From assembly GCA_000165425.1 (NCBI GenBank), contig CT868039.1:1-64000 (forward strand): a DNA stretch of 64,000 nucleotides, written 5' to 3'. Numbering within the stretch: the stretch's first letter is position 1; the number at the start of each line of letters is the position of its first letter. The DNA comes from Paramecium tetraurelia (taxonomy: Eukaryota). The position numbers and the translations under genes are program-made. The notes under the pieces were generated by a model, which was not told where the DNA came from, searched no databases, and saw only the letters and a list, made by a program, of their open reading frames with translations. Shown piece after piece: positions 1 through 64,000 of this stretch.

Positions 1-60
1 CCACACCCAAACCCAAACCCAAACCCAAATCCCAAACCCAAACCCAAACCCAAAACCCAT
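1..60. repeat. Telomeric repeat tract (CCCAAA)n; macronuclear chromosome end
   Basis: About 8 CCCAAA units with variants (CCACAC, CCCAAAT, CCCAAAA, CCCATAA) at the sequence start; matches the C-rich strand of Paramecium T3G3 telomeres. Confidence 0.93.
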
Positions 61-1718
61 AACCAGATGACTCTGTACCATTATAGGCCTCAAATCATCG
101 ACTCTCGCAATTTTCGGCGCAAGTTTGTTTAGGAGGATCAGGCATCATACCATGCAATACCAAAAACAGAATTAATGCATATGTACAAACCTACCCAAAA
201 AATTTCAGAGAAAGAAGAAGTGGATGGAGGATTGTGAAATACCGACATACGCGGATGATGTTGTAATTTGTGAAAGAAAAGAATTGGCAAAGGAATGTGC
301 TCAGTTCTTTAAATTAGGCAAGATATCTGTATAATTTTATCCCAAAATAAATTCATTTCCTAGATTAATATTCCCTAACGGATTTATTTATCTTCATTAT
401 AAGTTGCTAATGGAATACCATTAGGAGAGATGCATACTGATTAAACCAATCATTATTTTCATCTAATTTGGTTTTCTATTGCTCTTTCTAAATATTCCAT
501 AAAAGAATAGAGTTATAGGTCCTCTAGGATTTATTGCTTCTAAATTTAAAGTGAATGTCAATCAATGTGTATAGCAATTCATTATTTACTAAAAACAATA
601 AGCATCTACATTTATAATAGCTAAAAATTGTTGTTATCCTCGCTCAATTTACCATTATTCCAGTCAAAAAAATATTAAGACATTTACATCATTTATCTTA
701 TCAACATACTCTTTTGAATTGGCCCCTATTGAAAATATGGAAATTCTTAAAATACCATTACTAATTACATCGAAAAGACCAAAAATGCTCTAATGAAATC
801 ATATTAAACGATGAACAAAAGGTTATGAATATCAAGAAATATTCCTCTGATAACATATATAAAGATACTTCTGACAAGTTTAAAGAGCTGCTTAGTAATA
901 ACGAATTCAACGGAGATCCCCAAATTAATGCAACATTTATTTCCAAAGCTGACAAAGTAGGAACAAAATTAAAATTGAATATTATCAAGAGCGTAATAAT
1001 TTTAAGAAAATTTTTAATTGATTAATATTTTTAATAATAATAATAACAATAAAAACAACTTTGAATCTAAAGTACAATCCTTAAACTAATTATGATTCAC
1101 ACACTTCACAAAGTAATTTAATTAATATTATTTATTTATCTAATCTTTTATAATATATCTTAATAAAAACCATAAACTTTCAGGTAACCTATTTTTATTT
1201 TTTCTAGCTTAATTTTAATGAATAGGTGAATTGAAAAAATTTACTATTAATATTGTAATAAAACAGTATTGAATATATTATTTGTTCTCGTAAACTTTTC
1301 TCTCTATGGGCCTCTACACTCAAATTTGTAGACCCAATACAAAATAGACTATTAGAGTAAAGTTACCTTATAAGCTGGAGATCATAAATAATCATTAGAT
1401 AATTACATGCAACTTAAATCTCAACTGTCTTAATTTTAAATAAAATATTATAAAACAAACACTCTTCTGATCATTTCACTGTGAAACTACCTCGAAATTC
1501 GTTCGACTCTGCAATTTGTATTATGAAACCGATTTCTATTAATAAAAGTTTGCATATTCTAAGAGGCAAAAGTAAATTTGTTCATATAGGCTAAGATGTT
1601 AAAGAATAAATATCTTTAATACAATAAGTATAATATCTAACATATATTTTAATAGAATTTCGAAGCATTAAAAATCAAATTAATTAGTGAGATCCATTAT
1701 TTCATTTCAAAATATAAT

Positions 1719-2096
1719 ATGTCTAATTTTAATAAATCTCCTTATGTTCACACCATGATTAAATGCTATAGAGGACTAGCCTATCAAGACTTAATCTTTT
1801 TCAACGATTTTGGAAAAAGAGTAGTGAATTTTCATGGAGCATTAGAAAGGGTAAGCTATCTTGAAAATTTGCCATAAAAAATTTATGACGATTATTACAG
1901 GTGTGAGGTTGTCAAAATTCCAACTTAATCCTAATTTTGCTTTGAAGACCTTAAGCAACAGATTGAAACTGTTATAAAAAAGCCTTATTCTTCGTTCACA
2001 AATAATGGATCAGATAATTGTAAAGAGCTTTTAGAGAAACTGAATATAGATAGGTTACCATCTGACAACTTTGATAAAAAGGGTCTGATTGCATGA
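1719..2096 (+). CDS. Intronless 125-aa hypothetical protein, weakly PPPDE/LRAT-like
   Basis: Code-6 ORF MSNFNKSPYVHT...KKPYSSFTNNGSDNCKELLEKL...GLIA-TGA. Confidence 0.5.
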
Positions 2097-2854
2097 TTAA
2101 ATTATAGATCAACAATTTATCGAAAATTTTAATATTCCATCTGAATAAAATTAGGGCTTTCTATATAGAATCGACCATTCTTTTCTAGGCCAAGTTTGAC
2201 ATTTTATCTTAAGTGTTTTAAAAAAAGTCAAAATAAACAGAATTAAATGGAGATACTCTGAATAATTTGATATTAACTTTGATTTACAATTTTCTCTTGA
2301 AATCAGTCCATCTACAAAATTGAAGCTGATTTTGATCATGTAGTTTATCATCTCGAAATTCATTATAATTATGAATTGCAATTTTCTGATACTAATTCAA
2401 AATAAGAAATAAAAGTGATAAATCCTAAATCCAGTTGAGAAGATAGAAAAAGATGATATCCTAATTAATAATAACCTCCTCTCGACACATAGTTATTATC
2501 TTAAAAATCAAAAAAAGAACAGGAATAGCATGCATGCAGACAACATTCAATTTCATTATCTTTAAATTTTTAACATTAATTTAGGGCAGTAAATTAGGAT
2601 ATCTAGTTAAACAAAAACCTAATTCACCTAAATTAACCAATCCTTTATATTTCAAATTATAAATTTTAATCTTATTCTCTAAAATACAATCTAATTAATC
2701 TAATACATCATTTTTTCTAATAATCCATAATTATTATTTTAATTCATATAATGTAATTTATACTAACCATAGGAAATGATTAGTTTTTATGTTATCAATC
2801 ATTTTGATATTTGATGAATATTCCTATAAAAAAAAGTTTATAAACCTAACAACA

Positions 2855-3004
2855 NNNNNNNNNNNNNNNNNNNNNNNNNNNNNNNNNNNNNNNNNNNNNN
2901 NNNNNNNNNNNNNNNNNNNNNNNNNNNNNNNNNNNNNNNNNNNNNNNNNNNNNNNNNNNNNNNNNNNNNNNNNNNNNNNNNNNNNNNNNNNNNNNNNNNN
3001 NNNN
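2855..3004. other. Assembly gap (150 N)
   Basis: Run of N. Confidence 1.
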
Positions 3005-4860
3005 CTATTAGTTGGAGTAGATGCTAATTTGCTAGGTTAGGAAAAGGTTGACACATTCTCAGGAATACGAATTTGTCTTGTTGAGTTTGATGATCTGGCC
3101 ATCACATTGGCTTCTGACCCTTCAGTTCTTATAGGTTATTCTTCAAACTAATCCTAAATCTGTTTCCTATGTGAATTCTGAATAGCAATTCTATGCAAGT
3201 CAATGTGCTTCTCTGATTCTGTTTTTTGTAATTATGTTGTCGGGATATCTAATCATCATTTTGAATAAATTACCAGATATATCCCTGGATCCTAATCTGT
3301 TTCATTTACAACTGTATTAACTAAATTTGGAAGCACCAACTACAGAAGGAGCTTTCATTTCGATTTTGGCAAATGAATTATTGGACACACATGAGATTGA
3401 TTCAATTGAATTTAAATTTCCTGTAAAGGCTGGTTATCTCTATTCTAAATTCAGATCGATAGATCCCATTCTGACATTATTCTTGTAAAACTAATTATAA
3501 TCATTCAAATTTTGTTAATAATTCTCTTATTTAACTTATTGTTCTTTTGCCAATTCCTTAAAATATGGATGTCTCAAACACTGTAATAATTTTTTAAATT
3601 TTACTTCACTTGAATTCAATCTGTCTTGGGGCTTTTTCAACAACATAGCTCTTATTAAATCTTAAAGTTGTATTGGCGCAGATTTAAATAAAGAATCTTC
3701 AAAATCGATGAAACAATCTTTGTTGGCCTTCAAGATGGCTTTTTAATCTTTACCTGAAAATGGTTAATCACCAGTCTAAAATAAATAAATAATTTACAAT
3801 TAGTAAGTACAAGATGATTCCAGCACTAAAAACATCACATTTTTCATCATAGATTTAATGTCCATCGATATATTCCAAGATTTCTGGAGCAACAAACCCA
3901 GGAGTACCACATCTTTTAAATAAAATATTATTATCCTGTAATAATGCTGCCAATCCAAAATCTGCTAATACAATATCGTGATTGTTTTCATAAGATTTCA
4001 GTAGTAGATTTTCAGGTTTAAGATCTCTGTGAGCTATATTGAATTGATGCATGTGATTCAGTGCTGATAATAGGTTAAAGGCTAGTCTCTACAAGGTTTC
4101 AGCAGGTAAAAATCCTAAATAATTTTGATGTAACAATATACCTGTTTCTCTCACTCTTTAAAGTAGTTCACCTCCGGCCACAATATCAACTACGAAATAA
4201 ACAGAGTTAGCTGTTTCATGTACTTCATGTAATCTTACAATATTTGAGTGGTTTAATCTTCTCATTACTTTCATTTCATTCAAGAGGCTTTCAATACCTT
4301 TGTGCTATTGCATCATAAAAGACTTGCTAAATGCCTTGACAGCATATTAAATATTGCTATCTTTTCTGGTGGCAAGATAAACTTTTGCAAAACTCCCCTT
4401 TCCAATTAATTTAGAAACCATATAAGCCTCATGAAAATTCTCTAATAAACAAGCTTTTCTGAGGTGGATTTTCCATTGATCATAACAAGACTTGTCAGAT
4501 AGAAAAATCTCTAAGGTTTTTGTTTGGTATTATAATCTGAACCCATACTACTGCTCATCAGAATTTAATTGCACTAGATGATCAGCTCCTGGTTCTATGT
4601 AAGTCAAATGAGTCGTAATGAGAGGTGCACATTTCAATTTGTCTAAAGTGACTTTATAAATGTATTCTAATCCAAGTACAATCAAGACTTATTTGACACT
4701 AACTTTTCCTGCAGTCAAAAATTCTTATTCAACTAAAAATGTTTAGGACTTAATATTCAATGAAATAAGTTACATCCAATACAGACTTATCACATGTTTA
4801 CCAAAATTTATTCCTGGTTTTTCCAAAATCAAAGATAGAAATTACTTTTTATTCAGTCAT
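3005..4860 (-). CDS. CAMK-group Ser/Thr protein kinase with N-terminal extension; 3' end runs into the gap
   Basis: MTEQKVISIFDF start; GKGSFAKV, AVK, HRDLKPEN, ADFGLA and RCGTPGFVAPE motifs; several ~25 nt introns. Confidence 0.93.
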
Positions 4861-6001
4861 TAATCTATACTACTGACACAAAAATAATAATTTATTAAAT
4901 AAGTTTTAATTCTCAACATCTTTGAAACATTTCATTTTTATCAAATTTATTTATTTACAGAATCTTAACTAAGAATTATCATCCATTAATTAATTAAACA
5001 CTTGCTTTCTAGTTTATCATTTATTTATATGTCCTTCTCCATTATGACTTGATCATGAATTAAATCAAACATAATTCTGCTCTATTATAGTCAAGCTATA
5101 TATATGTAGAACTAAGCAATGAAATATACAAAAATTTGAATAGTAATTATGTATATATTAACTGCTAAATTCTGATCTTTGGTTAACTCAATATTTTATA
5201 TTTGTCAATAGGATTTGAAAATATTAGGTATATTTTGTATAAAGAAGTAAGATTTTTAATTATTTATTCAAAAATTATAAAACCAAAATAAAATTTAGAT
5301 GACCCTAAAATTCTATATCTTAATAAAACCAAGATAAAATCTTTTAGTTATCATAAATTTTATCATAGTACAATTCTAATTTCTCAAGATGTTTTGCAGG
5401 TTCTTTGTATTTACAAACACCTTGATTTCATTATACTCTTTCCATAAATTGTGCTTGATTCTCCTAATGCACTTTTCTCCTTCTCTTCTGAGATTTTGAA
5501 ACTTAAATCAATCATAATTTTTAAATGTATATTTCCTCAATTTAATTTTACATTGCTTCTGAGTTCTTAGTTATTCAATCTTTCATTTATCAATATTGAC
5601 TTATGAAAGATATTGGTATTAGAGAGAGAATCAATAATTAATTCCCTTTTATAAATTTTTATAATCTAATCTAAATTTTCTTTACAAAAACAAACCTAAT
5701 AACCTCCTTAATTACTCTACTTAATTAACCGAGCTTAAAATCAAAAGAAACTGCGAAGTCTATAAGATTATAAAATTATCCGTTTGAAAAAATACTATCT
5801 GTTATTTGGGTTTCTTATAAATATTAACAATTCAATGTATATATATATAAAATTACATCAATCAAAATTGCAAATATTTCCCATTATATAATTATCCATT
5901 AAACATAACTTGACTTGATATTTGATACAAATTTAACACAATTTGGAATCTAACATATAATTTTTGAGGATTGAATAGAAACATTTTTAAATTTTTATAT
6001 A

Positions 6002-6672
6002 TCATCGTTTTATATCATCATTAGCAATCTTAGATTAAATTGATTTCTTTCCAGCAACTAAACTATTTTGCTTTTAAGGATCGAATTTCTAATGATGAGA
6101 TCGGCATTAACTCGCAGATCTAGATTTGATGAGATCAGACATTTTTTTAAATATTTATTTCATTTTCTTCTAATCTGAATCTGACATAATCACTTTATTG
6201 TCATCGATAAACTATTAATATAGTCTGTGCTCTTTATTAGTCCAATGACCTAAAGAATAAAAGTCTAAGATGTACCTTTCTTAAAATTTTTGCTTTTTTT
6301 AGATTTTTTCTTTTTCTTTTTGTTCAAAATTATTATAGTTTCTGGCTTTTTGGAAAGGGGAGATTATTGATTGTCAACAATAGAGGGCGTATCGATTTGT
6401 TCATTTTATAAGGATCCGTGTAAGGTTTCGGAGCACTTTTCGGTAATTGATGTCTTTTTGATTATGTTTTGCTGGTAGTGAATCTAAGGCTATTGAAAGC
6501 AGTTGTTTATTCTGTGAAATTCAGAGAAATAGCTGGGGGTGATGTTTACATATTGATAATACGGGTTAAACCATGGAAATGAATATGAAGGTTGACAAAA
6601 GTTGAAAGAACCTAAGGAATGACAGTATTTTGTACTTTATGAGTCCTAAGGAATATAAGCAAAAGGTAACAT
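6002..6672 (-). CDS. Myb/SANT (SHAQKYF-like) DNA-binding protein
   Basis: MLPFAYIPQ...KG|intron|HWTNKEHRLYQQF...RSASQCRSHHQKF...DDIKR-TGA. Confidence 0.88.
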
Positions 6673-7749
6673 TTTGAAGATGTTGAGTTGTAAATAAAAA
6701 ATAATTATTGTCTTTAAGGATTCATCATCAGGTTTAATTTAGGATCTACATTATATTAATGATAAATAGTGCGAAAAAGAGTATTAATTTAGGAATTCAC
6801 AATGATAACAATAATATACATTATTATTGATATAGTATTTTACAATCATCCTCCTTCTACTCATTGTATCTTTCTTAACAATTTCTGTTCAAGTATTCAA
6901 TCATATTTGAAAGTACAGACGTTGTTCAATTTTAATCATTTTTAAACATGCCATCTCATTACAAGGATTTGAAACTATCTATATTCTATAAAAATTTCTT
7001 ATTGTTTTTTATATTTAATTGAATATTTTTATCTACTATTTTTTTTTTAATTGAATTTATTATTGGTTTTTCAATTAATTAGTTTGTTTACTTAATTGAT
7101 GAATGAATAGCCTTTAGAATTTTTAATAAATTTAGTTAATTTTATTTTGTTTGTCTTACACATTTTTCTTGTAGACTACTTTTCCACGTTATCATTATTC
7201 TTTAAATCAAAATATATTTTGAAAATCGTTCGAGATATGCTAGGCCTAATAAAAGAAATATTTGAATCTAATTAATATTATAATGCTTTATGATACATTA
7301 AAATTTATCTTGATACACAATATGATTTTATTTATTGCAGAAAAATGATATATAATTCAAAATCAATTCATTCATGAAAATATATTTAAATGTTATTAAA
7401 ACCGTTCATATTACGAAATTGTACCTAACTAATTAACTTATATACGAAAAGCATTTATTAAAACAGAATATAAGTACATAAAAGCATATATGTAATTAAA
7501 GAATAAATTTTTGTCACGTGTTATTGTAACTATTAAACCATTTTAATTGAGTTGAATATATTGCTATTCTAACTCATAATGAAAAAGATCAATTTCATAT
7601 TTACAAACCTAACCTTATTTCAATTCCGAGATTGATTTGGATAAATTAATTAATATTTTTTTTGAGGAATAAAGTTTTAACTAAATTTAACTACTTAGAT
7701 ATAAAATTAATATAAATTGTATATTTTTATCTGCTTATATGATAATATC

Positions 7750-10700
7750 TCATACTATGATTTATCTCGTTTAGTTTCTCCAAGCCTCTCCTATTTATGA
7801 AGGTTCCATCTAATCTTACAATTTTCCAAATGAGCAGTTTTTATTAAAGAAATCGGTAATATTAATCATTGTCTTTTATTATTTATCAAGACAGCAAGCA
7901 ATTAAATCTATTTTCATTCTCTAAGCTTGTGGTAAATTTGCAAACTGGTTTAATGCCTAGGTTGGATATGAATCTCCTCCGTCTGTATAAAAGAATATGA
8001 CATGTCTAAATTTATTTAAATATGTTACTTATTGAATTATTCGAAGTTTTTTACAGCCGCAATTTTTTGATAAGCTAATTAGAAGGCGCTTTAAAAACTA
8101 GTACCTCCTCCATTGCATACAACTGCGTTTTTTATGGTTTGCATATTTATAGTTTGAGAGTCTACAACACATCTTGCATTATCATTGAAGATAATGATTG
8201 TCACTCTGATATTCTGATTATCTTTTGCAGATGATAAAGATGAGATTAATCCATTTTAGGCTTGATTAAATCTATCTCCTGACATAGAACCAGAATCATC
8301 TAATAAGATGATATAATGAAAAGATGGTTATTAGGCTGCCTAAATTTCAACTTAATTTTCCACAAACTTAAATTCTTTCCCTTCCCTGCTAAATCTATAT
8401 TGGCAAAATTCTTTGCCATTATTTTTCCAAAATGTAGTAAATTTCTCTTTAGTTTGTTCATTAATATTGTCATCAAAAGCCCAATCTTAGTAAATTTCTT
8501 TTAGTTAGCTCATGTTATTTGTTGACTCTTAATTAAATTCCTTAACTAGATAGTGCTATTTTATCTCTTCACATTAATACAAGGAAGGCATATTATTAAT
8601 AAGAATGCCAGCCATAACTCTTAAAAGATGACCATTCCTACAACGATGACTATGACCATCCACATTATCTTAATCACATTTTCTCTTGCAAGTTGGACAA
8701 CATTATCTACATCCAATCAAATTCGATCTTATTTTTTGAATCTACAACTCAAATAACTCAATTTCAATTCTCAGATTCTAAATGCTTTTAATTTATTCTT
8801 GAATTGTATTGATGAATCCTGAGATGAAATCTGATAGAAGGTAAATTTTTTGATATTTTTGATCTGATAATTCTTTACTGATTTTACAGGTATCATCTGG
8901 ATTTGAAAAAATGTTCTTAAACTTATCTTGTATATTATTCAATTATCCTTGAGCTAAAGTGCCTCTCAAATATCCCATCATTATTTGATATAACATCTTT
9001 GGTGCATCCTCTGGGTTATCTAATTAGATGAAAAATTCAATTGCCTAAGAATTTATTGTGACTTTTTCTGATAGGTTTTGTAACTTCTAATGCAATAGGT
9101 TTAAATAGCTCATCTAGGTTTCCTGTAATTTCTAATTATATTATTTTGCAAATTGCTCTCTTATTTTATTTGTTCTTTCATTTACTTCATTCGCAATTAA
9201 ATTTACAGGATTGTTTATGTAATGTAAAGTTTAATCAAAACTATATTATTTCTGGTTTTTATTAAATAATTTGTTGTCAAGTTCATCAATTAAAGAACAA
9301 CTTTACATTTTAGGATCTTTTACAGATTAATTCAATTCTTAGCGAGCATCTATTTAAAATTTAACTGAATTTTGCCTAATTGATTAATTAATAATTTCAT
9401 TAGCAATGATTTTTAGTTTAAAAATGATTACTAGCTTGAATCTTTTTTTATATCAACCAAATACTTATCAAATATCTCTTTTTCAATACACTTAGGTTTT
9501 ATTCTTATTTTTTGTATTCTAAATATTTTTAATAACATTAAATCCTCCAAATTACAAATATTGCAAAGTTATACAATAATCCTTATCCAATATCTCCTAA
9601 AATGGCTCCATATTTAAAAAAGCATTAATTTAATTCATCAATCTTAATTTCTAGATTATCCATGATAATTTGGATAGAGGTTGCATCCAGTGTATGTTTG
9701 TTCATATATTCTTAGAACACTATATCGTAGATCTAAGCATAAATATTTTTCCACTCACTCTTAAAATTCACTATCTCATAGAAAAATCCATAATCTAAAT
9801 CATTATTACAATAGTTCTTGAATTTACTATTGCTAACTTTTTCATTGAAAATAATTTTTTCTGAATGATAAAAATTTGATTCTCCTTGAATTCCTTAATA
9901 TACTTTTTATATTCATATAGTTTAATAACTTGTTTTTGGGGACTCAAGTTTAATCCAACTAAAAAATTGAATTCGTGAGAAACATTTAAATGGTTTTCAT
10001 AGTAGGAATTATCCTGATAAGCTAAATAGTCCAATAAAGTTTTTTCTTTTTTTACAAGAACTAAATTTTCAACCTCATCCAATTTTTGAGTATCAAAGCT
10101 ATAGCCAAAAATTTTAAAAAACTGCTAAAATTATAAAATTGCTTGTGTTTTGTCTTTGTTCTCACAAAATTTTAATAAATCCTTATTTTCTTTAGTGTTA
10201 AGGAATTTATCTAAATCTGTTTTTGAGATGTATTCTAATTCCACATCTAAATTAGTAATTTTGCTATATTAGGAAATCGAAATATTATTGGTGAAATTCT
10301 TTATTTGAAGATTGATATCTTTAAATTATTCAGAGTATATTTTTTTTTATGTGTCTTACAATGGTTTTTGATTTATTTCCTATTTAGCTGTTTTATCAGT
10401 AAATACTAAGTCAAACACATTCTCTTAAACCAAATTCTTAGATGTTATTTCAAAGTATTAATCAAAATCATCTTCTTTAGAAGGCTCCTTTTTAACCAGA
10501 TTATTTAAAAACTACTCTTTAGACTCCTAATTTCCTGATTTATGAATATATTTTTTGGTTTTATTTTAAATTTTTAGTAATTCTATATTACAATTCTTAT
10601 TAAATTATACTTCTTATTTTTCTTTCAGATTAATTTCATTTTCACTCCAAAATTCATCAAATTTTTCTTTAAACTTATCGACATCTTCTTAATTCGTTGT

Positions 10701-10988
10701 TTATATATATTAGTCTAATCTTAAATACACTAAGAAATTATCTTACTTTTAAAATTAAATCTGATGGTTCGGATTATTTTCTTAAATTAAGGCCAAATAC
10801 TGTGGGAATTTCTCATCTAAGTGTTTGATTACAATCTCCTTATCATCATTATTCTGCTTATCATAAAATTAGTTTATGATCTCTTTTGATTCCATTAGAT
10901 TGATATGATTAGTATTTATTTTCTAAATCACTTCTTCTAATTATTTAATTGTATTGCTTTATGTTCTAAGCTCATTGGTTTATTACAT
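7750..10988 (-). CDS. Large helical protein with a Cys/His cluster and C-terminal vWA domain; one frameshift near 9855-9860; possibly 5'-truncated
   Basis: HYIILLDDSGSM (MIDAS), GGGTSF and FFYTDG motifs; upstream CPTCKRKC..GHSHRCRNGHLLR cluster; 23-nt intron near 8010-8030. Confidence 0.8.
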
Positions 10989-12041
10989 AGGGTATTTTTA
11001 ATCTAGTATCTCGAATTTAATATTGCTTTTGCTTTTATCTGTAAATAGTTTTTAAATTATATATTATACAATAATCAATAATCAAGGGACTTAATAGAAA
11101 TATTTCTATCAAAGTATAATTAGAGGACTGTAGTAGAATGAATTTAATCTAGAAGAATGAAGAAAGAATAGTGATGCTTTATTTGGATTATAGTACATCA
11201 CTCCTTAACAAATGTTCTATGAATCATTATTAACTAGGATTATCACTTAGTATGAATAATTACTGCCTCAGCATAGAAGACTAGACCAAGTTATTTATAA
11301 TTTGATTTATATTAAATTTAGAAATAGATGAAAATGAATTATTTTGATGTTAATGTAGTTATAAGTTTTAACCCTATTATTATCAGATGCAGATGATGTT
11401 TGATTTACTGGAGTGAGATCAGAATATTCAATTTATTATAGATAATTGGTCGAAATTTTAATTAAAGTTATAATACTTATAAAATCGATTACAATTTAAT
11501 AATAGAAAAGAGGAGATGAAATAGAATTTTTGTATAAAGATATATAAAATATATACTTTTAATCTCAATAATTGAGTTGATTTAATTACTTTAATGAATA
11601 TTATGCTTGAATGGAATTGTATTTTGTTATTTAGAGATATAATCTGTTCCTTAATTTAAATGGATATTACTAATCTAAATGATTTTAATTAGATTTGCAT
11701 TCATTATTCTGATTGAGTCTCTCTTTAATTATATAAATTAAATTAACTGTTAATCTAATTTATTGATTATTAAAGAAGTAGATAAATTATTACAATAACA
11801 ATGCGATTAGATTAAAATGAAATATCGATATGAGATGCCGTCTATTCAGAAGGAGACACTTTATAATATTTTTTAAATCTTCTATCACAATAGTATTTAT
11901 TAGTGCATTTAAATAATTGTTATTTTGTCATAATATAAATAAATACACGTCATAATTAAATCAGGTACGTACGAATATTACAACAATATTGTGCCTTTGT
12001 ATACCTGAGATATTGTATTTAAAATACATATATAATAAATA

Positions 12042-13300
12042 ATGAACTCAAGAAACACACACCTTACAGAATATACAATCAAAGAAATCATCTCTGAGAA
12101 ATTCACTTCTTGGAAATAGATCAACCCTTCACAAATCAGCATCTCTAGATTGACAGGGTTGACAAATATCACCTACAAAGCCCAGGCTATGATTGACACT
12201 ACACCTTAAACAATATTGTTTAGAGAGTAATGAGTGTTATCATTTAAAATTAGATTTGGTAATGCGGAAGGCTTCGTGGATTCACAATAAGAAAGAATAA
12301 TTTTTAAATCAATATCTGATATGGATCTTGGACCTTAGTAATTGGAATGTGGTGACAGGTGGAGAATGGAAGAATATGTTAAGGATGGAGTACATCCAAA
12401 CAATTAAAAGATGGCTGATGCTAATTTTTAATTTAAGTCTATGGCAGTTTTATAGAAATTCCATTAGATGGAGATTCCGATATCAAATGATGGTTCATCA
12501 TTGATTTTAAAGAAGACAATCTCTGAGGAAATGAAAGAAAATGTTATTAAGAAGATTGAAAAACGACATTTGTATACAGATGTAGAACTTAAATAGTTGG
12601 AATGCTTGGAAAGATTTATAACTAATGAAGAAGAGTTTAATTATTTAAACGAAATGACACAGAAAGAGAATCACGAAGAGGTATTTTTATTAACAATAAT
12701 TTTTAGTTAAAGTTCTGCCATAATGATCTGAATCAATTAAACATTTTTAACACATCTAACAAGGATAAGGAAATCATCTTCATAGATTATGAATATTGTT
12801 CATATAATTATCCCTCTTATGATATTGCCAATTTCCTAAATGAATCTGCAATCAATTACTAACATGAAGAAGCCCCTTACTATGTTCTTGAGGAGGACAA
12901 TTTCAATAGTGCTCCCATTTAGGCACATTTCCTTGCATTAAGTTATATACTCAATAAGGAATGCACTTAAATGGAAATAGATTAGATCTATAAGTTGATC
13001 AATGAATAAACCAATAAAAATAAGGATGAATTAAAAACCTTTATTGGATTAGTTAAATAAATTCTTGAATAAAGATTAAGCGAATAGGAAATTGTGGATT
13101 TATTCAAAGCAATCTCTTATTTGAAAAGGAGAATAAGAAGATTTTAAATAATATCCAATTTGAATTGGGTCTGGTGGAGCATTCTTTTGGCTTATGAAAA
13201 GAATTCTCTTAGTTTTGAATATATCGATTATGGTTTTTTGAGATTCAAAATGCTTGAGAAACTCTTGGAATTAGAAAAAGCAAGAAAAAGTACTAATTGA
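12042..13300 (+). CDS. Choline/ethanolamine kinase
   Basis: RLTGLTNITY, FCHNDLNQLNI (Brenner motif) and FIDYEYCSYNYPSYDIANFLNE; intron at 12681-12706. Confidence 0.93.
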
Positions 13301-13370
13301 TTTTTAATTTTTGTAAATATTTGTTTTGTAGAGTCTTATTTATAAATTTTATTCAATAGTATTATATAAA

Positions 13371-14801
13371 ATGTAATCAATAGAGAAAGAAGAAGTAAAA
13401 TTATAAATTTCTAAATGAGATTCCTTACTTTAAATTTTGTTAGAAACTGGGTGGTGTTAAAATGAAAGATATTTACATTTCACCCACTAAGGCTGCAACA
13501 TTTCTCCATTTAATAAATAACGTAAGTGTCTCATTTGATTATCAATAGAAATGCCCAAAATAAACAGCAATTCAATTCGCATAAAGGAGGATTTGCAAAT
13601 GGGACACGACAATCAAAATGGATGGCCCTAGTACATGTCGTATTTTGAAACCAAAAGATAACAAGGAGGTAATGCCAGTATATAACTACTTTAGAAAAGG
13701 ATTAATGGATGGTAGAATATTGGCTTGGAGATGTATTATGACAATAAGACAACTATTGCTGATAAAAATTAATTGGAGTTAGATTTAGATAACGACGCAA
13801 TTTAAAAATAAATTGAAAAGAATGAAATGAAACTAAAGAATGATTTTAAAAACAAAATTGCTCATTTGTAATAGTTCTACAAAGATCTTAATCAGAAGTA
13901 TTGTTTTAAGTCAAGCGATCCTGATTTCAAAAACAAAATTAGTAAAGCCAAACTCGATTTACTAAATAGTAGGAGTTAATCAATCAAATATTTCAAAACC
14001 AAAGGAATGAAGTACATAGAAATTTATAATGAATCAAATAAAAAGAGTACTAATAATAATACAACTGAGGGTCTACTCAAACGAATGCGTGTATTCAATT
14101 AACTAAAAACAGATTAATATAGAGTAAAGGAGAAATCGATGGCAGATATTTATAAATAAAAGAAAGAAAATCAAAGTCCAACTCACAAAGAACTGCAACA
14201 TGATATTAACATCTATGATAATATGGAATTATAGAGTGAATAGATGCTGAAGATCATTGACCAAAGCAATGAGTTTTCAATGAAACTTAGAAGGAATGAC
14301 TTGAAACCAGTAGTATCATAAAAGGCTTTAGTGTTTGCTGATGATTTTAATCGAGCCAAATATTTATTCAATTTGACTAAACAGAATCAGATATAAAAGA
14401 TGTTTGAAATACCTGAAGTGCCATAACTCGTGATTCCTTAGAGTAGTCAATCAATACGATTGAAAAAGAATCTATCATCTCCAACTAGTTTGGATGAGTA
14501 ATTCGATAATTGTCTAACTTAATATGCTCGTGAAGTTCTGGAATATTAACAAGAATTTTAAGAAAAAGAGATCTCAACTGATAATATTGAGAAACTGCTG
14601 CAAGGGAAAGAGATTTTGAGATGCAGTCAAATGAGAAAGGTATCTAGGACATATCATTCTCCTCAGCCTAGTGTTCGATTAGATTCTAGTCGACAGTTGA
14701 GACAATAGCAGTTATCTTCTAGAGATAGGGAATCTACAAAAGCTGGGAATTCCATTCATCAAAAATCAAGAACATATGCTGTTAGTCCGTTTTGTAAATG
14801 A
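13371..14801 (+). CDS. Hypothetical protein
   Basis: Continuous code-6 frame with three short 5' introns; ends SPFCK-TGA. Confidence 0.75.
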
Positions 14802-14902
14802 TTTTATTATTTTTATATATTCACTTATGGAGCAATACTAATTATTTTAATGATTATTTAGCAATATCTACTTTTGCTTGACGGTACTTATGAAATAATA
14901 TA

Positions 14903-17466
14903 ATGTAATAAAGGGCTCGTTCGTTAATTGCTAGATAATATTACAAAAATAAATATGGTCCATAATTGATAGAGGATGACAATGTTTTGGATGTTCAGAT
15001 AGGAGATGATAATACGTAATTTGAATATTTACTATACAACTAGATTACAAGCTAGATAAGGGTTGGTAATCACAATAAATTCAGACGATGATGAACCTAA
15101 ACATAAACATTCCATCTCCAACTTTTCAGAGACTGTTGTTAAAAAATAGGAATGTGCATTGTAAAAATTTGAAGATCGAAACAGTACTTCACAATTGCAA
15201 CTCACTTTACAATAACAATTATAAACCTAAACTGACATCTTCAAATAGCAATAAAATTATGGTACCAGTTCCCTTGACAGTATGTCACAATTGTAAAAAT
15301 CACTTTCATAGATTAAAATCTAATAACCTCAACCACCTTCAAATGTGAGTAATTTAAAATAACCTCAATAAGTTAAATAACAATAATAGGTTAGACAGCC
15401 TATTACTAAAGGCATTGGAGATTAGAATCAAAAAAATAATGAGAAGTAAAAGCAAAGAGTCATATCAATTCCTGATCAGATTTAAACTAAAATGAATATA
15501 GAATCTGATGAAGAGGAAGTACAGATGAATAAGATACCCAGAAAACAAGTTAGGCCAAATGATGATGAGACTCTGCCCTAAATTCATTTCAAAAAGAAAC
15601 CAGACTTTTTTACATAATTGAAATAGAAGGTATTAGTCCTATTTATAATTTGACAGATCACACAACCGTTAAATGAAAATACAGCTTTGTAGATCTAATA
15701 TAAATATAAGCAAAGAGATGAACAATCTCCAGAAAATGAAAAACCTCAAAATGTTGCACCTGTCTCTTATTAAGATTTTATTGCCATGAAGAATAGAGAG
15801 ATCAATGCTGCAAAATAAAGAAAGCAAGATGAGGAATATCGAAAGTAGTTGTTACAATAAAAGAAACAAGAAAAAGTAGCACCTGATAAAATAAGAGAAG
15901 GGGAGACTTTGCAATAATATCAATAGAGAATGATAGAGTATTTGCACAAATAGAATAAATACAAGAATAAGAAGAAGTACAAGAGAGGCACTGATTTGGA
16001 TAATAAAAAAACAGCTGAAGAAAAACAAAAGATTAGCGAATTGATGAAGATGATTGATCCCAATTTTTAATAAGACGATATTGATGAAAAACCATTCAAG
16101 CCTGATCTATTAAATTATGATGTCTTACTTAAGAATGGTTTAATCTTGAAATAAGCATTTGTAAAACCACCAGAACCTGACATCAATCCCATGCTCAATG
16201 TTTACAAAAGAGGCAGATATGCAACTGAATTCATTTTTAGTGGTGGAATAGATATGGATGATGGTCCTTATGGATAATAATCAAAAAAGAAATCTAAGAA
16301 ATTGCCATTCCCAAAACATAGATTAAGTTTATCTCCTTGGGAATACTATGGCGTGGGACCTGAGGAATATTTTGCTACCAGAAATCCTAATTTTGAATTC
16401 AAGTAGAAATACGTTCCTGTTAAGGATTATTATAATGAAATGCCAAGACCTAAGCAAAATCCTAAATACTTTAGTTATGATGTAGATTAATTATTGGCTA
16501 AACGGTACTAATCTATCCATCTAGAATATTAATATTAAACTTCTTTTATTGGTTATAAATAAAGACATTGGACACCTGCCTCTCATTTGAAAGCTGTTTG
16601 TCCTAATTTAGTATAAGAGTATGAGAAATACGAAAGAGATAGGTTGTTTTGTTATATTGTTTGTGCTAAGGTATCTAAATATTAACTCATTGAAACTGTT
16701 GGCATCTTGACTTCAAAATACACCAAAAACAAAATAGAGAATTTGGTTATGACTTATTGGAAGGGTGATTCTAAAGGAGAGAAAAAAACTATATCGAATT
16801 TAGAGAGGCAGGTGCCGTAGGAGTAAATTCAACAAATAGATGAAATGGAGATGTTCCAAGAGGATGATGATGAAGAAAAGGATAAGAAGAAAAGAACAAG
16901 TAAAGAGCAAAGACATTTAGAAGATGAATGGGATCCCACAAAAGATGGAAGCAACAGAAAGAGGAAAAAGGAACAAATTAAGAAAAGAAAAGTTTTCAAG
17001 AATAGCAGAGGAATTAAAATTAAAACAATAAATTTAACCAGAAAAAAATTAGAAACCGAAAAAGAACGATGCAGAAGGAGATCAAATGGAAGAAGAAAAT
17101 TAAGCAAAAGATGAAAATTAGCCATCTTAATCAAAAAAGGTATTAAAAAAGTAAAAGAGAACGAAGAAAAAGAAACAAGAATAATCTAAGTAAGTTGTAG
17201 AATAAGAAGCAAATCAATTTGAATAGTAATTCTAATAAGAATAACGAAATGACAATGAAGCAAGGTCAAAAGAAGATAGTGAGGAATAAGTATTTTAAGA
17301 CAATGAAGATTTAGTTTTCAAAGCCAAAATGATCGAATTCAATTAAAAGAGATTCAACTTCACTGGAACTGATGTTGATTTGTAAGAGAGCATGAAATTG
17401 GTTTTTCCAAACAATTAGCAATAAAAATTGGATTCAGAGAGATATAAATAATTTATATAGAAATGA
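14903..17466 (+). CDS. Large low-complexity protein with a divergent chromodomain (~16475-16630); apparent +1 frameshift at ~16935
   Basis: YDVDQLLAKR...EYQYQTSFIGYKQRHWTPASHLKAVCPNLVQEYE; introns near 15017 and 15630; Q/E-rich tail continues in the +1 frame to TGA at 17464-17466; start uncertain. Confidence 0.75.
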
Positions 17467-17495
17467 ATTATCTAATTATCAAATTCAATTTAAAA

Positions 17496-19048
17496 TCATA
17501 TATGAATCAATTTCCTAGTCCTGTCTATTGGTTACAATGTTAATTTAGACCAAGCTTCACTTTGATCTGCATTTTCATCGATCAAAGTCAACAATTCTTC
17601 TCTTTTTAATAATTTACACTAAATCAAATTCTAATGATTTACATCTAAATTAACTATGCAATGCCACATCAATTTAGCATACTTATTTCTCATCTATGGA
17701 TCTGCTTCCCTCCCCAAACTCTCAATTTTGATTGTAATTTTCTTTGCTTATTCTTCTTCCTATCCCTAACAATTAAACTAATTCTAACATATTCAGACAA
17801 ACTTTTCTTCTTAATGGTTAATCTGGTATTTCATTTTTCTTTTAGGTTTTTTTCTAATTTACTACATCCTACTTAACTAGTTTAGGTTATTCATTAACAA
17901 TCTTCTTTTCCTCTATTTTTGCCTCTTCATTTGAGACTTATTCCTTTTTCTGTTGATTAGGTGGATTGTTAATAGTATTATTGTTATTACTATTTTACAC
18001 AGAGACATTTTCAGGAATTTAAGTGTTGCATTCAACAGTCTATGCTTTTTATTCAGTTTTATCAATCTTTCTTTACCTTTTGGTTTATTCAGTGGATGAT
18101 TTTTATTGTGGCGCTTACTAAACTGGTGCTTTCTTTTCTATACATGAGATTGATTAAGTACCTCTACTCTGATTAGTGCAAACTTCTGATAGGCTTTAAA
18201 TAATAGTTGCAGAATTGAAAAACTGATTCAATAGAGAATTCTTTAATTTGCTAATTAAATCATGCAATCTTGTTATTTATTAATGAATATCCCTTTAAAA
18301 AAAGTGATCGGGATTTTATTCGCTTTGATGTTTCAATATTAAATAGACAGCATTAAGAATGGAACCTTTCCTTTCGGATAAGACTTCTGTGATAGTACTA
18401 TTTTGAGTCACTTGTGCTTCGATAGTATCGAGGATTGGTGTCAATTTCTATTTGATTTAATCGTAATTCAATTGAGCTGCTATCAATAGTAATAATAAAT
18501 CTTAGAATTCTCGGTCTAGATATTGTTTTTTCTATTGCATCTAAGGAGTTTCTTACAATGGAGATTTTTAGGTATTCTCATTAAAATTATACATACATCT
18601 TTGTTAGGAGTCTCCGGTTTTTTGGGTTATTTTCGCAAATTTCGTTTATTCATGGTGCCTTTCTTTTTGTCCTCTTATTCAACGTGCTTTATTTTTTTTT
18701 CTAATGATGAAAGAACTATACTTTAGAGTTTTTAAGCGGTTTAAATTGCTTCCTTCAATTTTTTATTCTTCTTCACTTTTTCATTGAATTCTTCAAATTT
18801 TTCTTAAAAATCATACAGATTATCACTCATCAATATGGAGCTATATATATTGTGAATGTACCCTTACTGTGAATCATCACCAATGAAATTAATGGCATAC
18901 TAATTTCCATCGAATACTTGGGTAATCTTAATAAGATAAATAAATATTACAATTCCAGGCCACCATGGATCTAAATATATTTATTATAATATTTACGTCC
19001 TTTTGTTCTAGCCCAGACTATTTGTTTCTTCTTGAGACTTGACTTCAT
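17496..19048 (-). CDS. PWWP-domain protein with a C-terminal TFIIS-central-like helical domain; +1 frameshift at ~17760
   Basis: IVWARTKGHPWWPG...YAINFIGDDSH assembled over three introns; C-terminal LRRKVCLNML...KIESLGREADPQMRNKY. Confidence 0.85.
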
Positions 19049-19099
19049 ATTATTAATAAAATATTAAAATATATATATATTTATTGTTATTATTATCAA

Positions 19100-20087
19100 T
19101 CAATGCAACAGTCCATGTTTCAATTCCTTTTGATTCATTCTAAACTGCATGCCTCCAACATTCAAATTGATTTTACAACGTCCATTGACGCTAATCGCTG
19201 GGTACAATTCCAGATTCTCTCCCATACTCAAAACCAAGGCCTTCCTGGTCTCCTCAATCTCCTTATTCTTATTATTCAAGTCTATAAAATAATTAATTCA
19301 ATGTGATCACCAATATCAATTTCACTATCTGCATCCTCCTTCTTTTTCTCCTTCTCCATGTCCTCCTAACTCTTGCCCTCACTTGGTGGTGGAGGATTCA
19401 AGAATTTCCCATTGTCAACTCAACCACACTCTCCCATCCTTCTATCTAATACCAATTCCTATTGTTTCCCCATAGACAGCTTGAAACTTATGATGTTGAT
19501 GTAAATTGTTCCCCTAAAACACTTGGCCTGTCAATGAATGGAATCCTACACTGGTCTAGGTACGACCCAAAGAAAACTGCTTCTGATACTCCTTAGATGA
19601 ACAAAACCCTATTATGATGTCACAGTTTCTTGGATTGTCTTCTATCTCAATCTCAAAATAGGATGTGGCGTCTCTTGCCATTGGCTTGTCTGCTCTTATG
19701 GTTAATGTTTCCCCAGGCTTGCACAGGAAGGTCAACTCGATGTACTATCCGTAATAATCTGAAGTTCGCTGCTTCTTATATACTTTCTTTTTGCTGTTAC
19801 TTCACGAGATCATCATTGGGTTCCTCCTTATTCTCATACAGTTTCCAGAATCGAAATTTGTTTCGTTGAGCAAACCCAATCCTCTCCCTCGGAATTCCAC
19901 TCTCTGGTCTCTAAGAATATTCCTAATACACCCTATATTATCGATATTTTAAGTAGCCAAAAACCAGGCCAGCTATCCCTACCAAACTGCCTACTATTAT
20001 TCCAGTGATCAACAACCAATGAGATCCAGATGATGCAGAATTTTCAGCCTCCAAATGGGTTATGTGATTTAAAAATTTATTTTACAT
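19100..20087 (-). CDS. Single-pass membrane protein with a SPRY domain (Ssh4-like layout); 1-nt insertion at 19416
   Basis: TM segment WLLITGIIVGSLVGIAGLVFGYL; YFEIEI, SVGFHSLTG, YGETIGIG and LYPAISVNGRCKINLNVG motifs; two short introns. Confidence 0.85.
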
Positions 20088-20179
20088 AAAATATATATAA
20101 TTGTAATTAATAATAATTTAAACTATAATTATTGATCCTAACCACCATTTTATTTAATCTGATCTTAAGGCTATCAAAT

Positions 20180-22320
20180 ATGCAAGATTAGCAATTCGCT
20201 AATCTACTAACCTAAAACACCAAGATGATGATGATGATTGACATTATTTCCAGTAAATGCCCTAACAAAACACAGTTCATTTAGTCAAGCAATACATTCG
20301 TATAAGCATTCACTACCTATTCCATATTATATTTAAAAGTCTTTTAGGGTAAATTCTTACTAATCGAAAGATTCTTCTCAATCGTGGAAATGGTATGTTC
20401 AACAACTCTTTTTTGAATATCAAATGATATCATATAGTTGGTAACCGAAAGTGTAAATAATTTGACGTAAAAAATATAGGTATTTTATAAGAGAAAAGAA
20501 AATTATTTTTTATGGCAAAAATGAGATCAATATAATATATAAAATCCAGTTCAATTTATGACTATTACAAAAATCATGATTCCTAATTATTTAAAAATAA
20601 ATAAATTAATTATATAAATACATCGAGATTATGTAGTTCAAATCAGACTCATTTGATAGTGAATTAACGGAGTATCTCCAAATAGAACAGGAATTTGAAA
20701 TTAAATAGTTGTTTAAACAACTGAAAGTTTAAAATTAATAGTTGCCGAATAAAAAGTCTAAAAAAATTAAGAAGTTGAAACTAAACATTCAAACGAATTC
20801 AATTATGTAAAGAAGAAATGTAAACGTACAATAAATTTGATATAATTTGTATATAAACTTCTCTATTCTATTTATTAGTGATATCAGTATGATTTTATTA
20901 TTCCTCTCCCCCTCTTAATTGTTACTTGATTTCCTTATCATTACTAATAGATAAGCAAAATTATTTGTTTCTATTGAAAGCTGAATAAATTTATCGATTG
21001 TTGTTCATTTAAATTAACTCAATCATTATATATATATTATGATTCCTGATTAGATGAATTAGTGATTCAAAATATATATATCTTAGTGGAATTTATAGTT
21101 ATAACTAGACAGCTTGCTTCTACATTTTGAAATATTGTTGTATATTTAATTCAATTACAGTTTTATTTTAGACATAATTCGTATAATCCAACAATATAAT
21201 ATAAACGCATTTTAAAAAGTCTATTTATAATATAAACTTCATATATTTCTCTTTTTTATTTCATAACAACTAATAATAAGCTAGAAATGTAAAGTAAAAT
21301 GTTCTAAATATCTAATGAAGAATAGGAAATACTCCTATTTCTTGATTTTAAAAATGAATAATTAAATGAGAAATAATTTTACTGGACAATTTATTTTTTT
21401 TGTTGTTATTCACTTCAATTCTTATTTTTATGTTCCCTTATTGTAACTATGAAGCCTTTTATAAGAGAATAACTCTTTCTCTTAATAAGATTTGTACATT
21501 ATCTATATGTACTTGAGAGCACTATTTTATTTATTTAGAAATCAATATATTTTAATTTACAGTATTATGTTTAATATAAAATATTTGAGTATAAAGATTT
21601 TGGCAAGTTATAGTATATGAAATCAAAAGCAAATGATAATTATTATATTTAAAAAGAATTTAAATGAATAAGAAATAAATTTGTAAAGAAAAACAAGTCA
21701 ATTTTGGAATTAAATGAGGAATACTAATTGTAGATCGAACTTTATTTAATAATATATTTTTAAAGAAATAATATATGTTCAAAAAAAAGCAGTAAGCAAA
21801 TTTAATTAGAAAAATACTTGTTAAGTTGTGCCAAATAAAAGGATATAATCGAATTGACTTCTCAATTTGATCTCTAATAAGAAAAAGAAAACTTGTTATA
21901 GGGAAATCTTATGTAGATATATGAAATGAGAGTAATTTGCAAATTTACGAACTACAGAGTTTATATGTATATTAAAATGATTACATTTTATATAAACAGA
22001 AATACTTAGCAGAAAGGAAAACTACTTCATAAATGAATAGCTCATTAGATAAGTTATTATCAAATCTTAATTCCACTTTTAATGAGTAATATTCTTGTTA
22101 GAAATAATTATTTACCATTTATATTAAATGTCTCACAAGAAATCAAAATAATTCCATTATATTCTAATAAAGTTGAAGGCTATTTTTAAATATTAACACT
22201 CCACTCTCTCTATTTAATAGATGGCTCTTCAATAAATTACCTAACTCAATTTATTGATATAGAAAAACATTAAAAATGAATTTAATTAGGTATTATTGTA
22301 TATCAATATTATAAATGTAT
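20180..22320 (+). pseudogene. Degenerate membrane-protein-like gene ('gene X'), copy 1
   Basis: Coding-like stretches (MIDIISSKCPNKTQFIQSSNT; EEQEILLFLDF..FYWTIYFFCCYSLQFLFLCSL) interrupted by TGAs and frame changes; boundaries approximate. Confidence 0.5.
20527..21638. repeat. Near-identical inverted-repeat tract A; partner 48109-49163
   Basis: Reverse complement matches base by base apart from scattered substitutions and three short indels. Confidence 0.95.
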
Positions 22321-22344
22321 ATAATGAATGGAAAAACCTTCAAC

Positions 22345-24609
22345 TCAGATTGTTTCTACTTGCAAAGGCTAAATTCTGGCAGTTGAAACGGATTTCTAAT
22401 TAATCTAATTTTACCATACTTATTAAAATTCCTTTTCAAGTTCTCTCAACAATTTCACCTTGAGAGCATCGTAAAATTTTGCTTACCTTGAAAATTTATG
22501 CAAGTGCAATCCCTCAATTAATTATTATTCGTCTACTTCCTAATCTTCGTTAAGCCAAAGCGTTTCATCTATGAGTGGATTATATTTTGAGTATGAGCTG
22601 TTATGCTCAAGGCTCCTCATTAAGGTTCCATTCGTTGAATCTTATTTTGCCTCCTTTTTAAAAAACCAACTTGTCAATAAAAATAATGCTATCAACAGAA
22701 ACGAAAGAAAAATTGAAGTATATAATTAGTATCGAGTATAAATAGAAACTTTCAATACAGCATGAATAATTTGACTTGAACATATTTAAAGCATAATAGA
22801 AAAATATATATAAAGTTTAAACATGCGAAATTCTAATTTTAAATCTTTTCTAACTCCATAATTTATAAGCTAATACTTATCGATCCAGTAGATAATCATT
22901 AATTCTATGAGAGTAATAGGATAACATATGGGAAATATATACCCATAATAGAAGCATAAATGAATTAAAATATTTGTCTAAGTGTTTTTTACATTGAAAT
23001 TCATTTTTTTTTAAACTTTTTAGTTAGCTTAAAATTATGTTAAATTTGAATTTGTATTTAAATATTTGTAATATGTAATTTGGATTAATTGCCAAGCATA
23101 TTTATAGTCTATTATACTCAATATAATAGGAATGAGAGCATTATTCAATATTGTGCTAATAACATCCTCGCTAAATCCACCAGCACACCAAATTGGTGAT
23201 TTTCTTTCTTTTACATCCTGCTAATTAATACTATTGATAGGAGCAATTATATAATAAGTCAAATTTAGAGTTAATTAAAGAAATTCTGATAAAATTAAAA
23301 GAAGGTTATTATAAAAAATTTCTTACATCTCTTTGTGAAAACTTAAATGAAAGTGAAACATAATTTTTATGGTAATAAAAGAAATAGCTGCCACAGATAA
23401 GCTAATTAGTGAATTAATATTTGATTGATATCCACTTTTTCCTGAATTTGCTTAAATATATTCATTTTTTGTTTATATAATTTTTAAAAATGGAATCCAT
23501 AATGCGCTGGCTATTAAAAATTTGAGAAAAGCCTTTTTCAGATTTATTTATCGGAATTATTTTTTTGTTTTCCAATTAACATCTGAAGGCCTTGGACATT
23601 CAGTTATTGAACAATTTCTCCTGATTTTGTTTTTAAATTTAATGGCCTAATTCTTAAATTAATGACAAGAGGATTTTTACTTCATTAGAGAGAGTTAGAA
23701 AAACTCTACCAGTAAATTGCAAAAATAATTCTCGATTTTGCAGAACAAAAATCTAATCAACAGTTGTTCTTAGAACATCTTTCAAAGAGCTAAAATAATA
23801 AATTGAAAAATCAACATATCACTATTTTAAGCAAGAATTTCCCTTATTTTAACTTTTAATTAGTTTTCTAAATGCTCTTAATCATAAATTAAACAACAAT
23901 CAATAATGTTAAACTACACTCCTTCCCCTTCTAATTACTGGTTTACAAAATAATTCATTATTTGTTTTTTGCTAGATTCGCTTGGAAAAAATAAAATCTC
24001 CATAGAGCAGGATTTTATTGCTGATTCATCATCTATTTCGTGATCTAAATTATGATAATCATATTCAGAATATGATAGATATCGAATGAAGGCTAATTGG
24101 ATAAAAATAGAGACCAAGTATAAACTGTCCAAAAGGTTATCCTGAAAACTTATCATAAGACTGCATATTACTAGTCAGAATCCATCCTATTTAAAATTGA
24201 TAAATAATTGTTAAGAGTTTTTTTACAGGTTTCATTGTTCATGCATGAATATCCTTTTTAGTTCTAGATCAAATTGTATATTCCAGCAACAATACTATTA
24301 ATAGTCATTAAAATTACAAATTTATAGTTAGAAGGATAAATTAAATTTGTATCATCAAAAAGTATTTGTAGGCGGTACCATGTGCAATAAATATATCTAT
24401 ATCAGTTGAGAGGGGGTAATTTATAGTTTAAATGGGTTAATTGCAACAAGGACATCTTTTTGAATTTCTTAGAATTTCTTTATGAATAATTTAAGCTTTC
24501 TATTTGTAAATAATTTGTAATTTACTCGATGATTCTCTGCGAATTCGAAGTTTGGTGGTGATCTTAACAAATTTACTTACTCATTAAATTCTAATCCATT
24601 TGTATCCAT
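22345..24609 (-). CDS. Multi-pass membrane protein, OSCA/TMC-superfamily-like, paralog 1
   Basis: MDTNGLEF..PPNFEFAENH..CPCC N-terminus, CPRPSDVNW motif, many hydrophobic helices; introns at positions shared with 45021-47269. Confidence 0.78.
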
Positions 24610-24759
24610 TTTTATAATTAAATATTTTAAGTAAATAAAAAGTAGAGAAATAAATATATTCTATTCTACTAAATGAAAAGTTTAAGAACATTAATTTAAG
24701 ATTCAAGAAAATTGATCCAAACTTATAATGCATCACCTTATAAAGATTTTGGCTCAATA

Positions 24760-25814
24760 TCATATAAAAGCTTGAAAAAAAAAAAGGAAATGATAATTTT
24801 ACAATTGTGATAAATCTTCATCATTTAATAAATAGTATAAATAATTAACATCTTGAATTATTGATATTTGGATTACATTTAGAAATGGCGCATCAATTTT
24901 GGAAGAATTTGAACTTATTTTAATTCTTGAAATCAAACTTAATTAAGATTTATAAGAAATTAGAGAGATTAATTATTTTGATTAAAATTCGATTTTTAGA
25001 AATATAACATTTCGCTATAGAAGTAAGTTTGTTAATTCCTTGATCTACCCAATAAATTGATAAAAAGGCAATGGAGTTCCTAAATTGGTGATTTCAGGTG
25101 TCGGCAATCTGGTTTCTAGGAGTTGAGGAAAGCCTTAAAAAATTGAGTTAAGTTATAACTTCATTTTAGATAAAATTTAAATACTTAAAAAAGATCTCCT
25201 CCGATATTCCCCCAAATTGTCTTATGATTTGTATATGATAGATTTCCAATTATATTTGCAAATCCAACCGTGTATAATGTCATAATTAATAGTAATAATA
25301 ATAATAATACAATATTTAATCTGGCATAATGGGATTGCAATTTCATCATTATTTTTATTGAAATTTAAAACTATTTATTTAAAATCTTTTATCCTTTTTT
25401 CAGATCCTCTAATTATCCTTTCAAAACATTTAATTCTTTTTCATAATCTATCTTCTCCAATTTCTTTTTTATCTATAAAACCCGTTTTTTTTCTCTATTG
25501 TTCTCTCGAATTGTAGGATGGGAAAAATAGGCTTTTAGATTTTCTTTTGATTTTATTTTGAATCCATATTTATTGAGTTACCTCATTAGACTTTGGTAAT
25601 TATTGTGTTTGAAGTTGGAAGTCAGCAATTGTTTCTTAAATTCTTCAACATTCCAAATAACAAACCTATGTTCATCCCATCCTATAATCTAATAATTTTT
25701 AGGATTCTAATTTATACATGTAAATCATACATCAAGTATTTCATATAAATGCTTCAAAAATTTTTATCTTTGCTTCTCTCCATTAGTTTCGAATCCCTTC
25801 TGAAGTTCCTTCAT
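24760..25814 (-). CDS. HSF-type DNA-binding protein; possibly decaying (stop-loss and lost splice acceptor)
   Basis: KFLKHLYEILD|intron|..IIGWD..FVIWNVEEF..FKHNNYQSLMRQLNKYGF..FSHP followed by a coiled coil; the codon matching the paralog's stop reads CGA at 25012-25014. Confidence 0.8.
24897..25510. repeat. Near-identical inverted-repeat tract B; partner 44120-44735
   Basis: For example ggtgatttcaggtgtcggcaatctgg is the reverse complement of the sequence at ~44520-44545. Confidence 0.95.
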
Positions 25815-27144
25815 CAATTAGTAAATTATTTTAGGTATAGGAATTTTTTATTACAATCAATAGATAATATAAATATGTTTAAAAATCAAGATTATGGATC
25901 TAACAATTATTAGAATAATTCTCATTATTTTAATAAAGTGCAATTCATGTATGATTTAACGAATAATTGCTGATTTGCAATCAATACTAAAATTAGTAAT
26001 CCTTCTTTAATAATTCTGATTTCCTAGCTATTTACTAATGTATATTTGTCAAATTCTAATTATAAAATTCTTTTAATAAATAGTTTAAGATATTCTGATA
26101 TTCTTAAGTCCCTATGTTATTCATTAGGATTGAATATATGATTATATCGATTCTTCTTTTGAAAACTTTGAATATTCTAAAATATTTTAGGTAGCATCGT
26201 CCTATTTCTTCGAGCTGTTTGGTTGAAAATCTAATGAATTTACATACTTTTCTTTCTAAAGAATTATGTAGCCATTTATTGTATCCTACACTAAGTAAAT
26301 AATATTAGATTTAAAATAGATTTAGACTTAATCAAAAAGACCTGTTGGAACATCCAGTTGTCTAAAATAAATATTTGATCACTTAAGTCAAGTTGAATTT
26401 ATCACTCTATGGTTATATTGAAAATTCTATAATTTCATATTTTATTTTCTAAATTCTAAAATCTCAAAATCATTTTCATGCTGACCCTTACCTCAATATA
26501 TTAAATTGTTATAAAATTGGGTTTCCTTCTTAATTAATCAATTTCTAAATGATATTTCAAAATATAAGAGAAATCCACATATATATGCTTTATCTATCTT
26601 AACATAATATTCAAAAGTAACCAAAACCAAAAGTTGTAATATTTTTAATATGATTTAAAAAATAGAATAGTGTATATTTAAACCCAGTTGATATCTTTCT
26701 ACATATTTTATGTGTGGCTTTTATTCTTCTAGCACAAGTTGAACTATTAAAGGTATTTGGATTCTGAGGGGGTTTTTGAAAGTAAAATGGATATGACTGA
26801 ACTTTTAGAATTGATTTAGTTGATTTACTTGGGAAGGTTCAAAAAACACTATATAATTATGTAAATGAGTATTATTAATCATTCTTTGTTGCTACTACTA
26901 TGAATTGTTTCTAGATTGAGTCGCTTCTAACATTTTTAAGGATTAGAAAATTGATGAAAGTTTTCAACTTGCTTAATAAAGCTAAATAGTAGAAAAACTG
27001 AATCTCAGGTAACCTGATTATTATTTGAAAATACACCTGAACTAAGAGAGGTATGATAAGACCTGTTATTTACGATATTTGATTTAATAATAATACACAC
27101 ACATTTAGTCATTATTTCTTGGGTTTTCTCCAGAAATTAGAAAT

Positions 27145-27414
27145 TCAAAGTTGTTCTTCATCCGTCTCTTCATCTATCATATCCAACTAGGATTTAGTTG
27201 AGGCTTTGATATTATGAAAATGTTTTTATTTCAAACAAGAGAGGAGGAATTTCGATAGATCTTCAAGTTAAATACTATCATCAGCAGTGATTTCAAGTTT
27301 GAGAATTTAACCTTTTAAATATAGCTTCTCTTCCTTTGTTATTAGTTGCAGCTCAAAAAGCCCTTACAAAGTTTAAAAGCATTATTTATAAAAGGTCACG
27401 TTGATTAATTACAT
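27145..27414 (-). CDS. Short hypothetical protein (89 aa) or truncated pseudogene
   Basis: MQLINVTFYKQCFQTL...EEKLYLKGQI...MIDEETDEEQL-TGA; coding-like sequence with more stops follows. Confidence 0.4.
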
Positions 27415-28355
27415 GATTGCAATTTAATTTTCAATTTATATATTAAATTAAAACTAGAAATTATTACGCCCATATTAGAGCGTTAAATTTGAGTAAATAA
27501 ACGGGTTCAAATGAATAAAACGATAACATTGATAATCGTAAATTAACCTCTCATAAATTCACTCAATATTAAATATTGATAAAAATGAAATCCACCATTA
27601 TTAAAATTAAAACATTTAACAGAAGTGCTTTATTTAATTATCAAGTATGAATATAATTATATTTTCTACAATATTGAGTCTGAATATTTGGATTTTGAAT
27701 TTCAATTCTTCTCCAAAATATATCAATTAATATACAATTTTTATATATATTACAATGTATTAATAATCTTAAACTTTTATTTACAATTTAATAGTTGGGA
27801 TACTTATTAAAAATGATGGTGTATCAATCAATCTAAATTTATTCTTAGTAGTTGTACTATTAAGAGTAATAAACTGGTACAATAATAATAAAACTATATG
27901 TAAATATTAAGAATAATTATATTTATCTTAATATATTTTGTAAATATTGATTTAAAAATTGAAGTTGTAATGTATCTTTTGAGATCGATACTTATTGTTG
28001 ATCAGCATCTGATCACATCAGACATCAAGGGTGAATAATAAAAGTTGACATTTAGATACTCCTATCTTTTGATTTTGTTCTTGTAGAATTATGTATGAAT
28101 CTCAATATAATGATATTTAGAACTCTGTAAGCAGAACTTGAGACTTTTATTTTTGAAACTTAAATATTATAATATATACTAACATAGATTGTAATAAATC
28201 ATAAAATTAGTTGATTTCTTTGATAGAGGATATTGAGAGGTCAATATTAGTGAAAACCTCGATTTTATTATTTATATTTGTTATTTTAATGGAGTGCTTA
28301 TAAAGAAGTTAATTAAATGGGTTTGATTGATTGAATATTAAATTTATCAAATTAT

Positions 28356-30002
28356 ATGAGAAAGAAATTCACTTTGCAGTTTTCGCATCCGACAATAGAA
28401 CAGGCTTATTAAAAAGATAGGTTATTGAAATATTTGTGGATGAAGAAAATACTGGCAATATTAATCCTGTTGTTTTCGATAGTAGGGTTGATTAGTTCCT
28501 TATTTTATGAAAAATAAGAGATTATGTATTGGGAGGTAGGTTTCACAAGTTACAGCATAATTTTGATAATCATCTCTTTCAAGGGATCTCCAGAAAAAGT
28601 GAAGGCTATATTTCAATTTACAAACATACTCTTGTGTATTCTCTAGGTACGAGCTAATTATTACTCAACTCCTCAGTGTATTTACTTGAGTGGATAAAAC
28701 ATTATGATTTTCAATATGATAATGTTCTACTTTTCAAGTATCTAGGAAGCACCTATTTAATTAATTTTCTTTCTCGTTTCAAGATGTGTGATAACTGGAT
28801 TAGTGAATGAGATGTTTATGGGACAAGATCTGATATCAATAATATTGACAACACTTTGTATACTAATTTTTATATATCATAATGATTAAATTCAAAGAGA
28901 GCATTTCCTATTGCAATTCTCGGATAAATAATGGGGTATTAATATTATTTAATTACAGAATAAACTTTGCCAATAATTATTTAAAGTCCGTTCGTCATGT
29001 TTACATTCGATGAAGAAAGATTGAACTTTAATTTGAAAATTGCCAATGATATGTCTGAAATATGTTGGGATAGTGAAAAAGCACCCTCTGAAAATTTAAG
29101 ATACTTTCTGAGATCCTTCAAAATGGGAAACGACAATTTAGAATAATATCTCGTCACGAGAAGCAGGACTTGCAGCGATTATAAGAAGATTTATTAATTC
29201 CAATTAAGAATTCAAAGAAATGAATAAATCTACGGAACCAAGAAATTCGTTATTAGATTTTCAGATTTCTACTTGCGAGAACAAGTGTTCCTGATCGTCT
29301 TTGATCAACACGAGCAACAAATAAGAGTCTTGGAGAAAGTCAAGACCGCTTTAATCTAGGGTATCAATTAACACTAAAATTTAACAATCAATTTCTTGTA
29401 AAAACAATAGCAATTACTCTAAAATCTGATTGTATCTAGTAATTCCATCAGCACTATTTATAAAATGAAGATTCATTGCATGTATTTCATAGGAAAATAT
29501 ACTCAATGCAATAGTTTTTAGGAAATCGAACAATAAATAATATAAATTAATCTTACTGATATGATCAAAGGATTGATACACATTTATTGTATGGCGTATA
29601 AAACCATATAAATTGAGTTTTCAAGTAGCACCTTTGAGGATGTATATGTTTTTAGTAATGAACAACTTTTGAATATATTTTTAGTCATCATATTTTAGAC
29701 ACTTGTTCGGATATGTTAAAATGGTAAAACAGTGTTCATCCACATTAATGAGGCAGATAAATAATAAGATTTGGAACTGATTAAGATTAGTGTGCTGTTT
29801 AATAAGTCAGAGGAACTCAAATAGAAATTAGTATATAACTAACTATTCTACAAATTACAAGTAAGATTAAGTCCAAAGGTGGATATTCTATCTCATGATA
29901 ATGGTAATCATCTATGAATATTGACTAGCATGCCATTTTGAAATTTATAAGGATTTAAATTTGTTGAATGCAATCCGAATGTTGGAGGAAGATATATCCT
30001 GA
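28356..30002 (+). CDS. Multi-pass membrane protein with a cytoplasmic tail (ciliate-expanded family, possibly degenerate His-kinase-like)
   Basis: Intact frame MRKKFTLQFSHPTIEQAYQK...MLEEDIS-TGA with two introns; several N-terminal hydrophobic helices. Confidence 0.82.
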
Positions 30003-30039
30003 CTCGATCCTTGGCTATTTAATTTATGTTTACTCAATC

Positions 30040-31170
30040 TTTATAGACAAGAAATAAATATTAATATCATAATCATCTAAATTTATTGCCAAACAAGACC
30101 TTGTCCAGTCTTGTAACAGATCATCTACTGCAGACAGTTTTCCTCTGACTCAAGACTAACAACAAATCTTTATCTTATTTATTTGAATTTAATTTAGAAA
30201 TGCTTTATGACCAACCATTACTAAATGTTATTTCAGTTAAAGTTAATTTGAATAATTTTGCCTATTCTTGAACCAGGAGTGAGCGTAATTATCAAAGATA
30301 TTTGCCCTTTCTTTTGGGTGATTAACAAATATCAGACTCAAAAGATTTATCAATTCTTTAGAGATTGATTTTTTTGATAAACCTTAATTATATTAAATGA
30401 TATTTCTATAGGTTTCAGAAGGAATAGTTCCATCGAAAGGGAGTCTCCCAAAACTAGTCCATATATTATGCATCCAACTGCCCAGACATCTTAAGAGGGT
30501 GAGACGCCTCTAAATAAAGAGGAGAACTTTAGGGGCCAGATAAGATAGCGTATCTACAACACTTCTGTTGATATTTAGTGTCCAGTATAGGTTGAAATAC
30601 CGAAGTCAATAATTTAAATCTAATTTTAAATATTAAAAACTATTTCTTTAGAAGAAGGAGATGTTTAGCATGATATTTTCTAACTTCAAATCATAATGGG
30701 CAATATTATTTTCATGACAATAAGCTATTGCATCAACTATCTATTTCGAATGTAGTTTAGCATCTCCTTCAGGTAGTTTTGCGATGATAACATATACTTT
30801 ATTATATACAATTAGCATAGTTGAGGAGTAATCCACCTTTCAAGTATTCCATAATCATTTCAATCTCAATTTGATTCTATGTTACATAACTTTAATGTAA
30901 TTTAACAATGTTTTTAGGATCAAATGCTTTCATAATTAATTATTCTTATGGAACTCCATCCATTTCCCACCCTGACCATGATTATTAATTAATTATTTTA
31001 AAGGCTGTTAATTCCTTTGTGACTTTATGCCTTCCAAGTAATACTATCCCTTGGCCTCTTTCTCCTATTTTATTGATGATATACCCAAAAATTATAGCTT
31101 ACACTTTCACTCTAATTTAACTTACTTTATCACATCACCTTCAGATAATATTTGGTTTAATATCTTCATT
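30040..31170 (-). pseudogene. Decayed CAMK/SNF1-like kinase
   Basis: Altered motifs GERGQG, AFK, HYDLKLEN, IDFG and LSYLAPK; frame changes and damaged splice sites. Confidence 0.75.
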
Positions 31171-31509
31171 ACTCAAGTTCTACATAAAGTTTAGTATCGT
31201 TTTTGATGTTTATATACAATTTTAGGAATGCTCATCTATTTAATTATTCATATCAAAAATTCAATATTTTCTGCATCTTGTTTTAATTTCCTATTTATGG
31301 AATTATAAAATCAGTCTTTCTCTTAAATCAGGAAATTAGTAAGTCTGTCTAATTAATTTTGTTTCGGTCCTCTTTCTGTATCTTAGCGAGTCAGTTAAGT
31401 GTATGAGGTTTTGTAATACTGAAATTAATTTATTATATTATATTTTATGATATTCAGATGAAATGTTTATTAAAATTTTATAATTATAATCAATTATATT
31501 CTTGAAATT

Positions 31510-33050
31510 TATTTAATGACTTCAATTATGACACATCTTTATACAACTAAATTTTGATGCCATTATCACTCAATCTAATTTCAGATTCTGGAGAATGCAA
31601 TTTTAGATACAGTCTGATAACCAGATTTTTGTTTAAATTTTCCAATAGAATATAAGAATTTAGACAAATAATTTGAACAAATAAAATTTCTGATTTGGTA
31701 TGCAAAAGTATTCTTGTTTTAGAACTCTAATCTCTTGTTGTCTTTCTTAATGACATTTATAACAATTGAATTATAAAATCCTAAGACATATCTTTGTAAT
31801 GAACTACATCAAACCTACTATCAGTGCAATCAAATTATATGTTGATACCAGAATAGGCTTTTTCAAAAAGTGATATTATGGCTAGAAAAACATTTTTAAA
31901 ATCAATATTGACGGTTTCAAAGTATTTGTTTGCTTATGAAAATGAATTTGATATTTTATATTTTCCTGAAAAATACAAATGATGAAGTTTTAATTAATAG
32001 AGCAATTGAACCCGAGATGACTCATTCTATAAACTCATGTTTATTAATGATGCCTGCTTTTTTAGGAAATTATGCACTAGTTATTGATGTTACCCAATCA
32101 AATTAATTAGGTTATCTTTTGTAGATTCTATATATAAGGCTTTCTATTTTGATTGCTCTAAAACAATCAAGAAGGTGTCATCCAAATGATATAATTCAGC
32201 CAAGAGGATGTTGGTTTCTTCAAAATCAACTGAATCATATTGATTTGGTCTGAGTGTAAATTGATTTAGATCAAAAAACTTGGATTGCTTTTCTATTCTG
32301 TTCAAAATGAATTATTCGATTGACACTTCAGATATGTGTTGGAGTCTAAAAAATTATTTAAAATTGTCCTCTTGGGAGAGTTCTTAATTACAATATGGAA
32401 ATCTGTCTATCTTGCTAGAGTTCTTGTATTTAAAACTCATTCTATTGTGATCAAATGAAAAGAGAACAAAGGGATCACTTATCACTGAAGGCAATAATTA
32501 ATCTAGATAAAAATTATATAATTAGTATACGCCAATCGTTTCCTTGATTGTTACTCAAAAACAGCAATCTTCTTTGTTTGTCAATTGTGGATATTATGGA
32601 TATAAAACAAAGCGGACATAAAATTGATAATACAACTGAACAAGTATCAGTTTATGTATCAAAGAGCCCTGCTATAAGTAATTTGAAAGTAGTTTAAAAA
32701 AAAATGTTGATTACTGCCAATTTATAATCTATAATTAAAAGTATAGTTGTATGTGCAATGGCTAGGTTGGTGCCAAGAATAAATTAATTAGTCCCTTATT
32801 AATCATTAATTTAGAGCAAAATAAGCATATTATTTATAAAGGCCATACAGAATATGGCACCAGAGGAACAGAATTTTAGAATTAAAACATACATCAGTAT
32901 CAAAATGGACAAAATTGATGATGTGATTAATATACCTACAACATTTTCTTAGCGAGCAAAACTTATTAATCTGATTAGTGTTATGATAAAAGATAAGAAA
33001 GCTATCTTCCTAAAGGTATCATAGCAATATTACTCCTTTTCCTTTTGATA
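31510..33050 (+). pseudogene. Degenerate Cys-containing protein gene remnant
   Basis: Coding-like composition with scattered Cys motifs but frequent TGAs; boundaries approximate. Confidence 0.4.
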
Positions 33051-33170
33051 TAGACTTTCTAAATGTTGCTATCTAAAAGTTTGTGTAAATTTATTCATTG
33101 TTTTATTAATATCATAATTACATTCATAATGAAATAATAATATAATTAAATGATCAATTCAAATATTCTA

Positions 33171-33296
33171 ATGGATGAGTCTAAATAATAATAGTCAGAG
33201 TTGCCATTTTAAATTTAATCCTCACAGTCCTCTTACAGACAATGCCCTCGAAAAGTATTCTCAATAGAAAAGTTTTCTGCAGAAAGCTATAGGTGA
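33171..33296 (+). CDS. Possible 41-aa microprotein
   Basis: MDESKQQQSELPFQIQSSQSSYRQCPRKVFSIEKFSAESYR-TGA with AT-rich flanks. Confidence 0.35.
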
Positions 33297-33395
33297 AGTT
33301 AATCAAAAAATCTGCGAATCTTTGTTAGGATTAATAAAATTAATTCTCATTTAGAAATAAATAAAATTAAATATATTAAAATAAATAATATCTAA

Positions 33396-34241
33396 ATGTC
33401 CAGAGTCAAACAATCTTTATGTAAATTTGTATTTTTGAGTCTCTAGATGCACAACAATCACCAAGTACAGGGAGAATTCAGAAGATTTCAGAGAAGCTTT
33501 CTACCATCCAGATAGGAGTGGAGAATGAAAGATTTTAGAAATTGGAATAGGCAGAATAACGTATTTAGTAGGCTGAGGATGCATTCAATGAGTTTCAGGA
33601 GTAAATCTTTACCAGGCTTAATGGATTGCGGGATTAGGTATGTTATCTATGAAATTGATTAACAGTTGGGTAAATTATAGAAGCAAGTGGAGGATGATAA
33701 ATAGGCCAAAGAATAAGCCATAGAAGCCAAGAATAGAGACGTTTTGGCTTTGACAAAGAAGTTTGAGAATGCTATAGAGAATGAGCAGCAAACTAAGAAG
33801 GAAGGAGAGGCAAAGATTCTTAGATTGACAGAGGACAAATCAGCCTTGCTTAGAACAGAGGTCTAGAAGGAGACTGCCTAAAGAATAGATGCCATAGAGG
33901 GAATTCATTAAGGATTACAAAATGATTTGCCAAAGATTCAAGAGGCCATTCGAGAGGAAGCCAATGAAAGGGATGAGTCTGATTAAAATGTAAGGAGTAT
34001 TGTAATGTAGGTAATGAAATCGATCACAGATGAGTTGGTAAAATTGAGTAATTTGATCAACGTAGAGAAGAGAAATAGAGATGAAAGTGAGTAGTCAATA
34101 TTTGAAATGCTTAAGGATATCGTGAATAGAGTGAAGGTAGAATTGGATCAAGAGAAAAGAACGAGAGAGTAATCAGAGGAACATTTGCTTAGTTTATTGG
34201 AAGACACCTGTAATAAATTAAGCATTGCAGCAAATTTATGA
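33396..34241 (+). CDS. SF-assemblin/beta-giardin family striated-rootlet protein
   Basis: Coiled coil RIQKISEKLSTIQ...EKRTREQSEEHLLSLLEDTCNKL; three short introns. Confidence 0.88.
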
Positions 34242-34294
34242 AAAATTTATATTCATATAAGACATTAAGGTTTGATATCAATATATATATATAT

Positions 34295-35309
34295 ATGGTT
34301 TTAATTCACTACAAGAAAACAGAGTTGAATCAGTTCTTATATGAATGTGCTGCTAATACCCCAACTGATTAAGTCATAAAGGACCTAGTAGAGAGTAATA
34401 AAACATGAATATCATTTAGTAAATAACATGAGAATTATTCTTGATCGTTTAGCATGTGCCATGGAGGATTTGGCCACTCATGGTAAATATACCAATACAA
34501 TTCATTAAATAGGACCCTTGAAACCTGAGGACACAAGAGGATTATCTGAATAATCCCTAATTGATGCAGCAATCGAAACTATGGCACCTGAGAAAAAGCC
34601 TTGGGCAGTTACTCCTTAATAATTATTGCCTGGTCAAAGATTGAATCCTGATAAGACAGCTTATCGTACTGGAGTGATCCAGACAGAAGAATTGTCTAAG
34701 ATGGTCATCGAGAATTGTACCAAAGTCAAACAAGCAATTTCAAAAAACTTAGTTGACTTAAAATAATGTCTGACTACAAAGATCGTCTAAGAACAACTAG
34801 ATTTGTTGAGGGGCTGTATGATGATTTGTTATCCTGGATACCATGGATTGCCACCTTGGGAACCATCCAGAGAGATCTTGGAGGGTCAGTTTGACACTTA
34901 AGCCACATTTACAGAATAATATGATTTTTTGGATGAGAAAAACACATCCTTATGGTGGGCTGGGAAAGAGTTATTGAGAGGCAAATTGTTGTCTGATTTC
35001 ATTGGGAAGAATGATAAGACCAAAATTGTAATTGCCACTCATTATATTTAATTAGATTGTGAGATTATAAAAGACAGGGGCTGGAGCTCCAGTTAGAGAA
35101 CCTGCAGTGGATGCTGAAACCTAAAAGAAAATGATGGCATTCTATTATAAGAAATAATAAGAGTAGAAGGTATTTCTGGTTTTATAAGTGTTTAGGAATT
35201 AGAAGCAGAGAATGAGGATCAATATCTAAACTCTTAATGGGCCAATCCTAAATAACTGAAATAGCAGTTGATGGGAGCTAGTGATTAAATTTCATGGAAG
35301 CCTAAGTGA
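34295..35309 (+). CDS. CFAP298: Cilia- and flagella-associated protein 298 (C21orf59/FBB18)
   Basis: MVLIHYKK..QFLYE, HGPLKP, MICYPGYHGLP, LWWAGKEL, GKNDKTKI, GAPVREP and YLNSQWANP motifs; four introns. Confidence 0.92.
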
Positions 35310-35360
35310 TCTTCACGTTGTGTAATAAGATAAAAATTAATTAATTAATTATTATTGTAA

Positions 35361-36064
35361 ATGAAAAGAAAGACCTTATTGTTGGAAGCTGATATTATTC
35401 AACAGATCAAAAGTGCCTTCAATCTCAACCAAATTGAAATCACCGAACTCCTGACTCAAGCTAAACGCTATGATCCCAAGGGCACGGGATATGTGAGTAA
35501 AACAGAGGTGGATGATATTATGAGAGGCATGAAACTTATTTAACAATATAGATCTTAAATTGCTTAATAATGAAAAGATGATTGCTAAATTCAAAGAGGA
35601 ACTTAAACAACAGGATGCAAAAATGCTAGATCTTAAATAAATATGTGATATCTATTGCAAATTGAAAAACTATTAATAATAATTGGAAGACGAAGAGACT
35701 ATCACATAAGAATACAGTATTGTTATTTAAGTCATCCTAATCTAGTTGATGCTTTTGTGGCTTTGGGAGGCAATCCAGACAGAACTGGTGTTGTTTAAAA
35801 ATAGACCATTTTTGATATTGTTCAAAGTGAGTTCGAACTTAAGATTGATTTGGAGTCTTTTCTAGGAGATTTCCAAGGGAATCAATTGGAATTTGAAGAT
35901 TTTTGTCAATTATTTGAGAATGCTGGTGAAGATGCTAAGTCTTTCATTACTGTATAATTAATTTAAACACATTTTAGAGCTTTTCCCAGGCCAAACGCAA
36001 TAACAATTCTGATTTTACAGTCAGATTTAAAGATTTTGAAAAATGGGAAAAGACTGCTATGTGA
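35361..36064 (+). CDS. Calmodulin-like EF-hand protein resembling the Ca-binding outer-arm dynein light chain (LC4-type)
   Basis: YDPKGTGYVSKTE EF loop; DAFVALGGNPDRTG..EFELKIDLE; requires a GC-AG intron at 35527-35551. Confidence 0.75.
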
Positions 36065-36107
36065 TTATTGCATTTTAGACTGTGTTTTAATTACAATTAT
36101 TATTTTA

Positions 36108-36533
36108 ATGATTAATGTGTTTAATAAGATTAAGCTGATCATCTTAGAATTTCTATCTAAACACAACATTATTCTGAAACAAACTGAATCTGTTGCTCTG
36201 GATAATTAGATATCAATTGTCACCAAATTGGATTACTAATTTATGACTCCAAAAAAGAAAAATATGAACTAACAATTTACTTCGATCTCCATTTCCAAAA
36301 GTGAGTATGTGTCAAGTTAGGAAATGTTTTCAAAGATCGAGGAGAGTTCCAAAAAGTCAATTGAAGAAAACTACACCAACAATCTGATGAGTATGACAAG
36401 TAGTGAATTAAAACTTCAATTTGGTGCCGCTGTTCAATTCATCCTAAATCAAAAATGCAAAAACAATTAGTTAAACTTCGTAAGTATTCATCCAATCATA
36501 TTTTCAATTGTCAATAATTTCTTTGCAAACTGA
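36108..36533 (+). CDS. Hypothetical 141-aa protein
   Basis: Uninterrupted code-6 ORF MINVFNKIKL...NNFFAN-TGA. Confidence 0.6.
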
Positions 36534-36949
36534 CCAAACACACATATGATTCAAAAATATGAATGATCCATCCCATTATTTTTCTATCAAAAAAATACTA
36601 TTCACCATTTTATATTTTAAAATATACAATAATATCTACAACACCCTTTAAGAATTCAAATATTTTCGAGTCTTCTTTATTTTTATTGTGTGAAAAAAGT
36701 TTTAAAATCTATTTCGATATCTCATACCTATATCTTGGATAGTCTTACTTAAATTTGATATACTTTCTAATCAGTGTTTGTATATGACCCTAACAAGTTG
36801 ATTTTATCTTCAAATTCACATCATCTATATAAGATGACTTGATCATTACAAAAGGGATTTATTGTTATTATTGTATAATCATTATGATCTCATTTTATGT
36901 TTCTATGGTATTATTTTATTTGATTATCATTGAAAATACCCTTGTAGAC

Positions 36950-38528
36950 ATGAATAATATCGAATATCTAAGTTTACAAACAATTTAATTATTTGAGCTT
37001 TAAAAAGGATTTATTAGATTGCAGTAATCCCACTCTTTACTTTTTAGGGTGTTTTATAAGGCAGATTATGATAATGTCTATTATCGAATTAATTTTACTA
37101 TTGGGTTTAATCAAAATAAATATTAAACTAATTACCATTAGAATATGAATGAAATGGAAGCAAATAGGAGATCTAATTTTTTTGCTGCTAGTGGAAAAAG
37201 GGTTGTCCAAGAATAATAAGAACAAGTAAATTATTTAATTCAAGCAGATGGCGATTAGAGAAGATTAAAAATATAAGTTATAATAATATAATGATGATTA
37301 AAAATTAGAAAGACAAGAGCCAGTTCCTTTTTATTTGTAAAGAAATGATCGGCCATAAAAAATAACAGCTGCAGAAAGAAAAGAAATAATTCGAAACATT
37401 GAATTAGAAGCGAACAGAAATTCTGATGGGGGGATATTTGCAAAAGTGTATAAACAAAAGGATGCAAAAGATTAATAGTAATAGACATAAAAGCAATAAT
37501 TCATTGATGAAATATAAAAGTAAATAGAAGAAAAGAAAAGGAGGAAAGAGGAGGAAAGGTAAAAACAAATCGAAGAGGATAGAAAGTATGAAGAGAAATT
37601 AAAAAAAGAAAGAGAAAAAATAAGTTAAAATTAGAATAAGGAAGATGACAAGAAACTCATAATTAAAACGATTAAAAATAAACATCTTAGACAATAATAG
37701 GATGATTCAAAGTTCATTTTCAACGAATTCGAAGATCACTAGATTAATTTAACTAATAATAATATAGTTCCTAATTATCTCAAAGAAGTTGATGATAAAT
37801 ATGATTAAGAACTTAAACATAAGGTAAATCCTCACACTCCTTTAACGAAATTATAATCTTAAAGAACTTTGCAAGATTAAAATCTAATAAATATTACATA
37901 TAACCCTCCCAATACAGCTGGTCAAAACCAAAATAGCACGTCATTTAGAAATAATTCATAACATTAATATAATTAACAATTAAATTAGTATGAAATATCT
38001 TAAATGTAATCACAATAATAATAGGTATTTCAATAATAATCCTATCTTGATTCCTACTAATAGTCTAACTATCAATATTAACCAATCTAATATAGATCTG
38101 TTATGCCATAAATAATTTAGTAGATTTAATAGGAGCAATAGGAATTATTAGAGATAAATAAATTTAAAAGCAGAGAATAAGAATAAGGAATAGAAAAATT
38201 GAAAGAAGAAATTGAATTTTAATCTAATAAATGGAATGAAGAGTTGAAAAGGCTAAGGGGAGAGGTTTAAATAAATACTGAAAAAAAAAATAGAGCATTT
38301 TATGAATTATACAATCTAAAGGATGAGTTGAAAAAACAATAATTATTTGAGGAGGCTAATTTGAAATTGGTGAAATAATAGGTTGCAAATAGGAGACCTG
38401 ATAGTTTAGCTAGTTCTGAAAAGAAATTAATCACAGAAAGCGATTACAAAAAGAGTTCACACTAAAGTAGACAACTATCTAATATAGAAGATAATTTATT
38501 TCTTGAAACTTTTGTTGATTAAATATGA
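36950..38528 (+). CDS. Gln-rich coiled-coil protein with a CCDC66/CSPP-like motif; start uncertain
   Basis: FIDEIQKQIEEKKRRKEEERQKQIEEDRKYEEKLKKERE; 22-nt intron near 37226. Confidence 0.7.
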
Positions 38529-38890
38529 TACTGAATCATATATTAACTAATTTATATTAATTATAAACAATTCAAGATTTTTAAGTTAGTAATTCTACAG
38601 TATTTTTCGTTATTATAATTAGAAAAACTAGGTGAATATTCATTATGTGAAGTTAATCAGAGATAATTATTAAATTTGTTGAGTGGATTGCATCAACTCA
38701 CATTTTGAATACTTTTCTTGGAAATAATTCAAATTATAATCTCTTTTTAGAATTAATAATACATGATAATCTATATTTAAAAAATGCAATTGATACACTA
38801 CGCTTACCCATAAATAAGTTTCATTTCTTTCTCTCCATTTGATGTGATGTAAAATTATAAGAACTTAAGATGTAATTAAATTAATATATT

Positions 38891-39130
38891 ATGAATTAAA
38901 ATAAATGTTAATCTGATTCTGGAGGGACTAAAACTAAAGTCCCTGAGGAAGATCATTTTCTACTTGTTATGAACTAAGTCTTGGAAAGACACAAGTCAAT
39001 TGCAGCTAAAAACAATGAAAGTTAACTACTTCAAAATGCTCTTAAGGCTTTATAATAAGAATTAAATGAAGCAGAATCTAAGAATCCTGGATCTGCTAAG
39101 TAAATACTAGATTCCATTTTCAATAATTGA
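38891..39130 (+). CDS. Small hypothetical protein (79 aa)
   Basis: MNQNKCQSDSGG...AKQILDSIFNN-TGA. Confidence 0.6.
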
Positions 39131-39944
39131 TTATTAGAATATTAAATATCAGAATCACTCTACTTTTTGGAATTTACACCATAATGTTCTTAAACTTTTT
39201 TTTACATCTTTAGTATATGTAATCAATTTCAAGAATAGTATATGCTGATCGAGAATTTCAGATTAAAACTTCTATAATTTATGACCGATTATAGACCTAG
39301 AGATAGTTGACATGAGTCAATGTACATTTCTTTTGTAATTGAAAAACTACCATTTGTATTCTTTTTAAGTAGCATTACCTCTCTTCATTTACTTTCATTT
39401 CAATAATTTATTTTTGCAGTTGCCATCTAATATTCGTATTATGGTAATTTGCATTATATTATCATAATTAAGTTTCTTTGTAAATCACCTTATTCTCTTT
39501 ATACATTGTTTCATAATAAACTTCATAATGACTTTAAAGTATAAATTTACACCTGAATTATATAAATATATTTATTAATCATCTACTCTATAAGATTAAT
39601 CTAACAGTAGATTTGTTCACTAAATAGAAATTTTGAATTATATGATTCTGATAATCTAATTTCAATCATGAGGTTGCTCACTTCTGCATTTAACAATAAC
39701 AGCAGTTCTTACCAAACCTTAATAACCCAGATAATATATGATTTCTTTTAACTTGTTCTCTCTTTATAATTAAAATTAGTATTATTTTTCTCTTCTTCAT
39801 TTTGCCCTGTGAACCATATTATTTTCTTCGTTAACATAATTTGTTCTCCTCTCCTTTTGTTCTGTCAAACGTATAATTCAACTCCCATTCAAAATCGATT
39901 GTTTAATATATTATTTAATAAGATAGACACAAGGCCAAAAAAAA

Positions 39945-40017
39945 AGCCAATTGGGGGAATCGAACCCCCGACCCTTTGCTTACGAGGCAAATGCTCTAAC
40001 CACTGAGCTAAACCGGC
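39945..40017 (-). tRNA. tRNA-Thr(CGT)
   Basis: GCCGGTTTAGCTCAGTGGTTAGAGC..TTTGC-CT-CGT-AA-GCAAA..GGTTCGATTCC..AATTGGCT cloverleaf followed by an oligo-T terminator. Confidence 0.96.
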
Positions 40018-40079
40018 ATCGTTAAATACTACATTTATTTATTATATAAATCACAATTCATCGTGCATCTTCTTCACAT

Positions 40080-40637
40080 ATTAAATAAATTTATGCTCAA
40101 ATTGCATAGCTGCAAAATTCAACTGAGTCTCACTGATTGGCTTATAAGTACTTACTCCATTCTCCAAAAGATCAATAAATCTCTCTTATTCACCTTCGTA
40201 ATCTTCTGCTACGAAAGCTATTTTCAAAGTAGTCCCTAATGAATCATCCATATACTCGCTTACCTTTCTTTACTTCAGGTTTTACAGTCAAAACAACACT
40301 CTTATATTAATCTTCATTGATTATGATTTAAGGAACAAAGTTCTAGAGACTTAATCCGACTGCATTTCCATTCATTCCAAATTACAAAAAGAAATCAGTC
40401 TCAGGAAATAATTCCTTCAAATCTATTACATTAGTATTCAGCTTTACTTTTGGCCTTAGATCTTTCATGATAGATCACAAATTAATTATATTTCTCTGAA
40501 TAACACAAAACTCCATCGAATTCTTTGTAATATCCATCCAATACAGTAGCTACTTAAACCTTCACTTTCTGTAATCCTGCTTCCTTTTAATCGCAATAGC
40601 CAAAAATGAATAATGCAAACAACACTATTAAACTCAT
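40080..40637 (-). pseudogene. Decayed secreted or membrane protein gene
   Basis: Signal-peptide-like start MSLIVLFALFIFGYC, then in-frame TGAs after about 56 codons. Confidence 0.45.
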
Positions 40638-41227
40638 TTTTATTAATCAAATTTTTCCATTAAATTTATTCTTAAATATTATTATCTCTACACGTAAGCA
40701 TGATTCCAATTTCTTGATTTAATTTAATTTTTTCATTATTCCCACCCCAGAACTCTGAAGTTCAACTGATTAATATATTAATTAGCCTGTTTGATCCAGT
40801 ATTCAAAAAAGAATAAATAAAGAAAATAGATAAATTTAATCAACTTTTATATTATTTCCACTCATTAAATTTTATAATATTTTAATTTAATTGGAGTATC
40901 AACATTCCTTAGAATGTGTATATCATTTTTTAATAAAGTATTAAACTTCTTCCATAAATTTTATATCTAATAGTATTATTATTTGTAAGGAGAAACCAAA
41001 AAAGAAAAGATATGCAATATATATCCTAGATAATCAGAAATTTTAATTTTGCCTTGAAGAAATTGTTAAAAAAATAAATTCAGTAAGATTATAAAATTAT
41101 TATTTATGTTTAACAGAGTTGTTATAAAAAATTTAGATTATTCCTTATAAACTTAATTAGATGCAGGAACTCAAATCATATCAAAAGATATTCTATAATA
41201 TCATATGTCATAAATATTAATTTATAA

Positions 41228-42725
41228 TCAAATTAATTAGTCTATCTATTTTTTATTTTTCCCAGAAAACGGTATATACGGGTTTATTTCAAAAGACATT
41301 TCAATTGCTAGAATATTGAATTATAATTACCATATTTAGTTACTTAGGTTAAAATTACAAATCTACTGAGAGATTCTTAATGAAGTTCAAAAAATGAAAG
41401 AACAACAGAAGAATTAAAATGCCCACTAACCACTAACTAAATCGTATCTTCGTCTAATTTAGAGTACCTAAATTTAATCATATAGGTATTTGTATTAGAA
41501 AATATCTTAAACAATACTAAACTAAAAATATCTGAATTTGTTTTCAAGTTTATTGTGTTTTTTATATTGATCTATACCATTAAGTCTGGAAAATATTTGG
41601 CTTGCTTTGAAATTATATGACAAAGATTAATTTCTTATACTGTTTATTCCCAGCTATTTTATAAGTTATGATATATTTCGATTAACCGAATCCGTTTCAT
41701 AAACGTAATATAATGTTATTTTTATTTTAGTTTTTTCTTCAAACTCTTTAATAATTAAACAAAGTATTAAAAAAAAACTGGGCTTTCTATTGTTGAGGAT
41801 GTATTTTATATCCTTAATTTGGGTTTATGAAAAATTAATAAAATAGTTGGCTAGTTTGCGAAAAAGATCGAAAACTCTAATTTTATTAATTCCCTTTATT
41901 ATTTAACCATGATTTCTTTTTTAAAAAGATCAATTCTGTCTTATTGATGTTGTTTCATCTAATCGTATAGGTAGTTGTTGAGTGATTTCTTTTAGTGCTG
42001 AGCTTCTTTTAAAAAATTTTGAATATCTTCCTTATCTTTAAAGCCATTTGAGAAGTTGTGTGCCATAAAATACTCGAACTAAAATGAACTCTCATTGAAG
42101 TTTAACATGATATATGATTACTTATGAATCAACTACTCTAATATTCTTTCCCATTATCTATCTTTCTAAATTAACATAAATTGTGCTCTTATTGCCTCAT
42201 TGTATTTGTACACAAAAAACATTTGACAAATAGATATGAAAACAAGCTTCCTATGGGGTATAAGGTCAAGGATTTAGTTTAATTCAATATGAAAATAATT
42301 CTGATAATCGTAATTGATATTGTCTGAAATAATGCTTCTGGAAATTCAGTTCCTATAGTTATGAGAAAACAAGCTCCCATTTAGTTTAAACCTTTCAAAT
42401 GTGAAGTCGCTGCATCACTGTCTTCATCATATAGATAAAAAAAAATTGTCAATATATGATTTGAAAGCACTGATAGGATTCTCAAACTGATATAGTGTTT
42501 GTTTAAAAAAATGTCCACAAAAATTATGAATAACAGCATTATTAGGTTTTGATAAAATCGCATTAACTCACCATTAAGCACATAGGTTAAGCATCTGAAA
42601 AAAAAAATAATCATGTAACCTTTTGCAAGCAGATTAAAATGAGTAATTCTAATGTGCTACAGAGATTGAGACTAATAAAGGGCTTCCACTTTTTTGTCGT
42701 AGAAGAACAAAGTAAATTTATTCAT
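41228..42725 (-). CDS. Multi-pass membrane protein, distant paralog of 28356-30002; frameshift near 42250
   Basis: MNKFTLFFYDKKVEALYQ; AQFMLIQKDRQWERIL; shares the C-terminal phase-1 intron (G|CA) with the paralog. Confidence 0.72.
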
Positions 42726-43964
42726 CTTAATAAAAAATATAGAAATTTTCAATTTTGATACCTTAATCAGTTAATAAAGAGTAAAGAAATGATTAAGATA
42801 AATGAATTGTTGAACAACAATATGATTAATTATAACACGTGTTTGGAAATTCTTAAGAATTTCAGAACAGAAATGGTATTAAAGACCCAGACTGAAATAA
42901 AATTAAACCTCTTTTTAATTGTCAAATTTTAATATTTCCAGATTACTCAAAATTATGACTTACTTAATTAACTTGAATTTTACATATGCAAAATAATAGC
43001 AATATTCAGAATTGTTTTTAAATCCAAAAATACACCATCAACTTCTCATAATAACAGATCTGAGCAAACAGGAATTGTATAACCCATTTGATAAATTATG
43101 ACAAATGATATTAAAATTCAAATATATAAAAATATGGATGTTTCAACAATCTTAGATAAAAATAGGAGTATTTAATTATTTTGTTTTTTAGATTTGAGCC
43201 ATAGATTTGATTTACTTTCGATTGATGAGATAGTGATCTTATTTTTACTATTAAGACTGATCTTTCTTTGACTTCTGATACTCTTAAGAATATGCATCTG
43301 AAATGATACTTTTTTGAGTTATCTTTAAGCAACTTGATTTTATTTTTCATCTAGATATCTGAATCTTGTTTCCCATGTTATGATTAACTTATGAAATGTT
43401 ATATTAATATCAGAGCTAGACTGGTATATAGCGAAGCATTATTCTGTGCCAATCCTTTTTGCTCTCAAATCTTGAATTTTAAATATCGCCTTCTTGAGAA
43501 TTTTATGAGTATAAAATTGAATTATTTATTCAAATAACTAATGGCAATTTTGTATGAAGACAGGTAAACCTTTGAAGAAGATAGAGTGAAAGGATAAAAA
43601 CTGTGAGTTATGTTATAATTTACCTTTGGCGAATCTTTCTTCTATTCGATTCAATCATAGTCAAATTATTATGGTAATGCCAAATCTAATTCTAAGTTAT
43701 TTTATTATGGCAATTTTTATGAATTAGTGAAAGAAGGATAGGGTTATGAGTTCTAATCATCCAATTAGCTGTCTTTCAGAATCTCTTAGATTATCATAAA
43801 GATTATTGAATTTTTATTTAAGTAGAAGATCAAAGAATAGCATATCTTAGTTTTGTGCAGCATCAAATAATTCAATTTTAAATTTGTTGATGATTTTGAT
43901 AATTTTGATAATTTTGAGGATTATATTTTATGAATATGGATGATTAGAATCTATTTGAGGGTGA

Positions 43965-44620
43965 ATGGAATGGATAATCCTTAGAGTTTTTGGGTAATTT
44001 ATTAAAAATATAGGTACAATGTTGTATAGTGATATACTAGCCTAAAATAGCACGAATATGATAGATATTATTTCCACTAAATGCCCTAACCAAAAATAAT
44101 TGATTGAGTCAAGCAATACTATTCAAGAGAACAATAGAGAAAAAAAACAGGTTTTATAGATAAAATAGAAATTGGAGAAGATAGATTATGAAAAAGAAAT
44201 AAATTATTTGAAAGGATAATTAGATGACCTGAAAAAGATAAAAGATTTTAAATACATAGTTTTAACTTTCAATAAAAATAATGATGAAATTTCAATCCCA
44301 TTATGCCAGATTGAATATGGTATTATTATTATTATTACTATTAATTAGTTGACATTATACACGGTTGGATTTGCAAATATATTTGGAAATCTATTATATA
44401 CAAATCATAAGACAATTTGGGGGAATATCGGAGGAGATCTTTTTTAAGTATTTAAATTTTATCTAAAATGAAGTTATAACTTAACTCAATTTTTTAAGGC
44501 TTTCCTCAACTCCTAGAAACCAGATTGCCGACACCTGAAATCACCAATTTAGGAACTCCATTGCCTTTTTATCAATTTATTGGGTAGATCAAGGAATTTA
44601 CAAACTTACTTCTATAGTGA
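43965..44620 (+). pseudogene. Chimeric ORF joining the gene-X N-terminus to an HSF C-terminus without the DNA-binding domain
   Basis: MEWIILR..MIDIISTKCPNQKQLIESSNT joined in frame to IQENNREKKQVLQIK..; TGA at 44618-44620. Confidence 0.6.
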
Positions 44621-45020
44621 AATGTTATATTTCTAAAAATCAAATTTTAATCAAAATAATTAATCTTCCTAATTTCTTATAAATCTTAATTAAGTTTGAT
44701 TTCAAGAATTAAAACAAGTTCAAATTCTTCCAAAAATTAATAATCATAATCCAAATATTAATAATTCAAGAAGTTTGATTATTTATACTATTTATTTAAT
44801 GATTAATTAGCATTACTATATTATAATTATTCTTTTAATTACCATTTCGTTTTTTTTTAGCCTTTTATTCAAATGAAAAAATCTCTCTAATGATTTTTCC
44901 ATTCATCCTAAATTTTAATCCTTCTTAATTAATTTATACTATTACTTTTAACTGAGTAGAATAGAAAATATCGATTTTCATATTTTAATATTTACAAACA
45001 GAAATATTTATTAATAAAAA

Positions 45021-47269
45021 ATGGATACTAATAAATCAGAATTCATTGACGAAGAAAATTTGTTAAAAGCACCCCCAAATTTCTTATTAGCTGAGAAACA
45101 TTGCGTAAATAAATATTATTTACAAACAGAAAGCTTAAATCATTCATTAAGAAGTGATAAGTAACTCATAAAGATGTCCTTGTTGCAATTTACATGTTGA
45201 AACTATAAAGTATTCCCTCTTAACAGATATAAATACTTTTGTTTAGGAGGGTACCGCATACAAATACCTTTTGTTTATAAAAAATGTATTTATTCTTCTT
45301 AGTATAAATTTGTAACTCTCTAATAATTATTAATAGTATTGTATTTGGAATATATAATTTTATTTAGAACTTAAAAGGAGATTCATGCATTATGAATGAA
45401 ACTTGCAAATAGAATTTGAACAATTATTTATCAATTTTAAATAGGATGGATTCTTACTTGTAATTTAAGATTTTATGATAGTTTTGAAGATAATATTTTG
45501 GATATTTTATATTTGACTTCCACTGCTATACAATTAGCCTTCCTAAGATATATATCATATTCTAAAGATGATGATTATAATATAGATAGAGAACTTGATA
45601 GCGAGTTTACAATATCAAAATGCTCGTTAAAGATCAAAAATTTGCCTAGTAATTGCAACTAAAAAGAAGGTTTGAGTCTATTTGTAAATAATTTATACAA
45701 AAGTGACAATGATCCATTAAACATTATTGATTCTTGTTTAATTTATGATGAAGAATATTTAGAAAATTAATTAAAATTTAAAATTAAAGAAATTCTAACT
45801 CAAAATAATGATAGGTTTGTTTTCAATTTATTATTATTAGCTCATTGAGAGATGTTATAGAGAGAACTGTTGATTTGAATTATGTTTTGCAAAATCGAGA
45901 ATTTTTTTTGAAATATGCTGATAGAGGATTTATAACTTTTGCTAGTGAAGTAATAATAATTTTATCATTTTTAGAGAGAGGCTATCAAATTTAAGGATTT
46001 ACTAAATAGAAAAAGTGTGATTGATTGTCCAAGGCCTTCTGATGAAAAATGGATTACTAAGAAATAAAAGGTTAATTTAATACTTGAAACTATCCTATTT
46101 ATAATAGAATGGGTTTGCTTTTATCTAATCTACTTATTCTAAAATATAAAAGATGAATATACTGAAACAAATTCTGGATATTAATTAAATAGTAAAACAC
46201 TTTTGAGCTTTTCTATGCCTATTTTGTAAAAGATTAGTATTACCTTACAATAAAGAACATATTAAAAAGTACTTTAATATAGTTAATTTACTCAATTGCC
46301 TTAATATTATTTTGAAATTTTTTAATTGCTCATAAGTTCATTCAATGTTGTCGCATTTCCTCTTTTAATTTTTGAATAACGAGGCTAATAAGAAAGTAAA
46401 TTAAAATTTTGGGGTGATGGCGGTTTCAATGAAGATATTATTTTTATCATAGTGATTAGTTCAATTTCATTTATGGGATTAAGTATAATAGATTAAGAAT
46501 ATGCTTGGAAACTATTAAAAACTTTTTATTACAAATATTTAAATCGAAATTCAACTTTAACATAATTTGAAGCTAACTAATTAATCTAAAGAAAATTGGA
46601 CTTTAATGCTAAATATATTGGATTACTTCATTTAATTTTTTCATGCTCCTATTATGGGTATATTTATCCCATCTGCTACCCTATAACTCTCATAGCTCTA
46701 TTTATTATCTTTTGGTAAGAAAAATACTAACTTATTAATTATGGAGTTTAGGAGGAATTCAAATTCAAAAAAGACTCATTAAAATTGCCTATATTACTTC
46801 TCTTTATTTTTTAAGTTTCATCTCCTCAATTAATTCATAATGTATTTAAAATATCACCAACTACTCGCCCATTTTTTTATATATTCCTTTTTTTGATTTT
46901 TTTACTCATTTACTTGTTTTTTTTTTCTGATTTGATTTTTATCAATTAATCTTCAGATTATCAAACGGCCGAAGCCTTAATGAAAAGCCTTGAGCATAAC
47001 GATTTATACTCAAAATACAATCCTATAATAAATGAAACTCTTTGGCCTAACAAAGAGTATGAAAAAGTATGGAAATAATAAAATTTTAGGGATTACATTA
47101 ACATAAATTTTCAAGATAAGAGCGATATTACAACACTCTCAAGGTGAAATTGTTGAGAGAGCTTGAAAACGAATTTTAATAGGTAACGTAAAATTAGATT
47201 AATTAGAACTCCATTAAAAAAGTCAGCATATAACCTATTTAAGGTGAATAAATGGTAGTAGAAGAATGA
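45021..47269 (+). CDS. Multi-pass membrane protein, OSCA/TMC-superfamily-like, paralog 2
   Basis: MDTNKSEF..PPNFLLAEKH..CPCC; SLKIKNLP; CPRPSD; FWGDGGF; QFEANQL; FWQEKYQL; about 7 short introns. Confidence 0.8.
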
Positions 47270-47289
47270 AGATCTTAAAATTCATATAT

Positions 47290-49380
47290 ATTATAATATA
47301 AATTATTTTTCTAAATCCAATTATTTGTATTATATTTCTAATTTTAAATATAAAATATCATAGAACACTATTACAGTATACAAATCTATTAGGAGCACTT
47401 GAATATGCCATATTAGATAACTTAAATTCTATCAAATATTAATTTAGATACAAAAAAAGAAATAGAATCCATGAGATTAAGATGATTTTGAAGAAATACT
47501 ATCTAATTGATCACATTACAACAATAATAGGCAATACCAAATTGAAAAATATAAACATCCAAATAATTTATAGCTATCAAAATATAGGAGTACAATTCAA
47601 ATGTTAAAAAGAATTATTTTTATTTTTCGCTCAAGTTGGTTAATATTTATTCTAGTAGTTCCTTATTTATTCTAAGATAACTCGAACAAAATTTTAATCA
47701 TACTAAGGTTTTTATATAGATTTCAATTTATTTTCTTAATTCTTCTGAATTATACTCAGAAATAGTTTGCTTTAGGGTTCAAACTCAGGTTTTCTAAAAT
47801 TACTTCTCCTTTCATATGATCTACTTGATATTTTTTAAGAATAATTAATAATTTGCTATTTAAGACTATTTTCTTAACTTATTACAAGTTTTTAAAGATT
47901 ACCCTTCTCTTCTTTCTTACCTTATTATATTAAATGTGGATTTCTCAATTCCAAATATCAGTTATATTTAATTTCACAAAATATTCTAATTTTATTAGAT
48001 CTACTTATTGCTTTTGAATTTAAACTATTCTACTAAAAAAATACTTGTCTCACTCATCATAACTTTCAATCAACATTCATTTTTAATTCTATTATTATCT
48101 TTATCAAATATCATTTGCTTTTGATTTCATATACTATAGCTTGCCAAAATCTTTATAATAAACATAATACTGTAAATTAGAATATATTGATTTCTAAATA
48201 TATAAAATAGTGCTCTCAAGTACATATAGATAATGTACAAATCTTATTTAGAGAAAGACTTATTCTCTTATAAAAGGCTTCATAGTTACAAATAAGGGAA
48301 CATAAAAACAAGAATTTAAGTGAATAACAACAAAAAAAATAAATTGTCCAGTAAAATTATTTCTCATTTAATTATTCATTTTCAAAATCAAGAAATAGGA
48401 GTATTTCCTATTCTTTATTAGATATTTAGAACATTTTACTTTACATTTCTAGCTTATTATTAGTTGTTATGAAATAAAAAAGAGAAATATATGTAAATAG
48501 ACTTTTTAAATGCGTTTATATTATATTGTTGGATTATACGAATTAATATACAACAATATTTCAAAATGTAGAAGAAAGCTGTCTAGTTATAACTATAAAT
48601 TCCACTAAGATATACATATTTTGAATCACTAATTCATCTAATCAGGAATCATAATATATATATAATGGTTGAGTTAATTTAAATGAACAACAATCGATAA
48701 ATTTATTCAGCTTTCAATAGAAAAAAATAATTTTGCTTATCTATTAGTAATGATAAGGAATTCAAGTAACAATTAAGAAGAGGAGAGGAATAATAAAATC
48801 ATACTGATATCACTAATAAATAGAATAGAGAAGTTTATATACAAATTATATCAAATTTATTGTACGTTTACATTTCTTCTTTACATAATTGAATTCGTTT
48901 GAATGTTTAGTCTCAACTTCTTAATTTTTTTAGACTTTTTATTCGGCAACTACTAATTTTAAACTTTCAATTGTTTAAACAACTATTTAATTTCAAATTC
49001 CTGTTCTATTTGAAGATACTCCGTTAATTCACTATCAAATGAGTCTGATTTGAACTACATAATCTCGATGTATTTATATAATTAATTTATTTATTTTTAA
49101 ATAATTAGGAATCATGATTTTTGTAATAGTCATAAATTGACTGGATTTTATATATTATATTGAATTCTTATTTACAATAAAATAATTTTCTTTCCACTTA
49201 AAATATTTGTTTTTAACATCAAATCGTTTACACTTTCAATTACCATCTATATGATCCCATTCGATATTCAAAAAGAGTGTTTTAAACGTACCATTTCCTC
49301 GATTGAGAAAAATTTCTCTTTTTTGCAAGAATTTTACCTTTAAATACTATTAAATGTAAAATGGAAAAGGTAGCGATATC
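47290..49380 (-). pseudogene. Gene X remnant, copy 2 (inverted)
   Basis: Reverse-complement homology to ~20300-22320, clearest over 48109-49380. Confidence 0.5.
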
Positions 49381-49675
49381 TGATTTTCTATTTTTTTTAG
49401 CCTTAATATAAATGTACAACTAATTTTGCAGATATCTTTACACACTTTTAACTAACTCTTTTATTAGATCTTTGTGACGGAATCCAAATCTGCAGTTTTA
49501 CAGAGGATAGTAAACTAGATTTTATTAAACTCAATTTCATTTAAATTTAAAATATGAAATAATAAAGGGTCTGTTAAAGGAAGCCTGATTGTAATAAAAT
49601 GTTTTTTGTATATGAATTAGTGATATAATTCTAGTTAATTAATAATAAAATCTGTTAAAAATATAGTTGTTAATA

Positions 49676-51460
49676 ATGAAATCAGACTCTTTGGCAGTAA
49701 GTGTATTAATTTTTGATTAGGAAGAATTACCAAATCAAGAACCCGATAGGTCGCGGAGCTGGTAGTTTTGTGTGTAAAATTGTCAACCGTCTAAGTAAAG
49801 TAGAGATGGCTGCCAAGATCATTCAAAAAACATCATCAAATGCGCAAAAAATATAAAATGAAGTTGCAATACATTTAGAATTGCATCATAAGAATGTAGT
49901 ACATCTAGCAGACATCTTCGAAGATGCTGATAACAGTTATCTTATTATGGAATTGTGTGATTCGGATATTTATTAGCTGATTAAAAAGGAACAATTCTCT
50001 GAATAATAAATACGATATTATGGCAGGTAATTGGCAGAAGGCTTACAATATTTACATTCTCACAATATAATCCACAGAGATATCAAATTGGGTAACTTAT
50101 TAATCCAGAATGATATTCTAAAAATTGCTGATTTTGGATTGGCTGTAAAATTAAACAATGACGAAGAAGAGAGAAGCACTCTATGTGGAACTCCCAATTA
50201 TATCAGTCCTGAAATCATAAATCAATAACCATATGGTAAAAAGGTTGATCTTTGGAGTATGGGATGTTGTTTATATGCAATGGCAACAGGTCATGGGCCC
50301 TTTGAAGAGAAAAATGCTCCATTGGGGGAGGTGTTGAGAAGAGTCAAAGTTGGCGATTTTGATTTACCCACCAATTTCTCAGAAGCGTTCAAAGATTTGA
50401 TTATTAATTTATTGAATTTGGATGCTGATTAGAGATATTCCATTGAAAAGATCATCAAACATCCTTTTTTTATTGAACCCATTCCTCCAAGGATTCAAAG
50501 TAGGAATCAATCGAGTTCTTAGATCAAGTAACTTCTTGATTTAAGTCCTTTTGTAAAGCATTAACACAGATCTACTTGTTCAATGATTGGATTAGAGAAA
50601 TAGTAAATAGTAGCATCATTCCTATAGAAACAATAATAATTAGGTGGTAAGAAATTGTTATTTGGCAATACTACAAATTGTAAAGGTGTATTGAAACAAA
50701 ATTATCATCTTGAGAATGTTCCTCGATTTTTCTTGCCTTAAGAATCTCATTCTAACAATACTAGTTGCAATCATCACAATAAGGAAAATATACACAAAGA
50801 TAATTGCAATAAAGAAAACATCAGAGACAATAGTGTCAAATTGACAAAATAAAATTCATCAACCATCAATATATACAATGAATCTCCCATTAAATTAGAA
50901 GATCTAAAATCATGTAGATTATAAACAAAAAATGGATTATTGCAAATACATGGAGATGGCAGATTTGAAATGGATGTTTGCAATAAGGATTTAAACTTTA
51001 TAATCTAAACTAATGGATAAGAAGTAATAATCTCATTAATCTTTAGATTCTGGTTCAGAAGAAAGGGCAAAAACCAAAACAATATCGATTAAATGAATTA
51101 CCATAAAAACTGTAGAAATTCTATACTTATTCAAAATAAGTATGCAATGCTATCAGAGAAAGAAATTAAAAACACAAAATTAACAATGAACATGGGAACT
51201 TTGCTCTTAAGAATACAAAATTGGGGTAATGTTTTGAAGGATACATTGCCTAGTCAAAAATAAAAGTATAATTCTATTTTAATGATTAGATTCAATACAT
51301 TTTGAATTCAGATACAATAAAATTGTAATTGCAAAATGGAACTTTAAAATCTATCAATATTAATGAATTTTAATAGTTATCTACTTAGGCTAGAATGGAT
51401 CCTAATGAGGTTTATTCAATAAAAATAGCTCTCAAGTATTTACCTTAATGTTAATAATGA
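49676..51460 (+). CDS. PLK4: Polo-like kinase 4 (SAK)-like
   Basis: [16 protein letters not shown] and [12 protein letters not shown] motifs; C-terminal cryptic-polo-box-like [17 protein letters not shown] and YRLNELPQKLQKFYTY. Confidence 0.8.
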
Positions 51461-51490
51461 TTTATTAGTTAATATTTATTTTTATAATAT

Positions 51491-52210
51491 TCACCAACCA
51501 TAAGTGGCTTTCATCTTGTCCTTCTAATCCTTGAAGTTCTGTTTTCTTGACTCGTAGCCTTCCTGTTTCAGAGCAGCTTAATAATTAAGAGAATCGATGT
51601 GATTCTTCTCTCTTTTCAATTAATTCACATCTGTGGGAACCTTCAAGAAAGCTTCTTACTTTTATTTCATCTTCTCTCTTTCCATCTCCCAATACTTCTC
51701 ATTTGTACCATGCAAATTCATGATTTAAGCATTATCTTCGCCCACTTCATAAGAGACCTTCACAATTCCTTTTTCATTTATAGTTTTTTAATCTTGCATA
51801 TAGATGTCATCCTAATCAAACTCTTAAATCAAAGCCTGCTCCTCCTTTGTTAATTTTTTAATAGCTGTATTACTTAAAATTTCTGCTTCCTTAAAATTTA
51901 TACCAGGAGGCATTGGAGGTAGACGCTTTTTCACAAATGTAGTACGTTACTACTCTACTTTGTTCTTTGGTTATGGCAATAAAAGATGTAGTTTGCCATT
52001 CTTGATCTCCTGTTGTTGAATTGGAATTTGTTCATTGCCATCGGATTCAGATTGCTGATCTACATTGACCGCAATTTCCTCGTTTGTCTTGATTTTCTTT
52101 GACAGTTTGTTAAGATGATCGAGGGTGATCACTTTGTTTAGAGGTTTCTTCGGTTCTGGAGCAGAATCAGAGTTACTTTCAGAATCATAATCGACTAACT
52201 TTTAAATCAT
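51491..52210 (-). CDS. PRCC-like protein
   Basis: N-terminal LVDYDSES, LLLPQPKN, and C-terminal KREKNHIDSLNYQA...KATYGW-TGA. Confidence 0.72.
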
Positions 52211-52713
52211 AACAATTATTCAACTATATATTCAACTAACATACGAGCATTCGATAGTAAGGTAGTACGTGAGGTTATCTATGTAATTAGGTCATCCTTC
52301 TCAGCATTTAGAATATTGCTCACTTTCTTCTATTGCTCACACAATGTTTCTAATTATTCTTACGGAACACTTAAATGCTTATAATTTCTAATTCTAAAAT
52401 AGTAATACTATCCTAATAATTCCCATCTAAAACGCAAATGCTTATAATATCGATTCTTCACCATAGCCAACGTTTTTCCAGGAAAATGTCTATGAATCTT
52501 TTAGAATTTAGGTCCATTATTCAACACTAACTACAGAATCAACCGATCTTCCTCCTCAGTGAACTTTAGTCCAGATTTTTTACTATTTGATCCCTCAATC
52601 CCCCTTCTCTTCTTTCTGTGATAGTCATACTCATTTTTCTTCTTCTATTTTCTAGATATTCCCAGTTTATTGGCTTAATCATTCTAAGATGATCTATCCT
52701 CATTGCTATCCAT
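52207..52713 (-). CDS. Single-repeat Myb domain protein
   Basis: KFTEEEDRLILQLVLNNGPKFQKIHRHFPGKTLAMVKNRYY; one 21-nt intron. Confidence 0.88.
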
Positions 52714-53512
52714 TCTACTAACAAATACACTATTATTATTAATTATCAATTAATATTTGATACACATAAGGTTTTATTTAAATAACTTATAATGTGCAAA
52801 ATGGCATTGATTCAACAAAATCTTCTCACTTATTCATATATCTATGATCAGGAAATTGTGTCCAAATAACTTTTAATTTTCTAATCAAAATTGAAATACT
52901 CATAAAGTTTTTGACACTTTTTCACATTCTTTCCTTATTATTTCCATAACTAAAACAAATAATAATCAATAGATTAAATTATTAAAATAAATCTATTTTA
53001 ATTTTTTATTTAGACCCCCTGAATAACATAAGTATATTGGCTTGTTTTAGGAATTATCTCAAATAACCATTAATTAAAGTTATAATTATTTATGAGAAAA
53101 CAAATACTCTTTAAAAACTTTGAAGAATAATAATGAATGCTCATTCAATAATTATTATAAATTAGGTGATTACTTTTGTTTGTTAATAAATAAGAATTTA
53201 GTAATCTTATTTAGTAAAATATCTTATATAAAACAATTTATGATTGTACCTAATACAACAATAAATTGTTTACTTTTAATGCAAATCTAAGTGATATGAT
53301 ATTTCCTTATAACCTATTTGATCTAAAATAGATAAAAAAGTAAATAAATTCATTAATTAATAGTTTCATGAATAAAGGGTATTTTTGTTTATGCTATTTA
53401 GTTTGTAAATTCAAATTACCTTAATTTACTTCATTCTGTAATTACATTACATGCATATATTTATGGATTTCTAAGTCTTTTATTTTTTAGATAATATTAT
53501 TATTGTATTTTA

Positions 53513-54731
53513 ATGAATAAATTAAAAAATAATGTTATTAGAAGCATCCCGAATCTACATCAAGAAATGAAGTTAGAGCAAAGTAAAATACTAAGTGCAA
53601 TCAAACCTAATGAATTGCAAGAACCAAAAACAGCAAAATACATGGAATTGGATTTAAAGAATAAAATTAATTTTTCAATCAGAGAGAATATTACAAGTTT
53701 AAGTTCAGAAAGATAGTAACCAAAAAAAATAAAGAAAATTGATGGAAAAGTGGCAACAATCGTAGAATTAATCAAATAAGACTTACTTCCAATGTTGAAT
53801 ATTCAGAATGATCGAATTGAGAAATTAGAAAGAAGAATTAGGACTAAGAATGAATCAGAGGGTGATTCTGATTTACGGAAATCGTCATTGATTTCAGATA
53901 AAAAATCTAATTCAGTTGTTGAAAACGAAGTCTAGAATTTATCCGTTAGTGTAGATGAAATTAAAAAAAATTTATCACATTTAGATAATTTTGTTAAATA
54001 TCAATTCATAAAACGTAAATGCTAGGGTTCAGAAGTGTAAAATGACACTAAAAATAAAAGTGCTATATCTCAAATATAAGCTAAACTTAATACAGAAATT
54101 ATTTAATAAAAAATTGAGACTCAATAGACTACTAAATAAATCTAAGAATACATCACAGTGTAATTGTAAGAAATAAAAGAATGGATCAATAAAATATCAA
54201 TTGAATAATAAAAGGAAATAGAGGTCAAATTAAATTTGATGGAAACTCAATTTTATCAGTTTCTTTATCAACCATTTGAGGTTTTGAGATAAATCCAAAC
54301 AAATTAAAGCGATGTTTAGAGTAAAATAAAGGAATTCGAGTCTATTATTAATTCTAATATATTCTAGAGCTAAATTTAAAATTCTTAAGAATTTGCGAAT
54401 TGTTGTAAAGAAAATCATAATAATAAGAGGATTATTAAAATAAATTGTGGGCATTTCTACCACGAGGAATGTTTATAAACACAAATGGAAGAGGATTTAA
54501 AAGAGTAAAGAATTATATGTTGCAAAAGAATGTCATAATTAGATTAAGTTAAATAAAATCCATTAAATAAGAGTCTCAAAGGAAATGCAGGATCAAATTT
54601 ACAAAGAGTAGATAAAATAGTGACTGAGATCATCGAAACTAGATATAATATAATGTTAGAAATGTGGATTTTTGTGCATTAACGATTAATCTTGCCAAGT
54701 TCAAGAAACTAATTGCGTATAATGTACTTGA
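53513..54731 (+). pseudogene. Coiled-coil plus degenerate RING/Zn-finger protein with a disrupted 3' end
   Basis: Long open frame to CGHFYHEECL; the completing CKECH and QCQKCG motifs lie in the +1 frame, which also carries an in-frame TGA near 54620. Confidence 0.6.
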
Positions 54732-55370
54732 TGATTTAGAATAGTCATGATGAATCTATTTCAAAACAACTTTATATTATTTATATTAAAATCCTCTAAA
54801 TAGAAGAGTAAAAGAAAAAGCAAAATCACATCTAATTATAATAAACAAATTCCAATTTATCATGTTATAGAATGTTACTTCAAGCTTATTTTTTTCATTC
54901 CTTATAAACTAATAATTAGTTTGAGATATATAACCTCCTCATAGATTATCATCTATGTAATATATTTTTTGAATATTTTATAAATAATTTAAATATTTTT
55001 GATCATATCTGACTCCATCCATAATATTTTAAATGTAAATACCTGTTTTACTTCTATCTTTCTAATAATATTCATAATGTACAAAGTTGTTATATGGAAT
55101 TTGTTGCAAATTTATTAAAAGTTAATTGTTTTAATGTCCATTTTATGTTGTTCGTAAAGACTTGATCAAACCATAATATCGAAAATGATAGTAAGTTCCG
55201 TTCCAAATAAAATTTCAAAATATTATGGATCTAAGGAATTATGCAACCATTCTAGAATAACATTTAAATTATGTGCAATGTGAAAAATTTTATAGAATAA
55301 TGAATGAATTAATCTGTGGTTTTTTATCGAAATCCTAAATTTATTATATTTAATTGAATATTATTAGAAA

Positions 55371-56088
55371 ATGGGAAATTAGAAAAAATTCTTATAAAAA
55401 CTTTTTAGTATTCTTGAAGTACTTGCTAGTATAATTATAGTCAAAAGAACATGAAGACTGTATATAATGGAGTTAAGATGGGAATTCGCTTGTAGTTATT
55501 TCTGCAGAATTATTTGAGGAGAAGGTAATGCCTTGCTATTTCAATTCTACTAAAATTTCTACTTTTTATAGATAATTGAGTCAGTATGGATTTAAAGTAA
55601 AATAAAATGAGATGAGATAAAAGTAATTTTATCATTCTAATTTTTAATAAGGAAATTTGTAATTTTATAATATTTATTCTTGTAGTGAAAATTTATTAAG
55701 AATAGAAAGAAGGAAGAAGATACAGGCACAACTAGATCACAATAAATGTATAAGCGAAGAGAATAAGCAGTTGAATAATTAATTAAAGGTCCTTCAGAAA
55801 TAGCAATTAGCGATCTAGGCTCAATTGAATATTCACACGTAGATTTACATGAGATTTTGCAATTAGATGAAATATGTTTTTGATGTATCAATCGAAATAT
55901 TTTAGTATTTGAAATAGGATGAAGATTGTGAGGAGGATTACAAGAAATTTTTTGACTCAGTTATATCTGTGTTTAAGGGATTCAATCACGACATCGCCTA
56001 AAATATATTTGAAGAACTGAAGCACATAGGAGGTCCATTGAGCCCTTAATTATCACCACTTCTCTTTCCTTATTTAAGGTTGAATTGA
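55371..56088 (+). CDS. HSF-type DNA-binding protein
   Basis: KFLQKLFSILE|intron|..CIQWSQDGNS..VMPCYFNSTKISTFYRQLSQYGF..FYHSNF; three introns. Confidence 0.88.
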
Positions 56089-56225
56089 ATTATTGTCTTC
56101 TTTTAAATTGTATAATAAATAGTAAAATTCAACAATTAAAAAATTCATCAAAATTATATATTGGAGTATTTTGAGGGTTTAATCCTACCACTTATGTAGC
56201 ATGATGAATCAGAAATATTAACGTT

Positions 56226-56298
56226 GCCCATGTGGCGCAATTGGTAGCGCGACAGCCTTCTAAGCTGTAGGCTGCAGGTTCAATCCCTGCCATGGGTG
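56226..56298 (+). tRNA. tRNA-Arg(TCT)
   Basis: GCCCATGTGGCGCAATTGGTAGCGCG-ACAGC-CT-TCT-AA-GCTGT..GGTTCAATCC..CATGGGTG followed by a T-run. Confidence 0.96.
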
Positions 56299-56354
56299 AT
56301 TCTTTTTTATTTTTTAATTAATTGTAAATTTAAATTTATATTCAATTAAATTAA

Positions 56355-57302
56355 TCAATTGGTACATGATTCTAATTTGGCAAGGATTTGGGATGGATGA
56401 TCAACTTTGAGTGTCTTCATAATTTTGAGGATGAGATCAGGATCGTTAAACTGGTTCTATTTAATTTTTTCAATGATTTTAAGTATGTAAATCATGCAGG
56501 CTTCACTTTTCATGTTTTCATCTAAGTCTAATAATCGTTTGGCTATTTTAATGAATTATTGAATATCTTATAATAGGATGAAGGTTTAGTTCATTTTGAA
56601 CATCAAATTGTCACTTGAGTCTATTTTAAATAGGGATTTGATAGTTTAGATGTCGTTATTGGAAGTGTTTTGGAGTGATTTAATGGCATCAATAATTTGG
56701 GAATCAGTTGATTATTTCAATGATAAGGTTTATTCTAATTGATTTTTGAAGTTCAAGAAACAGTCGACATATTTGGAATCGAATTTCCATTTTTGAATGA
56801 TGGGGAATACTTATTCCAAATTGTATTGTTCTTCGTTTTAATCATAAATAATTTCACAGATTTGTCTACAGAATGATTCCAAATGAGCAACACCCAACAT
56901 GACAGTCTTGATTTTTTCTGCTGTTGTCAACAATTATTCCATGGAATTGACTGAAAATATTTCCATCAACTTATTGATGTCTCTGTCATCATGTTCGAAA
57001 GTACCAGTTTTCATTGTTTTATTGATTGTTTAGATGAAATTAAATGATTCTTGTAATTCTTGTTTGGTTTCTTGATACAATTCTTTGAGTTGATTGAGTT
57101 GGTCAGTGAGAAAGGTATTGTTGTCAATCAATCGTTGATTCTCCTTTTTGATCCTATTCAATTCTTAGACTAGCAATTGATTTTCATTGATTAATGATTA
57201 ATAGGTTGAGTTCTCTTTCATCTGATATTCTTGATTCTATTTCTTTAATTGATTGTATTCATTAAGGAATTTGGACAATAGCTCTGTGTTGTCTGTTGAC
57301 AT
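56355..57302 (-). CDS. Coiled-coil protein with a CEP70-like C-terminus
   Basis: Intronless MSTDNTELL...; GVAHLESFCRQI and IKSLFKIDSSDNLMFKMNQ..AKRLLDL segments. Confidence 0.65.
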
Positions 57303-57410
57303 TCTTTATTCAAATTTAAATTTAATTACATTAATTTATTTCAAATACTTTTATGCTTCAAATACATTGATTGAATCGTATAGATAATAAAGTTATAAAT
57401 TAGTGAATAC

Positions 57411-58187
57411 TCATTTCTAGAATTTAGTCTTCAATCTTTAATACTTTTATGGATCTATGCTTGTACTGTGATTTCTCAGTTTGCGTAGTTATTCACTCGT
57501 AAATTCAAATGAGACTCGTTTACTAGTAGGTCTCATCAAGGGACTGTTGAGACTCTGCATGCTCTATCTACTGCCAATTCTGATGACTTCAAAAGAACTT
57601 GATTTCAAAATACCCTTCTGAGTAGAAGCAGAACTACCTTTTTGAGAATTTAAACCATCGTTATTTGCAAGCATCCTCGATATTCTTTGTGGATGTGGAA
57701 ATGGGAAGCTAGTCAGATCGTTGTGATCATTCACAATTTATGTTACATAAATTTATCTCTTTGGTTTACGAGATGATATTAAATTTGTTTAAAGTGCTTG
57801 TGTATTTTGGTGTTATCTGCTTCGAGGGTGCTTATCAATAGAGTTACGGGAGTTCTGTCTCCTCCTAGAATTGGCCAAATGGATTTAGGTCTATTAGATT
57901 ATATCTAGGGTTTAGTCGATTTTTTATCCACTTTGAGTGTGCATGTTCTGAGTGGATACTTGATTAGTGGACTTAAACCCACACGATTAAACACAGAAAT
58001 CATCCTTGCATCCCAGAACATCTTTGAACTTGCACATCAATGTATTAATGCCATTCATTCTCTTGTTTACTGAAGTACCTTTATCATCCAATTCATGATG
58101 AAAATTCGGAGTCAAGTACTTAAACTCAATAACCTTGATGGCTTCGTCTGAGTTGATTGAGTCTTCTGAATCAAATTCTTAATTCAT
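57411..58187 (-). CDS. Hypothetical basic, Ser-rich protein
   Basis: MNQEFDSEDSINSD...KTKFQK-TGA open frame. Confidence 0.7.
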
Positions 58188-58428
58188 TTTATTTATTGTC
58201 AGATTATGATTTTTGCATTGGTCTCTAACTAATTAGATCACTCTTTAGGGGGTCCTAATGATTGAATTTATAATTTAATACCCCACTCATTAAGATTACC
58301 AAAATAGTAGTGAACCTAATTAAACCAAAATGAAATCAAATAAATAAGAAATCATTAATATTTCGTGGAATCTTGAAATTGACAAATGATGTTATTTCAA
58401 TCAATCAATAAATTTAATTAAATTATAT

Positions 58429-60243
58429 TCAAAACTAATAGGTGCACACACTGCAAAGTTTTAGATTTTCATTATTTTCATCATTGTACCTTCTGAATTT
58501 TATGGTTTCCATACTCTTTTGGAATGGAGCCTCTCTTAACATCAATCTGAACGGTTGTATTTTCTAAGTTTTTTATGGATAATTGAGTAAATGCTTCATA
58601 CTCCTAATTCCATCAACTAGTCTTTTGAAATACAATTTCTAGAGCACCTAATACCCTTTATTGACTTATTTGTGTTCTCTCTATTTAACATACTTCACTA
58701 GTTTTAAACCCTGAAAAGCCAAATTCATCAATCTCTTTTTTTGTTGGCGTTACCTTTTTTACTTATTTAGTTCCAAGACTCTTTTCATGGCATAAAATAA
58801 ACTGGATAAATAGACAACTTGAGGGTAGTCCAAAAACCTAGTATTTTCTTATTCTAAGTTATTGATTCTACCAAAAAACCTTTTCATTCTTCTCCCGAAT
58901 ATCTTTTCTAATGCAACACTTAAAGCCTAAGCTTTTCTCTACCTTAAGATCTCACATTTGACATCAGAGTATATCCGAGTGGTTGTCTTCTGTTCTTCCA
59001 GAGGTTAAATTACATCTTCCCTTGGGGACACTTCAGGTTTCTAAGGTTTTAAATTTAATTTTTAGGGGACTGGTTCTTCTGATACTTTCTGTTTCTTACG
59101 TAGAGTTCTCACACTCTAAGGGACACTTTGGATAGCAGTTTGTTTTAGATAGGCAACTTGAGAGACCAAGTTTTTGAGTTCAGTTAACTTCAATATGGCT
59201 ATTTATAGGATGGATTGTATGTATTCTTGTCTAAAGGGAAAGACTGGGAAGTATTGGAAGAACAACTCCTTTTCATAATCTGGGATTGCCCTTTATTTTC
59301 TATAAGTATTGGAGATGACTTCTTAACATTTGATTTTATCTTTAAGAAATGTTGGTACTGTCTGAATTATTTTTTGGGGTTGTTCTTGAGGAATGAGATC
59401 ATCGTCTTTGGGGTAGAGATCAGAGGAAATGTGCAATTAGGGTTTCTGTATATTCAGAAACACTTTATAATAATTAGTTTTATCTCCATCGTTTAATCTG
59501 ATCAAGTAATCAATGAAGGCAGCATAATGATTGGAAGATTAGAGTTTGATAACATCTTGGAATGTTTCATAGTGTATTTTCTTCATTTCTTTGGTTTGAG
59601 CTTAATCAAGTTCTTAATTATATTGGAGTGATTGAAGTAATTTGGACAAATTCTAGAGAGTGGACGAACCGAGGAATGACAGCATTCTATCGATGAATTG
59701 CCAATCGATTTGTAATAAGAGGTCATTGGAGACTGTCTTTAATTATGACCTTTGATCAAGCTCTTTGGTTGCATTCCTTAAGGATAATACTTTTTATATG
59801 TTTAACATCTAGTTGTTAAGTTAATATATCCATGGAATTAGCCATCTAGATACGACTTCCGCTTGAATTCTTTGTGATTTAACTATTCTCATGTCGACTG
59901 CCATTCCATCAAGTCTCTTGAGTTGGCGAAATAGGTGATAACACACATCATGATAATCATAAACGGTGAAGGGATTTGAGTGGATTGACAAGTATTGGAG
60001 ATTCCTATTGACTTTCTTAAGTTCATTGATATCAACCATTTGATTGTTTGAGAGTGACAAGCTCTTTAACTATTTGAATTATTCAATGCCGTCCAAATTG
60101 GATATGTTATTGTGACTAATGTGGAGATGCTATAAATTCAGAAAAGGGGAGTTTTGAACCAATTTTCCTATTCTGGTAATTTATTTCGAGGAAAGATTTA
60201 AGCTTTTATTGAACTGACTTGGTAGCAGTTAACATAATTCCAT
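58429..60243 (-). CDS. N-terminal leucine-rich-repeat (SDS22-like) protein
   Basis: LQHLHISHNNISNLDGIEQFKQLKSLSLSNNQM..LSIHSNPF..LKRLDG (LRR cap). Confidence 0.85.
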
Positions 60244-60280
60244 ATTAATTAAATATTTATACGAATTATCTGTAATTAAG

Positions 60281-62790
60281 ATGATTAAGCAGACTATGAA
60301 TTTTTCATTAAAATAAAGGAGAACTCAATCCTTGGAACCCGTACTTGATGAGGAAGTGTTTGGAGAACTGAAGAATGAGCAAGACTTTGAGATGAGATTG
60401 CAATAACTGAATGAGATCCAACAAATTCATTAAATGACTCAGAGTTCTGGGATATCAATGTCATCGGGTCGGAGCAAGCCGGCTAAACATTAGATGGTGG
60501 AGAGTTATGCCCATTTGATTTAAGAGATGGTTCACAATAAGGAATTACAGTAATTCTGCCACTAATTTGGATTCTCAATACAGGAATTGGAACAATATAG
60601 TTCGATTGAGGAGAGACAGAATTTCGTAGTCGTAGCGATGTGCAAACACATAAAGGAATAGATGCAGAGTATGAGTTTAATTAAATAGGTTTTATGACTA
60701 AGGTTGAATTGAGAATGCATTAATACAGAGTTGATGAATGGAATGAATTGCAAAAGATGAACAAGCAGAACATTAATATATTCGAGTGGTTGAATGTGAA
60801 ATCCAAATATGAACATCTACGTAAGAAATTGCAATATGCTCTGATTGACAGCATAACTGCTACTCAAACTAAACAATAATAGGAGAAGAGAAATAGAACA
60901 TTCAGCCAATCCAATATTTCCTAGATTAGCAGGGCCAGTACAGCATGTGCTACAAGCAGTCGAAAAAGACTGTCCTCAATTCAAGAAGAGGTAACAGTCA
61001 ACCCAAAGATACAGTTGGTATCTGAATACAAGGATTTTAAGGCATAATGGAATGAGGATTTAGAGAAATAGTATAGATTGAAAGGCAAGTCACATAAGGT
61101 GCTCGGATTGTATCCTGTCATCTAGAAGGCTATCTTAGACAATGTCGGGTAGAGTGTTTGGAATCAGTAGAGAGACAGATTGCTCACTAAATACACTGAA
61201 GGAGGGTGTTTAACAGAAGAGGAAGTCAAATTCATTGCCACCACATCCTAATTATTGAATAGTTGTACAGATAAGGAGTTTCTATAGAAGATTATCACGC
61301 ATCTGGATAAAAATATCATAGATGAAATTGAATTCAACATAGCTGAATGTATATTGGCAACCTATACAAATATATCGAATGATGTTAAATCTATTCGGTA
61401 GGTGTGGCTTAAAAAGATTAGTGCAAATCTAGAATAGTAAGTCAAGGATACTCATTACAGCGTGATGAAGAAGATGCAATTGCAAAAGAGTTAAAAAGCA
61501 CTCGAGAAAGTTAAAATGAAGATGGTTACTATCTTCAGAGACTTATAGAAAAGGCACTTGATGAAATTACAACGAGAATTAGACAAGGATCATTATATTT
61601 AATAATAGAAGGGAGTCAATAAAGTAATTCTGAAGTTCAAAGATAAACTAATGAAAAGAGTCAAAAAATATAGAAATGAAAAGAACATTGGAATTGCCAA
61701 TAATTTCATTAACAGAAACATTCCCAGATAAGGGTCTCTGTTGTTTAAAATCAATAAAGAAATGAAATCTACAGAATTTGTTTAACGTTTGTTTCATCCA
61801 CCCTCAAAATTGATTGTTAAGAATCCTCTGCCTGGCTCTCAAACTGATAGAGCTGTTAAGGAAGAAAAGAAATATAAACTCAGATCTACTAGTACTATAA
61901 GATAAACTGATTTTAAAAGGTATCTTAGTGGAGGTCCCTAAACAGAACGATAGTTTGTTTCTAAATCTTTGGCTGATCAAAATCAATAAAGAATTAGTGG
62001 CCACAAGAATCCTCATGAATGGATTACCAGTGAAGTCGAAGTCATGGCTATCAACAAAATCAAAGCAGCTATTAGGGCTTATCTCTAAAGAAAAAAATAC
62101 TAGAAATAGAAACAATTAAAATAAGAGCAGGAAGAATCAAAAAAGAATTTATTGGCATCTCTTGCCAAGAAGAATCCAGAGAGAATCAAAAGAATTGAAC
62201 TAGAAGTCATCAATGTGATTAAAAGTTTAGCTCTAAATAAATAAAAGAGTTAATCTACTATGTATTCATCCAAATAAAGAATACAATCAGATATGAAATT
62301 GAAAACTAGAAAATTGTTCTAAGCTGCCAAAAAGAAATGTCTAAACATTGCTATCTAATCAGGTTTCATGTATACACTTGAAGATGCTAATCAGAAGGAT
62401 GAATTTGGCAGAACTCCACTATCATACGCTGCTGAAAATGGAGATGAAGCCATTTGCAATTATCTATTAAAAATTGGAGCCAATGTCAATATTCCCAGTT
62501 TAGATGGAATGACTCCCATGCATTTTGTTTTTAAGAGCAATTCAGTTTCTCTTATTATGAGATTTATTCATTTAGGGGGCAATTTGAATAAGTTGAATAA
62601 CGATGGGTTAACGCCAGTAGCCTTTTGCAACCAGGAAACACTAAAGAAGTTAAATCTAACTCAAATGATCTCCTCTTCTCATAAACAAGGATCATTTGAT
62701 AATCACTCGATCTTGAATAAGAAATACCCTCAACAGTCAGAAATAATAGAAGCACTAGAATTTTCAGGCAATTTCAGTAAATTCTAATGA
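60281..62790 (+). CDS. Large protein with an IQ-like motif and C-terminal ankyrin repeats
   Basis: AINKIKAAIRAYLQRKKY; GRTPLSYAAENG, GMTPMH and GLTPV; TAA (Gln) then TGA at 62788-62790. Confidence 0.88.
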
Positions 62791-63216
62791 AAATTAATTT
62801 TATATACTATTCAATTTATATTATGACAGTATTTAAGTCATCTAACTATTTGGAATTGGATTTTAAACTGATATCGAATCCCCAAAAAGATGTATTAAAT
62901 TCTTAGCCTATTAGTAATTTGCCGTTACAGATACCTATAAAAATTGTTCCCTTTAAATGGTAATCACTTTATCTTATATCAAGGAGCTCCTCCTAGATAT
63001 ATGATAAAGTATCTATAAAATACCCATAGAAAAAGTAGATAATTTTATCTAATTTGAAATTGTCTATTTTTTATAAAATTTTCAGCTTTTTGAATGAGTT
63101 AAATTTGAAAATTACAAAGAGCACTTCTTATGATTTAATTTACATTCAACAAGAAAAAAGATATTAAATCTAGATCTATATTATTTATAGTTTTTATATA
63201 AACATCAATTTTCTTT

Positions 63217-64000
63217 CACATAAGTTATATATTTAAGGAATTATATGTATTATTCTTCCATTTAATTATAAACCCTTTACCGAGATTATCAGCTATTTAC
63301 ACTCCGTATTTACTTTCCCATTTAATTTATTATTCATTTTTTAAAGAACCTTTTTTGCCTTTAACTTACAGAAAAAACCCAGATAGTTAAGGAGAACTAC
63401 ATTGATAGGCGACAAAATCACTGTTTTCATTAATTATTAGGATAAACTTACCAACTAGTATCATCTATTCAACGCATTTTAAGGCCATCCTTTCCAAGGT
63501 TGTAACATCATTAGCCTTATTTTCTACTTTTTATTGAAAAACTTGGGTATTCATATTTTGGAAAGGTACTGTGTTGTTATTTGGTGGATTTCCAAATGGA
63601 TTCATAAATGGTTATGCTTTTGGGGGTTATTAGTTATTTTGAATTTCGAAGTTGGAAGCAGGAAAGCCTGCATTTTCTGGTATTTTAACTTTATTATTAT
63701 TAATTAGGTTTTAAGGCTTAGTCTATAATGAAAAAATTGGGAATTAAAATTTTTAATTCTATAGACCAGAGGGTTATAGAGTTCCTTAATTGGCTAGTGG
63801 TCGAGGAGGGTTTTATGGGAATGGAAATTGAGGAAAGAATTTCTTTTATTGTAACTAAACTTATGGCACTTGTCCAGTTGTAGTAAAGTGGATTATCAAT
63901 TGAGGATCCTTATCTTAGGGATTAACTAGTTTGCACATCTGCAACTGTATCATTGATGCCAAGATTTTAGTTTGTTCAAAGTCTGTCACTATAATAGATT
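63217..64000 (-). CDS. Partial Pro/Gln-rich hypothetical protein; 5' end outside the window
   Basis: Coding-like code-6 frame running to a TGA near 63217; more coding-like sequence continues to ~62820. Confidence 0.5.

Follow-up and report, generated by a model that had tools for sequence, protein, structure and literature searches.

Two inverted arms in the 64,000-nucleotide window of Paramecium tetraurelia analysed here are, with high confidence from sequence comparison, an old inverted segmental duplicate under concerted evolution. The best overall explanation, which we consider probable, is that this duplicate is under ongoing ectopic recombination, with past flips of the DNA between its arms. 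A switch of derived mutations inside a heat-shock-factor (HSF) tract carries the argument for the flips.

Geometry and origin of the arms

Self-BLAST returned two inverted pairs, 20310-21669 with 49376-48075 (90% identity) and 22338-25515 with 47264-44117 (75%). A preliminary description of the window had proposed inverted arms of about 5 kb lying 18.6 kb apart, and this is borne out by self-BLAST and by contigs across the junctions: arm 2 is a 5.35-kb copy of an X-channel-HSF cassette, 18.6 kb from the original. A third piece was overlooked there, namely a direct repeat (20202-20299 with 44032-44124, 79% identity) which has no further copy in the genome. The features are listed below, where C7 is the sister scaffold from the genome duplication.

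20202..20299 (+): Y1, upstream region of the SPRY gene and donor of the direct-repeat piece; 79% identity to 44032-44124
20310..20526 (+): w1, old outer part of arm 1 in the SPRY/X intergenic region; 24% diverged from 49164-49376, absent from C7
20527..21638 (+): tract X of arm 1, holding gene X, a conserved upstream motif and decayed DNA that has homology to C7; substitutions relative to arm 2, 2.0%
20631..20840 (+): gene X1, 69 aa, intact, function unassigned; 78% to the C7 copy at the amino acid level
21639..22344 (unstranded): spacer 1, where tract X ends; barely alignable with spacer 2 (1 of 60 shuffles reaches the score)
22345..24609 (-): O1, TMEM63/OSCA-anoctamin-like membrane protein, 704 aa; modelled with 6 introns, three acceptors being AAG or GAG
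24610..24896 (unstranded): u1, upstream region of O1; 30% diverged from arm 2, many indels
24897..25515 (-): HSF tract of arm 1, 3' two thirds of HSF-a
25012..25814 (-): HSF-a, gene model; PF00447 at E 2e-14
25317..25338 (unstranded): putative crossover interval, at which the derived mutations pass from arm 1 to arm 2
25516..44031 (unstranded): single-copy interval, 18.5 kb, collinear with C7 and oriented as there; the segment that a flip would invert
44032..44124 (+): Y2, direct copy of Y1 forming the insertion's left end, with a 4-base overlap at its joint to the HSF fragment
44117..44735 (+): HSF tract of arm 2, 5'-truncated; frameshift in the outer part, clean splice sites and stop in the inner part
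45021..47269 (+): O2, second channel-like gene, 700 aa, 6 introns, intact
47270..48108 (+): spacer 2, probable decayed remnant of a second HSF gene (HSF-b), which is intact on C7
48109..49163 (-): tract X of arm 2, holding gene X2 (49060-48851, intact); deletions of 29, 12 and 15 bases
49164..49376 (-): w2, old outer part of arm 2; right junction 49376/49377 adjoining a polo-like kinase gene

Column counts agree with the earlier account of two near-identical tracts and a diverged outer part of about 220 bp. Tract X has 21 substitutions in 1054 columns (2.0%) and 6 indels, the HSF tract has 22 in 617 (3.6%; inner part 8/394, outer part 14/223), and w1 and w2 differ in 50 of 211 columns (24%).

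The preliminary description had also considered that the identical tracts might come from misassembly, which is not so. Words of arm 1 are present at 93-96% in 20 of the 24 listed sequencing runs. In all four of the independent runs used for contigs (4 of the 24) both arm-2 junctions are spanned, and 42800-44196 and 49111-49675 are each covered by single contigs without other letters. Positions 45425-48231 form a single contig in three of these runs and two overlapping pieces in the fourth. At sites differing between the tracts both alleles are present in the run contigs. Misassembly, collapse or invention of the arms themselves is therefore ruled out by run word content and junction-spanning contigs.

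On C7 the insertion site is empty (62001 is followed by 62015), and there is no w and no channel gene. About a dozen target bases are missing at the insertion site, which has neither target-site duplication nor poly-A. The donor ends of the direct and inverted pieces are adjacent (20299/20310), and the 4-base overlap at the Y2/HSF joint has a chance of 0.035. That arm 2 is a lost genome-duplication copy moved from C7 is disfavoured, since Y2 shares with arm 1 bases missing from C7, and C7 is without w or channel.

Other candidates were rejected as well. C47 (sister of C358) as donor site of O2 has no channel remnant in 20 kb, and synteny of C91 or C358 with the window is limited to generic kinases and one shared gene. 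The 29-, 12- and 15-base deletions, inspected by eye, have no TA repeats at their bounds as excised IESs would. An open frame over w (20047-20526) has no Pfam match and no match outside the arms, and was not called a gene. An exact-pattern scan of metagenome contigs gave 0 matches.

Concerted evolution and the escape of the channel genes

A predicted protein of P. octaurelia (P0038), five accession steps from the polo kinase, has the same Y|HSF junction as tetraurelia. At the level of predicted proteins this shows that arm 2 predates the tetraurelia/octaurelia split. The HSF fragment of P. octaurelia differs from its own HSF-a at 0 of 67 residues and from tetraurelia at 6 of 67; the two tetraurelia arms differ from each other at 1 of 47 C-terminal residues and from octaurelia at 5-6 of 47. 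This comparison uses predicted proteins and accession order, not DNA, and covers the HSF tract only, tract X having data from one species. Because the octaurelia fragment equals its own HSF-a and not that of tetraurelia, the HSF tract has been homogenised independently in both species. The tracts, at 2.0% for X against 17-30% elsewhere in the arms, are younger than a duplication that is common to octaurelia. Old duplication followed by gene conversion, as proposed in the preliminary description, is thereby upheld, and for the HSF tract it is recurrent, the arms within each species being closer to each other. Interlocus gene conversion and concerted evolution of duplicates are described in PMC3924837 and PMC10195154.

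The tracts stop where indels occur or homology is lost (at 21638, at 24897 and at the junction 25515). Homologous pairing of the two arms would begin in the slow-evolving genes X and HSF and would halt at indels and unalignable DNA, so that the fast-evolving channel genes may lie out of the reach of conversion.

The greater likeness of the tracts had been read as the reverse of purifying selection, with decaying DNA more alike than working genes. The tracts in fact sit on slow-evolving genes and the channel pair evolves fast. Tract X is indeed partly decayed (that part aligns to C7 with a score reached by 0 of 60 shuffles), but both arms carry gene X as an intact ORF of 69 aa, and in arm 1 the HSF tract belongs to a full-length gene, of which it forms the 3' half. 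X1 and X2 differ by 1 residue, gene X is retained on three other scaffolds (C7, C646 and C89), and it matched no Pfam family. Spacer 2 scores 102 against HSF-b of C7 at the DNA level, compared with 52 +/- 7 when shuffled (0 of 60 shuffles reach the score), and gave no protein-level match.

The description of heavily diverged and apparently intact membrane-protein genes between the tracts holds: O1 and O2 are both intact and 52% identical, with dS 0.62, dN 0.34 and dN/dS 0.55. The dS comparison used 16 of 48 segment pairs (those with dN/dS under 0.2; one pair of infinite dS was dropped) and gave a median of 0.98. Orthologues of O2 in P. pentaurelia and P. primaurelia are at 67%, and from this and the O1/O2 dS and dN the pair is far older than 2% divergence. 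In those two species the O2-type genes sit on other contigs, therefore the cassette moved once. Among 7 matches in P. octaurelia none is a full-length O1 or O2, a weak sign of absence. A chimeric origin of O1 from other lineages was rejected, with informative sites interleaved and trees unresolved.

O1 and O2 are likely to fall, on model predictions, in the OSCA/TMEM63-anoctamin (TMEM16) superfamily. They share with it their language-model and predicted-fold neighbours, a cytosolic RRM-like domain and a length of about 700 aa, but are only 12-16% identical to solved members. Pfam RSN1_7TM and PHM7_cyt matched none of the 11 and 9 proteins scanned, and a PDB sequence search with the channel-like protein gave 0 matches. 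In a structure atlas the neighbours are anoctamin/PHM7_cyt clusters at 0.95-0.96 (TM 0.6-0.74). In a Foldseek search with our own O-protein model, of low confidence (pLDDT 46), the top 28 ranks listed are TMEM63/OSCA at TM of just 0.14-0.31.

Selection might instead shield both channels from conversion, as in the model of an opsin-type divergence peak after functional change (PMC3924837). We regard this as possible though doubtful, and it can coexist with recombination between the arms. Both genes have long remained intact, their identity drops to 24-33% over residues 301-430, and in the arm-2 copy of octaurelia only the first ~50 residues resemble O1 (5:2) and the rest resembles O2 (17:4), as if conversion had entered and stopped. 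Against it, the divergence is broad and gene-wide and not a narrow peak; dN/dS is 0.35-0.90 in all 7 windows, none above 1, and similar (0.45-0.52) against an unlinked paralogue; and the non-coding u and w have diverged as far as four-fold sites have.

Polarity switch and orientation of the interval

Derived mutations of the HSF tract, polarised against outgroups and taken in the phase of the assembly, are distributed between arm 1 and arm 2 as 7:1 in the inner part and 1:10 in the outer part (Fisher 0.0012; 1 of 2000 permutations). With C7 bases alone the ratios are 6:1 and 1:9 (P 0.004). A two-block model fits 17 of the 19 polarised events, 25364 and 25282 being the sites against the blocks. 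Six further tract sites were left out of the count, four not polarisable and two in the 3' UTR splitting 1:1. As assembled, HSF-a has lost its stop codon (25014) and its intron-2 acceptor (25283), giving a gene model of 334 aa compared with 241 in P. octaurelia, and the clean 3' half is carried by the truncated arm-2 copy. The flipped arrangement would put nearly all damage on the truncated copy. The switch, with a damaged full gene and a clean truncated copy, is therefore taken as the mark of a reciprocal exchange.

Most likely, judging from these sequences, the exchange consisted of a past inversion and re-inversion, or of one inversion and an assembly mis-join; at least one real inversion of the interval probably took place. 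Some events between the arms would be crossovers, inverting the interval. Its flip would postdate the species split; the copy linked at that time to the truncated end would have decayed, and a second exchange at 25317-25338 (real re-inversion or assembly mis-join) would have given the full HSF gene the decayed 3' half. The damage to HSF-a may be tolerated because C7 keeps an intact HSF-a.

As substrates for inversion by NAHR, the inverted repeats are 98% identical over 0.4 and 1.1 kb, with unique DNA between them and a longest identical run of 203 bp. Breakpoints of repeat-mediated inversions have been defined by exchange of contiguous paralogous variants (PMC3961182), and here, given the assembly's phase, at least three are exchanged by outgroup polarity.

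In the mis-join variant the living chromosome is inverted, with an intact HSF-a beside O2; this still requires one real inversion and belongs to the favoured explanation.

Conversion without any flip is unlikely. It would take two one-way conversions in opposite directions, brought together by meiotic recombination, or symmetric heteroduplex repair. In its favour, the assembly, C7 and P. octaurelia (the last judged by accession order) all have the ancestral orientation, conversion among Paramecium paralogues is frequent (PMC4199370), and the meiotic recombination rate is 420 cM/Mb (PMC13085455), which by our arithmetic is ~8 cM across the interval. Both tracts would however need ends within the same 21-60 bp, and among the rows shown no variant near the switch is common to both arms.

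A pure consensus swap in the assembly, with no inversion, is very unlikely. The flipped form does give a clean gene, the switch adjoins a TAA microsatellite, and phase is unreadable in the run contigs, in which 44312-44351 is masked: for 25283-25338 simulation gives 86 and 88 letters, and the observed 88, counted as alignment columns (cf. 48290/48309), fits both arrangements. Yet the variants are 6-30 bp apart, so any read phases them, matching errors would be needed in both arms, and the arm-1 haplotype from 25338 to 25426 is confirmed by contigs in 4 of 4 runs.

The swap of the preliminary description, in which the duplication is recent and a paralogous cassette has taken the place of its middle, is largely refuted: the equal 2.0% divergence of tract X and the inner HSF part (P = 1.0) and the O2-type genes on other contigs in P. 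pentaurelia and P. primaurelia would suit it, but arm 2 is older than the separation of the species, as old sequence is also present in Y, w and u, no closer donor lies among 23 protein and 6-7 DNA matches in the genome, and arm 2 of P. octaurelia is O2-type too. Equally far-fetched is a programmed or regulated macronuclear inversion switch; whether HSF-a is intact or read through would depend on orientation, but the arms are long decaying homology with no conserved short site at their ends to serve for crossover, they accumulate indels and a frameshift, the switch lies at one historical point, and no second orientation was seen.

The flipping raised as a speculation in the preliminary description thus has indirect support from the reciprocal switch of derived mutations, as a past homology-driven event and not as two orientations in the macronucleus or a regulated switch. 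No read or contig has the other orientation, and there is no strand-changing joint among those listed, although within a collapsed repeat contigs could not reveal one; nine contig joints with sides of 20-24 letters were taken as noise. That both orientations exist among living cells or copies of one macronucleus, as inversion isomers whose repeats are kept alive by conversion in two species, is rather improbable. If so, orientation would decide between a clean and a read-through 3' half of HSF-a.

Comparison with known systems

The polarity switch in the HSF tract is a new observation; conversion between Paramecium paralogues was already known. In literature titles and abstract openings, with subscription papers mostly outside this scope, inversion through local inverted repeats in Paramecium was not found, and a search on the gene identifiers of the locus, with most subscription papers and all supplements outside its scope, found no paper mentioning them. 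The locus provides a marker, at the level of single bases, for a crossover in the past. Either 18.6 kb of the reference lie in the wrong orientation, or the lineage carries a recombinant, damaged heat-shock-factor gene covered by a duplicate. Ectopic recombination in the germline and in the macronucleus could be measured and compared at this locus, which also illustrates why homogenisation persists in slow genes but not in a fast neighbour.

Twin-primed (5'-inverted) L1 insertions consist of a short direct piece and a long inverted piece. Arm 2 resembles them, and templated insertion with microhomology, in its direct and inverted pieces, adjacent donor ends and 4-base overlap. It differs from twin-primed L1 in lacking target-site duplication and poly-A, in keeping 6 introns and several genes, and in the dozen or so missing target bases. 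In Salmonella, tufA and tufB are inverted paralogues homogenised by homologous recombination, with occasional inversion. The tuf copies are whole, functional and selected to match, whereas here one HSF copy is truncated and the largest genes escaped.

The red/green opsins (PMC3924837), which lie ~24 kb from each other, are likewise paralogues in which sequence of low divergence surrounds a diverged functional part. Their peak is narrow and tied to known sites, whereas here divergence extends over the entire 2.3-kb gene and into its flanks. With interlocus conversion systems (PMC3924837, PMC4199370, PMC10195154) the arms share a closer likeness between paralogues than between orthologues, tracts some hundreds of bases long that stop at indels, and young patches in an old duplicate. 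Unlike the genome-duplication pairs described for Paramecium, this is a local inverted segmental duplicate with tracts of 0.6-1.1 kb, one of which has a reciprocal and not a one-way pattern. Human recurrent inversions by inverted repeats (PMC3961182; bioRxiv 10.1101/2021.12.20.472354) also have inverted repeats around unique DNA, exchange of contiguous variants, and inversion with re-inversion. Here the homology blocks are at most 203 bp identical, one orientation is seen and the exchange is deduced from outgroups, in a ciliate with separate germline and somatic nuclei.

Arms, inserted copy and sister contig

Both inverted arms (about 20300-25515 and 44117-49376) and their two near-identical tracts lie where the preliminary description had placed them; a short direct repeat, Y, had been overlooked. 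Misassembly was checked in independent data, and both arms are present there, as judged by the word content of sequencing runs and by junction-crossing contigs. Arm-1 words were found at 93-96% in 20 of the 24 listed runs, and both arm-2 junctions were crossed by single contigs without other letters in 4/4 runs examined. Between the arms, 21 of 1054 columns differ in the gene X tract (20527-21638 with 48109-49163), 8/394 in the inner and 14/223 in the outer HSF tract (24897-25515 with 44117-44735), 50/211 in the outer 220 bp and 79/264 upstream of the channel-like genes. Five of six indels in the gene X tract (21146-21588 versus 48160-48545) are losses in arm 2, and at the 29-base indel the arm-1 sequence aligns to C7, the sister contig; these indels suggest that arm 2 was the recipient, or decays faster.

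Genes were read with genetic code 6 and introns of 22-29 bases. Collinearity with C7, the sister contig left by the recent genome duplication, extends over the whole window. The median dS of 0.98 (16 of 48 segment pairs used) agrees with the value of 1.0 that PMC4199370 gives for this duplication. Because C7 joins the homologues of 44025 and 49377 within 14 bases, the segment between them would be an insertion, clean loss on C7 being less likely.

44032-49376: inserted segment, Y in direct orientation, then 20310-25515 inverted
20202-20299 and 44032-44124: Y, a 95-bp direct repeat absent from the rest of the genome

The donor ends of the two pieces are 10 bases apart, their joint has a 4-base overlap (chance 0.035), and no target duplication was found at the insertion. 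Twin priming gives a similar geometry of one direct and one inverted piece, but here introns are retained and poly-A is absent. Arm 2 may instead have arisen by templated repair insertion, or as a direct copy inverted afterwards. Spacer 2 (47270-48108) probably represents a second HSF gene that has decayed here but is retained on C7, and arm 2 would thus copy the whole old cassette. At the position of the window contig's channel gene, C7:37400-39450 (L025) carries a coiled-coil gene with a frameshift and a second HSF in tandem.

The genome-duplication sisters C56:67229-67842 (L038, on the window's contig) and C7:81005-81620 are 95.6% identical over 617 bases, reflecting either strong conservation or another conversion tract. 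Where the polo-like kinase gene begins (49700-49870), four runs show a second contig >90% alike, probably the C7 copy. The window contains a tRNA-Thr(cgt) between the arms (39945-40017), a tRNA-Arg(tct) (56225-56299) and a 150-base N gap (2855-3004). One of four runs (X11) has a 28-base TA-starting insertion at 43212, which in size and form resembles an internal eliminated sequence.

Genes of the cassette and their relatives

Both arms carry gene X as an intact ORF of 69 residues, 78% identical to the C7 copy. A motif of about 22 bases upstream of it (20535-20560, 49130-49155) is conserved on four paralogous scaffolds, with a one-base deletion in arm 2.

The channel-like genes O1 (arm 1, 704 aa) and O2 (arm 2, 700 aa) are both modelled intact with six introns in common. 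Sequence searches gave no match in Pfam or PDB; from the Atlas and from a structural model of low confidence they are tentatively assigned to the TMEM63/OSCA-anoctamin superfamily. They are 52% identical (dS 0.62, dN 0.34). At four-fold sites 24/79 differ, fewer than in genome-duplication pairs (478/1093; P 0.025) and compatible with the outer 220 bp (P 0.29). In the paralogue L032 (G000:C358:302900-305130) each of the six modelled introns is 24 or 27 bases long, hence divisible by three, and free of stops; left unspliced, the gene reads as a single open frame over about 740 codons.

In the tree, O2 clusters at full support with proteins of P. pentaurelia and P. primaurelia, while O1, the O2-type group and a third group form a three-way split without resolved order. 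By accession order and contig extent, the third group adjoins the SPRY gene in those species, i.e. the arm-1 position. By the same measure, their O2-type genes map to different contigs, and the stretch before the polo kinase leaves arm 2 little space or none; the O2-type cassette has therefore changed place once, either into this site or away from it. The arm-1-position proteins of the two species (P0002/P0005) are 68% identical, from 94% at the N-terminus to 47% around residues 351-430, and the O2-type pair P0004/P0008 about 98%. The P0002/P0005 divergence may mean a hypervariable locus, ancient alleles or, in part, gene-model error.

Homogenisation in two species

P0038, a predicted protein of P. 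octaurelia, is five accession steps away from the polo kinase; the full octaurelia HSF-a, on the same contig, lies five from SPRY. P0038 starts at the same Y-to-HSF junction and continues into the channel N-terminus. Over its HSF part it matches the HSF-a of octaurelia itself at 67/67 residues and differs from tetraurelia HSF at 6; the tetraurelia arms differ from each other at 1 of 47 C-terminal HSF residues, and from octaurelia at 5-6. Given the shared junction and the within-species match, arm 2 predates the split and has been overwritten independently in each species, on protein-level evidence for octaurelia. In octaurelia the copying apparently ran on into the channel gene, which is O1-like at 5/7 informative sites in its first stretch and O2-like at 17/21 thereafter.

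The preliminary description's proposal of an old duplication homogenised by conversion is thus borne out, and as a recurrent process; the structure is real, and that it is an old inverted segmental duplicate with recurrent conversion is very likely. With the mutation rate of PMC4199370, 2% divergence works out at some 4 x 10^8 divisions. An unlinked channel family member is 75% identical between tetraurelia and octaurelia, and SPRY and polo kinase 97-98%. The channel family is fast-evolving everywhere and the homogenised tracts sit on slow genes, which dissolves the supposed reversal of purifying selection. Selection against conversion of the channel genes is possible; against it, O1/O2 dN/dS is <1 in 7/7 windows.

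Polarity in the HSF tract and a probable past inversion

The arm-2 HSF copy is without the DNA-binding domain, so damage is expected throughout it; damage is concentrated in arm 2 in the outer HSF tract only. As phased in the assembly, and with polarity taken from C7 (at two sites from octaurelia residues), arm 2 carries the derived state in 10 of 11 events at 25338-25512, including a frameshift, and arm 1 in 7 of 8 at 25014-25317 (Fisher 0.0012; best split reached in 1/2000 permutations). C7 bases alone give 6:1 versus 1:9 (P 0.004). Six differences were excluded: polarity was lacking at two coding and two 3'-UTR sites, and a further two in the 3' UTR split 1:1. Among the arm-1 changes, the stop codon and the intron-2 acceptor are lost, hence the assembled HSF-a of 334 residues (241 in octaurelia); the arm-2 inner part has splicing and stop as in C7. 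Outward of 25338, contigs of four runs bear out the arm-1 haplotype.

Crossing-over between inverted arms flips the DNA that separates them. A reciprocal exchange at 25317-25338 would yield the polarity switch in a single step, and exchanged contiguous paralogous variants are described as an accepted mark of inversion breakpoints in PMC3961182. The assembly, C7 and octaurelia (from predicted proteins and accession order) all have the ancestral orientation, which would require either two crossovers, inversion and then return, or one crossover and a mis-joined assembly. The base-level sign in the HSF tract makes at least one past inversion fairly likely, so that the earlier idea of a flipping interval keeps this historical part; a second orientation was seen in no read. 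Conversion alone could also give the pattern, through two opposite conversions combined by meiotic recombination or through a symmetric heteroduplex, but the tract ends would then have to coincide. The suggested exchange of channel variants between arms is disfavoured, since the O2-type occupies arm 2 in both tetraurelia and octaurelia. A programmed switch, for which this locus gave no evidence, is highly improbable.

Recurrent homogenisation of duplicates is textbook behaviour as presented in PMC3924837, and the same homogenisation is known from PMC4199370 and PMC10195154. Compared with the usual conversion patch this locus is more informative, because data from a second species are at hand and a decisive test would be cheap.
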